NCBI GenBank assembly: GCA_964016885.1
Contig: OZ024742.1
Coordinates: 371,752,001-371,816,000, forward strand
Reading direction: 5' to 3'
Source of the DNA: Eledone cirrhosa
Taxonomy: Eukaryota
Length of the DNA stretch: 64,000 nucleotides
Every line of letters starts with the position of its first letter. Within the stretch, counting starts at the first letter, position 1. Both the position numbers and the translations under genes were made by a program. Below the pieces are notes generated by a model. The model was not told the origin of the DNA and ran no database searches. It saw nothing but the letters and a program-made list of their open reading frames with translations. Below are positions 1 through 64,000 of the stretch, in pieces.

Positions 1-896
1 AATGATAGCCTACCTACTCTAAATGATACAGTCTACCTACTCTAAATGATAGTCTACCTACTCTAAATGATACAGCCTACCTACTCTAAATGATACAGCC
101 TACCTACTCTAAATGATAGTCTACCTACTCTAAATGATACAGTGTACCTACTCTAAATGATAGTCTACCTACTCTAAATGATACAGTCTACCTACTCTAA
201 ATGATAGTCTACCTACTCTAAATGATAGTCTACCTACTCTAAATGATAGTCTACCTACTCTAAATGATAGTCTACCTACTCTAAATGATACAGTCTACCT
301 ACTCTAAATGATAGTCTACCTACTCTAAATGATACAGTCTACCTACTCTAAATGATAGTCTACCTACTCTAAATGATAGTCTACCTACTCTAAATGATAG
401 TCTACCTACTCTAAATGATAGTCTACCTACTCTAAATGATAGTCTACCTACTCTAAATGATAGAGCCTACCTACTCTAAATGATAGTCTACCTACTCTAA
501 ATAATACAACCTACCTGCTCTAAATGATAGCCTACCTACTCTAAATGATAGTTTACCTACCCTAAATGATAGTCTACCTACTCTAAATGATACAGTCTAT
601 CTACTCTAAATAATAGTCTACCTACTCTAAATAATGGTCTACCTACTCTAAATGATACAGTCTACCTATTCTAAATGATAGTCTACCTACTCTAAATAAT
701 GGTCTACCTACTCTAAATGTTACAGTCTACCTACTCTAAATGATAGTCTACCTACTCTAAATGATACAGCCTACCTACTCTAAATGATACAGTCTACCTA
801 CTCTAAATGATAGTCTACCTACTTTAAATAATACAGACTACCTACTCTAAATAATAGTCTACCTACTCTAAATGATAGTCTACCTACTCTAAATGA

Positions 897-993
897 TAGA
901 CTGTAGTATTTAGAGTAGGTAGACTATCATTTAGAGTAGGTAGACTATCATTTAGAGTAGATAGACTGTATTATTTAGAGTAGGTAGACTATC
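897..993 (-). repeat. About four satellite units in inverted orientation
   Basis: TAGACTGTAGTATTTAGAGTAGGTAGACTATCATTTAGAGTAGG... is the reverse complement of the array unit. Confidence 0.95.
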
Positions 994-3900
994 TACTCTA
1001 AATGATAGTCTACCTACTCTAAATGATAGTCTACCTACTCTAAATAATAGTCTACCTACTCTAAATGATAGTCTACCTACTCTAAATGATACAGTCTACC
1101 TACTCTAAATGATACAGTCTACCTACTCTAAATGATACAGTCTACCTACTCTAAATGATACAGCCTACCTACTCTAAATGATAGTCTACCTACTCTAAAT
1201 AATAGTCTACCTACTCTAAATGATAGTCTACCTACTCTAAATGATACAGTCTACCTACTCTAAATGATAGTCTACCTACTCTAAATAATAGTCTACCTAC
1301 TCTAAATGATAGTCTACCTACTCTAAATGATACAGTTTACCTACTCTAAATGATAGTTTACCTACTCGAAATGATAGTCTACCTACTCTAAATAATACAG
1401 TCTACCTACTCTAAATGATAGTCTACCTACTCTAAATGATAGCCTACCTACTCTAAATGATAGTCTACCTGTTCTAAATAATAGTCTACCTACTCTAAAT
1501 GATAGTCTACCTACTCTAAATGATACAGCCTACCTACTCTAAATGACAGTCTACCTACTCTAAATAATACAGCCTACCTACTCTAAATGATAGTCTACCT
1601 ACTCTAAATGATAGCCTACCTACTCTAAATAATACAGTCTACCTACTCTAAATAATAGTCTACCTACTCTAAATGATAGCCTACCTACTCTAAATAATAC
1701 AGTCTACCTACTCTAAATGATAGTCTACCTACTCTAAATGATACAGCCTACCTACTCTAAATGATAGTCTACCTACTCTAAATGATACAGCCTACCTACT
1801 CTAAATGATACAGCCTACCTACTCTAAATTATACAGTCTAGCTACTCTAAATGATAGTCTACCTACTCTAAATGATACAGCCTACCTACTCTAAATGATA
1901 GTCTACCTACTCTAAATGATACAGTCTACTTTCTCTAAATGATAGCCTACCTACTCTAAATAATACAGTCTACCTACTCTAAACGATAGTCTTCCTACTC
2001 TAAATGATAGTCTACCTGCTCTAAATAATAGTCTACCTACTCTAAATGATAGTCTACCTACTCTAAATGATAGTCTACCTACTCTAAGTGATAGTCTACC
2101 TACTCTAAGTGATAGTCTACCTACTCTAAGTGATTGTCTACCTACTCTAAATGATAGTCTACCTACTCTAAATGATAGCCTACCTACTCTAAATAATACA
2201 GTCTACCTACTCTAAATAATAGTCTACCTACTCTAAATGATAGCCTACCTACTCTAAATAATACAGTCTACCTACTCTAAATGATAGTCTACCTACTCTA
2301 AATGATACAGCCTACCTACTCTAAATGATAGTCTACCTACTCTAAATGATACAGCCTACCTACTCTAAATGATACAGCCTACCTACTCTAAATGATACAG
2401 TCTACCTACTCTAAATGATAGTCTACCTACTCTAAATGATACAGCCTACCTACTCTAAATGATAGTCTACCTACTCTAAATGATAGTCTACCTACTCTAA
2501 ATGATAGTCTACCTACTCTAAATAATAGTCTACCTACTCTAAATAATAGTCTACCTACTCTAAATAATAGTCTACCTACTCTAAATAATAGTCTACCTAC
2601 TCTAAATAATAGTCTACCTACTCTAAATAATAGCCTACCTACTCTAAATGATACAGCCTACCTACTCTAAATAATAGTCTACCTGCTCTAAATGATACAG
2701 TCTACCTACTCTAAATAATAGTCTACCTACTTTAAATGATAGTCTACCTACTCTAAATGATAGTCTACCTACTCTAAATAATAGACTACCTACTCTAAAT
2801 GATAGTCTACCTACTCTAAATGATACAGTCTACCTACTCTAAATGATAGCCTACCTACTCTAAATGATACAGTCTACCTACTCTAAATGATAGTCTACCT
2901 ACTCTAAATGATACAGCCTACCTACTCTAAATGATACAGCCTACCTACTCTAAATGATACAGTCTACCTACTCTAAATGATAGTCTACCTACTCTAAATG
3001 ATACAGTGTACCTACTCTAAATGATAGCCTACCTACTCTAAATGATACAGTCTACCTACTCTAAATGATAGTCTACCTACTCTAAATGATACAGTCTACC
3101 TACTCTAAATGATAGTCTACCTACTCTAAATGATAGTCTACCTACTCTAAATGATAGAGCCTACCTACTCTAAATGATAGTCTACCTACTCTAAATAATA
3201 CAACCTACCTGCTCTAAATGATAGCCTACCTACTCTAAATGATAGTTTACCTACCCTAAATGATAGTCTACCTACTCTAAATGATACAGTCTATCTACTC
3301 TAAATAATAGTCTACCTACTCTAAATAATGGTCTACCTACTCTAAATGATACAGTCTACCTATTCTAAATGATAGTCTACCTACTCTAAATAATGGTCTA
3401 CCTACTCTAAATGTTACAGTCTACCTACTCTAAATGATAGTCTACCTACTCTAAATGATACAGCCTACCTACTCTAAATGATACAGTCTACCTACTCTAA
3501 ATGATAGTCTACCTACTCTAAATAATACAGACTACCTACTCTAAATAATAGTCTACCTACTCTAAATGATAGTCTACCTACTCTAAATGATAGTCTACCT
3601 ACTCTAAATGATAGTCTACCTACTCTAAATGATAGTCTACCTACTCTAAATGATACAGCCTACCTACTCTAAATGATACAGCCTCCCTACTCTAAATGAT
3701 AGTCTACCTACTCTAAATGATAGTCTACCTACTCTAAATGATAGTCTACCTACTCTCAATGATAGTCTACCTACTGTAAATAATAGTCTACCTACTCTAA
3801 ATAATACAGTCTACCTACTCTAAATGATAGTCTACCTACTCTAAATGATAGTCTACCTACTCTAAATGATAGTCTACCTACTCTAAATGATACAGTCTAC

Positions 3901-6480
3901 CTACTCTAAATGATACAGCCTACCTACTCTAAATGATAGCCTACCTACTCTAAATGATAGTCTACCTACTCTAAATGATACAGTCTACCTACTCTAAATG
4001 ATAGTCTACCTACTCTAAATGATAGTCTACCTACTCTAAATAATAGTCTACCTACTCTAAATGATACAGTCTACCTACTCTAAATGATAGTCTACCTACT
4101 CTAAATGATACAGTCTACCTACTCTAAATGATAGTCTACCTACTCTAAATGATAGTCTACCTACTCTAAATGATACAGTCTACCTACTCTAAATGATAGT
4201 CTACCTACTCTAAATGATACAGCCTACCTACTCTAAATGATACAGTCTACCTACTCTAAATGATACAGTCTACCTACTCTAAATGATAGTCTACCTACTC
4301 TAAATGATACAGTCTACCTACTCTAAATGATAGAGTCTACCTACTCTAAATGATAGCCTACCTACTCTAAATGATAGTCTACCTACTCTAAATAATAGTC
4401 TACCTACTCTACATAATAGTCTACCACTCTAAATGATACAGTCTACCTACTCTAAATGATACAGCCTACCTACTCTAAATGATAGTCTACCTACTCTAAA
4501 TGATACAGTCTACCTACTCTAAATGATACAGTCTACCTACTCTAAATGATAGTCTACCTACTCTAAATGATACAGTCTACCTACTCTAAATGATAGTCTA
4601 CCTACTCTAAATGATACAGTCTACCTACTCTAAATGATACAGTCTACCTACTCTAAATGATAGCCTACCTACTCTAAATAATACAGTCTACCTACTCTAA
4701 ATGATACAGTCTACCTACTCTAAATGATAGTCTACCTACTCTAAATGATACAGTCTACCTACTCTAAATGATACAGCCTACCTGCTCTAAATAATAGTCT
4801 ACCTACTCTAAATGATAGTCTACCTACTCTAAATGATAGTCTACCTACTCTAAATAATAGTCTACCTACTCTAAATAATAGTCTACCTACTCTAAATAAT
4901 ACAGCCTACCTACTCTAAATGATAGTCTACCTACTCTAAATAATAGTCTACCTACTCTAAATGATACAGCCTACCTACTCTAAATGATAGTCTACCTACT
5001 CTAAATAATAGTCTACCTACTCTAAATGATACAGTCTACCTACTCTAAATGATAGTCTACCTACTCTAAATAATAGTCTACCTACTCTAAATGATACAGT
5101 CTACCTACTCTAAATAATAGTCTACCTACTCTAAATGATACAGCCTACCGACTCTAAATGATACAGCCTACCTACTCTAAATGATAGTCTACCTACTCTA
5201 AATGATAGTCTACCTACTCTAAATGATGGTCTACCTACTCTAAATAATAGTCTACCTGCTCTAAATAATAGTCTACCTACTCTAAATGATAGTCTACCTA
5301 CTTTAAATAATACAGCCTACCTACTCTAAATGATAGTTTACCTACTCTAAATGATAGTCTACCTACTCTAAATAATAGTCTACCTACTCTAAATGATAGT
5401 CTACCTACTCTAAATGATAGTCTACCTACTCTAAATGATAGAGCCTACCTACTCTAAATGATAGTCTACCTACTCTAAATGATGGTCTACCTACTCTAAA
5501 TAATAGTCTACCTGCTCTAAATAATAGTCTACCTACTCTAAATGATAGTCTACCTACTCTAAATGATACAGTCTACCTACTCTAAATGATAGCCTACCTA
5601 CTCTAAATGATACAGTCTACCTACTCTAAATGATAGTCTACCTACTCTAAATGATACAGCCTACCTACTCTAAATGATACAGCCTACCTACTCTAAATGA
5701 TACAGTCTACCTACTCTAAATGATAGTCTACCTACTCTAAATGATAGTCTACCTACTCTAAATGATACAGTGTACCTACTCTAAATGATAGTCTACCTAC
5801 TCTAAATGATACAGTCTACCTACTCTAAATGATAGTCTACCTACTCTAAATGATAGTCTACCTACTCTAAATGATAGTCTACCTACTCTAAATGATAGTC
5901 TACCTACTCTAAATGATACAGTCTACCTACTCTAAATGATAGTCTACCTACTCTAAATGATAGTCTACCTACTCTAAATGATAGTCTACCTACTCTAAAT
6001 GATAGTCTACCTACTCTAAATGATAGTCTACCTACTCTAAATGATAGAGCCTACCTACTCTAAATGATAGTCTACCTACTCTAAATAATACAACCTACCT
6101 GCTCTAAATGATAGCCTACCTACTCTAAATGATAGTTTACCTACCCTAAATGATAGTCTACCTACTCTAAATGATACAGTCTATCTACTCTAAATAATAG
6201 TCTACCTACTCTAAATAATGGTCTACCTACTCTAAATGATACAGTCTACCTATTCTAAATGATAGTCTACCTACTCTAAATAATGGTCTACCTACTCTAA
6301 ATGTTACAGTCTACCTACTCTAAATGATAGTCTACCTACTCTAAATGATACAGCCTACCTACTCTAAATGATACAGTCTACCTACTCTAAATGATAGTCT
6401 ACCTACTTTAAATAATACAGACTACCTACTCTAAATAATAGTCTACCTACTCTAAATGATAGTCTACCTACTCTAAATGA

Positions 6481-6577
6481 TAGACTGTAGTATTTAGAGT
6501 AGGTAGACTATCATTTAGAGTAGGTAGACTATCATTTAGAGTAGATAGACTGTATTATTTAGAGTAGGTAGACTATC
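6481..6577 (-). repeat. Second copy of the same inverted block, offset 5584 bp
   Basis: Same sequence as 897-993, including the TAGATAGACTGTATTATTT variant. Confidence 0.95.
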
Positions 6578-9500
6578 TACTCTAAATGATAGTCTACCTA
6601 CTCTAAATGATAGTCTACCTACTCTAAATAATAGTCTACCTACTCTAAATGATAGTCTACCTACTCTAAATGATACAGTCTACCTACTCTAAATGATACA
6701 GTCTACCTACTCTAAATGATACAGTCTACCTACTCTAAATGATACAGCCTACCTACTCTAAATGATAGTCTACCTACTCTAAATAATAGTCTACCTACTC
6801 TAAATGATAGTCTACCTACTCTAAATGATACAGTCTACCTACTCTAAATGATAGTCTACCTACTCTAAATAATAGTCTACCTACTCTAAATGATAGTCTA
6901 CCTACTCTAAATGATACAGTTTACCTACTCTAAATGATAGTTTACCTACTCGAAATGATAGTCTACCTACTCTAAATAATACAGTCTACCTACTCTAAAT
7001 GATAGTCTACCTACTCTAAATGATAGCCTACCTACTCTAAATGATAGTCTACCTGCTCTAAATAATAGTCTACCTACTCTAAATGATAGTCTACCTACTC
7101 TAAATGATACAGCCTACCTACTCTAAATGACAGTCTACCTACTCTAAATAATACAGCCTACCTACTCTAAATGATAGTCTACCTACTCTAAATGATAGCC
7201 TACCTACTCTAAATAATACAGTCTACCTACTCTAAATAATAGTCTACCTACTCTAAATGATAGCCTACCTACTCTAAATAATACAGTCTACCTACTCTAA
7301 ATGATAGTCTACCTACTCTAAATGATACAGCCTACCTACTCTAAATGATAGTCTACCTACTCTAAATGATACAGCCTACCTACTCTAAATGATACAGCCT
7401 ACCTACTCTAAATTATACAGTCTAGCTACTCTAAATGATAGTCTACCTACTCTAAATGATACAGCCTACCTACTCTAAATGATAGTCTACCTACTCTAAA
7501 TGATACAGTCTACTTTCTCTAAATGATAGCCTACCTACTCTAAATAATACAGTCTACCTACTCTAAACGATAGTCTTCCTACTCTAAATGATAGTCTACC
7601 TGCTCTAAATAATAGTCTACCTACTCTAAATGATAGTCTACCTACTCTAAATGATAGTCTACCTACTCTAAGTGATAGTCTACCTACTCTAAGTGATAGT
7701 CTACCTACTCTAAGTGATTGTCTACCTACTCTAAATGATAGTCTACCTACTCTAAATGATAGCCTACCTACTCTAAATAATACAGTCTACCTACTCTAAA
7801 TAATAGTCTACCTACTCTAAATGATAGCCTACCTACTCTAAATAATACAGTCTACCTACTCTAAATGATAGTCTACCTACTCTAAATGATACAGCCTACC
7901 TACTCTAAATGATAGTCTACCTACTCTAAATGATACAGCCTACCTACTCTAAATGATACAGCCTACCTACTCTAAATGATACAGTCTACCTACTCTAAAT
8001 GATAGTCTACCTACTCTAAATGATACAGCCTACCTACTCTAAATGATAGTCTACCTACTCTAAATGATAGTCTACCTACTCTAAATGATAGTCTACCTAC
8101 TCTAAATAATAGTCTACCTACTCTAAATAATAGTCTACCTACTCTAAATAATAGTCTACCTACTCTAAATAATAGTCTACCTACTCTAAATAATAGTCTA
8201 CCTACTCTAAATAATAGCCTACCTACTCTAAATGATACAGCCTACCTACTCTAAATAATAGTCTACCTGCTCTAAATGATACAGTCTACCTACTCTAAAT
8301 AATAGTCTACCTACTTTAAATGATAGTCTACCTACTCTAAATGATAGTCTACCTACTCTAAATAATAGACTACCTACTCTAAATGATAGTCTACCTACTC
8401 TAAATGATACAGTCTACCTACTCTAAATGATAGCCTACCTACTCTAAATGATACAGTCTACCTACTCTAAATGATAGTCTACCTACTCTAAATGATACAG
8501 CCTACCTACTCTAAATGATACAGCCTACCTACTCTAAATGATACAGTCTACCTACTCTAAATGATAGTCTACCTACTCTAAATGATACAGTGTACCTACT
8601 CTAAATGATAGCCTACCTACTCTAAATGATACAGTCTACCTACTCTAAATGATAGTCTACCTACTCTAAATGATACAGTCTACCTACTCTAAATGATAGT
8701 CTACCTACTCTAAATGATAGTCTACCTACTCTAAATGATAGAGCCTACCTACTCTAAATGATAGTCTACCTACTCTAAATAATACAACCTACCTGCTCTA
8801 AATGATAGCCTACCTACTCTAAATGATAGTTTACCTACCCTAAATGATAGTCTACCTACTCTAAATGATACAGTCTATCTACTCTAAATAATAGTCTACC
8901 TACTCTAAATAATGGTCTACCTACTCTAAATGATACAGTCTACCTATTCTAAATGATAGTCTACCTACTCTAAATAATGGTCTACCTACTCTAAATGTTA
9001 CAGTCTACCTACTCTAAATGATAGTCTACCTACTCTAAATGATACAGCCTACCTACTCTAAATGATACAGTCTACCTACTCTAAATGATAGTCTACCTAC
9101 TCTAAATAATACAGACTACCTACTCTAAATAATAGTCTACCTACTCTAAATGATAGTCTACCTACTCTAAATGATAGTCTACCTACTCTAAATGATAGTC
9201 TACCTACTCTAAATGATAGTCTACCTACTCTAAATGATACAGCCTACCTACTCTAAATGATACAGCCTCCCTACTCTAAATGATAGTCTACCTACTCTAA
9301 ATGATAGTCTACCTACTCTAAATGATAGTCTACCTACTCTCAATGATAGTCTACCTACTGTAAATAATAGTCTACCTACTCTAAATAATACAGTCTACCT
9401 ACTCTAAATGATAGTCTACCTACTCTAAATGATAGTCTACCTACTCTAAATGATAGTCTACCTACTCTAAATGATACAGTCTACCTACTCTAAATGATAC

Positions 9501-12500
9501 AGCCTACCTACTCTAAATGATAGCCTACCTACTCTAAATGATAGTCTACCTACTCTAAATGATACAGTCTACCTACTCTAAATGATAGTCTACCTACTCT
9601 AAATGATAGTCTACCTACTCTAAATAATAGTCTACCTACTCTAAATGATACAGTCTACCTACTCTAAATGATAGTCTACCTACTCTAAATGATACAGTCT
9701 ACCTACTCTAAATGATAGTCTACCTACTCTAAATGATAGTCTACCTACTCTAAATGATACAGTCTACCTACTCTAAATGATAGTCTACCTACTCTAAATG
9801 ATACAGCCTACCTACTCTAAATGATACAGTCTACCTACTCTAAATGATACAGTCTACCTACTCTAAATGATAGTCTACCTACTCTAAATGATACAGTCTA
9901 CCTACTCTAAATGATAGAGTCTACCTACTCTAAATGATAGCCTACCTACTCTAAATGATAGTCTACCTACTCTAAATAATAGTCTACCTACTCTACATAA
10001 TAGTCTACCACTCTAAATGATACAGTCTACCTACTCTAAATGATACAGCCTACCTACTCTAAATGATAGTCTACCTACTCTAAATGATACAGTCTACCTA
10101 CTCTAAATGATACAGTCTACCTACTCTAAATGATAGTCTACCTACTCTAAATGATACAGTCTACCTACTCTAAATGATAGTCTACCTACTCTAAATGATA
10201 CAGTCTACCTACTCTAAATGATACAGTCTACCTACTCTAAATGATAGCCTACCTACTCTAAATAATACAGTCTACCTACTCTAAATGATACAGTCTACCT
10301 ACTCTAAATGATAGTCTACCTACTCTAAATGATACAGTCTACCTACTCTAAATGATACAGCCTACCTGCTCTAAATAATAGTCTACCTACTCTAAATGAT
10401 AGTCTACCTACTCTAAATGATAGTCTACCTACTCTAAATAATAGTCTACCTACTCTAAATAATAGTCTACCTACTCTAAATAATACAGCCTACCTACTCT
10501 AAATGATAGTCTACCTACTCTAAATAATAGTCTACCTACTCTAAATGATACAGCCTACCTACTCTAAATGATAGTCTACCTACTCTAAATAATAGTCTAC
10601 CTACTCTAAATGATACAGTCTACCTACTCTAAATGATAGTCTACCTACTCTAAATAATAGTCTACCTACTCTAAATGATACAGTCTACCTACTCTAAATA
10701 ATAGTCTACCTACTCTAAATGATACAGCCTACCGACTCTAAATGATACAGCCTACCTACTCTAAATGATAGTCTACCTACTCTAAATGATAGTCTACCTA
10801 CTCTAAATGATGGTCTACCTACTCTAAATAATAGTCTACCTGCTCTAAATAATAGTCTACCTACTCTAAATGATAGTCTACCTACTTTAAATAATACAGC
10901 CTACCTACTCTAAATGATAGTTTACCTACTCTAAATGATAGTCTACCTACTCTAAATAATAGTCTACCTACTCTAAATAATAGTCTACCTACTCTAAATT
11001 ATAGTCTACCTACTCTAAATAATAGTTTACCTACTCTAAATGATAGTCTACCTACTCTAAATAAAATAGTCTACCTACTCTAAATAATAGTCTACCTACT
11101 CTAAATAATAGTCTACCTTCTCTAAATGATAGTATACCTACTCTAAATGATACAGCCTACCTACTCTAAATGATACAGCCTACATACTCTAAATGATACA
11201 ACCTACCTACTCTAAATGATAGTCTACCTACTCTAAATGATATTCTACCTACTCTAAATGATAGTCTACCTACTCTAAATAATAGTCTACCTACTCTAAA
11301 TGATAGTATACCTACTCTAAATGATACAGTCTACCTACTCTAAATGATACAGCCTACCTACTCTAAATGATAGTCTACCTATTCTAAATGATAGTCTACC
11401 TACTCTAAATGATACAGTCTACCTATTCTAAATGATAGTCTACCTACTCTAAATGATACAGCCTACCTACTCTAAATGATACGGTCTACCTACTCTAAAT
11501 GATAGTCTACCTACTCTAAATGATACAGCCTACCTACTCTAAATGATAGTCTACCTACTCTAAATGATAGTGTACGTCCTCTAAATAATAGCCTACCTAC
11601 TCTAAATGATAGTCTACCTACTCTAAATGATAGTCTACCTACTCTAAATGATAGTCTACCTACTCTAAATGATACAGTCTACCTACTCTAAATGATAGTC
11701 TACCTACTCTAAATGATACAGTCTACCTACTCTAAATGATAGTCTACCTACTCTAAATGATACAGTCTACCTACTCTAAATGATACAGTCTACCTACTCT
11801 AAATGATAGCCTACCTACTCTAAATGATAGTCTACCTACTCTAAATAATAGTCTACCTACTCTAAATAATAGTCTACCACTCTAAATTATACAGTCTACC
11901 TACTCTAAATGATACAGCCTACCTACTCTAAATGATAGTCTACCTACTCTAAATGATACAGTCTACCTACTCTAAATGATACAGTGTACCTACTCTAAAT
12001 GATAGTCTACCTACTCTAAATGATACAGTCTACCTACTCTAAATGATAGTCTACCTACTCTAAATGATACAGTCTACCTACTCTAAATGATACAGTCTAC
12101 CTACTCTAAATGATAGCCTACCTACTATAAATAATACAGTCTACCTACTCTAAATGATACAGTCTACCTACTCTAAATGATAGTCTACCTACTCTAAATG
12201 ATACAGTCTACCTACTCTAAATGATACAGCCTACCTGCTCTAAATAATAGTCTACCTACTCTAAATGATAGTCTACCTACTCTAAATGATAGTCTACCTA
12301 CTCTAAATAATAGTCTACCTACTCTAAATAATAGTCTACCTACTCTAAATAATACAGCCTACCTACTCTAAATGATAGTCTACCTACTCTAAATAATAGT
12401 CTACCTACTCTAAATGATACAGCCTACCTACTCTAAATGATAGTCTACCTACTCTAAATAATAGTCTACCTACTCTAAATGATACAGTCTACCTACTCTA

Positions 12501-15500
12501 AATGATAGTCTACCTACTCTAAATAATAGTCTACCTACTCTAAATGATACAGCCTACCTACTCTAAATGATACAGTCTACCTACTCTAAATGATACAGTC
12601 TACCTACTCTAAATGATAGTCTACCTACTCTAAATGATACAGTCTACCTACTCTAAATGATACAGTCTACCTACTCTAAATGATAGCCTACCTACTCTAA
12701 ATGATAGTCTACCTACTCTAAATAATAGTCTACCTACTCTAAATAATAGTCTACCACTCTAAATGATACAGTCTACCTACTCTAAATGATACAGCCTACC
12801 TACTCTAAATGATAGTCTACCTACTCTAAATGATACAGTCTACCTACTCTAAATGATACAGTCTACCTACTCTAAATGATAGTCTACCTACTCTAAATGA
12901 TACAGTCTACCTACTCTAAATGATAGTCTACCTACTCTAAATGATACAGTCTACCTACTCTAAATGATACAGTCTACCTACTCTAAATGATACAGCCTAC
13001 CTGCTCTAAATAATAGTCTACCTACTCTAAATGATAGTCTACCTACTCTAAATGATAGTCTACCTACTCTAAATAATAGTCTACCTACTCTAAATAATAG
13101 TCTACCTACTCTAAATAATACAGCCTACCTACTCTAAATGATAGTCTACCTACTCTAAATAATAGTCTACCTACTCTAAATGATACAGCCTACCTACTCT
13201 AAATGATAGTCTACCTACTCTAAATAATAGTCTACCTACTCTAAATGATACAGTCTACCTACTCTAAATGATAGTCTACCTACTCTAAATAATAGTCTAC
13301 CTACTCTAAATGATACAGTCTACCTACTCTAAATAATAGTCTACCTACTCTAAATGATACAGCCTACCGACTCTAAATGATACAGCCTACCTACTCTAAA
13401 TGATAGTCTACCTACTCTAAATGATAGTCTACCTACTCTAAATGATGGTCTACCTACTCTAAATAATAGTCTACCTGCTCTAAATAATAGTCTACCTACT
13501 CTAAATGATAGTCTACCTACTTTAAATAATACAGCCTACCTACTCTAAATGATAGTTTACCTACTCTAAATGATAGTCTACCTACTCTAAATAATAGTCT
13601 ACCTACTCTAAATAATAGTCTACCTACTCTAAATTATAGTCTACCTACTCTAAATAATAGTTTACCTACTCTAAATGATAGTCTACCTACTCTAAATAAA
13701 ATAGTCTACCTACTCTAAATAATAGTCTACCTACTCTAAATAATAGTCTACCTTCTCTAAATGATAGTATACCTACTCTAAATGATACAGCCTACCTACT
13801 CTAAATGATACAGCCTACATACTCTAAATGATACAACCTACCTACTCTAAATGATAGTCTACCTACTCTAAATGATATTCTACCTACTCTAAATGATAGT
13901 CTACCTACTCTAAATAATAGTCTACCTACTCTAAATGATAGTATACCTACTCTAAATGATACAGTCTACCTACTCTAAATGATACAGCCTACCTACTCTA
14001 AATGATAGTCTACCTATTCTAAATGATAGTCTACCTACTCTAAATGATACAGTCTACCTATTCTAAATGATAGTCTACCTACTCTAAATGATAGTCTACC
14101 TACTCTAAATGATACAGCCTACCTACTCTAAATGATACGGTCTACCTACTCTAAATGATAGTCTACCTACTCTAAATGATACAGCCTACCTACTCTAAAT
14201 GATAGTCTACCTACTCTAAATGATAGTGTACGTCCTCTAAATAATAGTCTACCTACTCTAAATGATAGTATACCTACTCTAAATGATACAGTCTACCTAC
14301 TCTAAATGATACAGCCTACCTACTCTAAATGATAGTCTACCTATTCTAAATGATAGTCTACCTACTCTAAATGATACAGTCTACCTATTCTAAATGATAG
14401 TCTACCTACTCTAAATGATAGTCTACCTACTCTAAATGATACAGCCTACCTACTCTAAATGATACAGCCTACCTACTCTAAATGATAGTCTACCTACTCT
14501 AAATGATAGTCTACCTACTCTAAATGATAGTCTACCTACTCTAAATGATAGTCTACCTACTCTAAATGATACAGTCTACCTACTCTAAATGATAGTCTAC
14601 CTACTCTAAATGATACAGTCTACCTACTCTAAATGATAGTCTACCTACTCTAAATGATACAGCCTACCTACTCTAAATGATACAGTCTACCTACTCTAAA
14701 TGATAGTCTACCTACTCTAAATGATAGTCTACCTACTCTAAATGATACTCTACCTACTCTAAATGATACAGCCTACCTACTCTAAATGATACAGTCTACC
14801 TACTCTAAATGATACAGTTTACCTACTCTAAATGATAGTCTACCTACTCTAAATGATACAGTCTACCTACTCTAAATGATACAGTCTACCTACTCTAAAT
14901 GATAGCCTACCTACTCTAAATGATAGTCTACCTACTCTAAATAATAGTCTACCTACTCTAAATAATAGTCTACCACTCTAAATGATACAGTCTACCTACT
15001 CTAAATGATACAGCCTACCTACTCTAAATGATAGTCTACCTACTCTAAATGATACAGTCTACCTACTCTAAATGATACAGTCTACCTACTCTAAATGATA
15101 GTCTACCTACTCTAAATGATACAGTCTACCTACTCTAAATGATAGTCTACCTACTCTAAATGATACAGTCTACCTACTCTAAATGATACAGTCTACCTAC
15201 TCTAAATGATAGCCTACCTACTCTAAATAATACAGTCTACCTACTCTAAATGATACAGTCTACCTACTCTAAATGATAGTCTACCTACTCTAAATGATAC
15301 AGTCTACCTACTCTAAATGATACAGCCTACCTGCTCTAAATAATAGTCTACCTACTCTAAATGATAGTCTACCTACTCTAAATGATAGTCTACCTACTCT
15401 AAATAATAGTCTACCTACTCTAAATAATAGTCTACCTACTCTAAATAATACAGCCTACCTACTCTAAATGATAGTCTACCTACTCTAAATAATAGTCTAC

Positions 15501-18500
15501 CTACTCTAAATGATACAGCCTACCTACTCTAAATGATAGTCTACCTACTCTAAATAATAGTCTACCTACTCTAAATGATACAGTCTACCTACTCTAAATG
15601 ATAGTCTACCTACTCTAAATAATAGTCTACCTACTCTAAATGATACAGTCTACCTACTCTAAATAATAGTCTACCTACTCTAAATGATACAGCCTACCGA
15701 CTCTAAATGATACAGCCTACCTACTCTAAATGATAGTCTACCTACTCTAAATGATAGTCTACCTACTCTAAATGATGGTCTACCTACTCTAAATAATAGT
15801 CTACCTGCTCTAAATAATAGTCTACCTACTCTAAATGATAGTCTACCTACTTTAAATAATACAGCCTACCTACTCTAAATGATAGTTTACCTACTCTAAA
15901 TGATAGTCTACCTACTCTAAATAATAGTCTACCTACTCTAAATAATAGTCTACCTACTCTAAATTATAGTCTACCTACTCTAAATAATAGTTTACCTACT
16001 CTAAATGATAGTCTACCTACTCTAAATAAAATAGTCTACCTACTCTAAATAATAGTCTACCTACTCTAAATAATAGTCTACCTTCTCTAAATGATAGTAT
16101 ACCTACTCTAAATGATACAGCGTACCTACTCTAAATGATACAGCCTACATACTCTAAATGATACAGCCTACCTACTCTAAATGATAGTCTACTTACTCTA
16201 AATGATAGTCTACCTACTCTAAATGATACAGTCTACCTATTCTAAATGATAGTCTACCTACTCTAAATGATACAGCCTACCTACTCTAAATGATACGGTC
16301 TACATACTCTAAATGATAATCTACCTACTCTAAATGATACAGTCTACCTACTCTAAATGATAGCCTACCTACTCTAAATAATACAGTCTACCTACTCTAA
16401 ATGATACAGTCTACCTACTCTAAATGATAGTCTACCTACTCTAAATGATACAGCCTACCTACTCTAAATAATAGTCTACCTACTCTAAATGATAGTCTAC
16501 CTACTCTAAATAATAGTCTACCTACTCTAAATGATACAGTCTAACTACTCTAAATGATAGCCTACCTACTCTAAATGATATAGTCTACCTACTCTAAATA
16601 ATAGTCTACCTACTCTAAATGATACAGTCTACCTACTCTAAATGATAGTCTACCTACTCTAAATGATACAGTCTACCTACTCTAAATGATAGTCTACCTA
16701 CTCTAAATGATACAGTCTACCTACTCTAAATGATAGCCTACCTACTCTAAATGATACAGTTTACCTACTCTAAATGATAGTCTACCTACTCTAAATGATA
16801 GTCTACCTACTCTAAATGATACAGCCTACCTACTCTAAATGATAGTCTACCTACTCTAAATGATAGTGTACGTCCTCTAAATAATAGCCTACCTACTCTA
16901 AATGATACAGTCTACCTACTCTAAATGATAGTCTACCTACTCTAAATAATACAGACTACCTACTCTAAATAATAGTCTACCTACTCTAAATGATAGTCTA
17001 CCTACTCTAAATGATAGTCTACCTACTCTAAATGATACAGTCTACCTATTCTAAATGATAGTCTACCTACTCTAAATGATACAGCCTACCTACTCTAAAT
17101 GATACGGTCTACCTACTCTAAATGATAGTCTACCTACTCTAAATGATACAGCCTACCTACTCTAAATGATAGTCTACCTACTCTAAATGATAGTGTACGT
17201 CCTCTAAATAATAGCCTACCTACTCTAAATGATAGTCTACCTACTCTAAATGATAGTCTACCTACTCTAAATGATAGTCTACCTACTCTAAATGATACAG
17301 TCTACCTACTCTAAATGATAGTCTTCCTACTCTAAATGATACAGTCTACCTACTCTAAATGATAGTCTACCTACTCTAAATGATACAGCCTACCTACTCT
17401 AAATGATACAGTCTACCTACTCTAAATGATAGTCTACCTACTCTAAATGATAGTCTACCTACTCTAAATGATACTCTACCTACTCTAAATGATACAGCCT
17501 ACCTACTCTAAATGATACAGCCTACCTACTCTAAATGATAGTCTACCTACTCTAAATGATAGTCTACCTACTCTAAATGATGGTCTACCTACTCTAAATA
17601 ATAGTCTACCTGCTCTAAATAATAGTCTACCTACTCTAAATGATAGTCTACCTACTTTAAATAATACAGCCTACCTACTCTAAATGATAGTTTACCTACT
17701 CTAAATGATAGTCTACCTACTCTAAATAATAGTCTACCTACTCTAAATTATAGTCTACCTACTCTAAATAATAGTTTACCTACTCTAAATGATAGTCTAC
17801 CTACTCTAAATAAAATAGTCTACCTACTCTAAATAATAGTCTACCTACTCTAAATAATAGTCTACCTTCTCTAAATGATAGTATACCTACTCTAAATGAT
17901 ACAGCCTACCTACTCTAAATGATACAGCCTACATACTCTAAATGATACAACCTACCTACTCTAAATGATAGTCTACCTACTCTAAATGATATTCTACCTA
18001 CTCTAAATGATAGTCTACCTACTCTAAATAATAGTCTACCTACTCTAAATGATAGTATACCTACTCTAAATGATACAGTCTACCTACTCTAAATGATACA
18101 GCCTACCTACTCTAAATGATAGTCTACCTATTCTAAATGATAGTCTACCTACTCTAAATGATACAGTCTACCTATTCTAAATGATAGTCTACCTACTCTA
18201 AATGATACAGCCTACCTACTCTAAATGATACGGTCTACCTACTCTAAATGATAGTCTACCTACTCTAAATGATACAGCCTACCTACTCTAAATGATAGTC
18301 TACCTACTCTAAATGATAGTGTACGTCCTCTAAATAATAGCCTACCTACTCTAAATGATAGTCTACCTACTCTAAATGATAGTCTACCTACTCTAAATGA
18401 TAGTCTACCTACTCTAAATGATACAGTCTACCTACTCTAAATGATACAGTCTACCTACTCTAAATGATAGCCTACCTACTATAAATAATACAGTCTACCT

Positions 18501-21500
18501 ACTCTAAATGATACAGTCTACCTACTCTAAATGATAGTCTACCTACTCTAAATGATACAGTCTACCTACTCTAAATGATACAGCCTACCTGCTCTAAATA
18601 ATAGTCTACCTACTCTAAATGATAGTCTACCTACTCTAAATGATAGTCTACCTACTCTAAATAATAGTCAACCTACTCTAAATAATAGTCTACCTACTCT
18701 AAATAATACAGCCTACCTACTCTAAATGATAGTCTACCTACTCTAAATAATAGTCTACCTACTCTAAATGATACAGCCTACCTACTCTAAATGATAGTCT
18801 ACCTACTCTAAATAATAGTCTACCTACTCTAAATGATACAGTCTACCTACTCTAAATGATAGTCTACCTACTCTAAATAATAGTCTACCTACTCTAAATG
18901 ATACAGCCTACCTACTCTAAATGATACAGTCTACCTACTCTAAATGATACAGTCTACCTACTCTAAATGGTAGTCTACCTACTCTAAATGATACAGTCTA
19001 CCTACTCTAAATGATACAGTCTACCTACTCTAAATGATAGCCTACCTACTCTAAATGATAGTCTACCTACTCTAAATAATAGTCTACCTACTCTAAATAA
19101 TAGTCTACCACTCTAAATGATACAGTCTACCTACTCTAAATGATACAGCCTACCTACTCTAAATGATAGTCTACCTACTCTAAATGATACAGTCTACCTA
19201 CTCTAAATGATACAGTCTACCTACTCTAAATGATAGTCTACCTACTCTAAATGATACAGTCTACCTACTCTAAATGATACAGTCTACCTACTCTAAATGA
19301 TACAGTCTACCTACTCTAAATGATAGCCTACCTACTCTAAATAATACAGTCTACCTACTCTAAATGATACAGTCTACCTACTCTAAATGATAGTCTACCT
19401 ACTCTAAATGATACAGTCTACCTACTCTAAATGATACAGTCTACCTACTCTAAATAATGGTCTACCTACTCTAAATGATAGTCTACCTACTCTAAATGAT
19501 AGTCTACCTACTCTAAATGATAGTCTACCTACTCTAAATAATACAGTCTACCTACTCTAAATGATACAGCCTACCTGCTCTAAATGATAGTCTACCTACT
19601 CTAAATGATAGCCTACCTACTCTAAATAATACTGTCTACCTACTCTAAATGATACAGTCTACCTACTCTAAATGATAGTCTACCTACTCTAAATGATACA
19701 GTCTACCTACTCTAAATGATACAGCCTACCTGCTCTAAATAATAGTCTACCTACTCTAAATGATAGTCTACCTACTCTAAATGATAGTCTACCTACTCTA
19801 AATAATAGTCTACCTACTCTAAATAATAGTCTACCTACTCTAAATAATACAGCCTACCTACTCTAAATGATAGTCTACCTACTCTAAATAATAGTCTACC
19901 TACTCTAAATGATACAGCCTACCTACTCTAAATGATAGTCTACCTACTCTAAATAATAGTCTACCTACTCTAAATGATACAGTCTACCTACTCTAAATGA
20001 TAGTCTACCTACTCTAAATAATAGTCTACCTACTCTAAATGATACAGTCTACCTACTCTAAATAATAGTCTACCTACTCTAAATGATACAGCCTACCGAC
20101 TCTAAATGATACAGCCTACCTACTCTAAATGATAGTCTACCTACTCTAAATGATAGTCTACCTACTCTAAATGATGGTCTACCTACTCTAAATAATAGTC
20201 TACCTGCTCTAAATAATAGTCTACCTACTCTAAATGATAGTCTACCTACTTTAAATAATACAGCCTACCTACTCTAAATGATAGTTTACCTACTCTAAAT
20301 GATAGTCTACCTACTCTAAATAATAGTCTACCTACTCTAAATAATAGTCTACCTACTCTAAATTATAGTCTACCTACTCTAAATAATAGTTTACCTACTC
20401 TAAATGATAGTCTACCTACTCTAAATAAAATAGTCTACCTACTCTAAATAATAGTCTACCTACTCTAAATAATAGTCTACCTTCTCTAAATGATAGTATA
20501 CCTACTCTAAATGATACAGCCTACCTACTCTAAATGATACAGCCTACATACTCTAAATGATACAACCTACCTACTCTAAATGATAGTCTACCTACTCTAA
20601 ATGATATTCTACCTACTCTAAATGATAGTCTACCTACTCTAAATAATAGTCTACCTACTCTAAATGATAGTATACCTACTCTAAATGATACAGTCTACCT
20701 ACTCTAAATGATACAGCCTACCTACTCTAAATGATAGTCTACCTATTCTAAATGATAGTCTACCTACTCTAAATGATACAGTCTACCTATTCTAAATGAT
20801 AGTCTACCTACTCTAAATGATACAGCCTACCTACTCTAAATGATACGGTCTACCTACTCTAAATGATAGTCTACCTACTCTAAATGATACAGCCTACCTA
20901 CTCTAAATGATAGTCTACCTACTCTAAATGATAGTGTACGTCCTCTAAATAATAGCCTACCTACTCTAAATGATAGTCTACCTACTCTAAATGATAGTCT
21001 ACCTACTCTAAATGATAGTCTACCTACTCTAAATGATACAGTCTACCTACTCTAAATGATAGTCTACCTACTCTAAATGATACAGTCTACCTACTCTAAA
21101 TGATAGTCTACCTACTCTAAATGATACAGCCTACCTACTCTAAATGATACAGTCTACCTACTCTAAATGATAGTCTACCTACTCTAAATGATAGTCTACC
21201 TACTCTAAATGATACTCTACCTACTCTAAATGATACAGCCTACCTACTCTAAATGATACAGTCTACCTACTCTAAATGATACAGTTTACCTACTCTAAAT
21301 GATAGTCTACCTACTCTAAATGATACAGTCTACCTACTCTAAATGATACAGTCTACCTACTCTAAATGATAGCCTACCTACTCTAAATGATAGTCTACCT
21401 ACTCTAAATAATAGTCTACCTACTCTAAATAATAGTCTACCACTCTAAATGATACAGTCTACCTACTCTAAATGATACAGCCTACCTACTCTAAATGATA

Positions 21501-24500
21501 GTCTACCTACTCTAAATGATACAGTCTACCTACTCTAAATGATACAGTCTACCTACTCTAAATGATAGTCTACCTACTCTAAATGATACAGTCTACCTAC
21601 TCTAAATGATAGTCTACCTACTCTAAATGATACAGTCTACCTACTCTAAATGATACAGTCTACCTACTCTAAATGATAGCCTACCTACTCTAAATAATAC
21701 AGTCTACCTACTCTAAATGATACAGTCTACCTACTCTAAATGATAGTCTACCTACTCTAAATGATACAGTCTACCTACTCTAAATGATACAGCCTACCTG
21801 CTCTAAATAATAGTCTACCTACTCTAAATGATAGTCTACCTACTCTAAATGATAGTCTACCTACTCTAAATAATAGTCTACCTACTCTAAATAATAGTCT
21901 ACCTACTCTAAATAATACAGCCTACCTACTCTAAATGATAGTCTACCTACTCTAAATAATAGTCTACCTACTCTAAATGATACAGCCTACCTACTCTAAA
22001 TGATAGTCTACCTACTCTAAATAATAGTCTACCTACTCTAAATGATACAGTCTACCTACTCTAAATGATAGTCTACCTACTCTAAATAATAGTCTACCTA
22101 CTCTAAATGATACAGTCTACCTACTCTAAATAATAGTCTACCTACTCTAAATGATACAGCCTACCGACTCTAAATGATACAGCCTACCTACTCTAAATGA
22201 TAGTCTACCTACTCTAAATGATAGTCTACCTACTCTAAATGATGGTCTACCTACTCTAAATAATAGTCTACCTGCTCTAAATAATAGTCTACCTACTCTA
22301 AATGATAGTCTACCTACTTTAAATAATACAGCCTACCTACTCTAAATGATAGTTTACCTACTCTAAATGATAGTCTACCTACTCTAAATAATAGTCTACC
22401 TACTCTAAATAATAGTCTACCTACTCTAAATTATAGTCTACCTACTCTAAATAATAGTTTACCTACTCTAAATGATAGTCTACCTACTCTAAATAAAATA
22501 GTCTACCTACTCTAAATAATAGTCTACCTACTCTAAATAATAGTCTACCTTCTCTAAATGATAGTATACCTACTCTAAATGATACAGCGTACCTACTCTA
22601 AATGATACAGCCTACATACTCTAAATGATACAACCTACCTACTCTAAATGATAGTCTACCTACTCTAAATGATATTCTACCTACTCTAAATGATAGTCTA
22701 CCTACTCTAAATAATAGTCTACCTACTCTAAATGATAGTATACCTACTCTAAATGATACAGTCTACCTACTCTAAATGATACAGCCTACCTACTCTAAAT
22801 GATAGTCTACTTACTCTAAATGATAGTCTACCTACTCTAAATGATACAGTCTACCTATTCTAAATGATAGTCTACCTACTCTAAATGATACAGCCTACCT
22901 ACTCTAAATGATACGGTCTACATACTCTAAATGATAATCTACCTACTCTAAATGATACAGTCTACCTACTCTAAATGATAGCCTACCTACTCTAAATAAT
23001 ACAGTCTACCTACTCTAAATGATACAGTCTACCTACTCTAAATGATAGTCTACCTACTCTAAATGATACAGCCTACCTACTCTAAATAATAGTCTACCTA
23101 CTCTAAATGATAGTCTACCTACTCTAAATAATAGTCTACCTACTCTAAATGATACAGTCTAACTACTCTAAATGATAGCCTACCTACTCTAAATGATATA
23201 GTCTACCTACTCTAAATAATAGTCTACCTACTCTAAATGATACAGTCTACCTACTCTAAATGATAGTCTACCTACTCTAAATGATACAGTCTACCTACTC
23301 TAAATGATAGTCTACCTACTCTAAATGATACAGTCTACCTACTCTAAATGATAGCCTACCTACTCTAAATGATACAGTCTACCTACTCTAAATGATAGTC
23401 TACCTACTCTAAATGATACAGCCTACCTACTCTAAATAATAGTCTACCTACTCTAAATGATAGTCTACCTACTCTAAATGATAATCTACCTACTCTAAAT
23501 GATACAGCCTACCTACTCTAATTGATAGTCTACCTACTCTAAATGATACAGTCTACCTACTCTAAATGATAGTCTACCTACTCTAAATGATAGTCTACCT
23601 ACTCTAAATGATAGTCTACCTACTCTAAATGATAGTCTACCTACTCTAAATGATAGTCTACCTACTCTAAATGATACAGTCTACCTAATCTAAATGATAC
23701 AGTCTACCTACTCTAAATGATAGTCTACCTACTTTAAATGATAGTCTACCTACTCTAAATGATAGTCTACCTACTCTAAATAATAGTCTACCTACTCTAA
23801 ATGATAGTCTACGTACTCTAAATGATAGTCTGCCTACTCTAAATGATAGTCTACCTACTCTAAATGATACAGTCTACCTACTCTAAATGATAGTCTACCT
23901 ACTCTAAATGATACAGCCTACCTACTCTAAATGATACAGTCTACCTACTCTAAATGATAGTCTACCTACTCTAAATGATACAGCCTACCTACTCTAAATG
24001 ATACAGTCTACCTACTCTAAATGATAGTCTACCTACTCTAAATGATAGTTTACCTACTCTAAATGATAGTTTACCTACTCTAAATGATAGTCTACCTACT
24101 CTAAATGATAGTCTACCTACTCTAAATGATAGTCTACCTACTCTAAATGATACAGCCTACCTACTCTAAATGATAGTCTACCTACTCTAAATAATACAGC
24201 CTACCTGCTCTAAATGATAGCCTACCTACTCTAAATGATAGTTTACCTACTCTAAATGATAGTCTACCTACTCTAAATGATAGTCTACCTACTCTAAATA
24301 ATAGTCTACCTACTCTAAATGATAGTCTACCTACTCTAAATGATAGTCTACCTACTCTAAATAATACAGCCTACCTGCTCTAAATGATACAGTCTATCTA
24401 CTCTAAATAATAGTCTACCTACTCTAAATGATAGTCAACCTACTCTAAATAATAGTCTACCTACTCTAAATGATACAGTGTACCTTTTCTAAATGATAGT

Positions 24501-27500
24501 CTACCTACTCTAAATAATGGTCTACCTACTCTAAATGATACAGTGTACCTTTTCTAAATGATAGTCTACCTACTCTAAATAATGGTCTACCTACTCTAAA
24601 TGATACAGTCTACCTACTCTAAATGATAGTCTACCTACTCTAAATGATACAGCCTACCTACTCTAAATGATATAGTCTACCTACTCTAAATGATACAGTC
24701 TACCTACTCTAAATAATACAGACTACCTACTCTAAATAATAGTCTACCTATTCTAAATGATAGTCTACCTACTCTAAATGATAGTCTACCTACTCTAAAT
24801 GATAGTCTACCTACTCTAAATGATAGTCTACCTACTCTAAATGATACAGCCTACCTACTCTAAATGATACAGCCTCCCTACTCTAAATGATAGTCTACCT
24901 ACTCTAAATGATAGTCTACCTACTCTAAATGATAGTCTACCTACTCTCAATGATAGTCTACCTACTGTAAATAATAGTCTACCTACTCTAAATAATACAG
25001 TCTACCTACTCTAAATGATAGTCTACCTACTCTAAATGATAGTCTACCTACTCTAAATGATAGTCTACCTACTCTAAATGATACAGCCTATCTACTCTAA
25101 ATGATACAGCCTCCCTACTCTAAATGATAGTCTACCTACTCTAAATGATAGTCTACCTACTCTAAATGATAGTCTACCTACTCTCAATGATAGTCTACCT
25201 ACTCTCAATGATAGTCTACCTACTCTAAATGATAGTCTACCTACTCTAAATGATAGTCTACCTACTCTAAATGATACAGCCTACCTACTCTAAATAATAG
25301 CCTACCTACTCTAAATGATACAGTCTACCTACTCTAAATGATACAGTCTACCTACTGTAAATAATACAGCCTACCTACTCTAAATGATAGTCTACCTACT
25401 CTAAATGATACAGCCTACCTACTCTAAATGATAGTCTACCTACTCTAAATGATAGTCTACCTACTCTAAATGATACAGCCTACCTACTCTAAATGATAGT
25501 CTAACTACTCTAAATAATAGTCTACCTACTCTAAATGATAGTCTACCTACTCTAAATAATAGTCTACCTACTCTAAATAATAGTCTACCTACTCTAAATG
25601 ATAGTGTACCTACTCTAAATGATAGTCTACCTACTCTAAATGATAGTCTACCTACTCTAAATAATAGTCTACCTACTCTAAATGATACAGCCTACCTACT
25701 CTAAATGATAGTCTACCTACTCTAAATAATAGTCTACCTACTCTAAATGATAGTCTACCTACTCTAAATAATAGTCTACCTACTCTAAATAATAGTCTAC
25801 CTACTCTAAATGATAGTCTACCTACTCTAAATAATAGTCTACCTACTCTAAATGATAGTCTACCTACTCTAAATAATAGTCTACCTTCTCTAAATGATAG
25901 TATACCTACTCTAAATGATACAGCCTACCTACTCTAAATGATACAGCCTACATACTCTAAATGATACAACCTACCTACTCTAAATGATAGTCTACCTACT
26001 CTAAATGATATTCTACCTACTCTAAATGATAGTCTACCTACTCTAAATAATAGTCTACCTTCTCTAAATGATAGTATATCTACTCTAAATGATACAGCCT
26101 ACCTACTCTAAATGATAATCTACCTTCTCTAAATAATACAGCCTACCTACTCTAAATGATAGTTTACCTACTCTAAATGATAGTCTACCTACTCTAAATG
26201 ATACAGCCTACCTACTCTAACTGATAGTCTAACTACTCTAAATAATAGTCTACCTACTCTAAATGATAGTCTACCTACTCTAAATAATAGTCTACCTACT
26301 CTAAATAATAGTCTACCTACTCTAAATGATAGTCTACCTACTCTAAATGATAGTCTACCTACTCTAAATGATAGTCTACCTACTCTAAATAATAGTCTAC
26401 CTACTCTAAATGATACAGCCTACCTACTCTAAATGATAGTCTACCTACTCTAAATAATAGTCTGCCTACTCTAAATGATAGTCTACCTACTCTAAATGAT
26501 ACAGTCTACCTATTCTAAATGATAGTCTACCTACTCTAAATGATACAGCCTACCTACTCTAAATGATACGGTCTACCTACTCTAAATGATAGTCTACCTA
26601 CTCTAAATGATACAGCCTACCTACTCTAAATGATAGTCTACCTACTCTAAATGATAGTGTACGTCCTCTAAATAATAGCCTACCTACTCTAAATGATAGT
26701 CTACCTACTCTAAATGATAGTCTACCTACTCTAAATGATACAGTCTACCTACTCTAAATGATAGTCTACCTACTCTAAATGATACAGTCTACCTACTCTA
26801 AATGATAGACTACCTACTCTAAATGATACAGCCTACCTACTCTAAATGATACAGTCTACCTACTCTAAATGATAGTCTACCTACTCTAAATGATAGTCTA
26901 CCTACTCTAAATGATACTCTACCTACTCTAAATGATACAGCCTACCTACTCTAAATGATACAGTCTACCTACTCTAAATGATACAGTTTACCTACTCTAA
27001 ATGATAGTCTACCTACTCTAAATGATACAGTCTACCTACTCTAAATGATACAGTCTACCTACTCTAAATGATAGTCTACCTACTCTAAATGATAGTCTAC
27101 CTACTCTAAATGATACTCTACCTACTCTAAATGATACAGCCTACCTACTCTAAATGATACAGTCTACCTACTCTAAATGATACAGTTTACCTACTCTAAA
27201 TGATAGTCTACCTACTCTAAATGATACAGTCTACCTACTCTAAATGATACAGTCTACCTACTCTAAATGATAGCCTACCTACTCTAAATGATAGTCTACC
27301 TACTCTAAATAATAGTCTACCTACTCTAAATAATAGTCTACCACTCTAAATGATACAGTCTACCTACTCTAAATGATACAGTCTACCTACTCTAAATGAT
27401 AGCCTACCTACTCTAAATGATAGTCTACCTACTCTAAATAATAGTCTACCTACTCTAAATAATAGTCTACCACTCTAAATGATAGTCTACCTACTCTAAA

Positions 27501-30500
27501 TGATACAGTCTACCTACTCTAAATGATACAGTCTACCTACTCTAAATGATAGTCTACCTACTCTAAATGATACAGTCTACCTACTCTAAATGATAGTCTA
27601 CCTACTCTAAATGATACAGTCTACCTACTCTAAATGATACAGTCTACCTACTCTAAATGATAGCCTACCTACTCTAAATAATACAGTCTACCTACTCTAA
27701 ATGATACAGTCTACCTACTCTAAATGATAGTCTACCTACTCTAAATGATACAGTCTACCTACTCTAAATGATACAGCCTACCTGCTCTAAATAATAGTCT
27801 ACCTACTCTAAATGATAGTCTACCTACTCTAAATGATACTCTACCTACTCTAAATGATACAGCCTACCTACTCTAAATAATAGTCTACCTACTCTAAATA
27901 ATAGTCTACCTACTCTAAATAATACAGCCTACCTACTCTAAATGATAGTCTACCTACTCTAAATAATAGTCTACCTACTCTAAATAATAGTCTACCTACT
28001 CTAAATGATACAGCCTACCTACTCTAAATGATAGTCTACCTACTCTAAATGATACAGTCTACCTACTCTAAATGATACAGCCTACCTACTCTAAATAATA
28101 GTCTACCTACTCTAAATAATAGTCTACCTACTCTAAATAATACAGCCTACCTACTCTAAATGATAGTCTACCTACTCTAAATAATAGTCTACCTACTCTA
28201 AATGATACAGCCTACCTACTCTAAATGATAGTCTACCTACTCTAAATAATAGTCTACCTACTCTAAATGATACAGTCTACCTACTCTAAATGATAGTCTA
28301 CCTACTCTAAATAATAGTCTACCTACTCTAAATGATACAGTCTACCTACTCTAAATAATAGTCTACCTACTCTAAATGATACAGCCTACCGACTCTAAAT
28401 GATACAGCCTACCTACTCTAAATGATAGTCTACCTACTCTAAATGATAGTCTACCTACTCTAAATGATGGTCTACCTACTCTAAATAATAGTCTACCTGC
28501 TCTAAATAATAGTCTACCTACTCTAAATGATAGTCTACCTACTTTAAATAATACAGCCTACCTACTCTAAATGATAGTTTACCTACTCTAAATGATAGTC
28601 TACCTACTCTAAATGATAGTCTACCTACTCTAAATGATGGTCTACCTACTCTAAATAATAGTCTACCTGCTCTAAATAATAGTCTACCTACTCTAAATGA
28701 TAGTCTACCTACTTTAAATAATACAGCCTACCTACTCTAAATGATAGTCTACCTACTCTAAATTATAGTCTACCTACTCTAAATAATAGTTTACCTACTC
28801 TAAATGATAGTCTACCTACTCTAAATAAAATAGTCTACCTACTCTAAATAATAGTCTACCTACTCTAAATAATAGTCTACCTTCTCTAAATGATAGTATA
28901 CCTACTCTAAATGATACAGCGTACCTACTCTAAATGATACAGCCTACATACTCTAAATGATACAACCTACCTACTCTAAATGATAGTCTACCTACTCTAA
29001 ATGATATTCTACCTACTCTAAATGATAGTCTACCTACTCTAAATAATAGTCTACCTACTCTAAATGATAGTATACCTACTCTAAATGATACAGTCTACCT
29101 ACTCTAAATGATACAGCCTACCTACTCTAAATGATAGTCTACTTACTCTAAATGATAGTCTACCTACTCTAAATGATACAGTCTACCTATTCTAAATGAT
29201 AGTCTACCTACTCTAAATGATACAGCCTACCTACTCTAAATGATACGGTCTACATACTCTAAATGATAATCTACCTACTCTAAATGATACAGTCTACCTA
29301 CTCTAAATGATAGCCTACCTACTCTAAATAATACAGTCTACCTACTCTAAATGATACAGTCTACCTACTCTAAATGATAGTCTACCTACTCTAAATGATA
29401 CAGCCTACCTACTCTAAATAATAGTCTACCTACTCTAAATGATAGTCTACCTACTGTAAATAATAGTCTACCTACTCTAAATGATACAGTCTAACTACTC
29501 TAAATGATAGCCTACCTACTCTAAATGATATAGTCTACCTACTCTAAATAATAGTCTACCTACTCTAAATGATACAGTCTACCTACTCTAAATGATAGTC
29601 TACCTACTCTAAATGATACAGTCTACCTACTCTAAATGATAGTCTACCTACTCTAAATGATACAGTCTACCTACTCTAAATGATAGCCTACCTACTCTAA
29701 ATGATACAGTCTACCTACTCTAAATGATAGTCTACCTACTCTAAATGATAGTCTACCTACTCTAAATGATACAGCCTACCTACTCTAAATGATAGTCTAC
29801 CTACTCTAAATGATAGTCTACCTACTCTAAATGATAGACTACCTACTCTAAATGATAGTCTACCTACTCTAAATGATACAGTCTACCTACTCTAAATGAT
29901 AGTCTACCTACTCTAAATGATAGTCTACCTACTCTAAATGATACAGTCTACCTACTCTAAATGATAGTCTACCTACTCTAAATAATACAGACTACCTACT
30001 CTAAATAATAGTCTACCTACTCTAAATGATAGTCTACCTACTCTAAATGATAGTCTACCTACTCTAAATGATACAGCCTACCTACTCTAAATGATACGGT
30101 CTACCTACTCTAAATGATAGTCTACCTACTCTAAATGATACAGCCTACCTACTCTAAATGATAGTCTACCTACTCTAAATGATAGTGTACGTCCTCTAAA
30201 TGATAGTCTACCTACTCTAAATGATAGTCTACCTACTCTAAATGATAGTCTACCTACTCTAAATGATAGTCTACCTACTCTAAATGATACAGTCTACCTA
30301 CTCTAAATGATAGTCTACCTACTCTAAATGATACAGTCTACCTACTCTAAATGATAGTCTACCTACTCTAAATGATACAGCCTACCTACTCTAAATGATA
30401 CAGTCTACCTACTCTAAATGATAGTCTACCTACTCTAAATGATAGTCTACCTACTCTAAATGATACTCTACCTACTCTAAATGATACAGCCTACCTACTC

Positions 30501-33500
30501 TAAATGATACAGCCTACCTACTCTAAATGATAGTCTACCTACTCTAAATGATAGTCTACCTACTCTAAATGATGGTCTACCTACTCTAAATAATAGTCTA
30601 CCTGCTCTAAATAATAGTCTACCTACTCTAAATGATAGTCTACCTACTTTAAATAATACAGCCTACCTACTCTAAATGATAGTTTACCTACTCTAAATGA
30701 TAGTCTACCTACTCTAAATAATAGTCTACCTACTCTAAATAATAGTCTACCTACTCTAAATTATAGTCTACCTACTCTAAATAATAGTTTACCTACTCTA
30801 AATGATAGTCTACCTACTCTAAATAAAATAGTCTACCTACTCTAAATAATAGTCTACCTACTCTAAATAATAGTCTACCTTCTCTAAATGATAGTATACC
30901 TACTCTAAATGATACAGCCTACCTACTCTAAATGATACAGCCTACATACTCTAAATGATACAACCTACCTACTCTAAATGATAGTCTACCTACTCTAAAT
31001 GATATTCTACCTACTCTAAATGATAGTCTACCTACTCTAAATAATAGTCTACCTACTCTAAATGATAGTCTACCTACTCTAAATGATACAGTCTACCTAC
31101 TCTAAATGATACAGCCTACCTACTCTAAATGATAGTCTACCTATTCTAAATGATAGTCTACCTACTCTAAATGATACAGTCTACCTATTCTAAATGATAG
31201 TCTACCTACTCTAAATGATACAGTCTACCTACTCTAAATGATACAGCCTACCTACTCTAAATGATAGTCTACCTATTCTAAATGATAGTCTACCTACTCT
31301 AAATGATACAGTCTACCTATTCTAAATGATAGTCTACCTACTCTAAATGATACAGCCTACCTACTCTAAATGATACGGTCTACCTACTCTAAATGATAGT
31401 CTACCTACTCTAAATGATACAGCCTACCTACTCTAAATGATAGTCTACCTACTCTAAATGATAGTGTACGTCCTCTAAATAATAGCCTACCTACTCTAAA
31501 TGATAGTCTACCTACTCTAAATGATAGTCTACCTACTCTAAATGATAGTCTACCTACTCTAAATGATACAGTCTACCTACTCTAAATGATACAGTCTACC
31601 TACTCTAAATGATAGCCTACCTACTATAAATAATACAGTCTACCTACTCTAAATGATACAGTCTACCTACTCTAAATGATAGTCTACCTACTCTAAATGA
31701 TACAGTCTACCTACTCTAAATGATACAGCCTACCTGCTCTAAATAATAGTCTACCTACTCTAAATGATAGTCTACCTACTCTAAATGATAGTCTACCTAC
31801 TCTAAATAATAGTCTACCTACTCTAAATAATAGTCTACCTACTCTAAATAATACAGCCTACCTACTCTAAATGATAGTCTACCTACTCTAAATAATAGTC
31901 TACCTACTCTAAATGATACAGCCTACCTACTCTAAATGATAGTCTACCTACTCTAAATAATAGTCTACCTACTCTAAATGATACAGTCTACCTACTCTAA
32001 ATGATAGTCTACCTACTCTAAATAATAGTCTACCTACTCTAAATGATACAGCCTACCTACTCTAAATGATACAGTCTACCTACTCTAAATGATACAGTCT
32101 ACCTACTCTAAATGGTAGTCTACCTACTCTAAATGATACAGTCTACCTACTCTAAATGATACAGTCTACCTACTCTAAATGATAGCCTACCTACTCTAAA
32201 TGATAGTCTACCTACTCTAAATAATAGTCTACCTACTCTAAATAATAGTCTACCACTCTAAATGATACAGTCTACCTACTCTAAATGATACAGCCTACCT
32301 ACTCTAAATGATAGTCTACCTACTCTAAATGATACAGTCTACCTACTCTAAATGATACAGTCTACCTACTCTAAATGATAGTCTACCTACTCTAAATGAT
32401 ACAGTCTACCTACTCTAAATGATAGTCTACCTACTCTAAATGATACAGTCTACCTACTCTAAATGATACAGTCTACCTACTCTAAATGATAGCCTACCTA
32501 CTCTAAATGATACAGTCTACCTACTCTAAATGATACAGTCTACCTACTCTAAATAATGGTCTACCTACTCTAAATGATAGTCTACCTACTCTAAATGATA
32601 GTCTACCTACTCTAAATAATACAGTCTACCTACTCTAAATGATACAGCCTACCTGCTCTAAATGATAGTCTACCTACTCTAAATGATAGCCTACCTACTC
32701 TAAATAATACAGTCTACCTACTCTAAATGATACAGTCTACCTACTCTAAATGATAGTCTACCTACTCTAAATGATACAGTCTACCTACTCTAAATGATAC
32801 AGCCTACCTGCTCTAAATAATAGTCTACCTACTCTAAATGATAGTCTACCTACTCTAAATGATAGTCTACCTACTCTAAATAATAGTCTACCTACTCTAA
32901 ATAATAGTCTACCTACTCTAAATAATACAGCCTACCTACTCTAAATGATAGTCTACCTACTCTAAATAATAGTCTACCTACTCTAAATGATACAGCCTAC
33001 CTACTCTAAATGATAGTCTACCTACTCTAAATAATAGTCTACCTACTCTAAATGATACAGTCTACCTACTCTAAATGATAGTCTACCTACTCTAAATAAT
33101 AGTCTACCTACTCTAAATGATACAGTCTACCTACTCTAAATAATAGTCTACCTACTCTAAATGATACAGCCTACCGACTCTAAATGATACAGCCTACCTA
33201 CTCTAAATGATAGTCTACCTACTCTAAATGATAGTCTACCTACTCTAAATGATGGTCTACCTACTCTAAATAATAGTCTACCTGCTCTAAATAATAGTCT
33301 ACCTACTCTAAATGATAGTCTACCTACTTTAAATAATACAGCCTACCTACTCTAAATGATAGTTTACCTACTCTAAATGATAGTCTACCTACTCTAAATA
33401 ATAGTCTACCTACTCTAAATAATAGTCTACCTACTCTAAATTATAGTCTACCTACTCTAAATAATAGTTTACCTACTCTAAATGATAGTCTACCTACTCT

Positions 33501-36500
33501 AAATAAAATAGTCTACCTACTCTAAATAATAGTCTACCTACTCTAAATAATAGTCTACCTTCTCTAAATGATAGTATACCTACTCTAAATGATACAGCCT
33601 ACCTACTCTAAATGATACAGCCTACATACTCTAAATGATACAACCTACCTACTCTAAATGATAGTCTACCTACTCTAAATGATATTCTACCTACTCTAAA
33701 TGATAGTCTACCTACTCTAAATAATAGTCTACCTACTCTAAATGATAGTATACCTACTCTAAATGATACAGTCTACCTACTCTAAATGATAGTCTACCTA
33801 TTCTAAATGATAGTCTACCTACTCTAAATGATACAGTCTACCTATTCTAAATGATAGCCTACCTACTCTAAATGATAGTCTACCTATTCTAAATGATAGT
33901 CTACCTACTCTAAATGATACAGTCTACCTATTCTAAATGATAGTCTACCTACTCTAAATGATAGTCTACCTACTCTAAATGATACAGCCTACCTACTCTA
34001 AATAATAGTCTACCTACTCTAAATGATAGTATACCTACTCTAAATGATACAGTCTACCTACTCTAAATGATAGTCTACCTATTCTAAATGATAGTCTACC
34101 TACTCTAAATGATAGTCTACCTACTCTAAATGATAGTCTACCTACTCTAAATGATACAGCCTACCTACTCTAAATGATAGTCTACCTACTCTAAATGATA
34201 GTGTACGTCCTCTAAATAATAGCCTACCTACTCTAAATGATAGTCTACCTACTCTAAATGATAGTCTACCTACTCTAAATGATAGTCTACCTACTCTAAA
34301 TGATACAGTCTACCTACTCTAAATGATAGTCTACCTACTCTAAATGATACAGTCTACCTACTCTAAATGATAGTCTACCTACTCTAAATGATACAGCCTA
34401 CCTACTCTAAATGATACAGTCTACCTACTCTAAATGATAGTCTACCTACTCTAAATGATAGTCTACCTACTCTAAATGATACTCTACCTACTCTAAATGA
34501 TACAGCCTACCTACTCTAAATGATACAGTCTACCTACTCTAAATGATACAGTTTACCTACTCTAAATGATGGTCTACCTACTCTAAATGATACAGTCTAC
34601 CTACTCTAAATGATACAGTCTACCTACTCTAAATGATAGCCTACCTACTCTAAATGATAGTCTACCTACTCTAAATAATAGTCTACCTACTCTAAATAAT
34701 AGTCTACCACTCTAAATGATACAGTCTACCTACTCTAAATGATACAGCCTACCTACTCTAAATGATACTCTACCTACTCTAAATGATACAGTCTACCTAC
34801 TCTAAATGATACAGTCTACCTACTCTAAATGATAGTCTACCTACTCTAAATGATACAGTCTACCTACTCTAAATGATAGTCTACCTACTCTAAATGATAC
34901 AGTCTACCTACTCTAAATGATACAGTCTACCTACTCTAAATGATAGCCTACCTACTCTAAATAATACAGTCTACCTACTCTAAATGATACAGTCTACCTA
35001 CTCTAAATGATAGTCTACCTACTCTAAATGATACAGTCTACCTACTCTAAATGATACAGCCTACCTGCTCTAAATAATAGTCTACCTACTCTAAATGATA
35101 GTCTACCTACTCTAAATGATAGTCTACCTACTCTAAATAATAGTCTACCTACTCTAAATAATAGTCTACCTACTCTAAATAATACAGCCTACCTACTCTA
35201 AATGATAGTCTACCTACTCTAAATAATAGTCTACCTACTCTAAATAATAGTCTACCTACTCTAAATGATACAGTCTACCTACTCTAAATGATAGTCTACC
35301 TACTCTAAATAATAGTCTACCTACTCTAAATGATACAGTCTACCTACTCTAAATAATAGTCTACCTACTCTAAATGATACAGCCTACCGACTCTAAATGA
35401 TACAGCCTACCTACTCTAAATGATAGTCTACCTACTCTAAATGATAGTCTACCTACTCTAAATGATGGTCTACCTACTCTAAATAATAGTCTACCTGCTC
35501 TAAATAATAGTCTACCTACTCTAAATGATAGTCTACCTACTTTAAATAATACAGCCTACCTACTCTAAATGATAGTTTACCTACTCTAAATGATAGTCTA
35601 CCTACTCTAAATAATAGTCTACCTACTCTAAATAATAGTCTACCTACTCTAAATTATAGTCTACCTACTCTAAATAATAGTTTACCTACTCTAAATGATA
35701 GTCTACCTACTCTAAATAAAATAGTCTACCTACTCTAAATAATAGTCTACCTACTCTAAATAATAGTCTACCTTCTCTAAATGATAGTATACCTACTCTA
35801 AATGATACAGCGTACCTACTCTAAATGATACAGCCTACATACTCTAAATGATACAACCTACCTACTCTAAATGATAGTCTACCTACTCTAAATGATATTC
35901 TACCTACTCTAAATGATAGTCTACCTACTCTAAATAATAGTCTACCTACTCTAAATGATAGTATACCTACTCTAAATGATACAGTCTACCTACTCTAAAT
36001 GATACAGCCTACCTACTCTAAATGATAGTCTACTTACTCTAAATGATAGTCTACCTACTCTAAATGATACAGTCTACCTATTCTAAATGATAGTCTACCT
36101 ACTCTAAATGATACAGCCTACCTACTCTAAATGATACGGTCTACATACTCTAAATGATAATCTACCTACTCTAAATGATACAGTCTACCTACTCTAAATG
36201 ATAGCCTACCTACTCTAAATAATACAGTCTACCTACTCTAAATGATACAGTCTACCTACTCTAAATGATAGTCTACCTACTCTAAATGATACAGCCTACC
36301 TACTCTAAATAATAGTCTACCTACTCTAAATGATAGTCTACCTACTCTAAATAATAGTCTACCTACTCTAAATGATACAGTCTAACTACTCTAAATGATA
36401 GCCTACCTACTCTAAATGATATAGTCTACCTACTCTAAATAATAGTCTACCTACTCTAAATGATACAGTCTACCTACTCTAAATGATAGTCTACCTACTC

Positions 36501-39500
36501 TAAATGATACAGTCTACCTACTCTAAATGATAGTCTACCTACTCTAAATGATACAGTCTACCTACTCTAAATGATAGCCTACCTACTCTAAATGATACAG
36601 TCTACCTACTCTAAATGATAGTCTACCTACTCTAAATGATACAGCCTACCTACTCTAAATAATAGTCTACCTACTCTAAATGATAGTCTACCTACTCTAA
36701 ATGATAATCTACCTACTCTAAATGATACAGCCTACCTACTCTAATTGATAGTCTACCTACTCTAAATGATACAGTCTACCTACTCTAAATGATAGTCTAC
36801 CTACTCTAAATGATAGTCTACCTACTCTAAATGATAGTCTACCTACTCTAAATGATAGTCTACCTACTCTAAATGATAGTCTACCTACTCTAAATGATAG
36901 TCTACCTACTCTAAATGATAGTCTACCTACTCTAAATGATAGTCTACCTACTTTAAATGATAGTCTACCTACTCTAAATGATAGTCTACCTACTCTAAAT
37001 AATAGTCTACCTACTCTAAATGATAGTCTACGTACTCTAAATGATAGTCTGCCTACTCTAAATGATAGTCTACCTACTCTAAATGATACAGTCTACCTAC
37101 TCTAAATGATAGTCTACCTACTCTAAATGATACAGCCTACCTACTCTAAATGATACAGTCTACCTACTCTAAATGATAGTCTACCTACTCTAAATGATAG
37201 TTTACCTACTCTAAATGATAGTTTACCTACTCTAAATGATAGTCTACCTACTCTAAATGATAGTCTACCTACTCTAAATGATAGTCTACCTACTCTAAAT
37301 GATACAGCCTACCTACTCTAAATGATAGTCTACCTACTCTAAATAATACAGCCTACCTGCTCTAAATGATAGCCTACCTACTCTAAATGATAGTTTACCT
37401 ACTCTAAATGATAGTCTACCTACTCTAAATGATAGTCTACCTACTCTAAATAATAGTCTACCTACTCTAAATGATAGTCTACCTACTCTAAATGATAGTC
37501 TACCTACTCTAAATAATACAGCCTACCTGCTCTAAATGATAGTCTACCTACTCTAAATAATAGTCTACCTACTCTAAATGATAGTCAACCTACTCTAAAT
37601 AATGGTCTACCTACTCTAAATGATACAGTGTACCTTTTCTAAATGATAGTCTACCTACTCTAAATAATGGTCTACCTACTCTAAATGATACAGTCTACCT
37701 ACTCTAAATAATAGTCTACCTACTCTAAATGATAGTCTACCTACTCTAAATGATAGTCTACCTACTCTAAATGATACAGCCTACCTACTCTAAATGATAT
37801 AGTCTACCTACTCTAAATGATACAGTCTACCTACTCTAAATGAAAGTCTACCTACTCTAAATAATACAGACTACCTACTCTAAATAATAGTCTACCTACT
37901 CTAAATGATAGTCTACCTACGCTAAATGATAGTCTACCTACTCTAAATGATAGTCTACCTACTCTTAATAATACAGTCTCCCTACTCTAAATGATTGTCT
38001 ACCTACTCTAAATAATGGTCTACCTACTCTAAATGATACAGTCTACCTATTCTAAATGATAGTCTACCTACTCTAAATGATAGTCTACCTACTCTAAATG
38101 ATAGTCTACCTACTCTAAATGATAGTCTACCTACTCTAAATGATACAGCCTACCTACTCTAAATGATACAGCCTCCCTACTCTAAATGATAGTCTACCTA
38201 CTCTAAATGATAGTCTACCTACTCTAAATGATAGTCTACCTACTCTCAATGATAGTCTACCTACTGTAAATAATAGTCTACCTACTCTAAATAATACAGT
38301 CTACCTACTCTAAATGATAGTCTACCTACTCTAAATGATAGTCTACCTACTCTAAATGATAGTCTACCTACTCTAAATGATACAGCCTATCTACTCTAAA
38401 TGATACAGCCTCCCTACTCTAAATGATAGTCTACCTACTCTAAATGATAGTCTACCTACTCTAAATGATAGTCTACCTACTCTCAATGATAGTCTACCTA
38501 CTCTCAATGATAGTCTACCTACTCTAAATGATAGTCTACCTACTCTAAATGATAGTCTACCTACTCTAAATGATACAGCCTACCTACTCTAAATAATAGC
38601 CTACCTACTCTAAATGATACAGTCTACCTACTCTAAATGATACAGTCTACCTACTGTAAATAATACAGCCTACCTACTCTAAATGATAGTCTACCTACTC
38701 TAAATGATACAGCCTACCTACTCTAAATGATAGTCTACCTACTCTAAATGATAGTCTACCTACTCTAAATGATACAGCCTACCTACTCTAAATGATAGTC
38801 TAACTACTCTAAATAATAGTCTACCTACTCTAAATGATAGTCTACCTACTCTAAATAATAGTCTACCTACTCTAAATGATAGTGTACCTACTCTAAATGA
38901 TAGTCTACCTACTCTAAATGATAGTCTACCTACTCTAAATAATAGTCTACCTACTCTAAATGATACAGCCTACCTACTCTAAATGATAGTCTACCTACTC
39001 TAAATAATAGTCTACCTACTCTAAATGATAGTCTACCTACTCTAAATAATAGTCTACCTACTCTAAATAATAGTCTACCTACTCTAAATGATAGTCTACC
39101 TACTCTAAATAATAGTCTACCTACTCTAAATGATAGTCTACCTACTCTAAATAATAGTCTACCTTCTCTAAATGATAGTATACCTACTCTAAATGATACA
39201 GCCTACCTACTCTAAATGATACAGCCTACATACTCTAAATGATACAACCTACCTACTCTAAATGATAGTCTACCTACTCTAAATGATATTCTACCTACTC
39301 TAAATGATAGTCTACCTACTCTAAATAATAGTCTACCTTCTCTAAATGATAGTATATCTACTCTAAATGATACAGCCTACCTACTCTAAATGATAGTCTA
39401 CCTTCTCTAAATAATACAGCCTACCTACTCTAAATGATAGTTTACCTACTCTAAATGATAGTCTACCTACTCTAAATGATACAGCCTACCTACTCTAACT

Positions 39501-40263
39501 GATAGTCTAACTACTCTAAATAATAGTCTACCTACTCTAAATGATAGTCTACCTACTCTAAATAATAGTCTACCTACTCTAAATAATAGTCTACCTACTC
39601 TAAATGATAGTCTACCTACTCTAAATGATAGTCTACCTACTCTAAATGATAGTCTACCTACTCTAAATAATAGTCTACCTACTCTAAATGATACAGCCTA
39701 CCTACTCTAAATGATAGTCTACCTACTCTAAATAATAGTCTGCCTACTCTAAATGATAGTCTACCTACTCTAAATAATAGTCTACCTACTCTAAATAATA
39801 GTCTACCTACTCTAAATGATAGTCTACCTACTCTAAATAATAGTCTACCTACTCTAAATGATAGTCTACCTACTCTAAATAATAGTCTACCTACTCTAAA
39901 TAATAGTCTACCTATTCTAAATAATAGTCCACCTACTCTAAATAATAGTCTACCTATACTAAACCAAAAACACAATTATGTAATACATGTATATAATTTC
40001 ATCCTTTTAACACCTATTTTCCCTACTAACAAGACTTGGGTGGATCATTACAGATTATGTCAGTACTTGAGCTACTTTACTTTTAAATGGGTTGGGGCCC
40101 CATTTCCTGTTTACATACATTCCTGCACTCAACAGAGTGCACAGGGTGCATTTTACCATAGGACAAGCATCAAAGAGGTTGGGTGGGGGAACTGTCGTGT
40201 CTTTAAAACATCTGAAGAGCGTACCTAATCCTTTGTATTTGTTTTGTGTAAGAAGTTAGTTAA

Positions 40264-40282
40264 TCCTTGACCTGTGTGTCAG
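40264..40282 (+). promoter_or_regulatory. U12-type (minor spliceosome) branch point and 3' splice site
   Basis: TCCTTGAC at 40264-40271 matches the U12 branch consensus TTCCTTRAC. The branch A (40270) is 12 nt from the end of the AG (40281-40282). There is no polypyrimidine tract (CTGTGTGTCAG) and the intron is phase 1. Confidence 0.8.
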
Positions 40283-40410
40283 TATTTCGCCACTGCCCAT
40301 TCCTAAATCAATACGCCGAAGAAGTAGACAAACGGTTTGAAGATTGGAAGCAATACAAGATGAGTGTTCCTACATATGGTGCCATTATTTTGGATCCAGA
40401 GATGAAGTTT
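40283..40410 (+). CDS. DCP2: DCP2 internal coding exon (probably equivalent to vertebrate exon 3): xFRHCPFLNQYAEEVDKRFEDWKQYKMSVPTYGAIILDPEMKF
   Basis: AG|...|GTAAGT boundaries, 128 bp. The W-x-x-Y-K-x-x-V-P-x-Y-G-A-I-I-L motif marks the end of the Dcp2 BoxA domain and the start of the Nudix domain. Confidence 0.93.
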
Positions 40411-40754
40411 GTAAGTTCTACTGTTTTATATACTACTACTACTGCTTCCTTTACTTCTTTTTCTTCTAGTAGTTGTGGTTGATTCTTCCTCTATATCGCT
40501 TTATCATCTCTCTCTCTCCTCTGGAAAAAGTCAGCAGTGTTCAAACCTTCAGAGATGGGATCTGTTAGGTTTCAAATGCTAAAGAAATGCTATATGTCAG
40601 AACAGCTACACTATGACTCCACCAGGGGTACTGGTCTATACATAAACATAGATAGGAAATCAAATATGACTTCCTATTTATCTGTATGTATAAACCAGTA
40701 ACTCCTGGTCATAGGCGAGCTGTAGTGACACTTGTGATAAGATGGTGTTGGTTT

Positions 40755-42592
40755 GGACATGTAATGCTGCATGGTAGTGAGACATGGGCAGTGACTGCAG
40801 AGGACATGTGTTGCTACATGGTAGTGAGACATGGGCAGTGACTGCAGAGGACATGTGATGCTGCATGGTAGTGAGACATGGGCAGTGACTGCAGAGGACA
40901 TGTGTTGCTACATGGTAGTGAGACATGGGCAGTGACTGCAGAGGACATGTGTTGCTACATGGTAGTGAGACATGGGCAGTGACTGCAGAGGACATGTGAT
41001 GCTGCATGGTAGTGAGACATGGGCAGTGACTGCAGAGGACATGTGATGCTGCATGGTAGTGAGACATGGGCAGTGACTGCAGAGGACATGTGATGCTGCA
41101 TGGTAGTGAGACATGGGCAGTGACTGCAGAGGACATGTGTTGCTACATGGTAGTGAGACATGGGCAGTGACTGCAGAGGACATGTGATGCTGCATGGTAG
41201 TGAGACATGGGCAGTGACTGCAGCGGACATGTGATGCTGCATGGTAGTGAGACATGGGCAGTGACTGCAGAAGACATGTGGTGCTGCATGGTAGTGAGAC
41301 ATGGGCTGTGGCTGCAGAAGACATGTGGTGCTGCATGGTAGTGAGACATGGGCAGTGATTGCAGAAGACATGTGTTGCTACATGGTAGTGAGACATGGGC
41401 TGTGGCTGCAGAAGACATGTGGTGCTGCATGGTAGTGAAACATGGCTGTGGCTGCAGAAGACATGTGGTGCTGCATGGTAGTGAGACATGGGCAGTGACT
41501 GCAGAGGACATGTGATGCTGCATGGTAGTGAGACATGGGCAGTGACTGCAGAGGACATGTGATGCTGCATGGTAGTGAGACATGGGCAGTGACTGCAGAG
41601 GACATGTGATGCTGCATGGTAGTGAGACATGGGCAGTGACTGCAGAAGACATGTGGTGCTGCATGGTAGTGAGACATGGGCAGTGATTGCAGAAGACATG
41701 TGTTGCTACATGGTAGTGAGACATGGGCTGTGGCTGCAGAAGACATGTGGTGCTGCATGGTAGTGAAACATGGCTGTGGCTGCAGAAGACATGTGGTGCT
41801 GCATGGTAGTGAGACATGGGCAGTGATTGCAGAAGACATGTGTTGCTGCATGGTAATGAGACATGGGCAGTGACTGCAGAAGACATGTGATGCTGCATGG
41901 TAGTGAGACATGGGCAGTGACTGCAGAGGACATGTGATGCTGCATGGTAGTGAGACATGGGCAGTGACTGCAGAGGACATGTGTTGCTACATGGTAGTGA
42001 GACATGGGCAGTGACTGCAGAGGACATGTGATGCTGCATGGTAGTGAGACATGGGCAGTGACTGCAGAGGACATGTGATGCTGCATGGTAGTGAGACATG
42101 GGCTGTGGCTGCAGAAGACATGTGGTGCTGCATGGTAGTGAGACATGGGCAGTGATTGCAGAAGACATGTGTTGCTGCATGGTAATGAGACATGGGCAGT
42201 GACTGCAGAAGACATGTGGTGCTGCATGGTAGTGAAACATGGGCTGTGACTGCAAAAGACATGTGGTGCTGCATGGTAGTGAAACATGGGCTGTGACTAC
42301 AGAAGACATGTAGTACTACATGGTAGTGAGACATGTGTTGTGACTGCAGAAGACATGTGTTGCTACATGGTAGTGAAACATGGGCTGTGACTACAGAAGA
42401 CATGTGGTACTACATGGTAGTAAGACATGGGTTGTGACTGCAGAAGACATGTGTTGCTGCATGGTAATGAGACATGGGCAGTGACTGCAGAAGACATGTG
42501 GTGCTGCATGGTAGTGAAACATGGGCTGTGGCTGCAAAAGACATGTGGTGCTGCATGGTAGTGAAACATGGGCTGTGACTGCAGAAGACATG
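40755..42592 (+). repeat. 47-bp tandem repeat (~39 copies) derived from RTE LINE ORF2 (MLHGSETWAVTAEDM)
   Basis: Unit CATGTGATGCTGCATGGTAGTGAGACATGGGCAGTGACTGCAGAGGA translates to MLHGSETWAVTAED, matching MLHGSETW in the LINE ORFs 49125-49745 and 45600-46448. The last unit continues directly into LINE sequence (KLERNEATM). Confidence 0.95.
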
Positions 42593-42980
42593 GGTAAACT
42601 GGAGAGAAATGAAGCAACCATGCTTTGTTGGATGTGAAATGTAAATATGAGAGAAAAGCAGAGCTTGGATGAGCTGAGAGAGAAGCTGGGTTTAAGGAGA
42701 ATCCAGGATGGTGTGTAGGAGAGAAAGACTTCATTGGTATGGACGTGTGATACACATGGACAATGACCATTGGGGAAAGAAGTACCAGGAAATGCCAGTG
42801 GAAGGAATCTGCAGTAGAAGTAGACAGAGAAAGTCCTGGGCAGAGGTTGTGAGTGTGGACCTCAAATCAATGAGACTGGCCGAGGCGATGACAAAGGAGT
42901 GTGACAAATTGAGAGATGCCGTACTGAGAAGGACCATGCAAGTGTGGAAAAAGGGATGTAAAAACAATGATAATAGATGA
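42593..42980 (+). mobile_element. Decayed RTE-clade LINE 3' fragment, the host of the 47-bp array
   Basis: KLERNEATMLCWM, LHWYGRVIHM and SRSRQRKSWAEVV motifs with in-frame stops and a degenerate GAT-type tail. Confidence 0.88.
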
Positions 42981-43047
42981 GAAAGAGGGAGAGAGGGGTT
43001 GGGGGAAAGACATTACCTGTATTCATTCAGTTTGTCTCCTTTTTCAG

Positions 43048-43146
43048 GTGTTACTTGTTCAAGGTTACTGGGCCAAATCTAGCTGGGGGTTCCCAAAAGG
43101 TAAAATTAATGAAGATGAAACAGAACAAGAATGTGCAGTGAGAGAG
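43048..43146 (+). CDS. DCP2: DCP2 coding exon: [33 protein letters not shown] (first half of the Nudix box)
   Basis: TTTTTCAG|GTG ... GAG|GTAAGT, 99 bp, phase 0/0. Contains WGFPKGK and GX5EX7RE. Confidence 0.95.
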
Positions 43147-43171
43147 GTAAGTAGTTCTATAGTTTATGTCA

Positions 43172-43400
43172 TTAGACTGAGGCCATATTGGGGCACTGCT
43201 TTGAAGGGATTTAGCCAATCATATTGACCACTGTCCTTATTTTTTTCAAGTCTGGTTCATGTTTTATTGATTTCTTTTGTTGTTGTTGAAGTGCGCAGAT
43301 ACAAACATAAACAAAGACACCAGTATGTACACACACACACACACGCACACACACATCAACAGTAGTAAGGCGTTCAGATATTCTTTTAAAGCTCAACTGG
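43172..43400 (-). mobile_element. Probable degenerate SINE fragment with a (CA)n tract
   Basis: GACTGAGGCCATATTGGGGCACTGCTTTGAAGGG...(CA)n resembles an abundant cephalopod SINE segment. Recognised from memory only. Confidence 0.4.
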
Positions 43401-43528
43401 TTTATTTTATATCCAGTATAACGAGAGATATTTCAGGGATAAATCTAGTTGGTATACTTCTGGTCATCTTAGATTTAAACCACAGAGCATATATTAACCA
43501 AGAAAAAGTCACCAAGTTCAACAGTTAA

Positions 43529-43560
<32 letters not shown>

Positions 43561-43659
43561 AATAAATTCGAGTATGTGTTGGTTAGTTACTGACACTTCA
43601 GTATGCAAGGTAGAGCACTCAACGAAGTGCGCAGGTTAGTCTGTTTACTCCGGAGTAAT

Positions 43660-43856
43660 TTAAAAACAGTAGAAGGAAGACGCAGTAGAGGAAGATCACG
43701 AAAAACATGGGCGGAAGTGGTGAGAGCTGACCTCAGATGGCTGAAACTCACGGAGGAGATGACGAAGGACCATGACAAGTGGAGAGATGCTGTGCTGAAT
43801 AGGACCTGTCCCACCCTTGCAAGCAGGGAAATGCGGACGTAAAATGATGATGATGA
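43660..43856 (+). mobile_element. Short 5'-truncated RTE LINE 3' end
   Basis: VEGRRSRGRSRKTWAEVVRADL...DKWRDAV followed by a (GAT)n tail at ~43844-43856. Confidence 0.8.
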
Positions 43857-43860
43857 AGTG

Positions 43861-44363
43861 TAAGTCGACAGGTTAAAATTAACCTTGTTTATTCATATTT
43901 GCTGTTATATATATTTCGGTGATAACCATTATTCAACAGCTATAACCTTATCAGACAGAAGTTGAATAGGAAAATAGAAAAGCATAATAATGGAACAAAG
44001 TTTACCTCCATTATTTTAATTTTTTGAGGGCGGTGGATTGGCAGTATCGGTAGAGGGTCGGACGCCATGCTTTCCAGCATAGTTACGTCCCTTTACGATC
44101 TGAGTTCAAATCCCGCCGAGGTTGACTTTGCCTTTCATCCTTACGGGGTCGATAAAATAAAGTACCAGTAATGCACTGGGTAATTGCTGGCCTTGTGCCA
44201 AAAGTAGAAACAATTATTTTAATTTTTTGATATACCCAGTGTCAAAGTATGGTGTTGTTTTCTCAAAGAACTGATGAGGTTATAGCTGTTGAATAATGGT
44301 TATCACTGAAATATATATATATCAGCGAATATGAAATAAACGATGTTAATTTTAAACTGTTGA

Positions 44364-44367
<4 letters not shown>
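43861..44367. mobile_element. MITE-like element with ~95-bp terminal inverted repeats
   Basis: 43861-43954 (TAAGTCGACAGGTTAAAATTAAC...GATAACCATTATTCAACAGCTATAACCTTATCAG) is the near-perfect reverse complement of 44271-44367. The termini are TA, the right end abuts (TA)n, and there is no ORF. Confidence 0.8.
44028..44212 (+). mobile_element. tRNA-derived SINE nested in the MITE, with an 18-bp target-site duplication
   Basis: A-box-like TGGCAGTATCGG, B-box-like GAGTTCAAATCC and body TTGACTTTGCCTTTCATCCTTACGGGGTCGATAAAATAAAGTACCAG. Flanked by the direct repeat ATTATTTTAATTTTTTGA at 44010-44027 and 44213-44230. Confidence 0.9.
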
Positions 44368-44402
<35 letters not shown>

Positions 44403-44406
<4 letters not shown>

Positions 44407-45148
44407 GAAGTATGTTTGGAATGCAGCGAGTGAAGTTTAGAATAGAAATAAAAGTTTCACCGTAACTGACTAAATAATATAAATGAACTAAGTGAGAAAT
44501 TAGATATAAGAGGGATCAGATGCTGTTTACTCGAGAGAAGACTACGTTGGTATGGTCACGTGATGTGCATGAAAGACGACAGCTGTATAAAAAAGTGCAG
44601 GGCGATTAAAATTGATGGAAGCTACGGAGTAGGTAGACCCAGAAAAACCTGGGATGATTTGATAAATTCTGACCTTATACACTTACACCTCTCTAAGACA
44701 ATGTCACTGGACTGAGATCTTTGGTGCTATGCAGTAATACAGAAGACCCGCCTTGCCTAAGTACAAAGTGAAACCTAGAGTCAGTAGGCACCTCCTAACC
44801 AAAAATACACCCCCATCCCACTACCCCTACCCACACCCATCTACACCACCCATTTCTCTGTAAAGTTATGTTGGTGCCACAACATCGAGTCCTAAATAAA
44901 TGAGGTCGTGTAGTTGTCACGACAAAAAAAAACACAGTCCACGCTGTAATGTGGTTGTGTAGGTAACACGGTAAAAACCTCCCAGTCCACACTGTAAACG
45001 TGGTTGGTGTTAGTAAGGGCATCCAACCGTAGAAAACCTGCCAGACAGTCCCATACGAGTGAGAAAACCAGTCTTGCCTCAAGTAGGACAACTCTAAACC
45101 CATGCTAGCGTGGAAGATAGACGTTAAACAATGATGATGATGATGATG
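44403..45148 (+). mobile_element. RTE LINE 3' fragment with 3'UTR and (GAT)n tail
   Basis: GIRCCLLERRLRWYGHV...GRPRKTWD, then 3'UTR (ACACTGTAAA...GGCATCCA...CCATGCTAGCGTGGAA) and tail ATGATGATGATGATGATGA at ~45130-45148. Confidence 0.9.
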
Positions 45149-45197
45149 AATGGCGTATATAAACCCACTAAATGGAAAAAGATGGGTATCAACACAT

Positions 45198-46372
45198 ATC
45201 ATCATCATCATCATCATCATCAACGTTTAACGTCCGTGTTCCACGCTTGCATGGGTTTGGACGGGGGTAGTCCCACTTGAGGCAAGAGTGATTGTCTTGC
45301 TCGCATAGGACTGTCTGGCAGGTTTTCTACAGTTGGATGCCCTTCCTAACACCAACCACATTTACAGTGTGGGTCTGGGAGGTTTTTACCGTGTTGCCTA
45401 CACGGCCACATTACAGTGTGGACTGTGTGTTTTTTTGTCGTGACACCTACACGATCTCATTTGTTTCGGCCTCGATGGCGCGGCACCAACATAACTTTAC
45501 ATAGAACGGGGTGGTGTGGATCGGGTGGGGGTGGTGGTGGTGGGACGGGGTGTATTTTGTTAGAGATGCCTACTGGCTGGAGTAGGTTTTACTATATATT
45601 TAGGTAAGGCGGGTCTTCTCTGTTACTGAGTACCGCCAAAGGTCTCGGTCCAGTGACATTGTCTTGGAGAGGTGTAAGTGTGTGATGTCGGAGTTTATCA
45701 GCTCGTCCCAGGTTTTTCTAGGTCTGCCTATTCCGTGACTACCGTCTATCTTTATTGCCCTGCACTTTGTTATACAGCTATCGACTTTCATGCGCATCAC
45801 GTGTCCATACCAACGTAGCCTTCTCTCGAGTAAACAACATCTGATCCCTCTTATCTCTAATTTTTTCCTTAGTTCGTTTATGCTTTGCCGTTCACGTATA
45901 TTACTGTTACACATCCAGCGGAGCATGCAAGCTTCGTTCCTCTCTAGTCTGCGTATATCCTCTGCACACAATGCCCAGGTCTCACTGCCATGCAGCATTG
46001 CTGTTCGTATGCAGGCATCGTACAACCTGCCTTTCATTTTTAGTGAGAACCCTTTAGCAGCTAATAGTGGTATAAGCTCTCTGAACTTTTTCCAACCAGT
46101 TCTGACTCTAGCTACAGTACTTTCAGAGCACCCTCCCCCACTGCTGATTTTATCGCCCAGGTAACGGAAGCTGTCCACTATTTCTATAGAACCCTCTGCG
46201 CAATTGAAAGAGCTAGTAGTTTGTGGGCACTTGCTGCTACTTATTGCACCAGAGCACCGGCCACATGTAAAATCTATGTTCTTAGTTAGCTTACCTGTGA
46301 TCCCACTACATCTTTTATGCACCCATACTTTGCATTTAGGACATAAAATGGAGTTTCTACCTACGCCTTTCC
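45198..46372 (-). mobile_element. 5'-truncated RTE LINE (PHD-like finger remnant, RT C-terminus, 3'UTR, tail)
   Basis: ORF 45600-46448 reads SILCPKCKVWVHKRCSG...FRYLG...MLHGSETW...RLRWYGHVMR...GRPRKTW. (CAT)n tail at 45198-45221; truncated at (TA)n 46373-46398. Confidence 0.93.
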
Positions 46373-47099
46373 TATATATATATATATATATATATATATT
46401 CTTCAAGAGATAAGACACACTTGATTCTGAAAGGCTAAAATGAATCACTAGAGCTGCTAAACCATGTTCCAGCCCTCCATATATATCTTCCAGCTATGCT
46501 TCTATTTCCCAATTGCAAATGTTCCGCTCACACTTTTATTAGTATTATTGTTGTATTTATCATTTCACTAGCCTCCACAACACATATTTATTTTTTTCCT
46601 CATGCTGCCACTATGACTGTCTCTCTACCAAGTCATCTACTCCCTTCCTCTCTCTTACATTATTATTATTATTATTGTTGTATTTATCATTTCGCTGTCT
46701 CTACAAAGTCATCTACTCTCTTTGAAATCCTAACATTTCGCCTTGTCTAATATAGGTACTCATATTGGTTTATTTTGCCCTAGATGCTATAAGCAATGAT
46801 GGCTACCTATCTCACAATTTCCCTCCTGCCCACCCCCTCACACCACCATAGCCTATTCAACCAATCAAACCTCAGCATGCCCCCCTCACCCACTACCAAC
46901 CCCAACAAACCCTGCCATTTCTACTACTACCTACCTCTCTCCTCCCCCGTCCCAGCCCAACACACCCTGCCATTATTACCACCACCACTATTCTTCTAGC
47001 CCTGAATTTTCCTACCGTTATGTATGGATGAGCTGAGAATAAATGGAGCAACCCTGAATTAATAAATGAATATGAATCCGCGAGCTACCAAGCACCCAT

Positions 47100-49944
47100 G
47101 TGAAGCTTCAATTCAGAGACAGGAAGCATACACACACCCCTGCAAAAATCTACCCTTTCCCATGAATGTTGACAAATGCCAAAAACTCCATCAATGTAAG
47201 CACACTGAAAGGAAGAGCAGGAGAAATCGTAGAAATGCTAGAGCGAAAGGAAATTGATGTATGCTGTGTGCATGAGACTAGATGGAGAGGAGAGTCTGCT
47301 AGAGTCCTTATAGGAAAAAGTCAGTGCTACAAATTTTTCTGGGTGGGAAATGACGATGGGATGGGTGGTGTAGGTATCCTACTAGCTGACGAACCTGGAA
47401 ACAGAAGCCAACCTGGAGAAGAAAGATCTGGAAGCTGCAAGACCCCTCAACCAGTAACAGATTTAAAGATATTTTGCTCAACGCCTATGACAGTAAAGAA
47501 GAACAGATAGAGACATTCAATGTAGAAGAACACTGGGAGTTCCTAAAAAATAACTTACTAGAGGCGACGGATGAGATCTGTGGCTGGAGTAAGACCACAG
47601 GCAGGAGGAGAGTAACTTGGTGGTGGAACAATAAGGTAGATGAGGCAGTTAAGGACAAGAGACAGGCATGGAAAGAATGGAAGAACGGGGGAAGCAGGGT
47701 ACATTACATAGAGACCAGGAGGGAAGCTAGGCGACAAGTATACTTAGCTAGAAGGGAAGCAGAGGATAGAAAATTCAAGCATGTTTTGCAATGTGAGGAC
47801 CAGAAACAGGAGGTGTTCAAGATTGCGAGGCAGTGTGTCAGAGAGAATTGTGATGTCATTGGAGAGAAGTGTATCCAGAATGATAAAGGTGAGCTTGCTC
47901 TCACAAGTGCTGAGAAGAAAGATGCGTGGAAGAGCCATTATGATAGATTACTAAATGAGGAGAATGCATGGGAAGAAGACACCCTACCCCAAGTAGACCC
48001 TATAAAGGGGTCAGCAGCAGCGTAGTAAGTAAGGCAATCAAAGATATGAAGACGGAGAAGGCAATTGGTCCATCGGGTGTAGCTGCCGAGATGCTGAAGG
48101 CATCTGGGTCTGTAGGTCACACTATAACCACACGTATTGTTAACCAGGTAATACTAGGTGTCATACCAAAAGATTGGTGCAGTAGCATCATTGTCAACTG
48201 TTACAAAGGTAAATGTGATGCACTAGATAGAGGAAACTATAGAGGTATAAAGCTGATGGACCAGATCATGAAAGTAACAGAAAGAGTTATAGCACAGTTG
48301 ATTAGGGACCGGGTGAAACTAGATGAGATGCAATTTGGGTTTGTGCCAGGAAGAGGCACCACTGATGCCCTCTTCCTTGTGAGCCAGTTACAGGAAAAGT
48401 ACCTAGCTAAAAGTAAGCCACTCTACCTGGCATTCGTCAATCTCGAGAAAGCCTTTGACAGAGTTGCCCGTGCTATAATCTGGTGGGCTCTTAGAAAACT
48501 AGGAGTAGATGAATGGCTTGTGAAAGCTGTACAAGCCATGTATAGGGGAGCAGTCAGCGAAGTTAGGATTAGCAATGACTATAGCGAGGAATTTGGCGTA
48601 CAGATCGGTGTCCACCAGGGCTCTGTTCTTAGCCCTCTCCTGTTCATCATAGTCCTGCAGGCAATAACGGAGGAGTTTTAAGACCGGATGCCCATGGGAA
48701 CTCCTGTATGCAGATGACCTCGCACTTATAGCTGAATCTATGGTAGAACTAGAGAAGAAATTCCAAACTTGGAAGCAGGGACTAGAGAGAAAGGGTCAAC
48801 CTGACAAAGACTAAGGTCCTTGTAAGTAGACGAGAAAACAGAACCCAGATCCCCTCAGGGAAATGGCCTTGCTCACTATGTAGGAAAGGTGTAGGTAAGA
48901 ACTCCATCCTTTGCCCCAAATGCAAACAATGGGTACACAAGAGATGTAGCGGGATCTCAGGAAGCTTAACTAAGAATGTAGGCTTCACATGTAGCAGCTG
49001 TGCTGGGACAGCAAGCAGTAAACTCTGGGAGGGCTCTGTAGAAACAGTAGACAGCTTCTACTACCTAGGTGCCCGAATTAGCAGCGGAGGTGGGTGTTCG
49101 GAAAGTACAATAACTAGGGTAAGAATGGGATGGAAGAAGTTCAGGGAGCTACTGCCACTGCTAGCTGTAAAAGGCTTTTCCCTCAAAATGAAAAGCAGAC
49201 TGTATGATGTGTGTATACGAACAGCAATGTTACATGGTAGTGAGACCTGGGCGCTGAAGGTGGAAGACTTACGTAGATTAGAAAGAAATGAAGCCTGCAT
49301 GCTCCGATGGATGTGTAATAGTAACATACGCGAACGACAAAGCATAAATGAATTGAGAGAGAGACTGAGCATAAGAGGAATCAAATGCTGTGTGCAGGAG
49401 AGGCAGTTGCATCGGTATGGACATGTGATGCGTATGAAGGATGACAGCTGCATAAAAAGGTGCAGAGCACTAGAAGTCAATGGAAACCGCGGAGTGGGGA
49501 GACCCAAGAAGACCTGGGATGAGGTGATAAAAGCCGACCTTACCCAATTACACCTCTCAAAAGCGATGACACACGACCGTGACCTCTGGTGTCACGCAGT
49601 AATACAGATGACCCGACGCCCCCACGGGTACCAGCCGAAGCTGAAGCATATAGACAATATGTCCCCACACCCTCCCACTGCAAAGTGGTCGTGGAGGTGC
49701 CACGGCAAAAAAGCACCCAGCCCACACTGTAAAGTGGATATGTAGGCGCCACGGAAAAAAAGCACCCCGCACTCACTGTAAATGAGGTTGGTGTTAGGAA
49801 GGGCATCCAGCTGTAGAAATCAAGCCAGAATCAGTTCCCGTATGAGCAAGGCATGGTCAGCCGACCGGACACTGCCCACAACAGGACAACCCGTCTAACC
49901 CATGCTAGCGTGGAAGAACGGATGTCAAACGGTGATGATGATGA

Positions 49945-49947
<3 letters not shown>
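47100..49947 (+). mobile_element. Near-full-length but inactivated RTE-clade LINE (APE endonuclease N-terminus, internal deletion, RT, PHD-like insert, 3'UTR, tail); 5' end approximate
   Basis: NVSTLKGR...DVCCVHETRW...GVGILL (APE); NYRGIKL, QFGFVPGRGTTDA, FVNLEKAFDRV, GVHQGSVLSPLLF and YADD at 48707-48718 (RT). Frameshifts occur near 48020 and 48678. (GAT)n tail at ~49933-49947. Confidence 0.93.
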
Positions 49948-49980
<33 letters not shown>

Positions 49981-50240
49981 TCATCATCATTTTTCTTCCA
50001 CGCTGGGATGAGGTGATAAAAGCCGACCATACCCAATTACACCGCTCAACGACTGACACACGACCGTTTCAGGAGGTTTGGTATCTAAAGGGTTCAAATT
50101 TTTCCCAAATCAGAGTTGCTTTTTGTTTCTCTGCCTGATAAAAAGTCAAATCTTACTTAGTTTACATGTGATGCTACATTAAATACCTTCAGTAGACTTT
50201 ACATCAGATATCTACATGTGATGTAAGAAACTACAGTTTA

Positions 50241-50410
50241 ATAATGGTTTCTGATTTAGGCACAAGCCAACAATTTTGGAGGAGGGGAAAGTCGATTAAA
50301 TCGATCCCAATGCATTACTTGTACTTTATTTTATTGACCCCGTAAGGATGAAAGGCAAAGTTAACCTCAGCGGGATTTGAACTTAGAAAGTAAAGGGACG
50401 TAACTATGCT
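50241..50410 (-). mobile_element. SINE copy (head missing), same family as 44028-44212
   Basis: GACCCCGTAAGGATGAAAGGCAAAGTTAACCTCAGCGGGATTTGAAC...GGGACGTAACTATGCT is the reverse complement of the nested SINE. Confidence 0.88.
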
Positions 50411-50513
50411 ATAATAATTGTTTCTACGTTAGGCACAAGGCCAGCAATTACCCAGTGCATTACTGGTACTTTATTTTATCGACCCCGTAAGGATGAAAGG
50501 CAAAACTCAGAAT
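50411..50513 (-). mobile_element. Second adjacent SINE 3' fragment
   Basis: GGCACAAGGCCAGCAATTACCCAGTGCATTACTGGTACTTTATTTTATCGACCCCGTAAGGATGAAAGGCAAA is the reverse complement of ~44127-44199. Confidence 0.88.
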
Positions 50514-50654
50514 GCCGTGAGAATGCTAAATGTTTCCAAATTCTTGATTATTTTCAAAATTATTTGAAAATCATATGAAGTGTCTTTCATTAGAAATATG
50601 GTAGCTAAAAACCCCAGTGTACAATAAATAATGGCTCAGTTGTACATGATGGGT

Positions 50655-50832
50655 CTAGTGTTTATGATGTCATGAGTTTATGATGCCATATGTTTATGAT
50701 ACCATGTGTGTTCATCATGTCATGTATTTATGATGCCATGTGTACTTATGATGTCATGTTTATGATGTGCTTATGATGTTGTTTTGTGTTTATGATTTGT
50801 CTCTGAGTCATAAGTTTTTTATGATGTCTCAT
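50655..50832. repeat. Degenerate ~17-20-bp minisatellite (TTTATGATGYCATGTGT-like)
   Basis: About nine TATGATG-cored imperfect units just upstream of the exon acceptor. Confidence 0.7.
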
Positions 50833-50885
50833 ATTTCACAGCTTTCAGGCTACATCTTATCACAATGGTCCCACTGTAATTACAG

Positions 50886-51038
50886 GTATTTGAAGAAACT
50901 GGATTCAACATTAGTAAATTCATCAACTCCAATGACTATTTTGAGAACCAAATGAATGACCAACTAACCCGACTTTATATCATCGCTGGTGTTTCTCTGG
51001 ACACCGAATTTCAGACCAAAACTCGTAAAGAAATAAAA
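50886..51038 (+). CDS. DCP2: DCP2 coding exon: VFEETGFNISKFINSNDYFENQMNDQLTRLYIIAGVSLDTEFQTKTRKEIK (second half of the Nudix box); missed by the ORF track
   Basis: TACAG|GTA ... AAA|GTAAGC, 153 bp, phase 0/0. It completes REVFEETGF and contains RLYII and TRKEI. Confidence 0.95.
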
Positions 51039-51061
51039 GTAAGCTACTACTTGTTGTTCTT

Positions 51062-51170
51062 AGGTAGAGCGTCAGAATTGGTAGAACAATGGATAATATG
51101 CTAATGTGGTGTTCTGGCCCTTTATATTCTGAGTTCAACTTCTGCCATGATCAACTTTGTCTTTCATTCT
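51062..51170 (+). mobile_element. Degenerate SINE head/body that seeds the 28-bp array
   Basis: CAGAATTGGTAGA...CTGAGTTCAACTTCTGCC...ACTTTGTCTTTCATTCTTCTGGGGTTGATAAAATA aligns by eye to the 44028-44212 SINE. Confidence 0.8.
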
Positions 51171-51692
51171 TCTGGGGTTGATAAAATACCAGTCAAGTAC
51201 TGGGGTTGATAAAATACCAGTCAAGTACTGGAGTTGATAAAATACCAGTCAAGTACTGGGGTTGATAAAATACCAGTCAAGTACTGGGGTTGATATAATA
51301 CCAGTCAAGTACTGGGGTTGATAAAATACCAGTCAAGTACTGGGGTTGATAAAATACCAGTCAAGTACTGGGGTTGATATAATACCAGTCAAGTACTGGG
51401 GTTGATATAATACCAGTCAAGTACTGGAGTTGATATAATACCAGTCAAGTACTGGGGTTGATATAATTCCAGTCAAGTACTGGGGTTGATATAATACCAG
51501 TCAAGTACTGGGGTTGATATAATACCAGTCAAGTACTGGGGTTGATATAATACCAGTCAAGTACTGGGGTTGATATAATACCAGTCAAGTACTGGGGTTG
51601 ATATAATACCAGTCAAGTACTGGGGTTGATATAATACCAGTCAGGTACTGGGGTTGATATAATACCAGTCAAGTACTGGGGTTGATATAATA
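51171..51692 (+). repeat. 28-bp tandem repeat (~18 copies) TGGGGTTGATAWAATACCAGTCAAGTAC, SINE-derived
   Basis: 28-bp period seen directly; homologous to SINE GGGGTCGATAAAATAAAGTACCAGTAATGCACTGGG. Confidence 0.93.
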
Positions 51693-51940
51693 AACTTTGC
51701 TCTTCCTCCAAATTTGTTGACCTAAAGCTTAAATCAGAAATCAACATATTGGTGGAATAATTGGTTGTCATAAATTCATGGGTTTGATTTCTGGATTGGA
51801 TGTTGTGTTCTTGTTTTATTTTACAATGGAAGCACTGGGGTCTCTACCATGATAACACCTAAGAAACCTCTTCCTAGGACTTACACACTGTGAGGACAGT
51901 TGAGTTTGGCTGAAGATATGACAACCTCTCTAGTGTACAC

Positions 51941-52293
51941 AGTACATCCTGTAAAGTGGTAGTGCTGGTGACATAAAATACACCAAGTACACCCTGTAAA
52001 GTGGTAGTGCTGGTGACATGATAAAATACACCAAGTACACCCTGTAAAGTGGTAGTGCTGGTGACATGATAAAAGCACCTGGTGCACTCTGTAAAGTGGT
52101 AGTGCTGGTGCCGTGATAGAAGCACCTGGTGCACTCTGTAAAGTGGCTATTAGGAAGGGTGTCCAGTTATAGAAGCCATGCTAAAATATGGAACATAGCA
52201 AATTGTGGTTCCCTATCCAGTCTTGTCTTTGACTGTGACAATCAGTTAAAGCCATGCTAGTATAGAACACAAACATAACATGATGATGATGAT
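51941..52293 (+). mobile_element. RTE 3'UTR-type fragment with 4-5 tandem copies of a 45-48-bp motif and a (GAT)n tail
   Basis: CTGTAAAGTGG recurs at ~51949, 51994, 52042, 52089 and 52136, followed by TTAGGAAGGG...CCATGCTAG...TGATGATGATGAT as in the LINE 3'UTR at 49670-49947. Confidence 0.8.
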
Positions 52294-52327
52294 ATAAAAG
52301 ATAATCTCTTCTTTCTCTTCCCTCTAG

Positions 52328-52440
52328 TGTATGCAGTGGTTCCCTGTCGATGCTCTGCCAGCTCATAAAAAAGACCAAACATGTCGTTCACAACTCAACA
52401 TGAACTCAAACAACTTCTTTACCATCATTCCATTCATCAA
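52328..52440 (+). CDS. DCP2: DCP2 coding exon: CMQWFPVDALPAHKKDQTCRSQLNMNSNNFFTIIPFI(K) (end of Nudix / BoxB region)
   Basis: CCCTCTAG|TGT ... AA|GTATGT, 113 bp, phase 0/2. Contains the WF-x4-LP-x-H and N-x-FF-x-x-IPF motifs of Dcp2. Confidence 0.92.
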
Positions 52441-52492
52441 GTATGTTTCTCATTTCTCTTTTCACTCCTCATATTCTCTTCCTCGTTATTTC

Positions 52493-55400
52493 CAGCATAG
52501 CCCATTGGTTAGTGTGTTGGACTTGACAATTACAAGGTTGTGGGTTAAATTTCTAGACCAGACAGCATGGCCCATTGGTTAGTGTGTTGGACTTGACAAT
52601 TACAAGGTTGTGGGTTAAATTTCTAGACCAGACAGTATGGCCCATTGGTTAGTGTGTTGGACTTGACAATTACAAGGTTGTGGGTTCAATTTCTAGACCA
52701 GACAGCATGGCCCATTGGTTAGTGTGTTGGAATTGACAATTACAAGGTTGTGGGTTCAATTTCTAGACCAGACAGCATGGCCCATTGGTTAGTGTGTTGG
52801 ACTTGACAATTACAAGGTTGTGGGTTCAATTTCTAGACCAGACAGCATGGCCCATTGGTTAGTGTGTTGGAATTAACAATTACAAGGTTGTGGGTTCAAT
52901 TTCTAGACCAGACAGCATGGCCCATTGGTTAGTGTGTTGGACTTGACAATTACTAGGTCGTGGGTTCAATTTCTAGACCAAACAGCATGGCCCATTGGTT
53001 AGTGTGTTGGACTTGACAATTACAAGGTTGTGGGTTAAATTTCTAGACCAGACAGTATGGCCCATTGGTTAGTGTGTTGGACTTGACAATTACAAGGTTA
53101 TGGGTTCAATTTCTAGACCAGACAGCATGGCCCATTGGTTAGTGTGTTGGACTTGACAATTACAAGGTCGTGAGTTGAATTTCTAGACCAGACAGCATGG
53201 CCCATTGGTTAGTGTGTTGGACTTGACAATTACAGGGTTGTGGGTTCAATTTCTAGACCAGACAGCATGGCCCATTGGTTAGTGTGTTGGACTTGACAAT
53301 TACAAGGTTGTGGGTTCAATTTCTAGACCAGACAGCATGGCCCATTGGTTAGTGTGTTGGACTTGAGAATTACAAGGTTGTGGGTTCAATTTCTAGACCA
53401 GACAGCATTGTCCATTGGTTAGTGTGTTGGACTTGACAATTACAAGGTTGTGGGTTCAATTTCTAGACCAGACAACATGGCCCATTGGTTAGTGTGTTCG
53501 ACTTGACAATTACAAGGTTGTGGGTTCAATTTCTAGACCAGACAGCATGGCCCATTGGTTAGTGTGTTCGACTTGACAATTACAAGGTTGTGGGTTCAAT
53601 TTCTAGACCAGACAGCATTTCCATTGGTTAGTGAGTTGGACTTGACAATTACAAGGTTGTGGGTTCAATTTCTAGACCAGACAGCATGGCCCATTGGTTA
53701 GTGTGTTGGACTTGACAATTACAAGGTCGTGAGTTGAATCTCTAGACCAGACAGCATTGTCCATTGGTTAGTGTGTTGGACTTGACAATTACAAGGTTGT
53801 GGATTCAATTTCTAGACCAGACAGTATGGCCCATTGGTTAGTGTGTTGGACTTGACAATTACAAGGTTATGGGTTCAATTTCTAGACCAGACAGCATGGC
53901 CCATTGGTTAGTGTGTTGGACTTGACAATTACAAGGTCGTGAGTTGAATTTCTAGACCAGACAGCATGGCCCATTGGTTAGTGTGTTGGACTTGACAATT
54001 ACAGGGTTGTGGGTTCAATTTCTATACCAGACAGCATGGCCCATTGGTTAGTGTGTTGGACTTGACAATTACAAGGTTGTGGGTTCAATTTCTAGACCAG
54101 ACAGCATGGCCCATTGGTTAGTGTGTTCGACTTGACAATTACAAGGTTGTGGGTTCAATTTTTAGACCAGCCAGCATGGTCCATTGGTTAGTGTGTTGGA
54201 CTTGACAATTACAAGGTTGTGGGTTCAATTTCTAGACCAGACAGCATGGCCCATTGGTTAGTGTGTTGGACTTAACAATTACAAGGGTGTGGGTTCTATT
54301 TCTAGACCAGACAGCATGGCCCATTGGTTAGTGTGTTGGACTTGACAATTACAAGGTTGTGGGTTAAATTTCTAGACCAGACAGTATGGCCCATTGGTTA
54401 GTGTGTTGGACTTGACAATTACAAGGTTGTGGGTTCAATTTCTAGACCAGACAGCATGGCCCATTGGTTAGTGTGTTGGACTTGACAATTACAAGGTTGT
54501 GGGTTAAATTTCTAGACCAGACAGTATGGCCCATTGGTTAGTGTGTTGGACTTGACAATTACAAGGTTATGGGTTCAATTTCTAGACCAGACAGCATGGC
54601 CCATTGGTTAGTGTGTTAGACTTGACAATTACAAGGTCGTGAGTTGAATTTCTAGACCAGACAGCATGGCCCATTGGTTAGTGTGTTGGACTTGACAATT
54701 ACAGGGTTGTGGGTTCAATTTCTAGACCAGACAGCATGGCCCATTGGTTAGTGTGTTGGACTTGACAATTACAAGGTTGTGGGTTCAATTTCTAGACCAG
54801 ACAGCATGGCCCGTTGGTTAGTGTGTTGGACTTGACAATTACAAGGTTGTGGGTTCAATTTCTAGACCAGACAGCATTGTCCATTGGTTAGTGTGTTGGA
54901 CTTGACAATTACAAGGTTGTGGGTTCAATTTCTAGACCAGACAGCATGGCCCATTGGTTAGTGTGTTCGACTTGACAATTACAAGGTTGTGGGTTCAATT
55001 TCTAGACCAGACAGCATGGTCCATTGGTTAGTGTGTTGGACTTGACAATTACAAGGTTGTGGGTTCAATTTCTAGACCAGACAGCATGGCCCATTGGTTA
55101 GTGTGTTGGACTTGACAATTACAAGGTTATGGGTTCAATTTCTAGACCAGACAGCATGGCCCATTGGTTAGTGTGTTGAACTTGACAATTACAAGGTCTT
55201 GAGTTGAATTTCTAGACCAGACAGCATGGCCCATTGGTTAGTGTGTTGGACTTGACAATTACAAGGTTATGGGTTCAATTTCTAGACCAGACAGCATGGC
55301 CCATTGGTTAGTGTGTTGGACTTGACAATTACAAGGTCGTGAGTTGAATTTCTAGACCAGACAGCATGGCCCATTGGTTAGTGTGTTGGACTTGACAATT

Positions 55401-58400
55401 ACAGGGTTGTGGGTTCAATTTCTAGACCAGACAGCATGGCCCATTGGTTAGTGTGTTGGACTTGACAATTACAAGGTTGTGGGTTCAATTTCTAGACCAG
55501 ACAGCATGGCCCATTGGTTAGTGTGTTGGACTTGACAATTACAAGGTTGTGGGTTCAATTTCTAGACCAGACAGCATTGTCCATTGGTTAGTGTATTGGA
55601 CTTGACAATTACAAGGTTGTTGGTTCAATTTCTAGACCAGACAGCATGGCCCATTGGTTAGTGTGTTCGACTTGACAATTACAAGGTTGTGGGTTCAATC
55701 TCTAGACCAGACAGCATGGCCCATTTTTTAGTGTGTTGGACTTGACAATTACAAGGTTGTGGGTTCAATCTCTAGACCAGACAGCATGGCCCATTTTTTA
55801 GTGTGTTGGACTTGACAATTACAAGGTTGTGGGTTCAATCTCTAGACCAGACAGCATGGCCCATTGGTTAATGTGTTGGACTTGACAATTACAGGGTTGT
55901 GGGTTCAATTTCTAGACCAGACAGCATGGCCCATTGGTTAGTGTGTTCGACTTGACAATTACAAGGTTGTGGGTTCAATTTCTAGACCAGACAGCATGGT
56001 CCATTGGTTAGTGTGTTGGACTTGACAATTACAAGGTTGTGGGTTCAATTTCTAGACCAGACAGCATGGTCCATTGGTTAGTGTGTTGGACTTAACAATT
56101 ACAAGGGTGTGGGTTCTATTTCTAGACCAGACAGCATGGCCCATTGGTTAGTGTGTTGGACTTGACAATTACAAGGTTGTGGGTTAAATTTCTAGACCAG
56201 ACAGTATGGCCCATTGGTTAGTGTGTTGGACTTGACAATTACAAGGTTGTGGGTTCAATTTCTAGACCAGACAGCATGGCCCATTGGTTAGTGTGTTGGA
56301 CTTGACAATTACAAGGTCGTGAGTTGAATTTCTAGACCAGACAGCATGGCCCATTGGTTAGTGTGTTGGACTTGACAATTACAGGGTTGTGGGTTCAATT
56401 TCTAGACCAGACAGCATGGCCCATTGGTTAGTGTGTTGGACTTGACAATTACAAGGTTGTGGGTTCAATTTCTAGACCAGACAGCATGGCCCATTGGTTA
56501 GTGTGTTGGACTTGACAATTACAAGGTTGTGGGTTCAATTTCTAGACCAGACAGCATGGCCCATTGGTTAGTGTGTTCGACTTGACAATTACAAGGTTGT
56601 GGGTTCAATTTCTAGACCAGACAGCATTGTCCATTGGTTAGTGTGTTGGACTTGACAATTACAAGATTGTGGGTTCAATTTCTAGACCAGACAGCATGGC
56701 CCATTTTTTAGTGTGTTGGACTTGACAATTACAAGGTTGTGGGTTCAATCTCTAGACCAGACAGCATGGCCCATTTTTTAGTGTGTTGGACTTGACAATT
56801 ACAAGGTTGTGGGTTCAATCTCTAGACCAGACAGCATGGCCCATTGGTTAGTGTGTTGGACTTGACAATTACAAGGTTGTGGATTCAATTTCCAGACCAG
56901 ACAGTATGGCCCATTGGTTAGTGTGTTGGACTTGACAATTACAAGGTTATGGGTTCAATTTCTAGACCAGACAGCATGGCCCATTGGTTAGTGTGTTGGA
57001 CTTGACAATTACAAGGTCGTGAGTTGAATTTCTAGACCAGACAGCATGGCCCATTGGTTAGTGTGTTGGACTTGACAATTACAGGGTTGTGGGTTCAATT
57101 TCTAGACCAGACAGCATGGTCCATTGGTTAGTGTGTTGGACTTGACAATTACAAGGTTGTGGGTTCAATTTCTAGACCAGACAGCATGGCCCATTGGTTA
57201 GTGTGTTGGACTTAACAATTACAAGGGTGTGGGTTCTATTTCTAGACCAGACAGCATGGCCCATTGGTTAGTGTGTTGGACTTGACAATTACAAGGTTGT
57301 GGGTTAAATTTCTAGACCAGACAGTATGGCCCATTGGTTAGTGTGTTGGACTTGACAATTACAAGGTTGTGGGTTCAATTTCTAGACCAGACAGCATGGC
57401 CCATTGGTTAGTGTGTTGGACTTGACAATTACAAGGTTGTGGGTTAAATTTCTAGACCAGACAGTATGGCCCACTGGTTAGTGTGTTGGACTTGACAATT
57501 ACAAGGTTATGGGTTCAATTTCTAGACCAGACAGCATGGCCCATTGGTTAGTGTGTTAGACTTGACAATTACAAGGTCGTGAGTTGAATTTCTAGACCAG
57601 ACAGCATGGCCCATTGGTTAGTGTGTTGGACTTGACAATTACAGGGTTGTGGGTTCAATTTCTAGACCAGACAGCATGGCCCATTGGTTAGTGTGTTGGA
57701 CTTGACAATTACAAGGTTGTGGGTTCAATTTCTAGACCAGACAGCATGGCCCGTTGGTTAGTGTGTTGGACTTGACAATTACAAGGTTGTGGGTTCAATT
57801 TCTAGATCAGACAGCATTGTCCATTGGTTAGTGTGTTGGACTTGACAATTACAAGGTTGTGGGTTCAATTTCTAGACCAGACAGCATGGCCCATTGGTTA
57901 GTGTGTTCGACTTGACAATTAGAAGGTTGTGGGTTCAATTTCTAGACCAGACAGCATGGTCCATTGGTTAGTGTGTTGGACTTGACAATTACAAGGTTGT
58001 GGGTTCAATTTCTAGACCAGACAGCATGGCCCATTGGTTAGTGTGTTGGACTTGACAATTACAAGGTTATGGGTTCAATTTCTAGACCAGACAGCATGGC
58101 CCATTGGTTAGTGTGTTGAACTTGACAATTACAAGGTCGTGAGTTGAATTTCTAGACCAGACAGCATGGCCCATTGGTTAGTGTGTTGGACTTGACAATT
58201 ACAAGGTTATGGGTTCAATTTCTAGACCAGACAGCATGGCCCATTGGTTAGTGTGTTGGACTTGACAATTACAAGGTCGTGAGTTGAATTTCTAGACCAG
58301 ACAGCATGGCCCATTGGTTAGTGTGTTGGACTTGACAATTACAGGGTTGTGGGTTCAATTTCTAGACCAGACAGCATGGCCCATTGGTTAGTGTGTTGGA

Positions 58401-61400
58401 CTTGACAATTACAAGGTTGTGGGTTCAATTTCTAGACCAGACAGCATGGCCCATTGGTTAGTGTGTTGGACTTGACAATTACAAGGTTGTGGGTTCAATT
58501 TCTAGACCAGACAGCATGGTCCATTGGTTAGTGTATTGGACTTGACAATTACAAGGTTGTGGGTTCAATTTCTAGACCAGACATCATGGCCCATTGGTTA
58601 GTGTGTTCGACTTGACAATTACAAGGTTGTGGGTTCAATCTCTAGACCAGACAGCATGGCCCATTTTTTAGTGTGTTGGACTTGACAATTACAAGGTTGT
58701 GGGTTCAATCTCTAGACCAGACAGCATGGCCCATTTTTTAGTGTGTTGGACTTGACAATTACAAGGTTGTGGGTTCAATCTCTAGACCAGACAGCATGGC
58801 CCATTGGTTAATGTGTTGGACTTGACAATTACAGGGTTGTGGGTTCAATTTCTAGACCAGACAGCATGGCCCATTGGTTAGTGTGTTGGACTTGACAATT
58901 ACAAGATTGTGGGTTCAATTTCTAGACCAGACAGCATGGCCCATTGGTTAGTGTGTTCGACTTGACAATTACAAGGTTGTGGGTTCAATTTCTAGACCAG
59001 ACAGCATGGTCCATTGGTTAGTGTGTTGGACTTGACAATTACAAGGTTGTGGGTTCAATTTCTAGACCAGACAGCATGGCCCATTGGTTAGTGTGTTGGA
59101 CTTAACAATTACAAGAGTGTGGGTTCTATTTCTAGACCAGACAGCATGGCCCATTGGTTAGTGTGTTGGACTTGACAATTACAAGGTTGTGGGTTAAATT
59201 TCTAGACCAGACAGTATGGCCCATTGGTTAGTGTGTTGGACTTGACAATTACAAGGTTGTGGGTTCAATTTCTAGACCAGACAGCATGGCCCATTGGTTA
59301 GTGTGTTGGACTTGACAATTACAAGGTCGTGAGTTGAATTTCTAGACCAGACAGCATGGCCCATTGGTTAGTGTGTTGGACTTGACAATTACAGGGTTGT
59401 GGGTTCAATTTCTAGACCAGACAGCATGGCCCATTGGTTAGTGTGTTGGACTTGACAATTACAAGGTTGTGGGTTCAATTTCTAGACCAGACAGCATGGC
59501 CCATTGGTTAGTGTGTTGGACTTGACAATTACAAGGTTGTGGGTTCAATTTCTAGACCAGACAGCATTGTCCATTGGTTAGTGTGTTGGACTTGACAATT
59601 ACAAGGTTGTGGGTTCAATTTCTAGACCAGACAGCATGGCCCATTGGTTAGTGTGTTCGACTTGACAATTACAAGGTTGTGGGTTTAATTTCTAGACCAG
59701 ACAGCATGGCCCATTGGTTAGTGTGTTCGACTTGACAATTACAAGGTTGTGGGTTCAATTTCTAGACCAGACAGCATTGTCCATTGGTTAGTGTGTTGGC
59801 CTTGACAATTACAAGATTGTGGGTTCAATTTCTAGACCAGACAGCATGGCCCATTTTTTAGTGTGTTGGACTTGACAATTACAAGGTTGTGGGTTCAATC
59901 TCTAGACCAGACAGCATGGCCCATTTTTTAGTGTGTTGGACTTGACAATTACAAGGTTGTGGGTTCAATCTCTAGACCAGACAGCATGGCCCATTGGTTA
60001 GTGTGTTGGACTTGACAATTACAAGGTTGTGGATTCAATTTCTAGACCAGACAGTATGGCCCATTGGTTAGTGTGTTGGACTTGACAATTACAAGGTTAT
60101 GGGTTCAATTTCTAGACCAGACAGCATGGCCCATTGGTTAGTGTGTTGGACTTGACAATTACAAGGTCGTGAGTTGAATTTCTAGACCAGACAGCATGGC
60201 CCATTGGTTAGTGTGTTGGACTTGACAATTACAGGGTTGTGGGTTCAATTTCTAGACCAGACAGCATGGCCCATTGGTTAGTGTGTTGGACTTGACAATT
60301 ACAAGGTTGTGGGTTCAATTTCTAGACCAGACAGCATGGCCCATTGGTTAGTGTGTTCGACTTGACAATTACAAGGTTGTGGGTTCAATTTCTAGACCAG
60401 ACAGCATGGTCCATTGGTTAGTGTGTTGGACTTGACAATTACAAGGTTGTGGGTTCAATTTCTAGACCAGACAGCATGGCCCATTGGTTAGTGTGTTGGA
60501 CTTAACAATTACAGGGGTGTGGGTTCTATTTCTAGACCAGACAGCATGGCCCATTGGTTAGTGTGTTGGACTTGACAATTACAAGGTTGTGGGTTAAATT
60601 TCTAGACCAGACAGTATGGCCCATTGGTTAGTGTGTTGGACTTGACAATTACAAGGTTGTGGGTTCAATTTCTAGACCAGACAGCATGGCCCATTGGTTA
60701 GTGTGTTCGACTTGACAATTACAAGGTTGTGGGTTCAATTTCTAGACCAGACAGCATGGTCCATTGGTTAGTGTGTTGGACTTGACAATTACAAGGTTGT
60801 GGGTTCAATTTCTCGACCAGACAGCATGGCCCATTGGTTAGTGTGTTGGACTTAACAATTACAAGGGTGTGGGTTCAATTTCTAGACCAGACAGCATGGC
60901 CCATTGGTTAGTGTGTTGGACTTAACAATTACAGGGGTGTGGGTTCTATTTCTAGACCAGACAGCATGGCCCATTGGTTAGTGTGTTGGACTTGACAATT
61001 ACAAGGTTGTGGGTTAAATTTCTAGACCAGACAGTATGGCCCATTGGTTAGTGTGTTGGACTTGACAATTACAAGGTTGTGGGTTCAATTTCTAGACCAG
61101 ACAGCATGGCCCATTGGTTAGTGTGTTCGACTTGACAATTACAAGGTTGTGGGTTCAATTTCTAGACCAGACAGCATGGTCCATTGGTTAGTGTGTTGGA
61201 CTTGACAATTACAAGGTTGTGGGTTCAATTTCTCGACCAGACAGCATGGCCCATTGGTTAGTGTGTTGGACTTAACAATTACAAGGGTGTGGGTTCTATT
61301 TCTAGACCAGACAGCATGCATGGCCCATTGGTTAGTGTGTTGGACTTGACAATTACAAGGTTGTGGGTTAAATTTCTAGACCAGACAGTATGGCCCATTG

Positions 61401-64000
61401 GTTAGTGTGTTGGACTTGACAATTACAAGGTTATGGGTTCAATTTCTAGACCAGACAGCATGGCCCATTGGTTAGTGTGTTGGACTTGACAATTACAAGG
61501 TCGTGAGTTGAATTTCTAGACCAGACAGCATGGCCCATTGGTTAGTGTGTTGGACTTGACAATTACAGGGTTGTGGGTTCAATTTCTAGACCAGACAGCA
61601 TGGCCAATTGGTTAGTGTGTTGGACTTGACAATTACAAGGTTGTGGGTTCAATTTCTAGACCAGACAGCATGGCCCACTGGTTAGTGTGTTGGACTTGAC
61701 AATTACAAGGTTGTGGGTTCAATTTCTAGACCAGACAGCATTGTCCATTGGTTAGTGTGTTGGACTTGACAATTACAAGGTTGTGGGTTCAATTTCTAGA
61801 CCAGACAGCATGGCCCATTGGTTAGTGTGTTCGACTTGACAATTACAAGGTTGTGGGTTCAATTTCTAGACCAGACAGCATGGTCCATTGGTTAGTGTGT
61901 TGGACTTGACAATTACAAGGTTGTGGGTTCAATTTATAGACCAGACAGCATGGCCCATTGGTTAGTGTGTTGGACTTAACAATTACAAGGTTGTGGGTTC
62001 AATTTCTAGACCAGACAGCATGGCCCATTGGTTAGTGTGTTGGACTTGACAATTACAAGGTTGTGGGTTCAATTTCTAGACCAGACAGCATGGCCCATTT
62101 TTTAGTGTGTTGGACTTGACAATTACAAGGTTGTGGGTTCAATCTCTAGACCAGACAGCATGGCCCATTTTTTAGTGTGTTGGACTTGACAATTACAAGG
62201 TTGTGGGTTCAATCTCTAGACCAGACAGCATGGCCCATTGGTTAGTGTGTTGGACTTGACAATTACAAGGTTGTGGATTCAATTTCTAGACCAGACAGTA
62301 TGGCCCATTGGTTAGTGTGTTGGACTTGACAATTACAAGGTTATGGGTTCAATTTCTAGACCAGACAGCATGGCCCATTGGTTAGTGTGTTGGACTTGAC
62401 AATTACAAGGTCGTGAGTTGAATTTCTACACCAGACAGCATGGCCCATTGGTTAGTGTGTTGGACTTGACAATTACAAGGTTGTGGGTTCAATTTCTAGA
62501 CCAGACAGCATGGCCCATTGGTTAGTGTGTTGGACTTGACAATTACAAGGTTGTGGGTTCAATTTCTAGACCAGACAGCATGGCCCATTGGTTAGTGTGT
62601 TCGACTTGACAATTACAAGGTTGTGGGTTCAATTTCTAGACCAGACAGCATGGTCCATTGGTTAGTGTGTTGGACTTGACAATTACAAGGTTGTGGGTTC
62701 AATTTCTAGACCAGACAGCATGGCCCATTGGTTAGTGTGTTGGACTTAACAATTACAAGGGTGTGGGTTCTATTTCTAGACCAGACAGCATGGCCCATTG
62801 GTTAGTGTGTTGGACTTGACAATTACAAGGTTGTGGGTTAAATTTCTAGACCAGACAGTATGGCCCATTGGTTAGTGTGTTGGACTTGACAATTACAAGG
62901 TTGTGGGTTCAATTTCTAGACCAGACAGCATGGCCCATTGGTTAGTGTGTTGGACTTGACAATTACAAGGTCGTGAGTTGAATTTCTAGACCAGACAGCA
63001 TGGCCCATTGGTTAGTGTGTTGGACTTGACAATTACAGGGTTGTGGGTTCAATTTCTAGACCAGACAGCATGGTCCATTGGTTAGTGTGTTGGACTTGAC
63101 AATTACAAGGTTGTGGGTTCAATTTCTAGACCAGACAGCATGGCCCATTGGTTAGTGTGTTGGACTTGACAATTACAAGGTTGTGGGTTCAATTTCTAGA
63201 CCAGACAGCATTGTCCATTGGTTAGTGTGTTGGACTTGACAATTACAAGGTTGTGGGTTCAATTTCTAGACCAGACAGCATGGCCCATTGGTTAGTGTGT
63301 TGGACTTGACAATTACAAGGTTGTGGGTTCAATTTCTAGACCAGACAGCATGGTCCATTGGTTAGTGTGTTGGACTTGACAATTACAAGGTTGTGGGTTC
63401 AATTTCTAGACCAGACAGCATGGCCCATTGGTTAGTGTGTTGGACTTAACAATTACAGGGGTGTGGGTTCTATTTCTAGACCAGACAGCATGGCCCATTG
63501 GTTAGTGTGTTGGATTGACAATTACAAGGTTGTGGGTTAAATTTCTAGACCAGACAGTATGGCCCATTGGTTAGTGTGTTGGATTTGACAATTACAAGGT
63601 TGTGGGTTCAATTTCTAGACCAGACAGCATGGCCCATTGGTTAGTGTGTTCGACTTGACAATTACAAGGTTGTGGGTTCAATTTCTAGACCAGACAGCAT
63701 GGTCCATTGGTTAGTGTGTTGGACTTGACAATTACAAGGTTGTGGGTTCAATTTCTAGACCAGACAGCATGGCCCATTGGTTAGTGTGTTGGACTTGACA
63801 ATTACAAGGTTGTGGGTTCAATTTCTAGACCAGACAGCATTGTCCATTGCTTAGTGTGTTGGACTTGACAATTACAAGGTTGTGGGTTCAATTTCTAGAC
63901 CAGACAGCATGGCCCATTGGTTAGTGTGTTCGACTTGACAATTACAAGGTTGTGGGTTCAATTTCTAGACCAGACAGCATGGTCCATTGGTTAGTGTGTT
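52493..64000 (+). repeat. 70-bp tandem array (>=160 copies) of a tRNA-like SINE-head unit; runs off the window end
   Basis: Unit CAGCATGGCCCATTGGTTAGTGTGTTGGACTTGACAATTACAAGGTTGTGGGTTCAATTTCTAGACCAGA. A-box-like TGGCCCATTGG and B-box-like GGTTCAATTTC occur at tRNA spacing. Confidence 0.95.

Follow-up and report, generated by a model that had tools for sequence, protein, structure and literature searches.

A Satellite-Filled U12-Type Intron in the DCP2 Gene of Eledone cirrhosa

Results

The DCP2 Gene and Its Intron 2

We analysed a stretch of 64,000 nucleotides from Eledone cirrhosa, OZ024742.1:371752001-371816000 (here called the window), which corresponds to G000:C3:371752001-371816000 on the 378.9-Mb contig C3. 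The window contains part of the gene for the decapping protein DCP2 and arrays of tandem repeats in its introns (positions are those of the window):

1..40282, + strand: 3′ 40.3 kb of DCP2 intron 2 (U12, GT-AG, phase 1)
1..39963, + strand: 3′ part of the intron 2 array, 21-bp unit, 1,840 copies, 90% matches (TRF)
897..992, − strand: inverted array segment, 96 bp
6481..6576, − strand: inverted array segment, 96 bp, copied with the surrounding block
39964..40282, + strand: non-satellite 3′ end of intron 2 (319 unique bases)
40264..40271, + strand: U12 branch site TCCTTGAC, presumed branch A at 40270 (−13), single TCCTTRAC of the intron
40283..40410, + strand: DCP2 exon 3, 128 nt, with protein match, joined to its neighbours, exons 2 and 4, by a contig from run X4
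40756..42592, + strand: 47-bp array in U2 intron 3
43048..43146, + strand: DCP2 exon 4
50886..51038, + strand: DCP2 exon 5
51172..51692, + strand: 28-bp array in U2 intron 5
52328..52440, + strand: DCP2 exon 6
52493..64000, + strand: start of the 108.8-kb array of 70-bp units that fills U2 intron 6

The translation of exon 3 (42 residues) is 100% identical to the m7GpppN-mRNA hydrolase of Octopus vulgaris and 98% identical to the protein from Argonauta. A profile search located the sole PF05026 match of the genome 88 kb upstream of the window, in an exon that ends with AAA/GTATCCTTTT. The initial annotation, which was made from the sequence of the window, had postulated an upstream exon 2 with a U12 donor; this exon was found together with the donor GTATCCTTT about 87.8 kb before the window (intron start G000:C3:371664160). 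Intron 2 extends over G000:C3:371664160-371792282, contains no N and is in phase 1. The predicted minimum size of 40 kb is exceeded, the actual length being 128,123 bp. A break or mis-join between the two parts of the gene had also been considered; there is no N in 436 kb, and nine collinear exons form a single open frame that shows 88.7% identity along the whole O. vulgaris protein. DCP2 spans 418 kb and is encoded at one locus, with no second copy found in the genome. Exon 8 (25 nt, G000:C3:371946878-371946902) was overlooked by the protein search.

Two U2 introns of the gene reach a similar size. Intron 1 (G000:C3:371535429-371664007) is 128,579 bp long and consists to 75% of tandem repeats with a 43-bp unit, and intron 6 (109,838 bp) is 99% tandem repeat with a 70-bp unit. 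The 43-bp unit brings 2,220 sense AATAAA motifs into intron 1, and yet there is a spliced contig of full-length size (see below). Dispersed relatives of the 40-, 47-, 28- and 70-bp units were detected at 21, 10, 7 and 12 of the 40 loci searched, respectively, and none of the 53-, 45- and 30-bp units at 40 loci. By eye, the 70-bp unit (52493-64000) resembles the head region of a SINE derived from a tRNA. Searches with Rfam (39900-53500) and ARAGORN (52400-54000) gave no matches that would support such an origin. Remnants that look by eye like LINE reverse transcriptases are located in intron 4, at about 44500-46300 and 47200-49900.

Both Ends of Intron 2 Carry U12-Type Splice Signals

The border between exon 2 and intron 2 reads AAA/GTATCCTTT. 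It belongs to the U12 donor class RTATCCTT and is the sole [GA]TATCCTT within 262 kb; the ordinary GTRAG donor that had been named as the alternative is not present at this border. The acceptor is TTAATCCTTGACCTGTGTGTCAG, ending at 40282, and has the U12 branch consensus that the initial annotation described, with the presumed branch A at −13 in TCCTTGAC, and no pyrimidine tract. Donor and branch motif each occur once in intron 2, at its opposite ends. The flanking exons are short (152 nt for exon 2, 128 nt for exon 3), and at the end facing away from intron 2 each has an ordinary U2 site. Intron 2 of DCP2 is therefore a U12-type, phase-1 intron filled with satellite DNA.

In a genome-wide search the pattern of branch motif plus AG gave 88 matches versus 96 in the reversed control, which is the chance level and yields no list of further U12 introns. 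Because the branch motif alone is not significant, the U12 assignment rests on the rarity of the donor, on the unique motifs placed at the two ends and on the contig joint described below. The true sites did not stand out in duplex-energy scans: 509 windows were at least as good as the donor and 37,561 at least as good as the branch site.

On the transcribed strand intron 2 contains 26 AATAAA and four GTRAG motifs. The GTRAG motifs all lie outside the array, three of them as donors in the first 1.6 kb of the intron, where one AG with a pyrimidine tract also occurs. Inside the array neither a GTRAG nor a pyrimidine-tract acceptor was found, and the whole intron is devoid of a second U12 donor or branch motif. 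The opposite strand contains 5,437 AGGTR, and the four inversions of the intron carry 21 AG/GTR motifs. Internal splice sites of matching class, by which recursive introns and twintrons are recognized, were not found in intron 2.

The genome encodes U11, U12 and U6atac RNAs of the minor spliceosome: one U12 locus, two U11 loci and 15 U6atac matches above the Rfam cut-off were identified, and computed pairings show that U11, U12 and U6atac can pair with donor and branch site of intron 2. The 15 U6atac-like matches are spread over many contigs, compared with one U12 and two U11 loci, and most of them may be pseudogenes.

A Contig Joins Exons 2, 3 and 4

Four sequencing runs of one study contain the stretch, none of them listed as RNA. 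Three of them (X1-X3) cross it unspliced; the assembly may have been built from these, so that they provide no independent support. Run X4 was made from a different sample; the kind of run is not on record and is likely RNA. A contig of 1,519 nt from X4 covers only positions 40283-40412 of the window. On one side of this part it carries on with the final 30 letters of exon 2, and on the other with the beginning of exon 4. The joint of exons 2, 3 and 4 is unambiguous to the base, with 30 letters visible per side, in one contig from one of the four runs, X4 not being on record as RNA and sharing its study with DNA runs. The acceptor before 40283 is thus used as had been predicted, exon 3 being joined in this contig directly to exon 2. 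Beyond the matched part the contig extends by 333 nt upstream and 1,056 nt downstream. These stretches can hold the coding bases expected there (238 and about 900), which is consistent with a whole mRNA. Intron 2 is removed in this contig, which is likely derived from mRNA. A second X4 contig (151 nt, depth 2) covers positions 40038-40188; it could come from pre-mRNA or DNA and was set aside.

The Intron 2 Array Is Private to This Intron

The array comprises 125,766 bp of intron 2 (98%) in mixed 21- and 23-bp units, with about 5,800 copies according to TRF. Its share of positions 1-40282 is 99.2%, in agreement with the initial estimate of about 99%. Parsing of the array resulted in 5,465 pieces with 229 distinct units. 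The array is AT-rich (33% GC). Its commonest 24-mer has 1,708 forward and nine reverse exact matches genome-wide, all within intron 2; it is at the level of exact 24-mers that the array is private. The four inversions measure 96-274 bp each. Blocks of 2-8 kb are repeated within the array, the longest exact repeat being about 3.9 kb and none reaching 5 kb; 36% of the 200-mers are unique and the mixtures of units drift along the array.

The 5′ flank of the array is an old dispersed repeat that has 29 other matches (69-89%). An example copy of this repeat ends in the proto-unit of the array, and both edges of the array resemble this proto-unit. A related 52-bp array that stems from the dispersed repeat is located near the start of contig C5.

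The idea that the array acts as a decoy for U12 was considered and rejected. Each array unit can form seven base pairs with the part of U12 snRNA that recognizes the branch site, at −7.8 kcal/mol versus −6.2 kcal/mol for the true site. Shuffled sequences were as good in 127 and 71 of 1,000 cases (two probe lengths), and the unit ranked only 7th of 96 unit strands.

DCP2 Lies in a Chromosome-End Zone Rich in Satellites

The DCP2 locus is located 7 Mb from the end of contig C3. Between 362 and 379 Mb, 10 of 17 10-kb samples consist to at least 60% of long array, each with its own unit; in the interior of the contig none did so (0 of 19 at 5-347 Mb, 0 of 4 at 350-359 Mb). At other contig ends, including the other end of C3, 13 of 39 6-kb samples were long array. 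The end-zone arrays have mostly different units of 16-90 bp; the starts of C2 and C3 share similar-looking 42-bp units.

As controls we used 50 loci for cullins, myosins and kinesins, assembled from collinear matches. Single hits, single-exon matches and whatever fell on small unplaced contigs were left out, as was a myosin group on C5 that had two hits. At least 500 bp per residue were reached by 4 of the 14 loci within 7 Mb of an end versus 0 of the 36 further in; the 7-Mb limit, like the 362-Mb limit above, was chosen after the data had been seen. Ten of the 14 distal genes have an ordinary size, and for two of the four giants the grouping is based on two hits. Overall, the span of the 50 control genes does not correlate with distance to the end (rho −0.11, p 0.44). 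One interior kinesin gene also spans 100 kb. The four giants are candidate kinesin or myosin genes near contig ends, the motor domain of which extends over 123-535 kb:

C1:5887925-6422728
C12:50256282-50379124
C15:247141-401499
C3:886075-1200575

Of eight samples taken from gaps in these genes, two are satellite. Both come from the C1 gene and are pure satellite, and the six samples from the other candidates are not, showing that distal gigantism is not always driven by satellites.

An interior cullin gene contains a U12 intron of the AT-AC type inferred from its motifs (G000:C2:385743641 to about 385735510, − strand, about 8.1 kb).

Discussion

Origin and Removal of the Intron 2 Array

We propose that intron 2 of DCP2 has swollen near-neutrally with satellite DNA owing to its chromosome-end location and that the minor spliceosome likely removes it in a single step; we assign this reading a probability of roughly 0.8. 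Since two of the U2 introns in DCP2 are equally bloated, the size of intron 2 is likely a by-product and not a special device of minor introns. The swelling likely occurred because DCP2 sits in a zone of satellite growth at the chromosome end. The gigantism of intron 2 is likely a property of the gene neighbourhood and not of the minor class.

The array might have arisen from a tandem duplication of the end of the old dispersed repeat, which lies 2 kb downstream of the donor, and it could have grown by unequal exchange or conversion of blocks of 2-8 kb. Such growth would have been near-neutral. Other repeat fragments would likewise have expanded independently in introns 1, 3, 5, 6 and 7. For splicing, U11 and U6atac would take the sole U12 donor and U12 the sole branch site, while the short exons 2 and 3 may mark both ends of the intron via exon definition during transcription. 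The intron would then be removed in one step, the array offering no consensus site for a stepwise U12 reaction.

That the array has a function, as a timing or expression-damping device or as a platform for RNA-binding proteins that is coupled to slow U12 splicing and tunes the DCP2 level, is unlikely; functions of this kind have been proposed for the giant Y-linked genes of Drosophila. The orientation of the array would fit such a role: its transcribed strand is free of GTRAG and U12 motifs, whereas the opposite strand is rich in AGGTR, and the inversions have stayed short. Satellite introns of Y-linked Drosophila genes have moreover been reported to be transcribed over days. However, the orientation is a single observation, and the U12-decoy version of the idea failed its controls. 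The satellite is private and differs from intron to intron, and the much smaller DCP2 minor introns of human and mouse (6.1 and 3.6 kb) lack a comparable length. Intron 1 with its numerous sense AATAAA motifs indicates that signal-free filler is not needed in DCP2.

It is quite improbable that nested U2 introns are cut out from within, in a recursive or twintron-like manner, and that the minor spliceosome bridges a shortened remnant. Candidate sites for such a route exist in the first 1.6 kb of the intron and in the AG/GTR motifs of the inversions, and many AGs are present in the units, but the array itself has neither GTRAG nor pyrimidine-tract acceptors and the intron no second U12 donor or branch motif; the joint of exons 2 and 3 does not discriminate between the routes. 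It is highly improbable that the array was over-extended or mis-joined in the assembly and that the true intron is much shorter: the moderate share of unique 200-mers and the exact repeats up to 3.9 kb would allow such an error, but the sequence is free of N, the exons are collinear, no exact repeat reaches 5 kb, the unit mixtures drift, both edges resemble one proto-unit, and both flanks enter one private array, as the satellite is found only here.

Comparison with Known Introns

The minor intron of human and mouse DCP2 presumably lies at the codon position that matches intron 2 of Eledone; no solved structure covers the vertebrate DCP2 residues at this position. In the DCP2 model of Lottia about eight residues are missing just before the position of intron 2, as if the predictor had missed a U12 donor, which hints at a U12 intron at this place in other molluscs. 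The statement in the initial annotation that DCP2 is a minor-intron gene in vertebrates is borne out by the tabulated introns of Olthof et al. (2019; PMC6717393), where the gene is listed for human and mouse. The minor intron has an AT-type donor there and measures 6,134 bp in human and 3,599 bp in mouse. The human branch site listed there has the same TCCTTGAC core; the Eledone intron differs in being GT-AG and in its 128,123 bp.

Long minor introns as such are known. In the roughly 770 human rows of the table of PMC6717393, two minor introns have at least 100 kb, in FHIT (522,707 bp) and DIAPH2 (100,276 bp), and there are further long ones in SLC9A9 (94,503 bp) and EIF4G3 (86,961 bp); the FHIT donor is GTATCCTTT in human and mouse according to the same source. 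The size class is thus shared, whereas intron 2 consists to 98% of one tandem array with hardly any consensus splice motifs. According to Moyer (2020; PMC7367187), the length of U12 introns correlates with genome size (r 0.87) and U12 introns are biased against phase 0. Larue and Roy (2023; PMC10639083) report a correlation between the lengths of minor and major introns (rho 0.903).

The initial annotation had compared intron 2 with the Y-loop genes of Drosophila. This likeness is structural only, and a tie of the gigantism to the minor class is not supported, given the U2 introns of 128.6 and 109.8 kb and the many arrays of the end region. The Y-linked genes kl-3 and kl-5 have giant satellite introns that are transcribed and spliced out (Fingerhut 2024; PMC11207136); the terms "U12" and "minor spliceosome" are absent from the accessible text of that article. 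With 128 kb and 98% array, intron 2 falls at the lower end of the range of satellite introns from hundreds of kb to Mb that defines Y-loops. The satellite differs between introns or species in both systems; the Drosophila cases are, however, megabase introns in testis-specific genes, whereas in Eledone a presumably general decapping gene carries arrays of 0.1 Mb seeded by dispersed repeats.

Human subtelomeric VNTRs with units over 15 bp are enriched within 5 Mb of the ends, also in genes, and 21-fold if GC-rich (Linthorst 2020; PMC7608644). In contrast, arrays on C3 reach 100 kb and take up over half of the DNA sampled in the last 17 Mb, and the intron 2 array is AT-rich. The main text of the O. 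vulgaris repeat annotation (PMC13282606) contains neither "intron" nor "telomer", and in PMC4066798 DCP2 is named solely as a knock-down target. In the literature searched, which consisted mostly of openly readable papers, neither a U12 intron filled with satellite nor octopod end zones of this kind were found to be described.

Significance

Each ingredient of the Eledone case has a precedent, and a new mechanism is not shown by it. DCP2 intron 2 is a natural test of the distance and the sequence that the minor spliceosome can bridge, since between its single donor and its single branch site lie 126 kb of filler that is free of consensus sites. The equally large U2 introns of the gene are built-in controls. 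About 5,500 copies of a unit that occurs at a single locus are a ready single-gene probe for nascent-RNA FISH, with which transcription and U12 splicing can be timed.

A tentative generalization, which we regard as possible and somewhat doubtful, is that satellites expand in zones at the chromosome ends of octopods and that ordinary housekeeping genes located there reach 0.1-0.5 Mb, with a separate private array developing in each intron from a repeat fragment captured by it, and that in these zones the minor spliceosome bridges 126 kb of RNA devoid of consensus U1 or U12 sites in one step, with neither recursive splicing nor U1 protection inside the array. For the octopod genome, such zones of gene gigantism at the chromosome ends mean that gene annotation will break there.

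Follow-up and report, generated by a model that had tools for sequence, protein, structure and literature searches.

What is the long tandem array that begins just downstream of a DCP2 exon in an octopus genome: a platform for RNA polymerase III (Pol III) and TFIIIC, as its promoter-like boxes had suggested, or ordinary repeat DNA? We analyzed the whole surrounding window, 64,000 nucleotides from Eledone cirrhosa. We are fairly confident that the array is an intronic satellite made of a decayed unit resembling tRNA-Arg(TCT), likely an old SINE head, that probably multiplied through unequal exchange and probably lacks a working Pol III promoter.

The exons of the host gene in the window are intact, with 98–100% identity to database DCP2:

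40283–40410, + strand, DCP2 exon, box A end, with a Pfam DCP2 match under the cut-off
43048–43146, + strand, DCP2 exon with the Nudix motif
50886–51038, + strand, DCP2 exon with 100% identity to the O. bimaculoides and O. vulgaris entries
52328–52440, + strand, DCP2 exon (residues 207–244 of P0002), donor GT at 52441, 100% identical to Octopus DCP2

Since the Octopus DCP2 protein continues to residue 405, past the last of these exons, the array is intronic. It starts 52 bp beyond that exon, in agreement with the ~50 bp of the sequence-only reading. Its 5′ end adjoins unique intron, where we found no SINE remnant.

TRF placed the array at 52493–64000, with a period of 70, 164.4 copies and 95% matches, bearing out the earlier description of a 70-bp tandem array of at least 11.5 kb. 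Alignment-based splitting yielded 164 full units (161 of 70 bp, two of 69 and one of 74), and, where the window ends, a partial unit of 26 bp. Units were on average 97.6% identical, and 54 distinct types were present. Long, head-to-tail and homogeneous in its unit, the array is satellite DNA. Neither nhmmer nor blastn matched the unit to the rest of the window. The main features are:

52493–64000, + strand, tandem array of 70-bp units, 164 complete and one cut short, running on past the window end
52773–52842, + strand, unit with exactly the consensus sequence, resembling tRNA-Arg(TCT), without cloverleaf and without CpG
54172–55921, + strand, 25-unit block carrying one pair of T6 units; its second copy lies 42 units on, at 57112–58861

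The array grew by block duplication, as shown by this block, in which 24 of 25 units differ by at most one change between the two copies. A lag of 42 units gave 19 matches, against a maximum of 15 across 1000 shuffles. Amplification was likely by unequal exchange. Variant counts among the units are to be read as copies, not independent events.

The unit was compared with the reads of four of ten sequencing runs (X1, X4, X6 and X8; X2, X3, X5, X7, X9 and X10 were left out), and to judge from read depth the genome may contain thousands of units. Loose ends in the RAD run X8 were considered as dispersed copies and rejected; they fell at AATT or CATG sites with an agreement of 0.36–0.48, and we read them as ligation chimeras. 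Consensus-identical units also appeared at low depth in two runs from other organisms, X4 (B) and X6 (C). The DCP2 exon of X6 differs at 15 of 104 letters, while its unit equals the consensus, at 2.7× the exon depth. We did not take these matches as a sign of conservation, the exon divergence in X6 and the low depth fitting cross-contamination; were they not contamination, the unit would be conserved across species.

The resemblance of the unit to tRNA exceeds chance, and tRNA-Arg(TCT) is its nearest match. Against a profile built from 27 unselected tRNAs the unit scored 11.9 bits, which none of 2000 dinucleotide shuffles reached. The source of that profile was class I tRNAs (≤78 nt) at 30 loci of the 43 tRNA matches in genome G001; the one tRNA that the pattern had picked was dropped, leaving 27. 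An earlier test (score 73, 0 of 500 shuffles) was discarded as circular, its tRNAs having come by way of a unit-derived pattern. ARAGORN called tRNA-Arg(tct) on 97 of 121 loci retrieved by an anticodon-free pattern; the isotype pattern was designed with a resemblance already in view. The unit core shares 69–76% identity with tRNA-Arg(TCT), and the unit is identical to three such genes at 49–51 of 74 positions. It differs from them in an acceptor stem that pairs at only 3 of 7 positions, as the stem had been described, in a changed anticodon and in an extra loop base.

The cloverleaf, the CpGs and the B-box C61 are gone from the unit. As had been predicted for a pseudo or low-scoring tRNA, ARAGORN made no tRNA call on it and Rfam returned no tRNA at E up to 10, the single match being a chance microRNA; the fold z was −0.51. 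Blastn against phage gave only matches of E = 7, to tRNA-Thr, and the isotype pattern found no match in viral contigs. The losses of cloverleaf, CpGs and C61 would have preceded amplification, because they are common to all 164 units.

Because the unit is tRNA-like, has lost its cloverleaf and contains no CpG, its most likely source, on this sequence evidence, is a tRNA-derived SINE whose head has decayed. A satellite built from such a head had been proposed; the profile score, the tRNA-Arg loci and the core identity support a tRNA-derived origin, and the SINE step is likely rather than proven. The top four relatives by score among the pattern-retrieved loci are non-tRNA elements with tRNA-Arg-like heads. 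Non-tRNA, SINE-like elements fit the anticodon loop and 3′ end of the unit better than tRNA does (44/52 and 48/61 identities). Run X1 has two single contigs in which a different tRNA-like 5′ end precedes sequence resembling the unit; one of the two is without the extra loop base. A relaxed SINE-head pattern found no match in metagenome, viral or prokaryote collections. There is a weak match to the 3′ half of the unit at ~51760–51800; a degenerate element at ~51745–51850 was tried as the parent and rejected as too weak (best of 382 windows, score 50 against 44 for the next locus).

Among octopus tRNA-derived SINEs, OR1 and OR2 have tRNA-Arg heads. Together with OK they are the likeliest candidate source of the unit; an OR1 or OR2 consensus was not found in the supplements searched. 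Ohshima and Okada reportedly described all three in 1994. OR2 has been called a CORE SINE (PMC4758252), and the octopus SINE complement is given as dominated by tRNA-Core and tRNA-Deu SINEs (PMC8967140).

The same inert satellite could also descend directly from tRNA-Arg(TCT), whether a gene or a pseudogene, without having passed through a SINE. The unit has almost exactly the length of one tRNA and no SINE body, its core identity to tRNA-Arg(TCT) would suit such a start, and the array begins without a flanking SINE remnant. The closer fit of the anticodon loop and 3′ end to SINE-like elements, and the X1 relatives with other 5′ ends, argue against direct descent, which we consider unlikely.

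Whichever its source, the unit carries an A-like motif, TGGCCCATTGG, and a B-like motif, GGTTCAATTTC, 45 bp apart from start to start:

52778–52788, + strand, A-box-like motif of the consensus-identical unit, unit positions 6–16
52823–52833, + strand, B-box-like motif of the same unit, positions 51–61, with T at the tRNA C61 position (52832) in 164 of 164 units

The sequence-only reading was right about both motifs and their spacing, which lies within the tRNA range (30–67 bp between A and B; PMC11811891), and wrong in its quoted consensus sequences, TRGCNNARYGG and GGTTCRANNCC, each of which has no strict match in any unit. The type 2 promoter A box as PMC4333407 gives it, TRGYnnAnnnG, is a relaxed form and occurs in 140 of 164 units, whereas the B box GWTCRAnnC occurs in none. 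C56 is altered in 31 units, to G in 16. Both C61 and C56 are TFIIIC contact positions: the template G opposite C61 is among the base contacts (numbering mapped for this analysis), and C56G is cited as a 370-fold loss of TFIIIC binding (PMC11811891). Changes per site per unit were 0.038 in the A box, 0.042 in the B box and 0.017 elsewhere. Variation in the boxes is thus no lower than elsewhere in the unit, and they bear no sign of constraint. The B-box consensus is kept in two SINE-like copies of the same gene. To judge from the motifs, a working Pol III promoter is likely absent from the units.

With the B box broken at C61 in every unit and at C56 in 31, the proposed dense TFIIIC/Pol III platform finds no support. 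A weaker form would be a TFIIIC landing platform or insulator, where thousands of weak B boxes bind through number, without transcription. The A box in 140 units, the B core GWTCRA in 120 and the two together in 97 make weak binding across many copies possible, and both motifs recur at tRNA spacing every 70 bp in what read depth suggests are thousands of units. The lost contacts and the unconstrained boxes make such a platform decidedly unlikely. Very unlikely, too, is that these tandem boxes would form a TFIIIC-coated boundary domain within an expressed Pol II gene, drawing TFIIIC through number instead of affinity and shaping DCP2 chromatin or timing. If TFIIIC does bind, the array would offer a natural experiment on whether weak B boxes, when numerous, are enough for an intragenic boundary.

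The array might instead affect DCP2 by bulk, through a longer intron, local silencing or decoy splice donors, regardless of any tRNA origin. It lies near the donor, runs for at least 11.5 kb and contains 16 GTGAGT hexamers, and TRF found another array, of at least 40 kb, upstream of it. As context for the SINE-head reading, three further arrays in the gene run on into old repeat copies; the five arrays together occupy 84% of the window:

40756–42592, + strand, 47-bp array, grown within an old LINE-like copy
51172–51692, + strand, 28-bp array, expanded out of the body of another SINE-like element
51941–52146, + strand, 47-bp array, grown within a repeat 3′ tail

Against a bulk effect, satellites are given as 3.12% of the O. 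vulgaris genome (PMC13282606) and the DCP2 exons are intact, and we hold it to be highly improbable. On our main reading, the array would be transcribed only within the DCP2 pre-mRNA and then spliced out.

Most units had been said to lack a run of four or more T on the + strand, and a T6 variant to recur, often in adjacent pairs. Both observations hold: ten T6 units and one T5 unit (at 54159) occur among the 164, and the T6 runs (at 55724, 55794, 56704, 56774, 58664, 58734, 59854, 59924, 62098 and 62168) are paired in five of five cases. The minus strand of the array has no T4. The pairs are:

55712–55851, + strand, T6 pair 1, with GG>TT at unit positions 15–16 plus T>C at 59
56692–56831, + strand, T6 pair 2
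58652–58791, + strand, T6 pair 3, the copy of pair 1 in the duplicated block
59842–59981, + strand, T6 pair 4
62086–62225, + strand, T6 pair 5

The idea that they punctuate transcripts is not borne out. All ten T6 units are one identical sequence type, a single clone, seen 10 times against 7–13 for other recurrent types and so no commoner. The pairs are irregularly spaced, at 14, 28, 17 and 32 units, and absent from the first 46 units. Since a T6 pair lies in the 25-unit duplicated block, copying rather than punctuation accounts for the pattern. The T6 unit may have arisen by a single GG>TT change, then been paired when one unit was duplicated, and the pair may have reached five copies as blocks were copied. 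No T6 row was seen in X1 or X8 at a 4% threshold, to which we give no weight: an AATT site is lost through the linked change, and variant contigs that are short were possibly missed.

Multimeric Pol III transcripts terminating at the T6 variants are hardly plausible. T6 is a canonical terminator and T4 is absent from most units; the newt PolIII/TAN tandem repeat is described as transcribed in vitro (PMC10702118), and Pol III units in introns exist according to PMC4333407. Such transcripts would, however, have to start from a broken B box; a run of at least T4 would result from any of 4 single or 11 adjacent-double substitutions in the unit, and T3CT, given as a non-canonical terminator (PMC4333407), already occurs 148 times in the array. 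An assembly artefact has a negligible chance: long near-identical arrays misassemble easily and the exact length may be wrong, but a run X1 contig passes from the exon into the first unit without a single difference, the tandem joint is found again in raw reads from another sample, run X8, along with the same frequent variants, and the unit types have block structure.

A satellite grown from a decayed SINE head has close parallels. As described by Vassetzky et al. (2023), squamate sSat1–3 are tandem pieces of a tRNA-related SINE, with units of ~70–290 nt in up to hundreds of copies; uniformity is greatest in the long loci (94% at 320 units), and there is alternation of subvariants (PMC10702118). 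Snake sSat3 is 67 nt with box B, and sSat3Ppi2 matches the tRNA portion. The tRNA-related head homology that marks sSats was found in our unit, and the octopus array is likewise a uniform tandem array of a tRNA-related, probably SINE-type piece of ~70 nt. In contrast to the sSats as that account presents them, it lies in a cephalopod, in a protein-coding intron, its unit consists solely of the head, both boxes included, and at its 5′ end no terminal unit extended to the SINE end, typical of sSats, was seen; its 3′ end lies beyond the window.

PolIII/TAN (newt), OAX/satellite I (Xenopus), Rana/polIII and Hy/polIII are also repeated in tandem and contain a Pol III promoter region of tRNA type; unit lengths, where given, are ~200–360 nt (PMC10702118), whereas the octopus unit is 70 nt, with no other sequence and a broken B box, unlike the PolIII/TAN repeat with its in vitro transcription. 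Tandem arrays in bivalve introns are, as reported in PMC11481361, molluscan, intronic and composed of direct tandem tRNA-derived SINE copies, but of near-whole elements in 2–15 units, against a head fragment in at least 164.

SINE-derived satellites are already described in reptiles and amphibians, and the octopus array likely extends the kind to cephalopods. On this reading the addition is a modest one, likely inert, ordinary repeat DNA rather than a working platform of gene control. It is also a caution that promoter-like boxes and terminator-like variants, when they occur in a satellite, can be scars of its ancestry. Within this single octopus gene, four arrays have each sprung from an old repeat piece, which hints at a general route to giant octopus introns.

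A tandem array of a 70-bp unit occupies 52493–64000 and comprises 164.4 copies by TRF; splitting by alignment gave 164 full units, with 26 bp left over and a mean identity of 97.6%. There are 54 distinct types among the full units, and 20 units equal the consensus. The array starts 52 bp past the last of four upstream exons of the mRNA-decapping gene DCP2, one of which is 100% identical to the Octopus bimaculoides and O. vulgaris entries:

40283–40410: DCP2 exon, upstream of the array
43048–43146: DCP2 exon, upstream of the array
50886–51038: DCP2 exon, upstream of the array
52328–52440: last DCP2 exon before the array, residues 207–244 of the 405-residue protein, donor at 52441

TRF, unit splitting and exon matches thus bear out the sequence-only reading of a tandem array just past a DCP2 exon. 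Since that exon ends well within the protein, at residue 244 of 405, the array is intronic. From 53170 on, downstream of the real donor, variant units contain sixteen GTGAGT hexamers that resemble 5′ splice sites.

The 70-bp repeat is not a tRNA gene. Neither ARAGORN nor Rfam called a tRNA in the unit, the poor scan result that had been expected, and it did not fold better than its shuffles (z = −0.51). A profile built from 27 class I tRNAs of one bacterial genome, chosen independently of the unit, gave it 11.9 bits, reached by 0 of 2000 dinucleotide shuffles (maximum 10.4); its minus strand scored −1.3. The best pairwise score of unit and tRNA was reached by 1 of 500 shuffles. Cloverleaf pairs are kept at 3/7 in the acceptor stem, which had been described as non-pairing, 3/4 in the D, 3/5 in the anticodon and 4/5 in the T stem.

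A pattern that fixed letters of the unit near its anticodon and T arms but left the anticodon itself and the D arm free fetched 121 loci, of which ARAGORN called 97 as tRNA-Arg(tct) and 2 as Pyl, leaving 1 undetermined and 21 without a call, in a test that was not blind because the wildcards were set in view of an expected resemblance to tRNA-Arg(tct). Rfam confirmed a tRNA in 7 of 10 loci tried. The match of unit to locus reaches into the A-box arm, which the pattern did not select, and core identity to 22 distinct tRNA-Arg genes was 69–76%, selected letters included. Several metagenome contigs also show the pattern at regular intervals, as tandemly arrayed tRNA genes would:

L152: 4 matches about 490 bp apart
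L161–L163, L170–L173, L197–L199: matches about 1 kb apart

The unit consensus holds no CpG, and the array 39 against about 516 expected; of the five CpGs in tRNA-Arg genes, the unit has CA or TG in place of 3 for two genes and of 2 for a third. Decay of a methylated copy would, we infer, have preceded amplification.

The four best-scoring relatives among the pattern loci are not tRNAs: each has a head like tRNA-Arg with a non-tRNA body behind it, and they share the unit's altered loop and 3′ end (e.g. 44/52 identities). Four related loci with a common body and partly different flanks are putative SINEs. Metagenome loci L174, L187, L213, L219, L154, L155, L183 and L194 hold elements of this make-up, a tRNA-Arg-like head joined to a non-tRNA body, which are probably SINEs of other animals. 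Unit-like sequence also stands behind other tRNA-like 5′ ends on two single contigs of sequencing run X1, one without the unit's extra loop base. The octopus SINE families OR1 and OR2 have tRNA-Arg heads. Such heads are reported for a snail SINE (PMC4758252); in O. vulgaris, 11.6% of the genome consists of SINEs (PMC13282606), and octopus SINEs are described as chiefly tRNA-Core and tRNA-Deu (PMC8967140). No parent SINE was retrieved from the rest of the window, pattern scans of sequence collections or published supplements, and no SINE remnant lies ahead of the array start, so the SINE intermediate is no more than likely; the proposed origin from a SINE's tRNA-derived head holds for the tRNA likeness. 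The best of 382 windows is a degenerate element at 51745–51850 with a weak resemblance to the 3′ half of the unit, from which it differs chiefly by transitions.

We favor with fair confidence a course in which a decayed SINE head would have been duplicated, then amplified by unequal exchange, the array being carried in intron RNA and presumably removed by splicing. Direct origin from a tRNA, bypassing a SINE stage and leaving the array equally inert, is unlikely.

Type 2 promoters have the published A-box consensus TRGYnnAnnnG and B-box consensus GWTCRAnnC (PMC4333407). The A box was found in 140 of 164 units and the B box in 0 of 164, because the C61 position (tRNA numbering) is T throughout. 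C56 is altered in 31 units, 16 of them reading G, 14 A and 1 T; G53 is altered in 4 units and position 57 in 9. In the structure of human TFIIIC bound to a tRNA-Arg(TCT) gene, template-strand G74 is among the base contacts, and C56G is cited there as a 370-fold loss of TFIIIC binding (PMC11811891); G74 pairs with C61 in our own mapping of that numbering (C69 = C56). Copies of another SINE-like family lie in the same gene at 44030–44180, 50310–50500 and 51070–51170, two of them keeping the full B box, at 44104 (+) and 50382 (−). The A box carries 0.038 and the B box 0.042 changes per site per unit, against 0.017 in the rest of the unit; distinct variants per site are 1.00, 0.82 and 0.65 in the same order. 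By these plain counts, of copies rather than events, box variation appears to show no sign of constraint. The unit's Pol III promoter is broken at the B box, which puts the unit outside the type 2 promoters, and the array is predicted to lack TFIIIC binding and Pol III transcription. These losses count against the suggested TFIIIC/Pol III platform. A TFIIIC platform might still work by number of units, 120 of 164 keeping the GWTCRA core and 97 of these also the A box, but with C61 lost throughout and unconstrained boxes we judge it improbable. A bulk effect of the array on DCP2 is more improbable still.

T6 runs occur in 10 of 164 units, always in adjacent pairs; apart from these there is one T5, and the minus strand has no T4, in agreement with the scarcity and pairing first noticed. 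The T6 units are clonal: all ten are one sequence, with GG>TT at positions 15–16 plus T>C at 59, and no half-way form from the consensus occurs in the array. Other recurrent unit types occur 7–13 times. Unit types recur at a lag of 42 units (19 matches; maximum 15 in 1000 shuffles), and block 54172–55921 is repeated at 57112–58861, with 24 of 25 units within one difference and a T6 pair included; two shared neighborhoods hold all five pairs. A single mutation, the duplication of one unit and the copying of blocks account for this pattern. T runs arise readily in this unit: four single and 11 adjacent-double substitutions would yield T4 or more. The idea that T6 units punctuate multimeric Pol III transcripts is therefore very doubtful: they are one clone, spread with a duplicated block, unevenly spaced (14, 28, 17 and 32 units) and absent from the first 46 units, and T3CT, among the non-canonical terminators (PMC4333407), is already present 148 times.

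The exon–array junction is real. An X1 contig, possibly the window's own source, joins exon to first unit with 0 differences, and raw reads of run X8, another sample under the same species label, contain the tandem joint, which makes an assembly artefact hardly credible. The two commonest unit variants also occur in X8, in 20 and 17 of 126 first-mate-plus reads. Summed contig depth in X1 was 6.3 on unique flank and 20,000–50,000 on the unit; the ratio, roughly 3,000–8,000, is not a copy number, so all we draw from it is that the family is probably much bigger than the 164 units in the window. In runs X4 and X6, from two other organisms, the unit (window 52495–52590) also appears at low depth and with the letters of the consensus, likely as contamination; the DCP2 exon in X6 differs at 15 of 104 letters.

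A satellite of 21/22-bp units covers 1–39963 (at least 40 kb), ending about 320 bp before a DCP2 exon; its unit has no match elsewhere within the window, and it is probably intronic too, because DCP2 residues 1–79 are absent from the window. A broken LINE-like element at 47100–49940 carries endonuclease- and RT-like frames, judged by eye rather than by family search, with many stops and frameshifts; shorter related pieces lie at about 43670, 44480 and 45650–46020. Three other DCP2 arrays arose by tandem expansion within old copies of LINE-like or SINE-like elements. The 47-mer array at 40756–42592 continues into a copy that matches LINE-like 49228–49576 at 65% identity across 351 bp, the 28-mer array at 51172–51692 extends a SINE-like body that shares 73% identity with 44082–44180 across 99 bp, and the 47-mer array at 51941–52146 lies within a tail that matches 49709–49939 at 62% identity across 232 bp.

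Among squamate SINE-derived satellites, whose units measure about 70–290 nt, there is a 67-nt unit carrying box B and a unit that matches the tRNA portion (PMC10702118, which also reviews tRNA-related tandem families of amphibians); bivalve introns hold short tandem SINE arrays (PMC11481361). Our literature search found no account of this 70-bp octopus satellite, which the PMC13282606 repeat library, Dfam, Repbase, SINEBase or one PMC4824008 supplement may contain. The array behaves like a SINE-derived satellite and probably is one, an added case of a kind already described. In O. vulgaris, 80 satellite families together occupy 3.12% of the genome (PMC13282606 supplement); in O. minor, simple repeats account for 14.7% (PMC6279123). 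The 70-mer is consistent with a fourth instance of repeat-internal expansion, and the other three arrays suggest that this genome tends in general to build satellites out of pieces of repeats.
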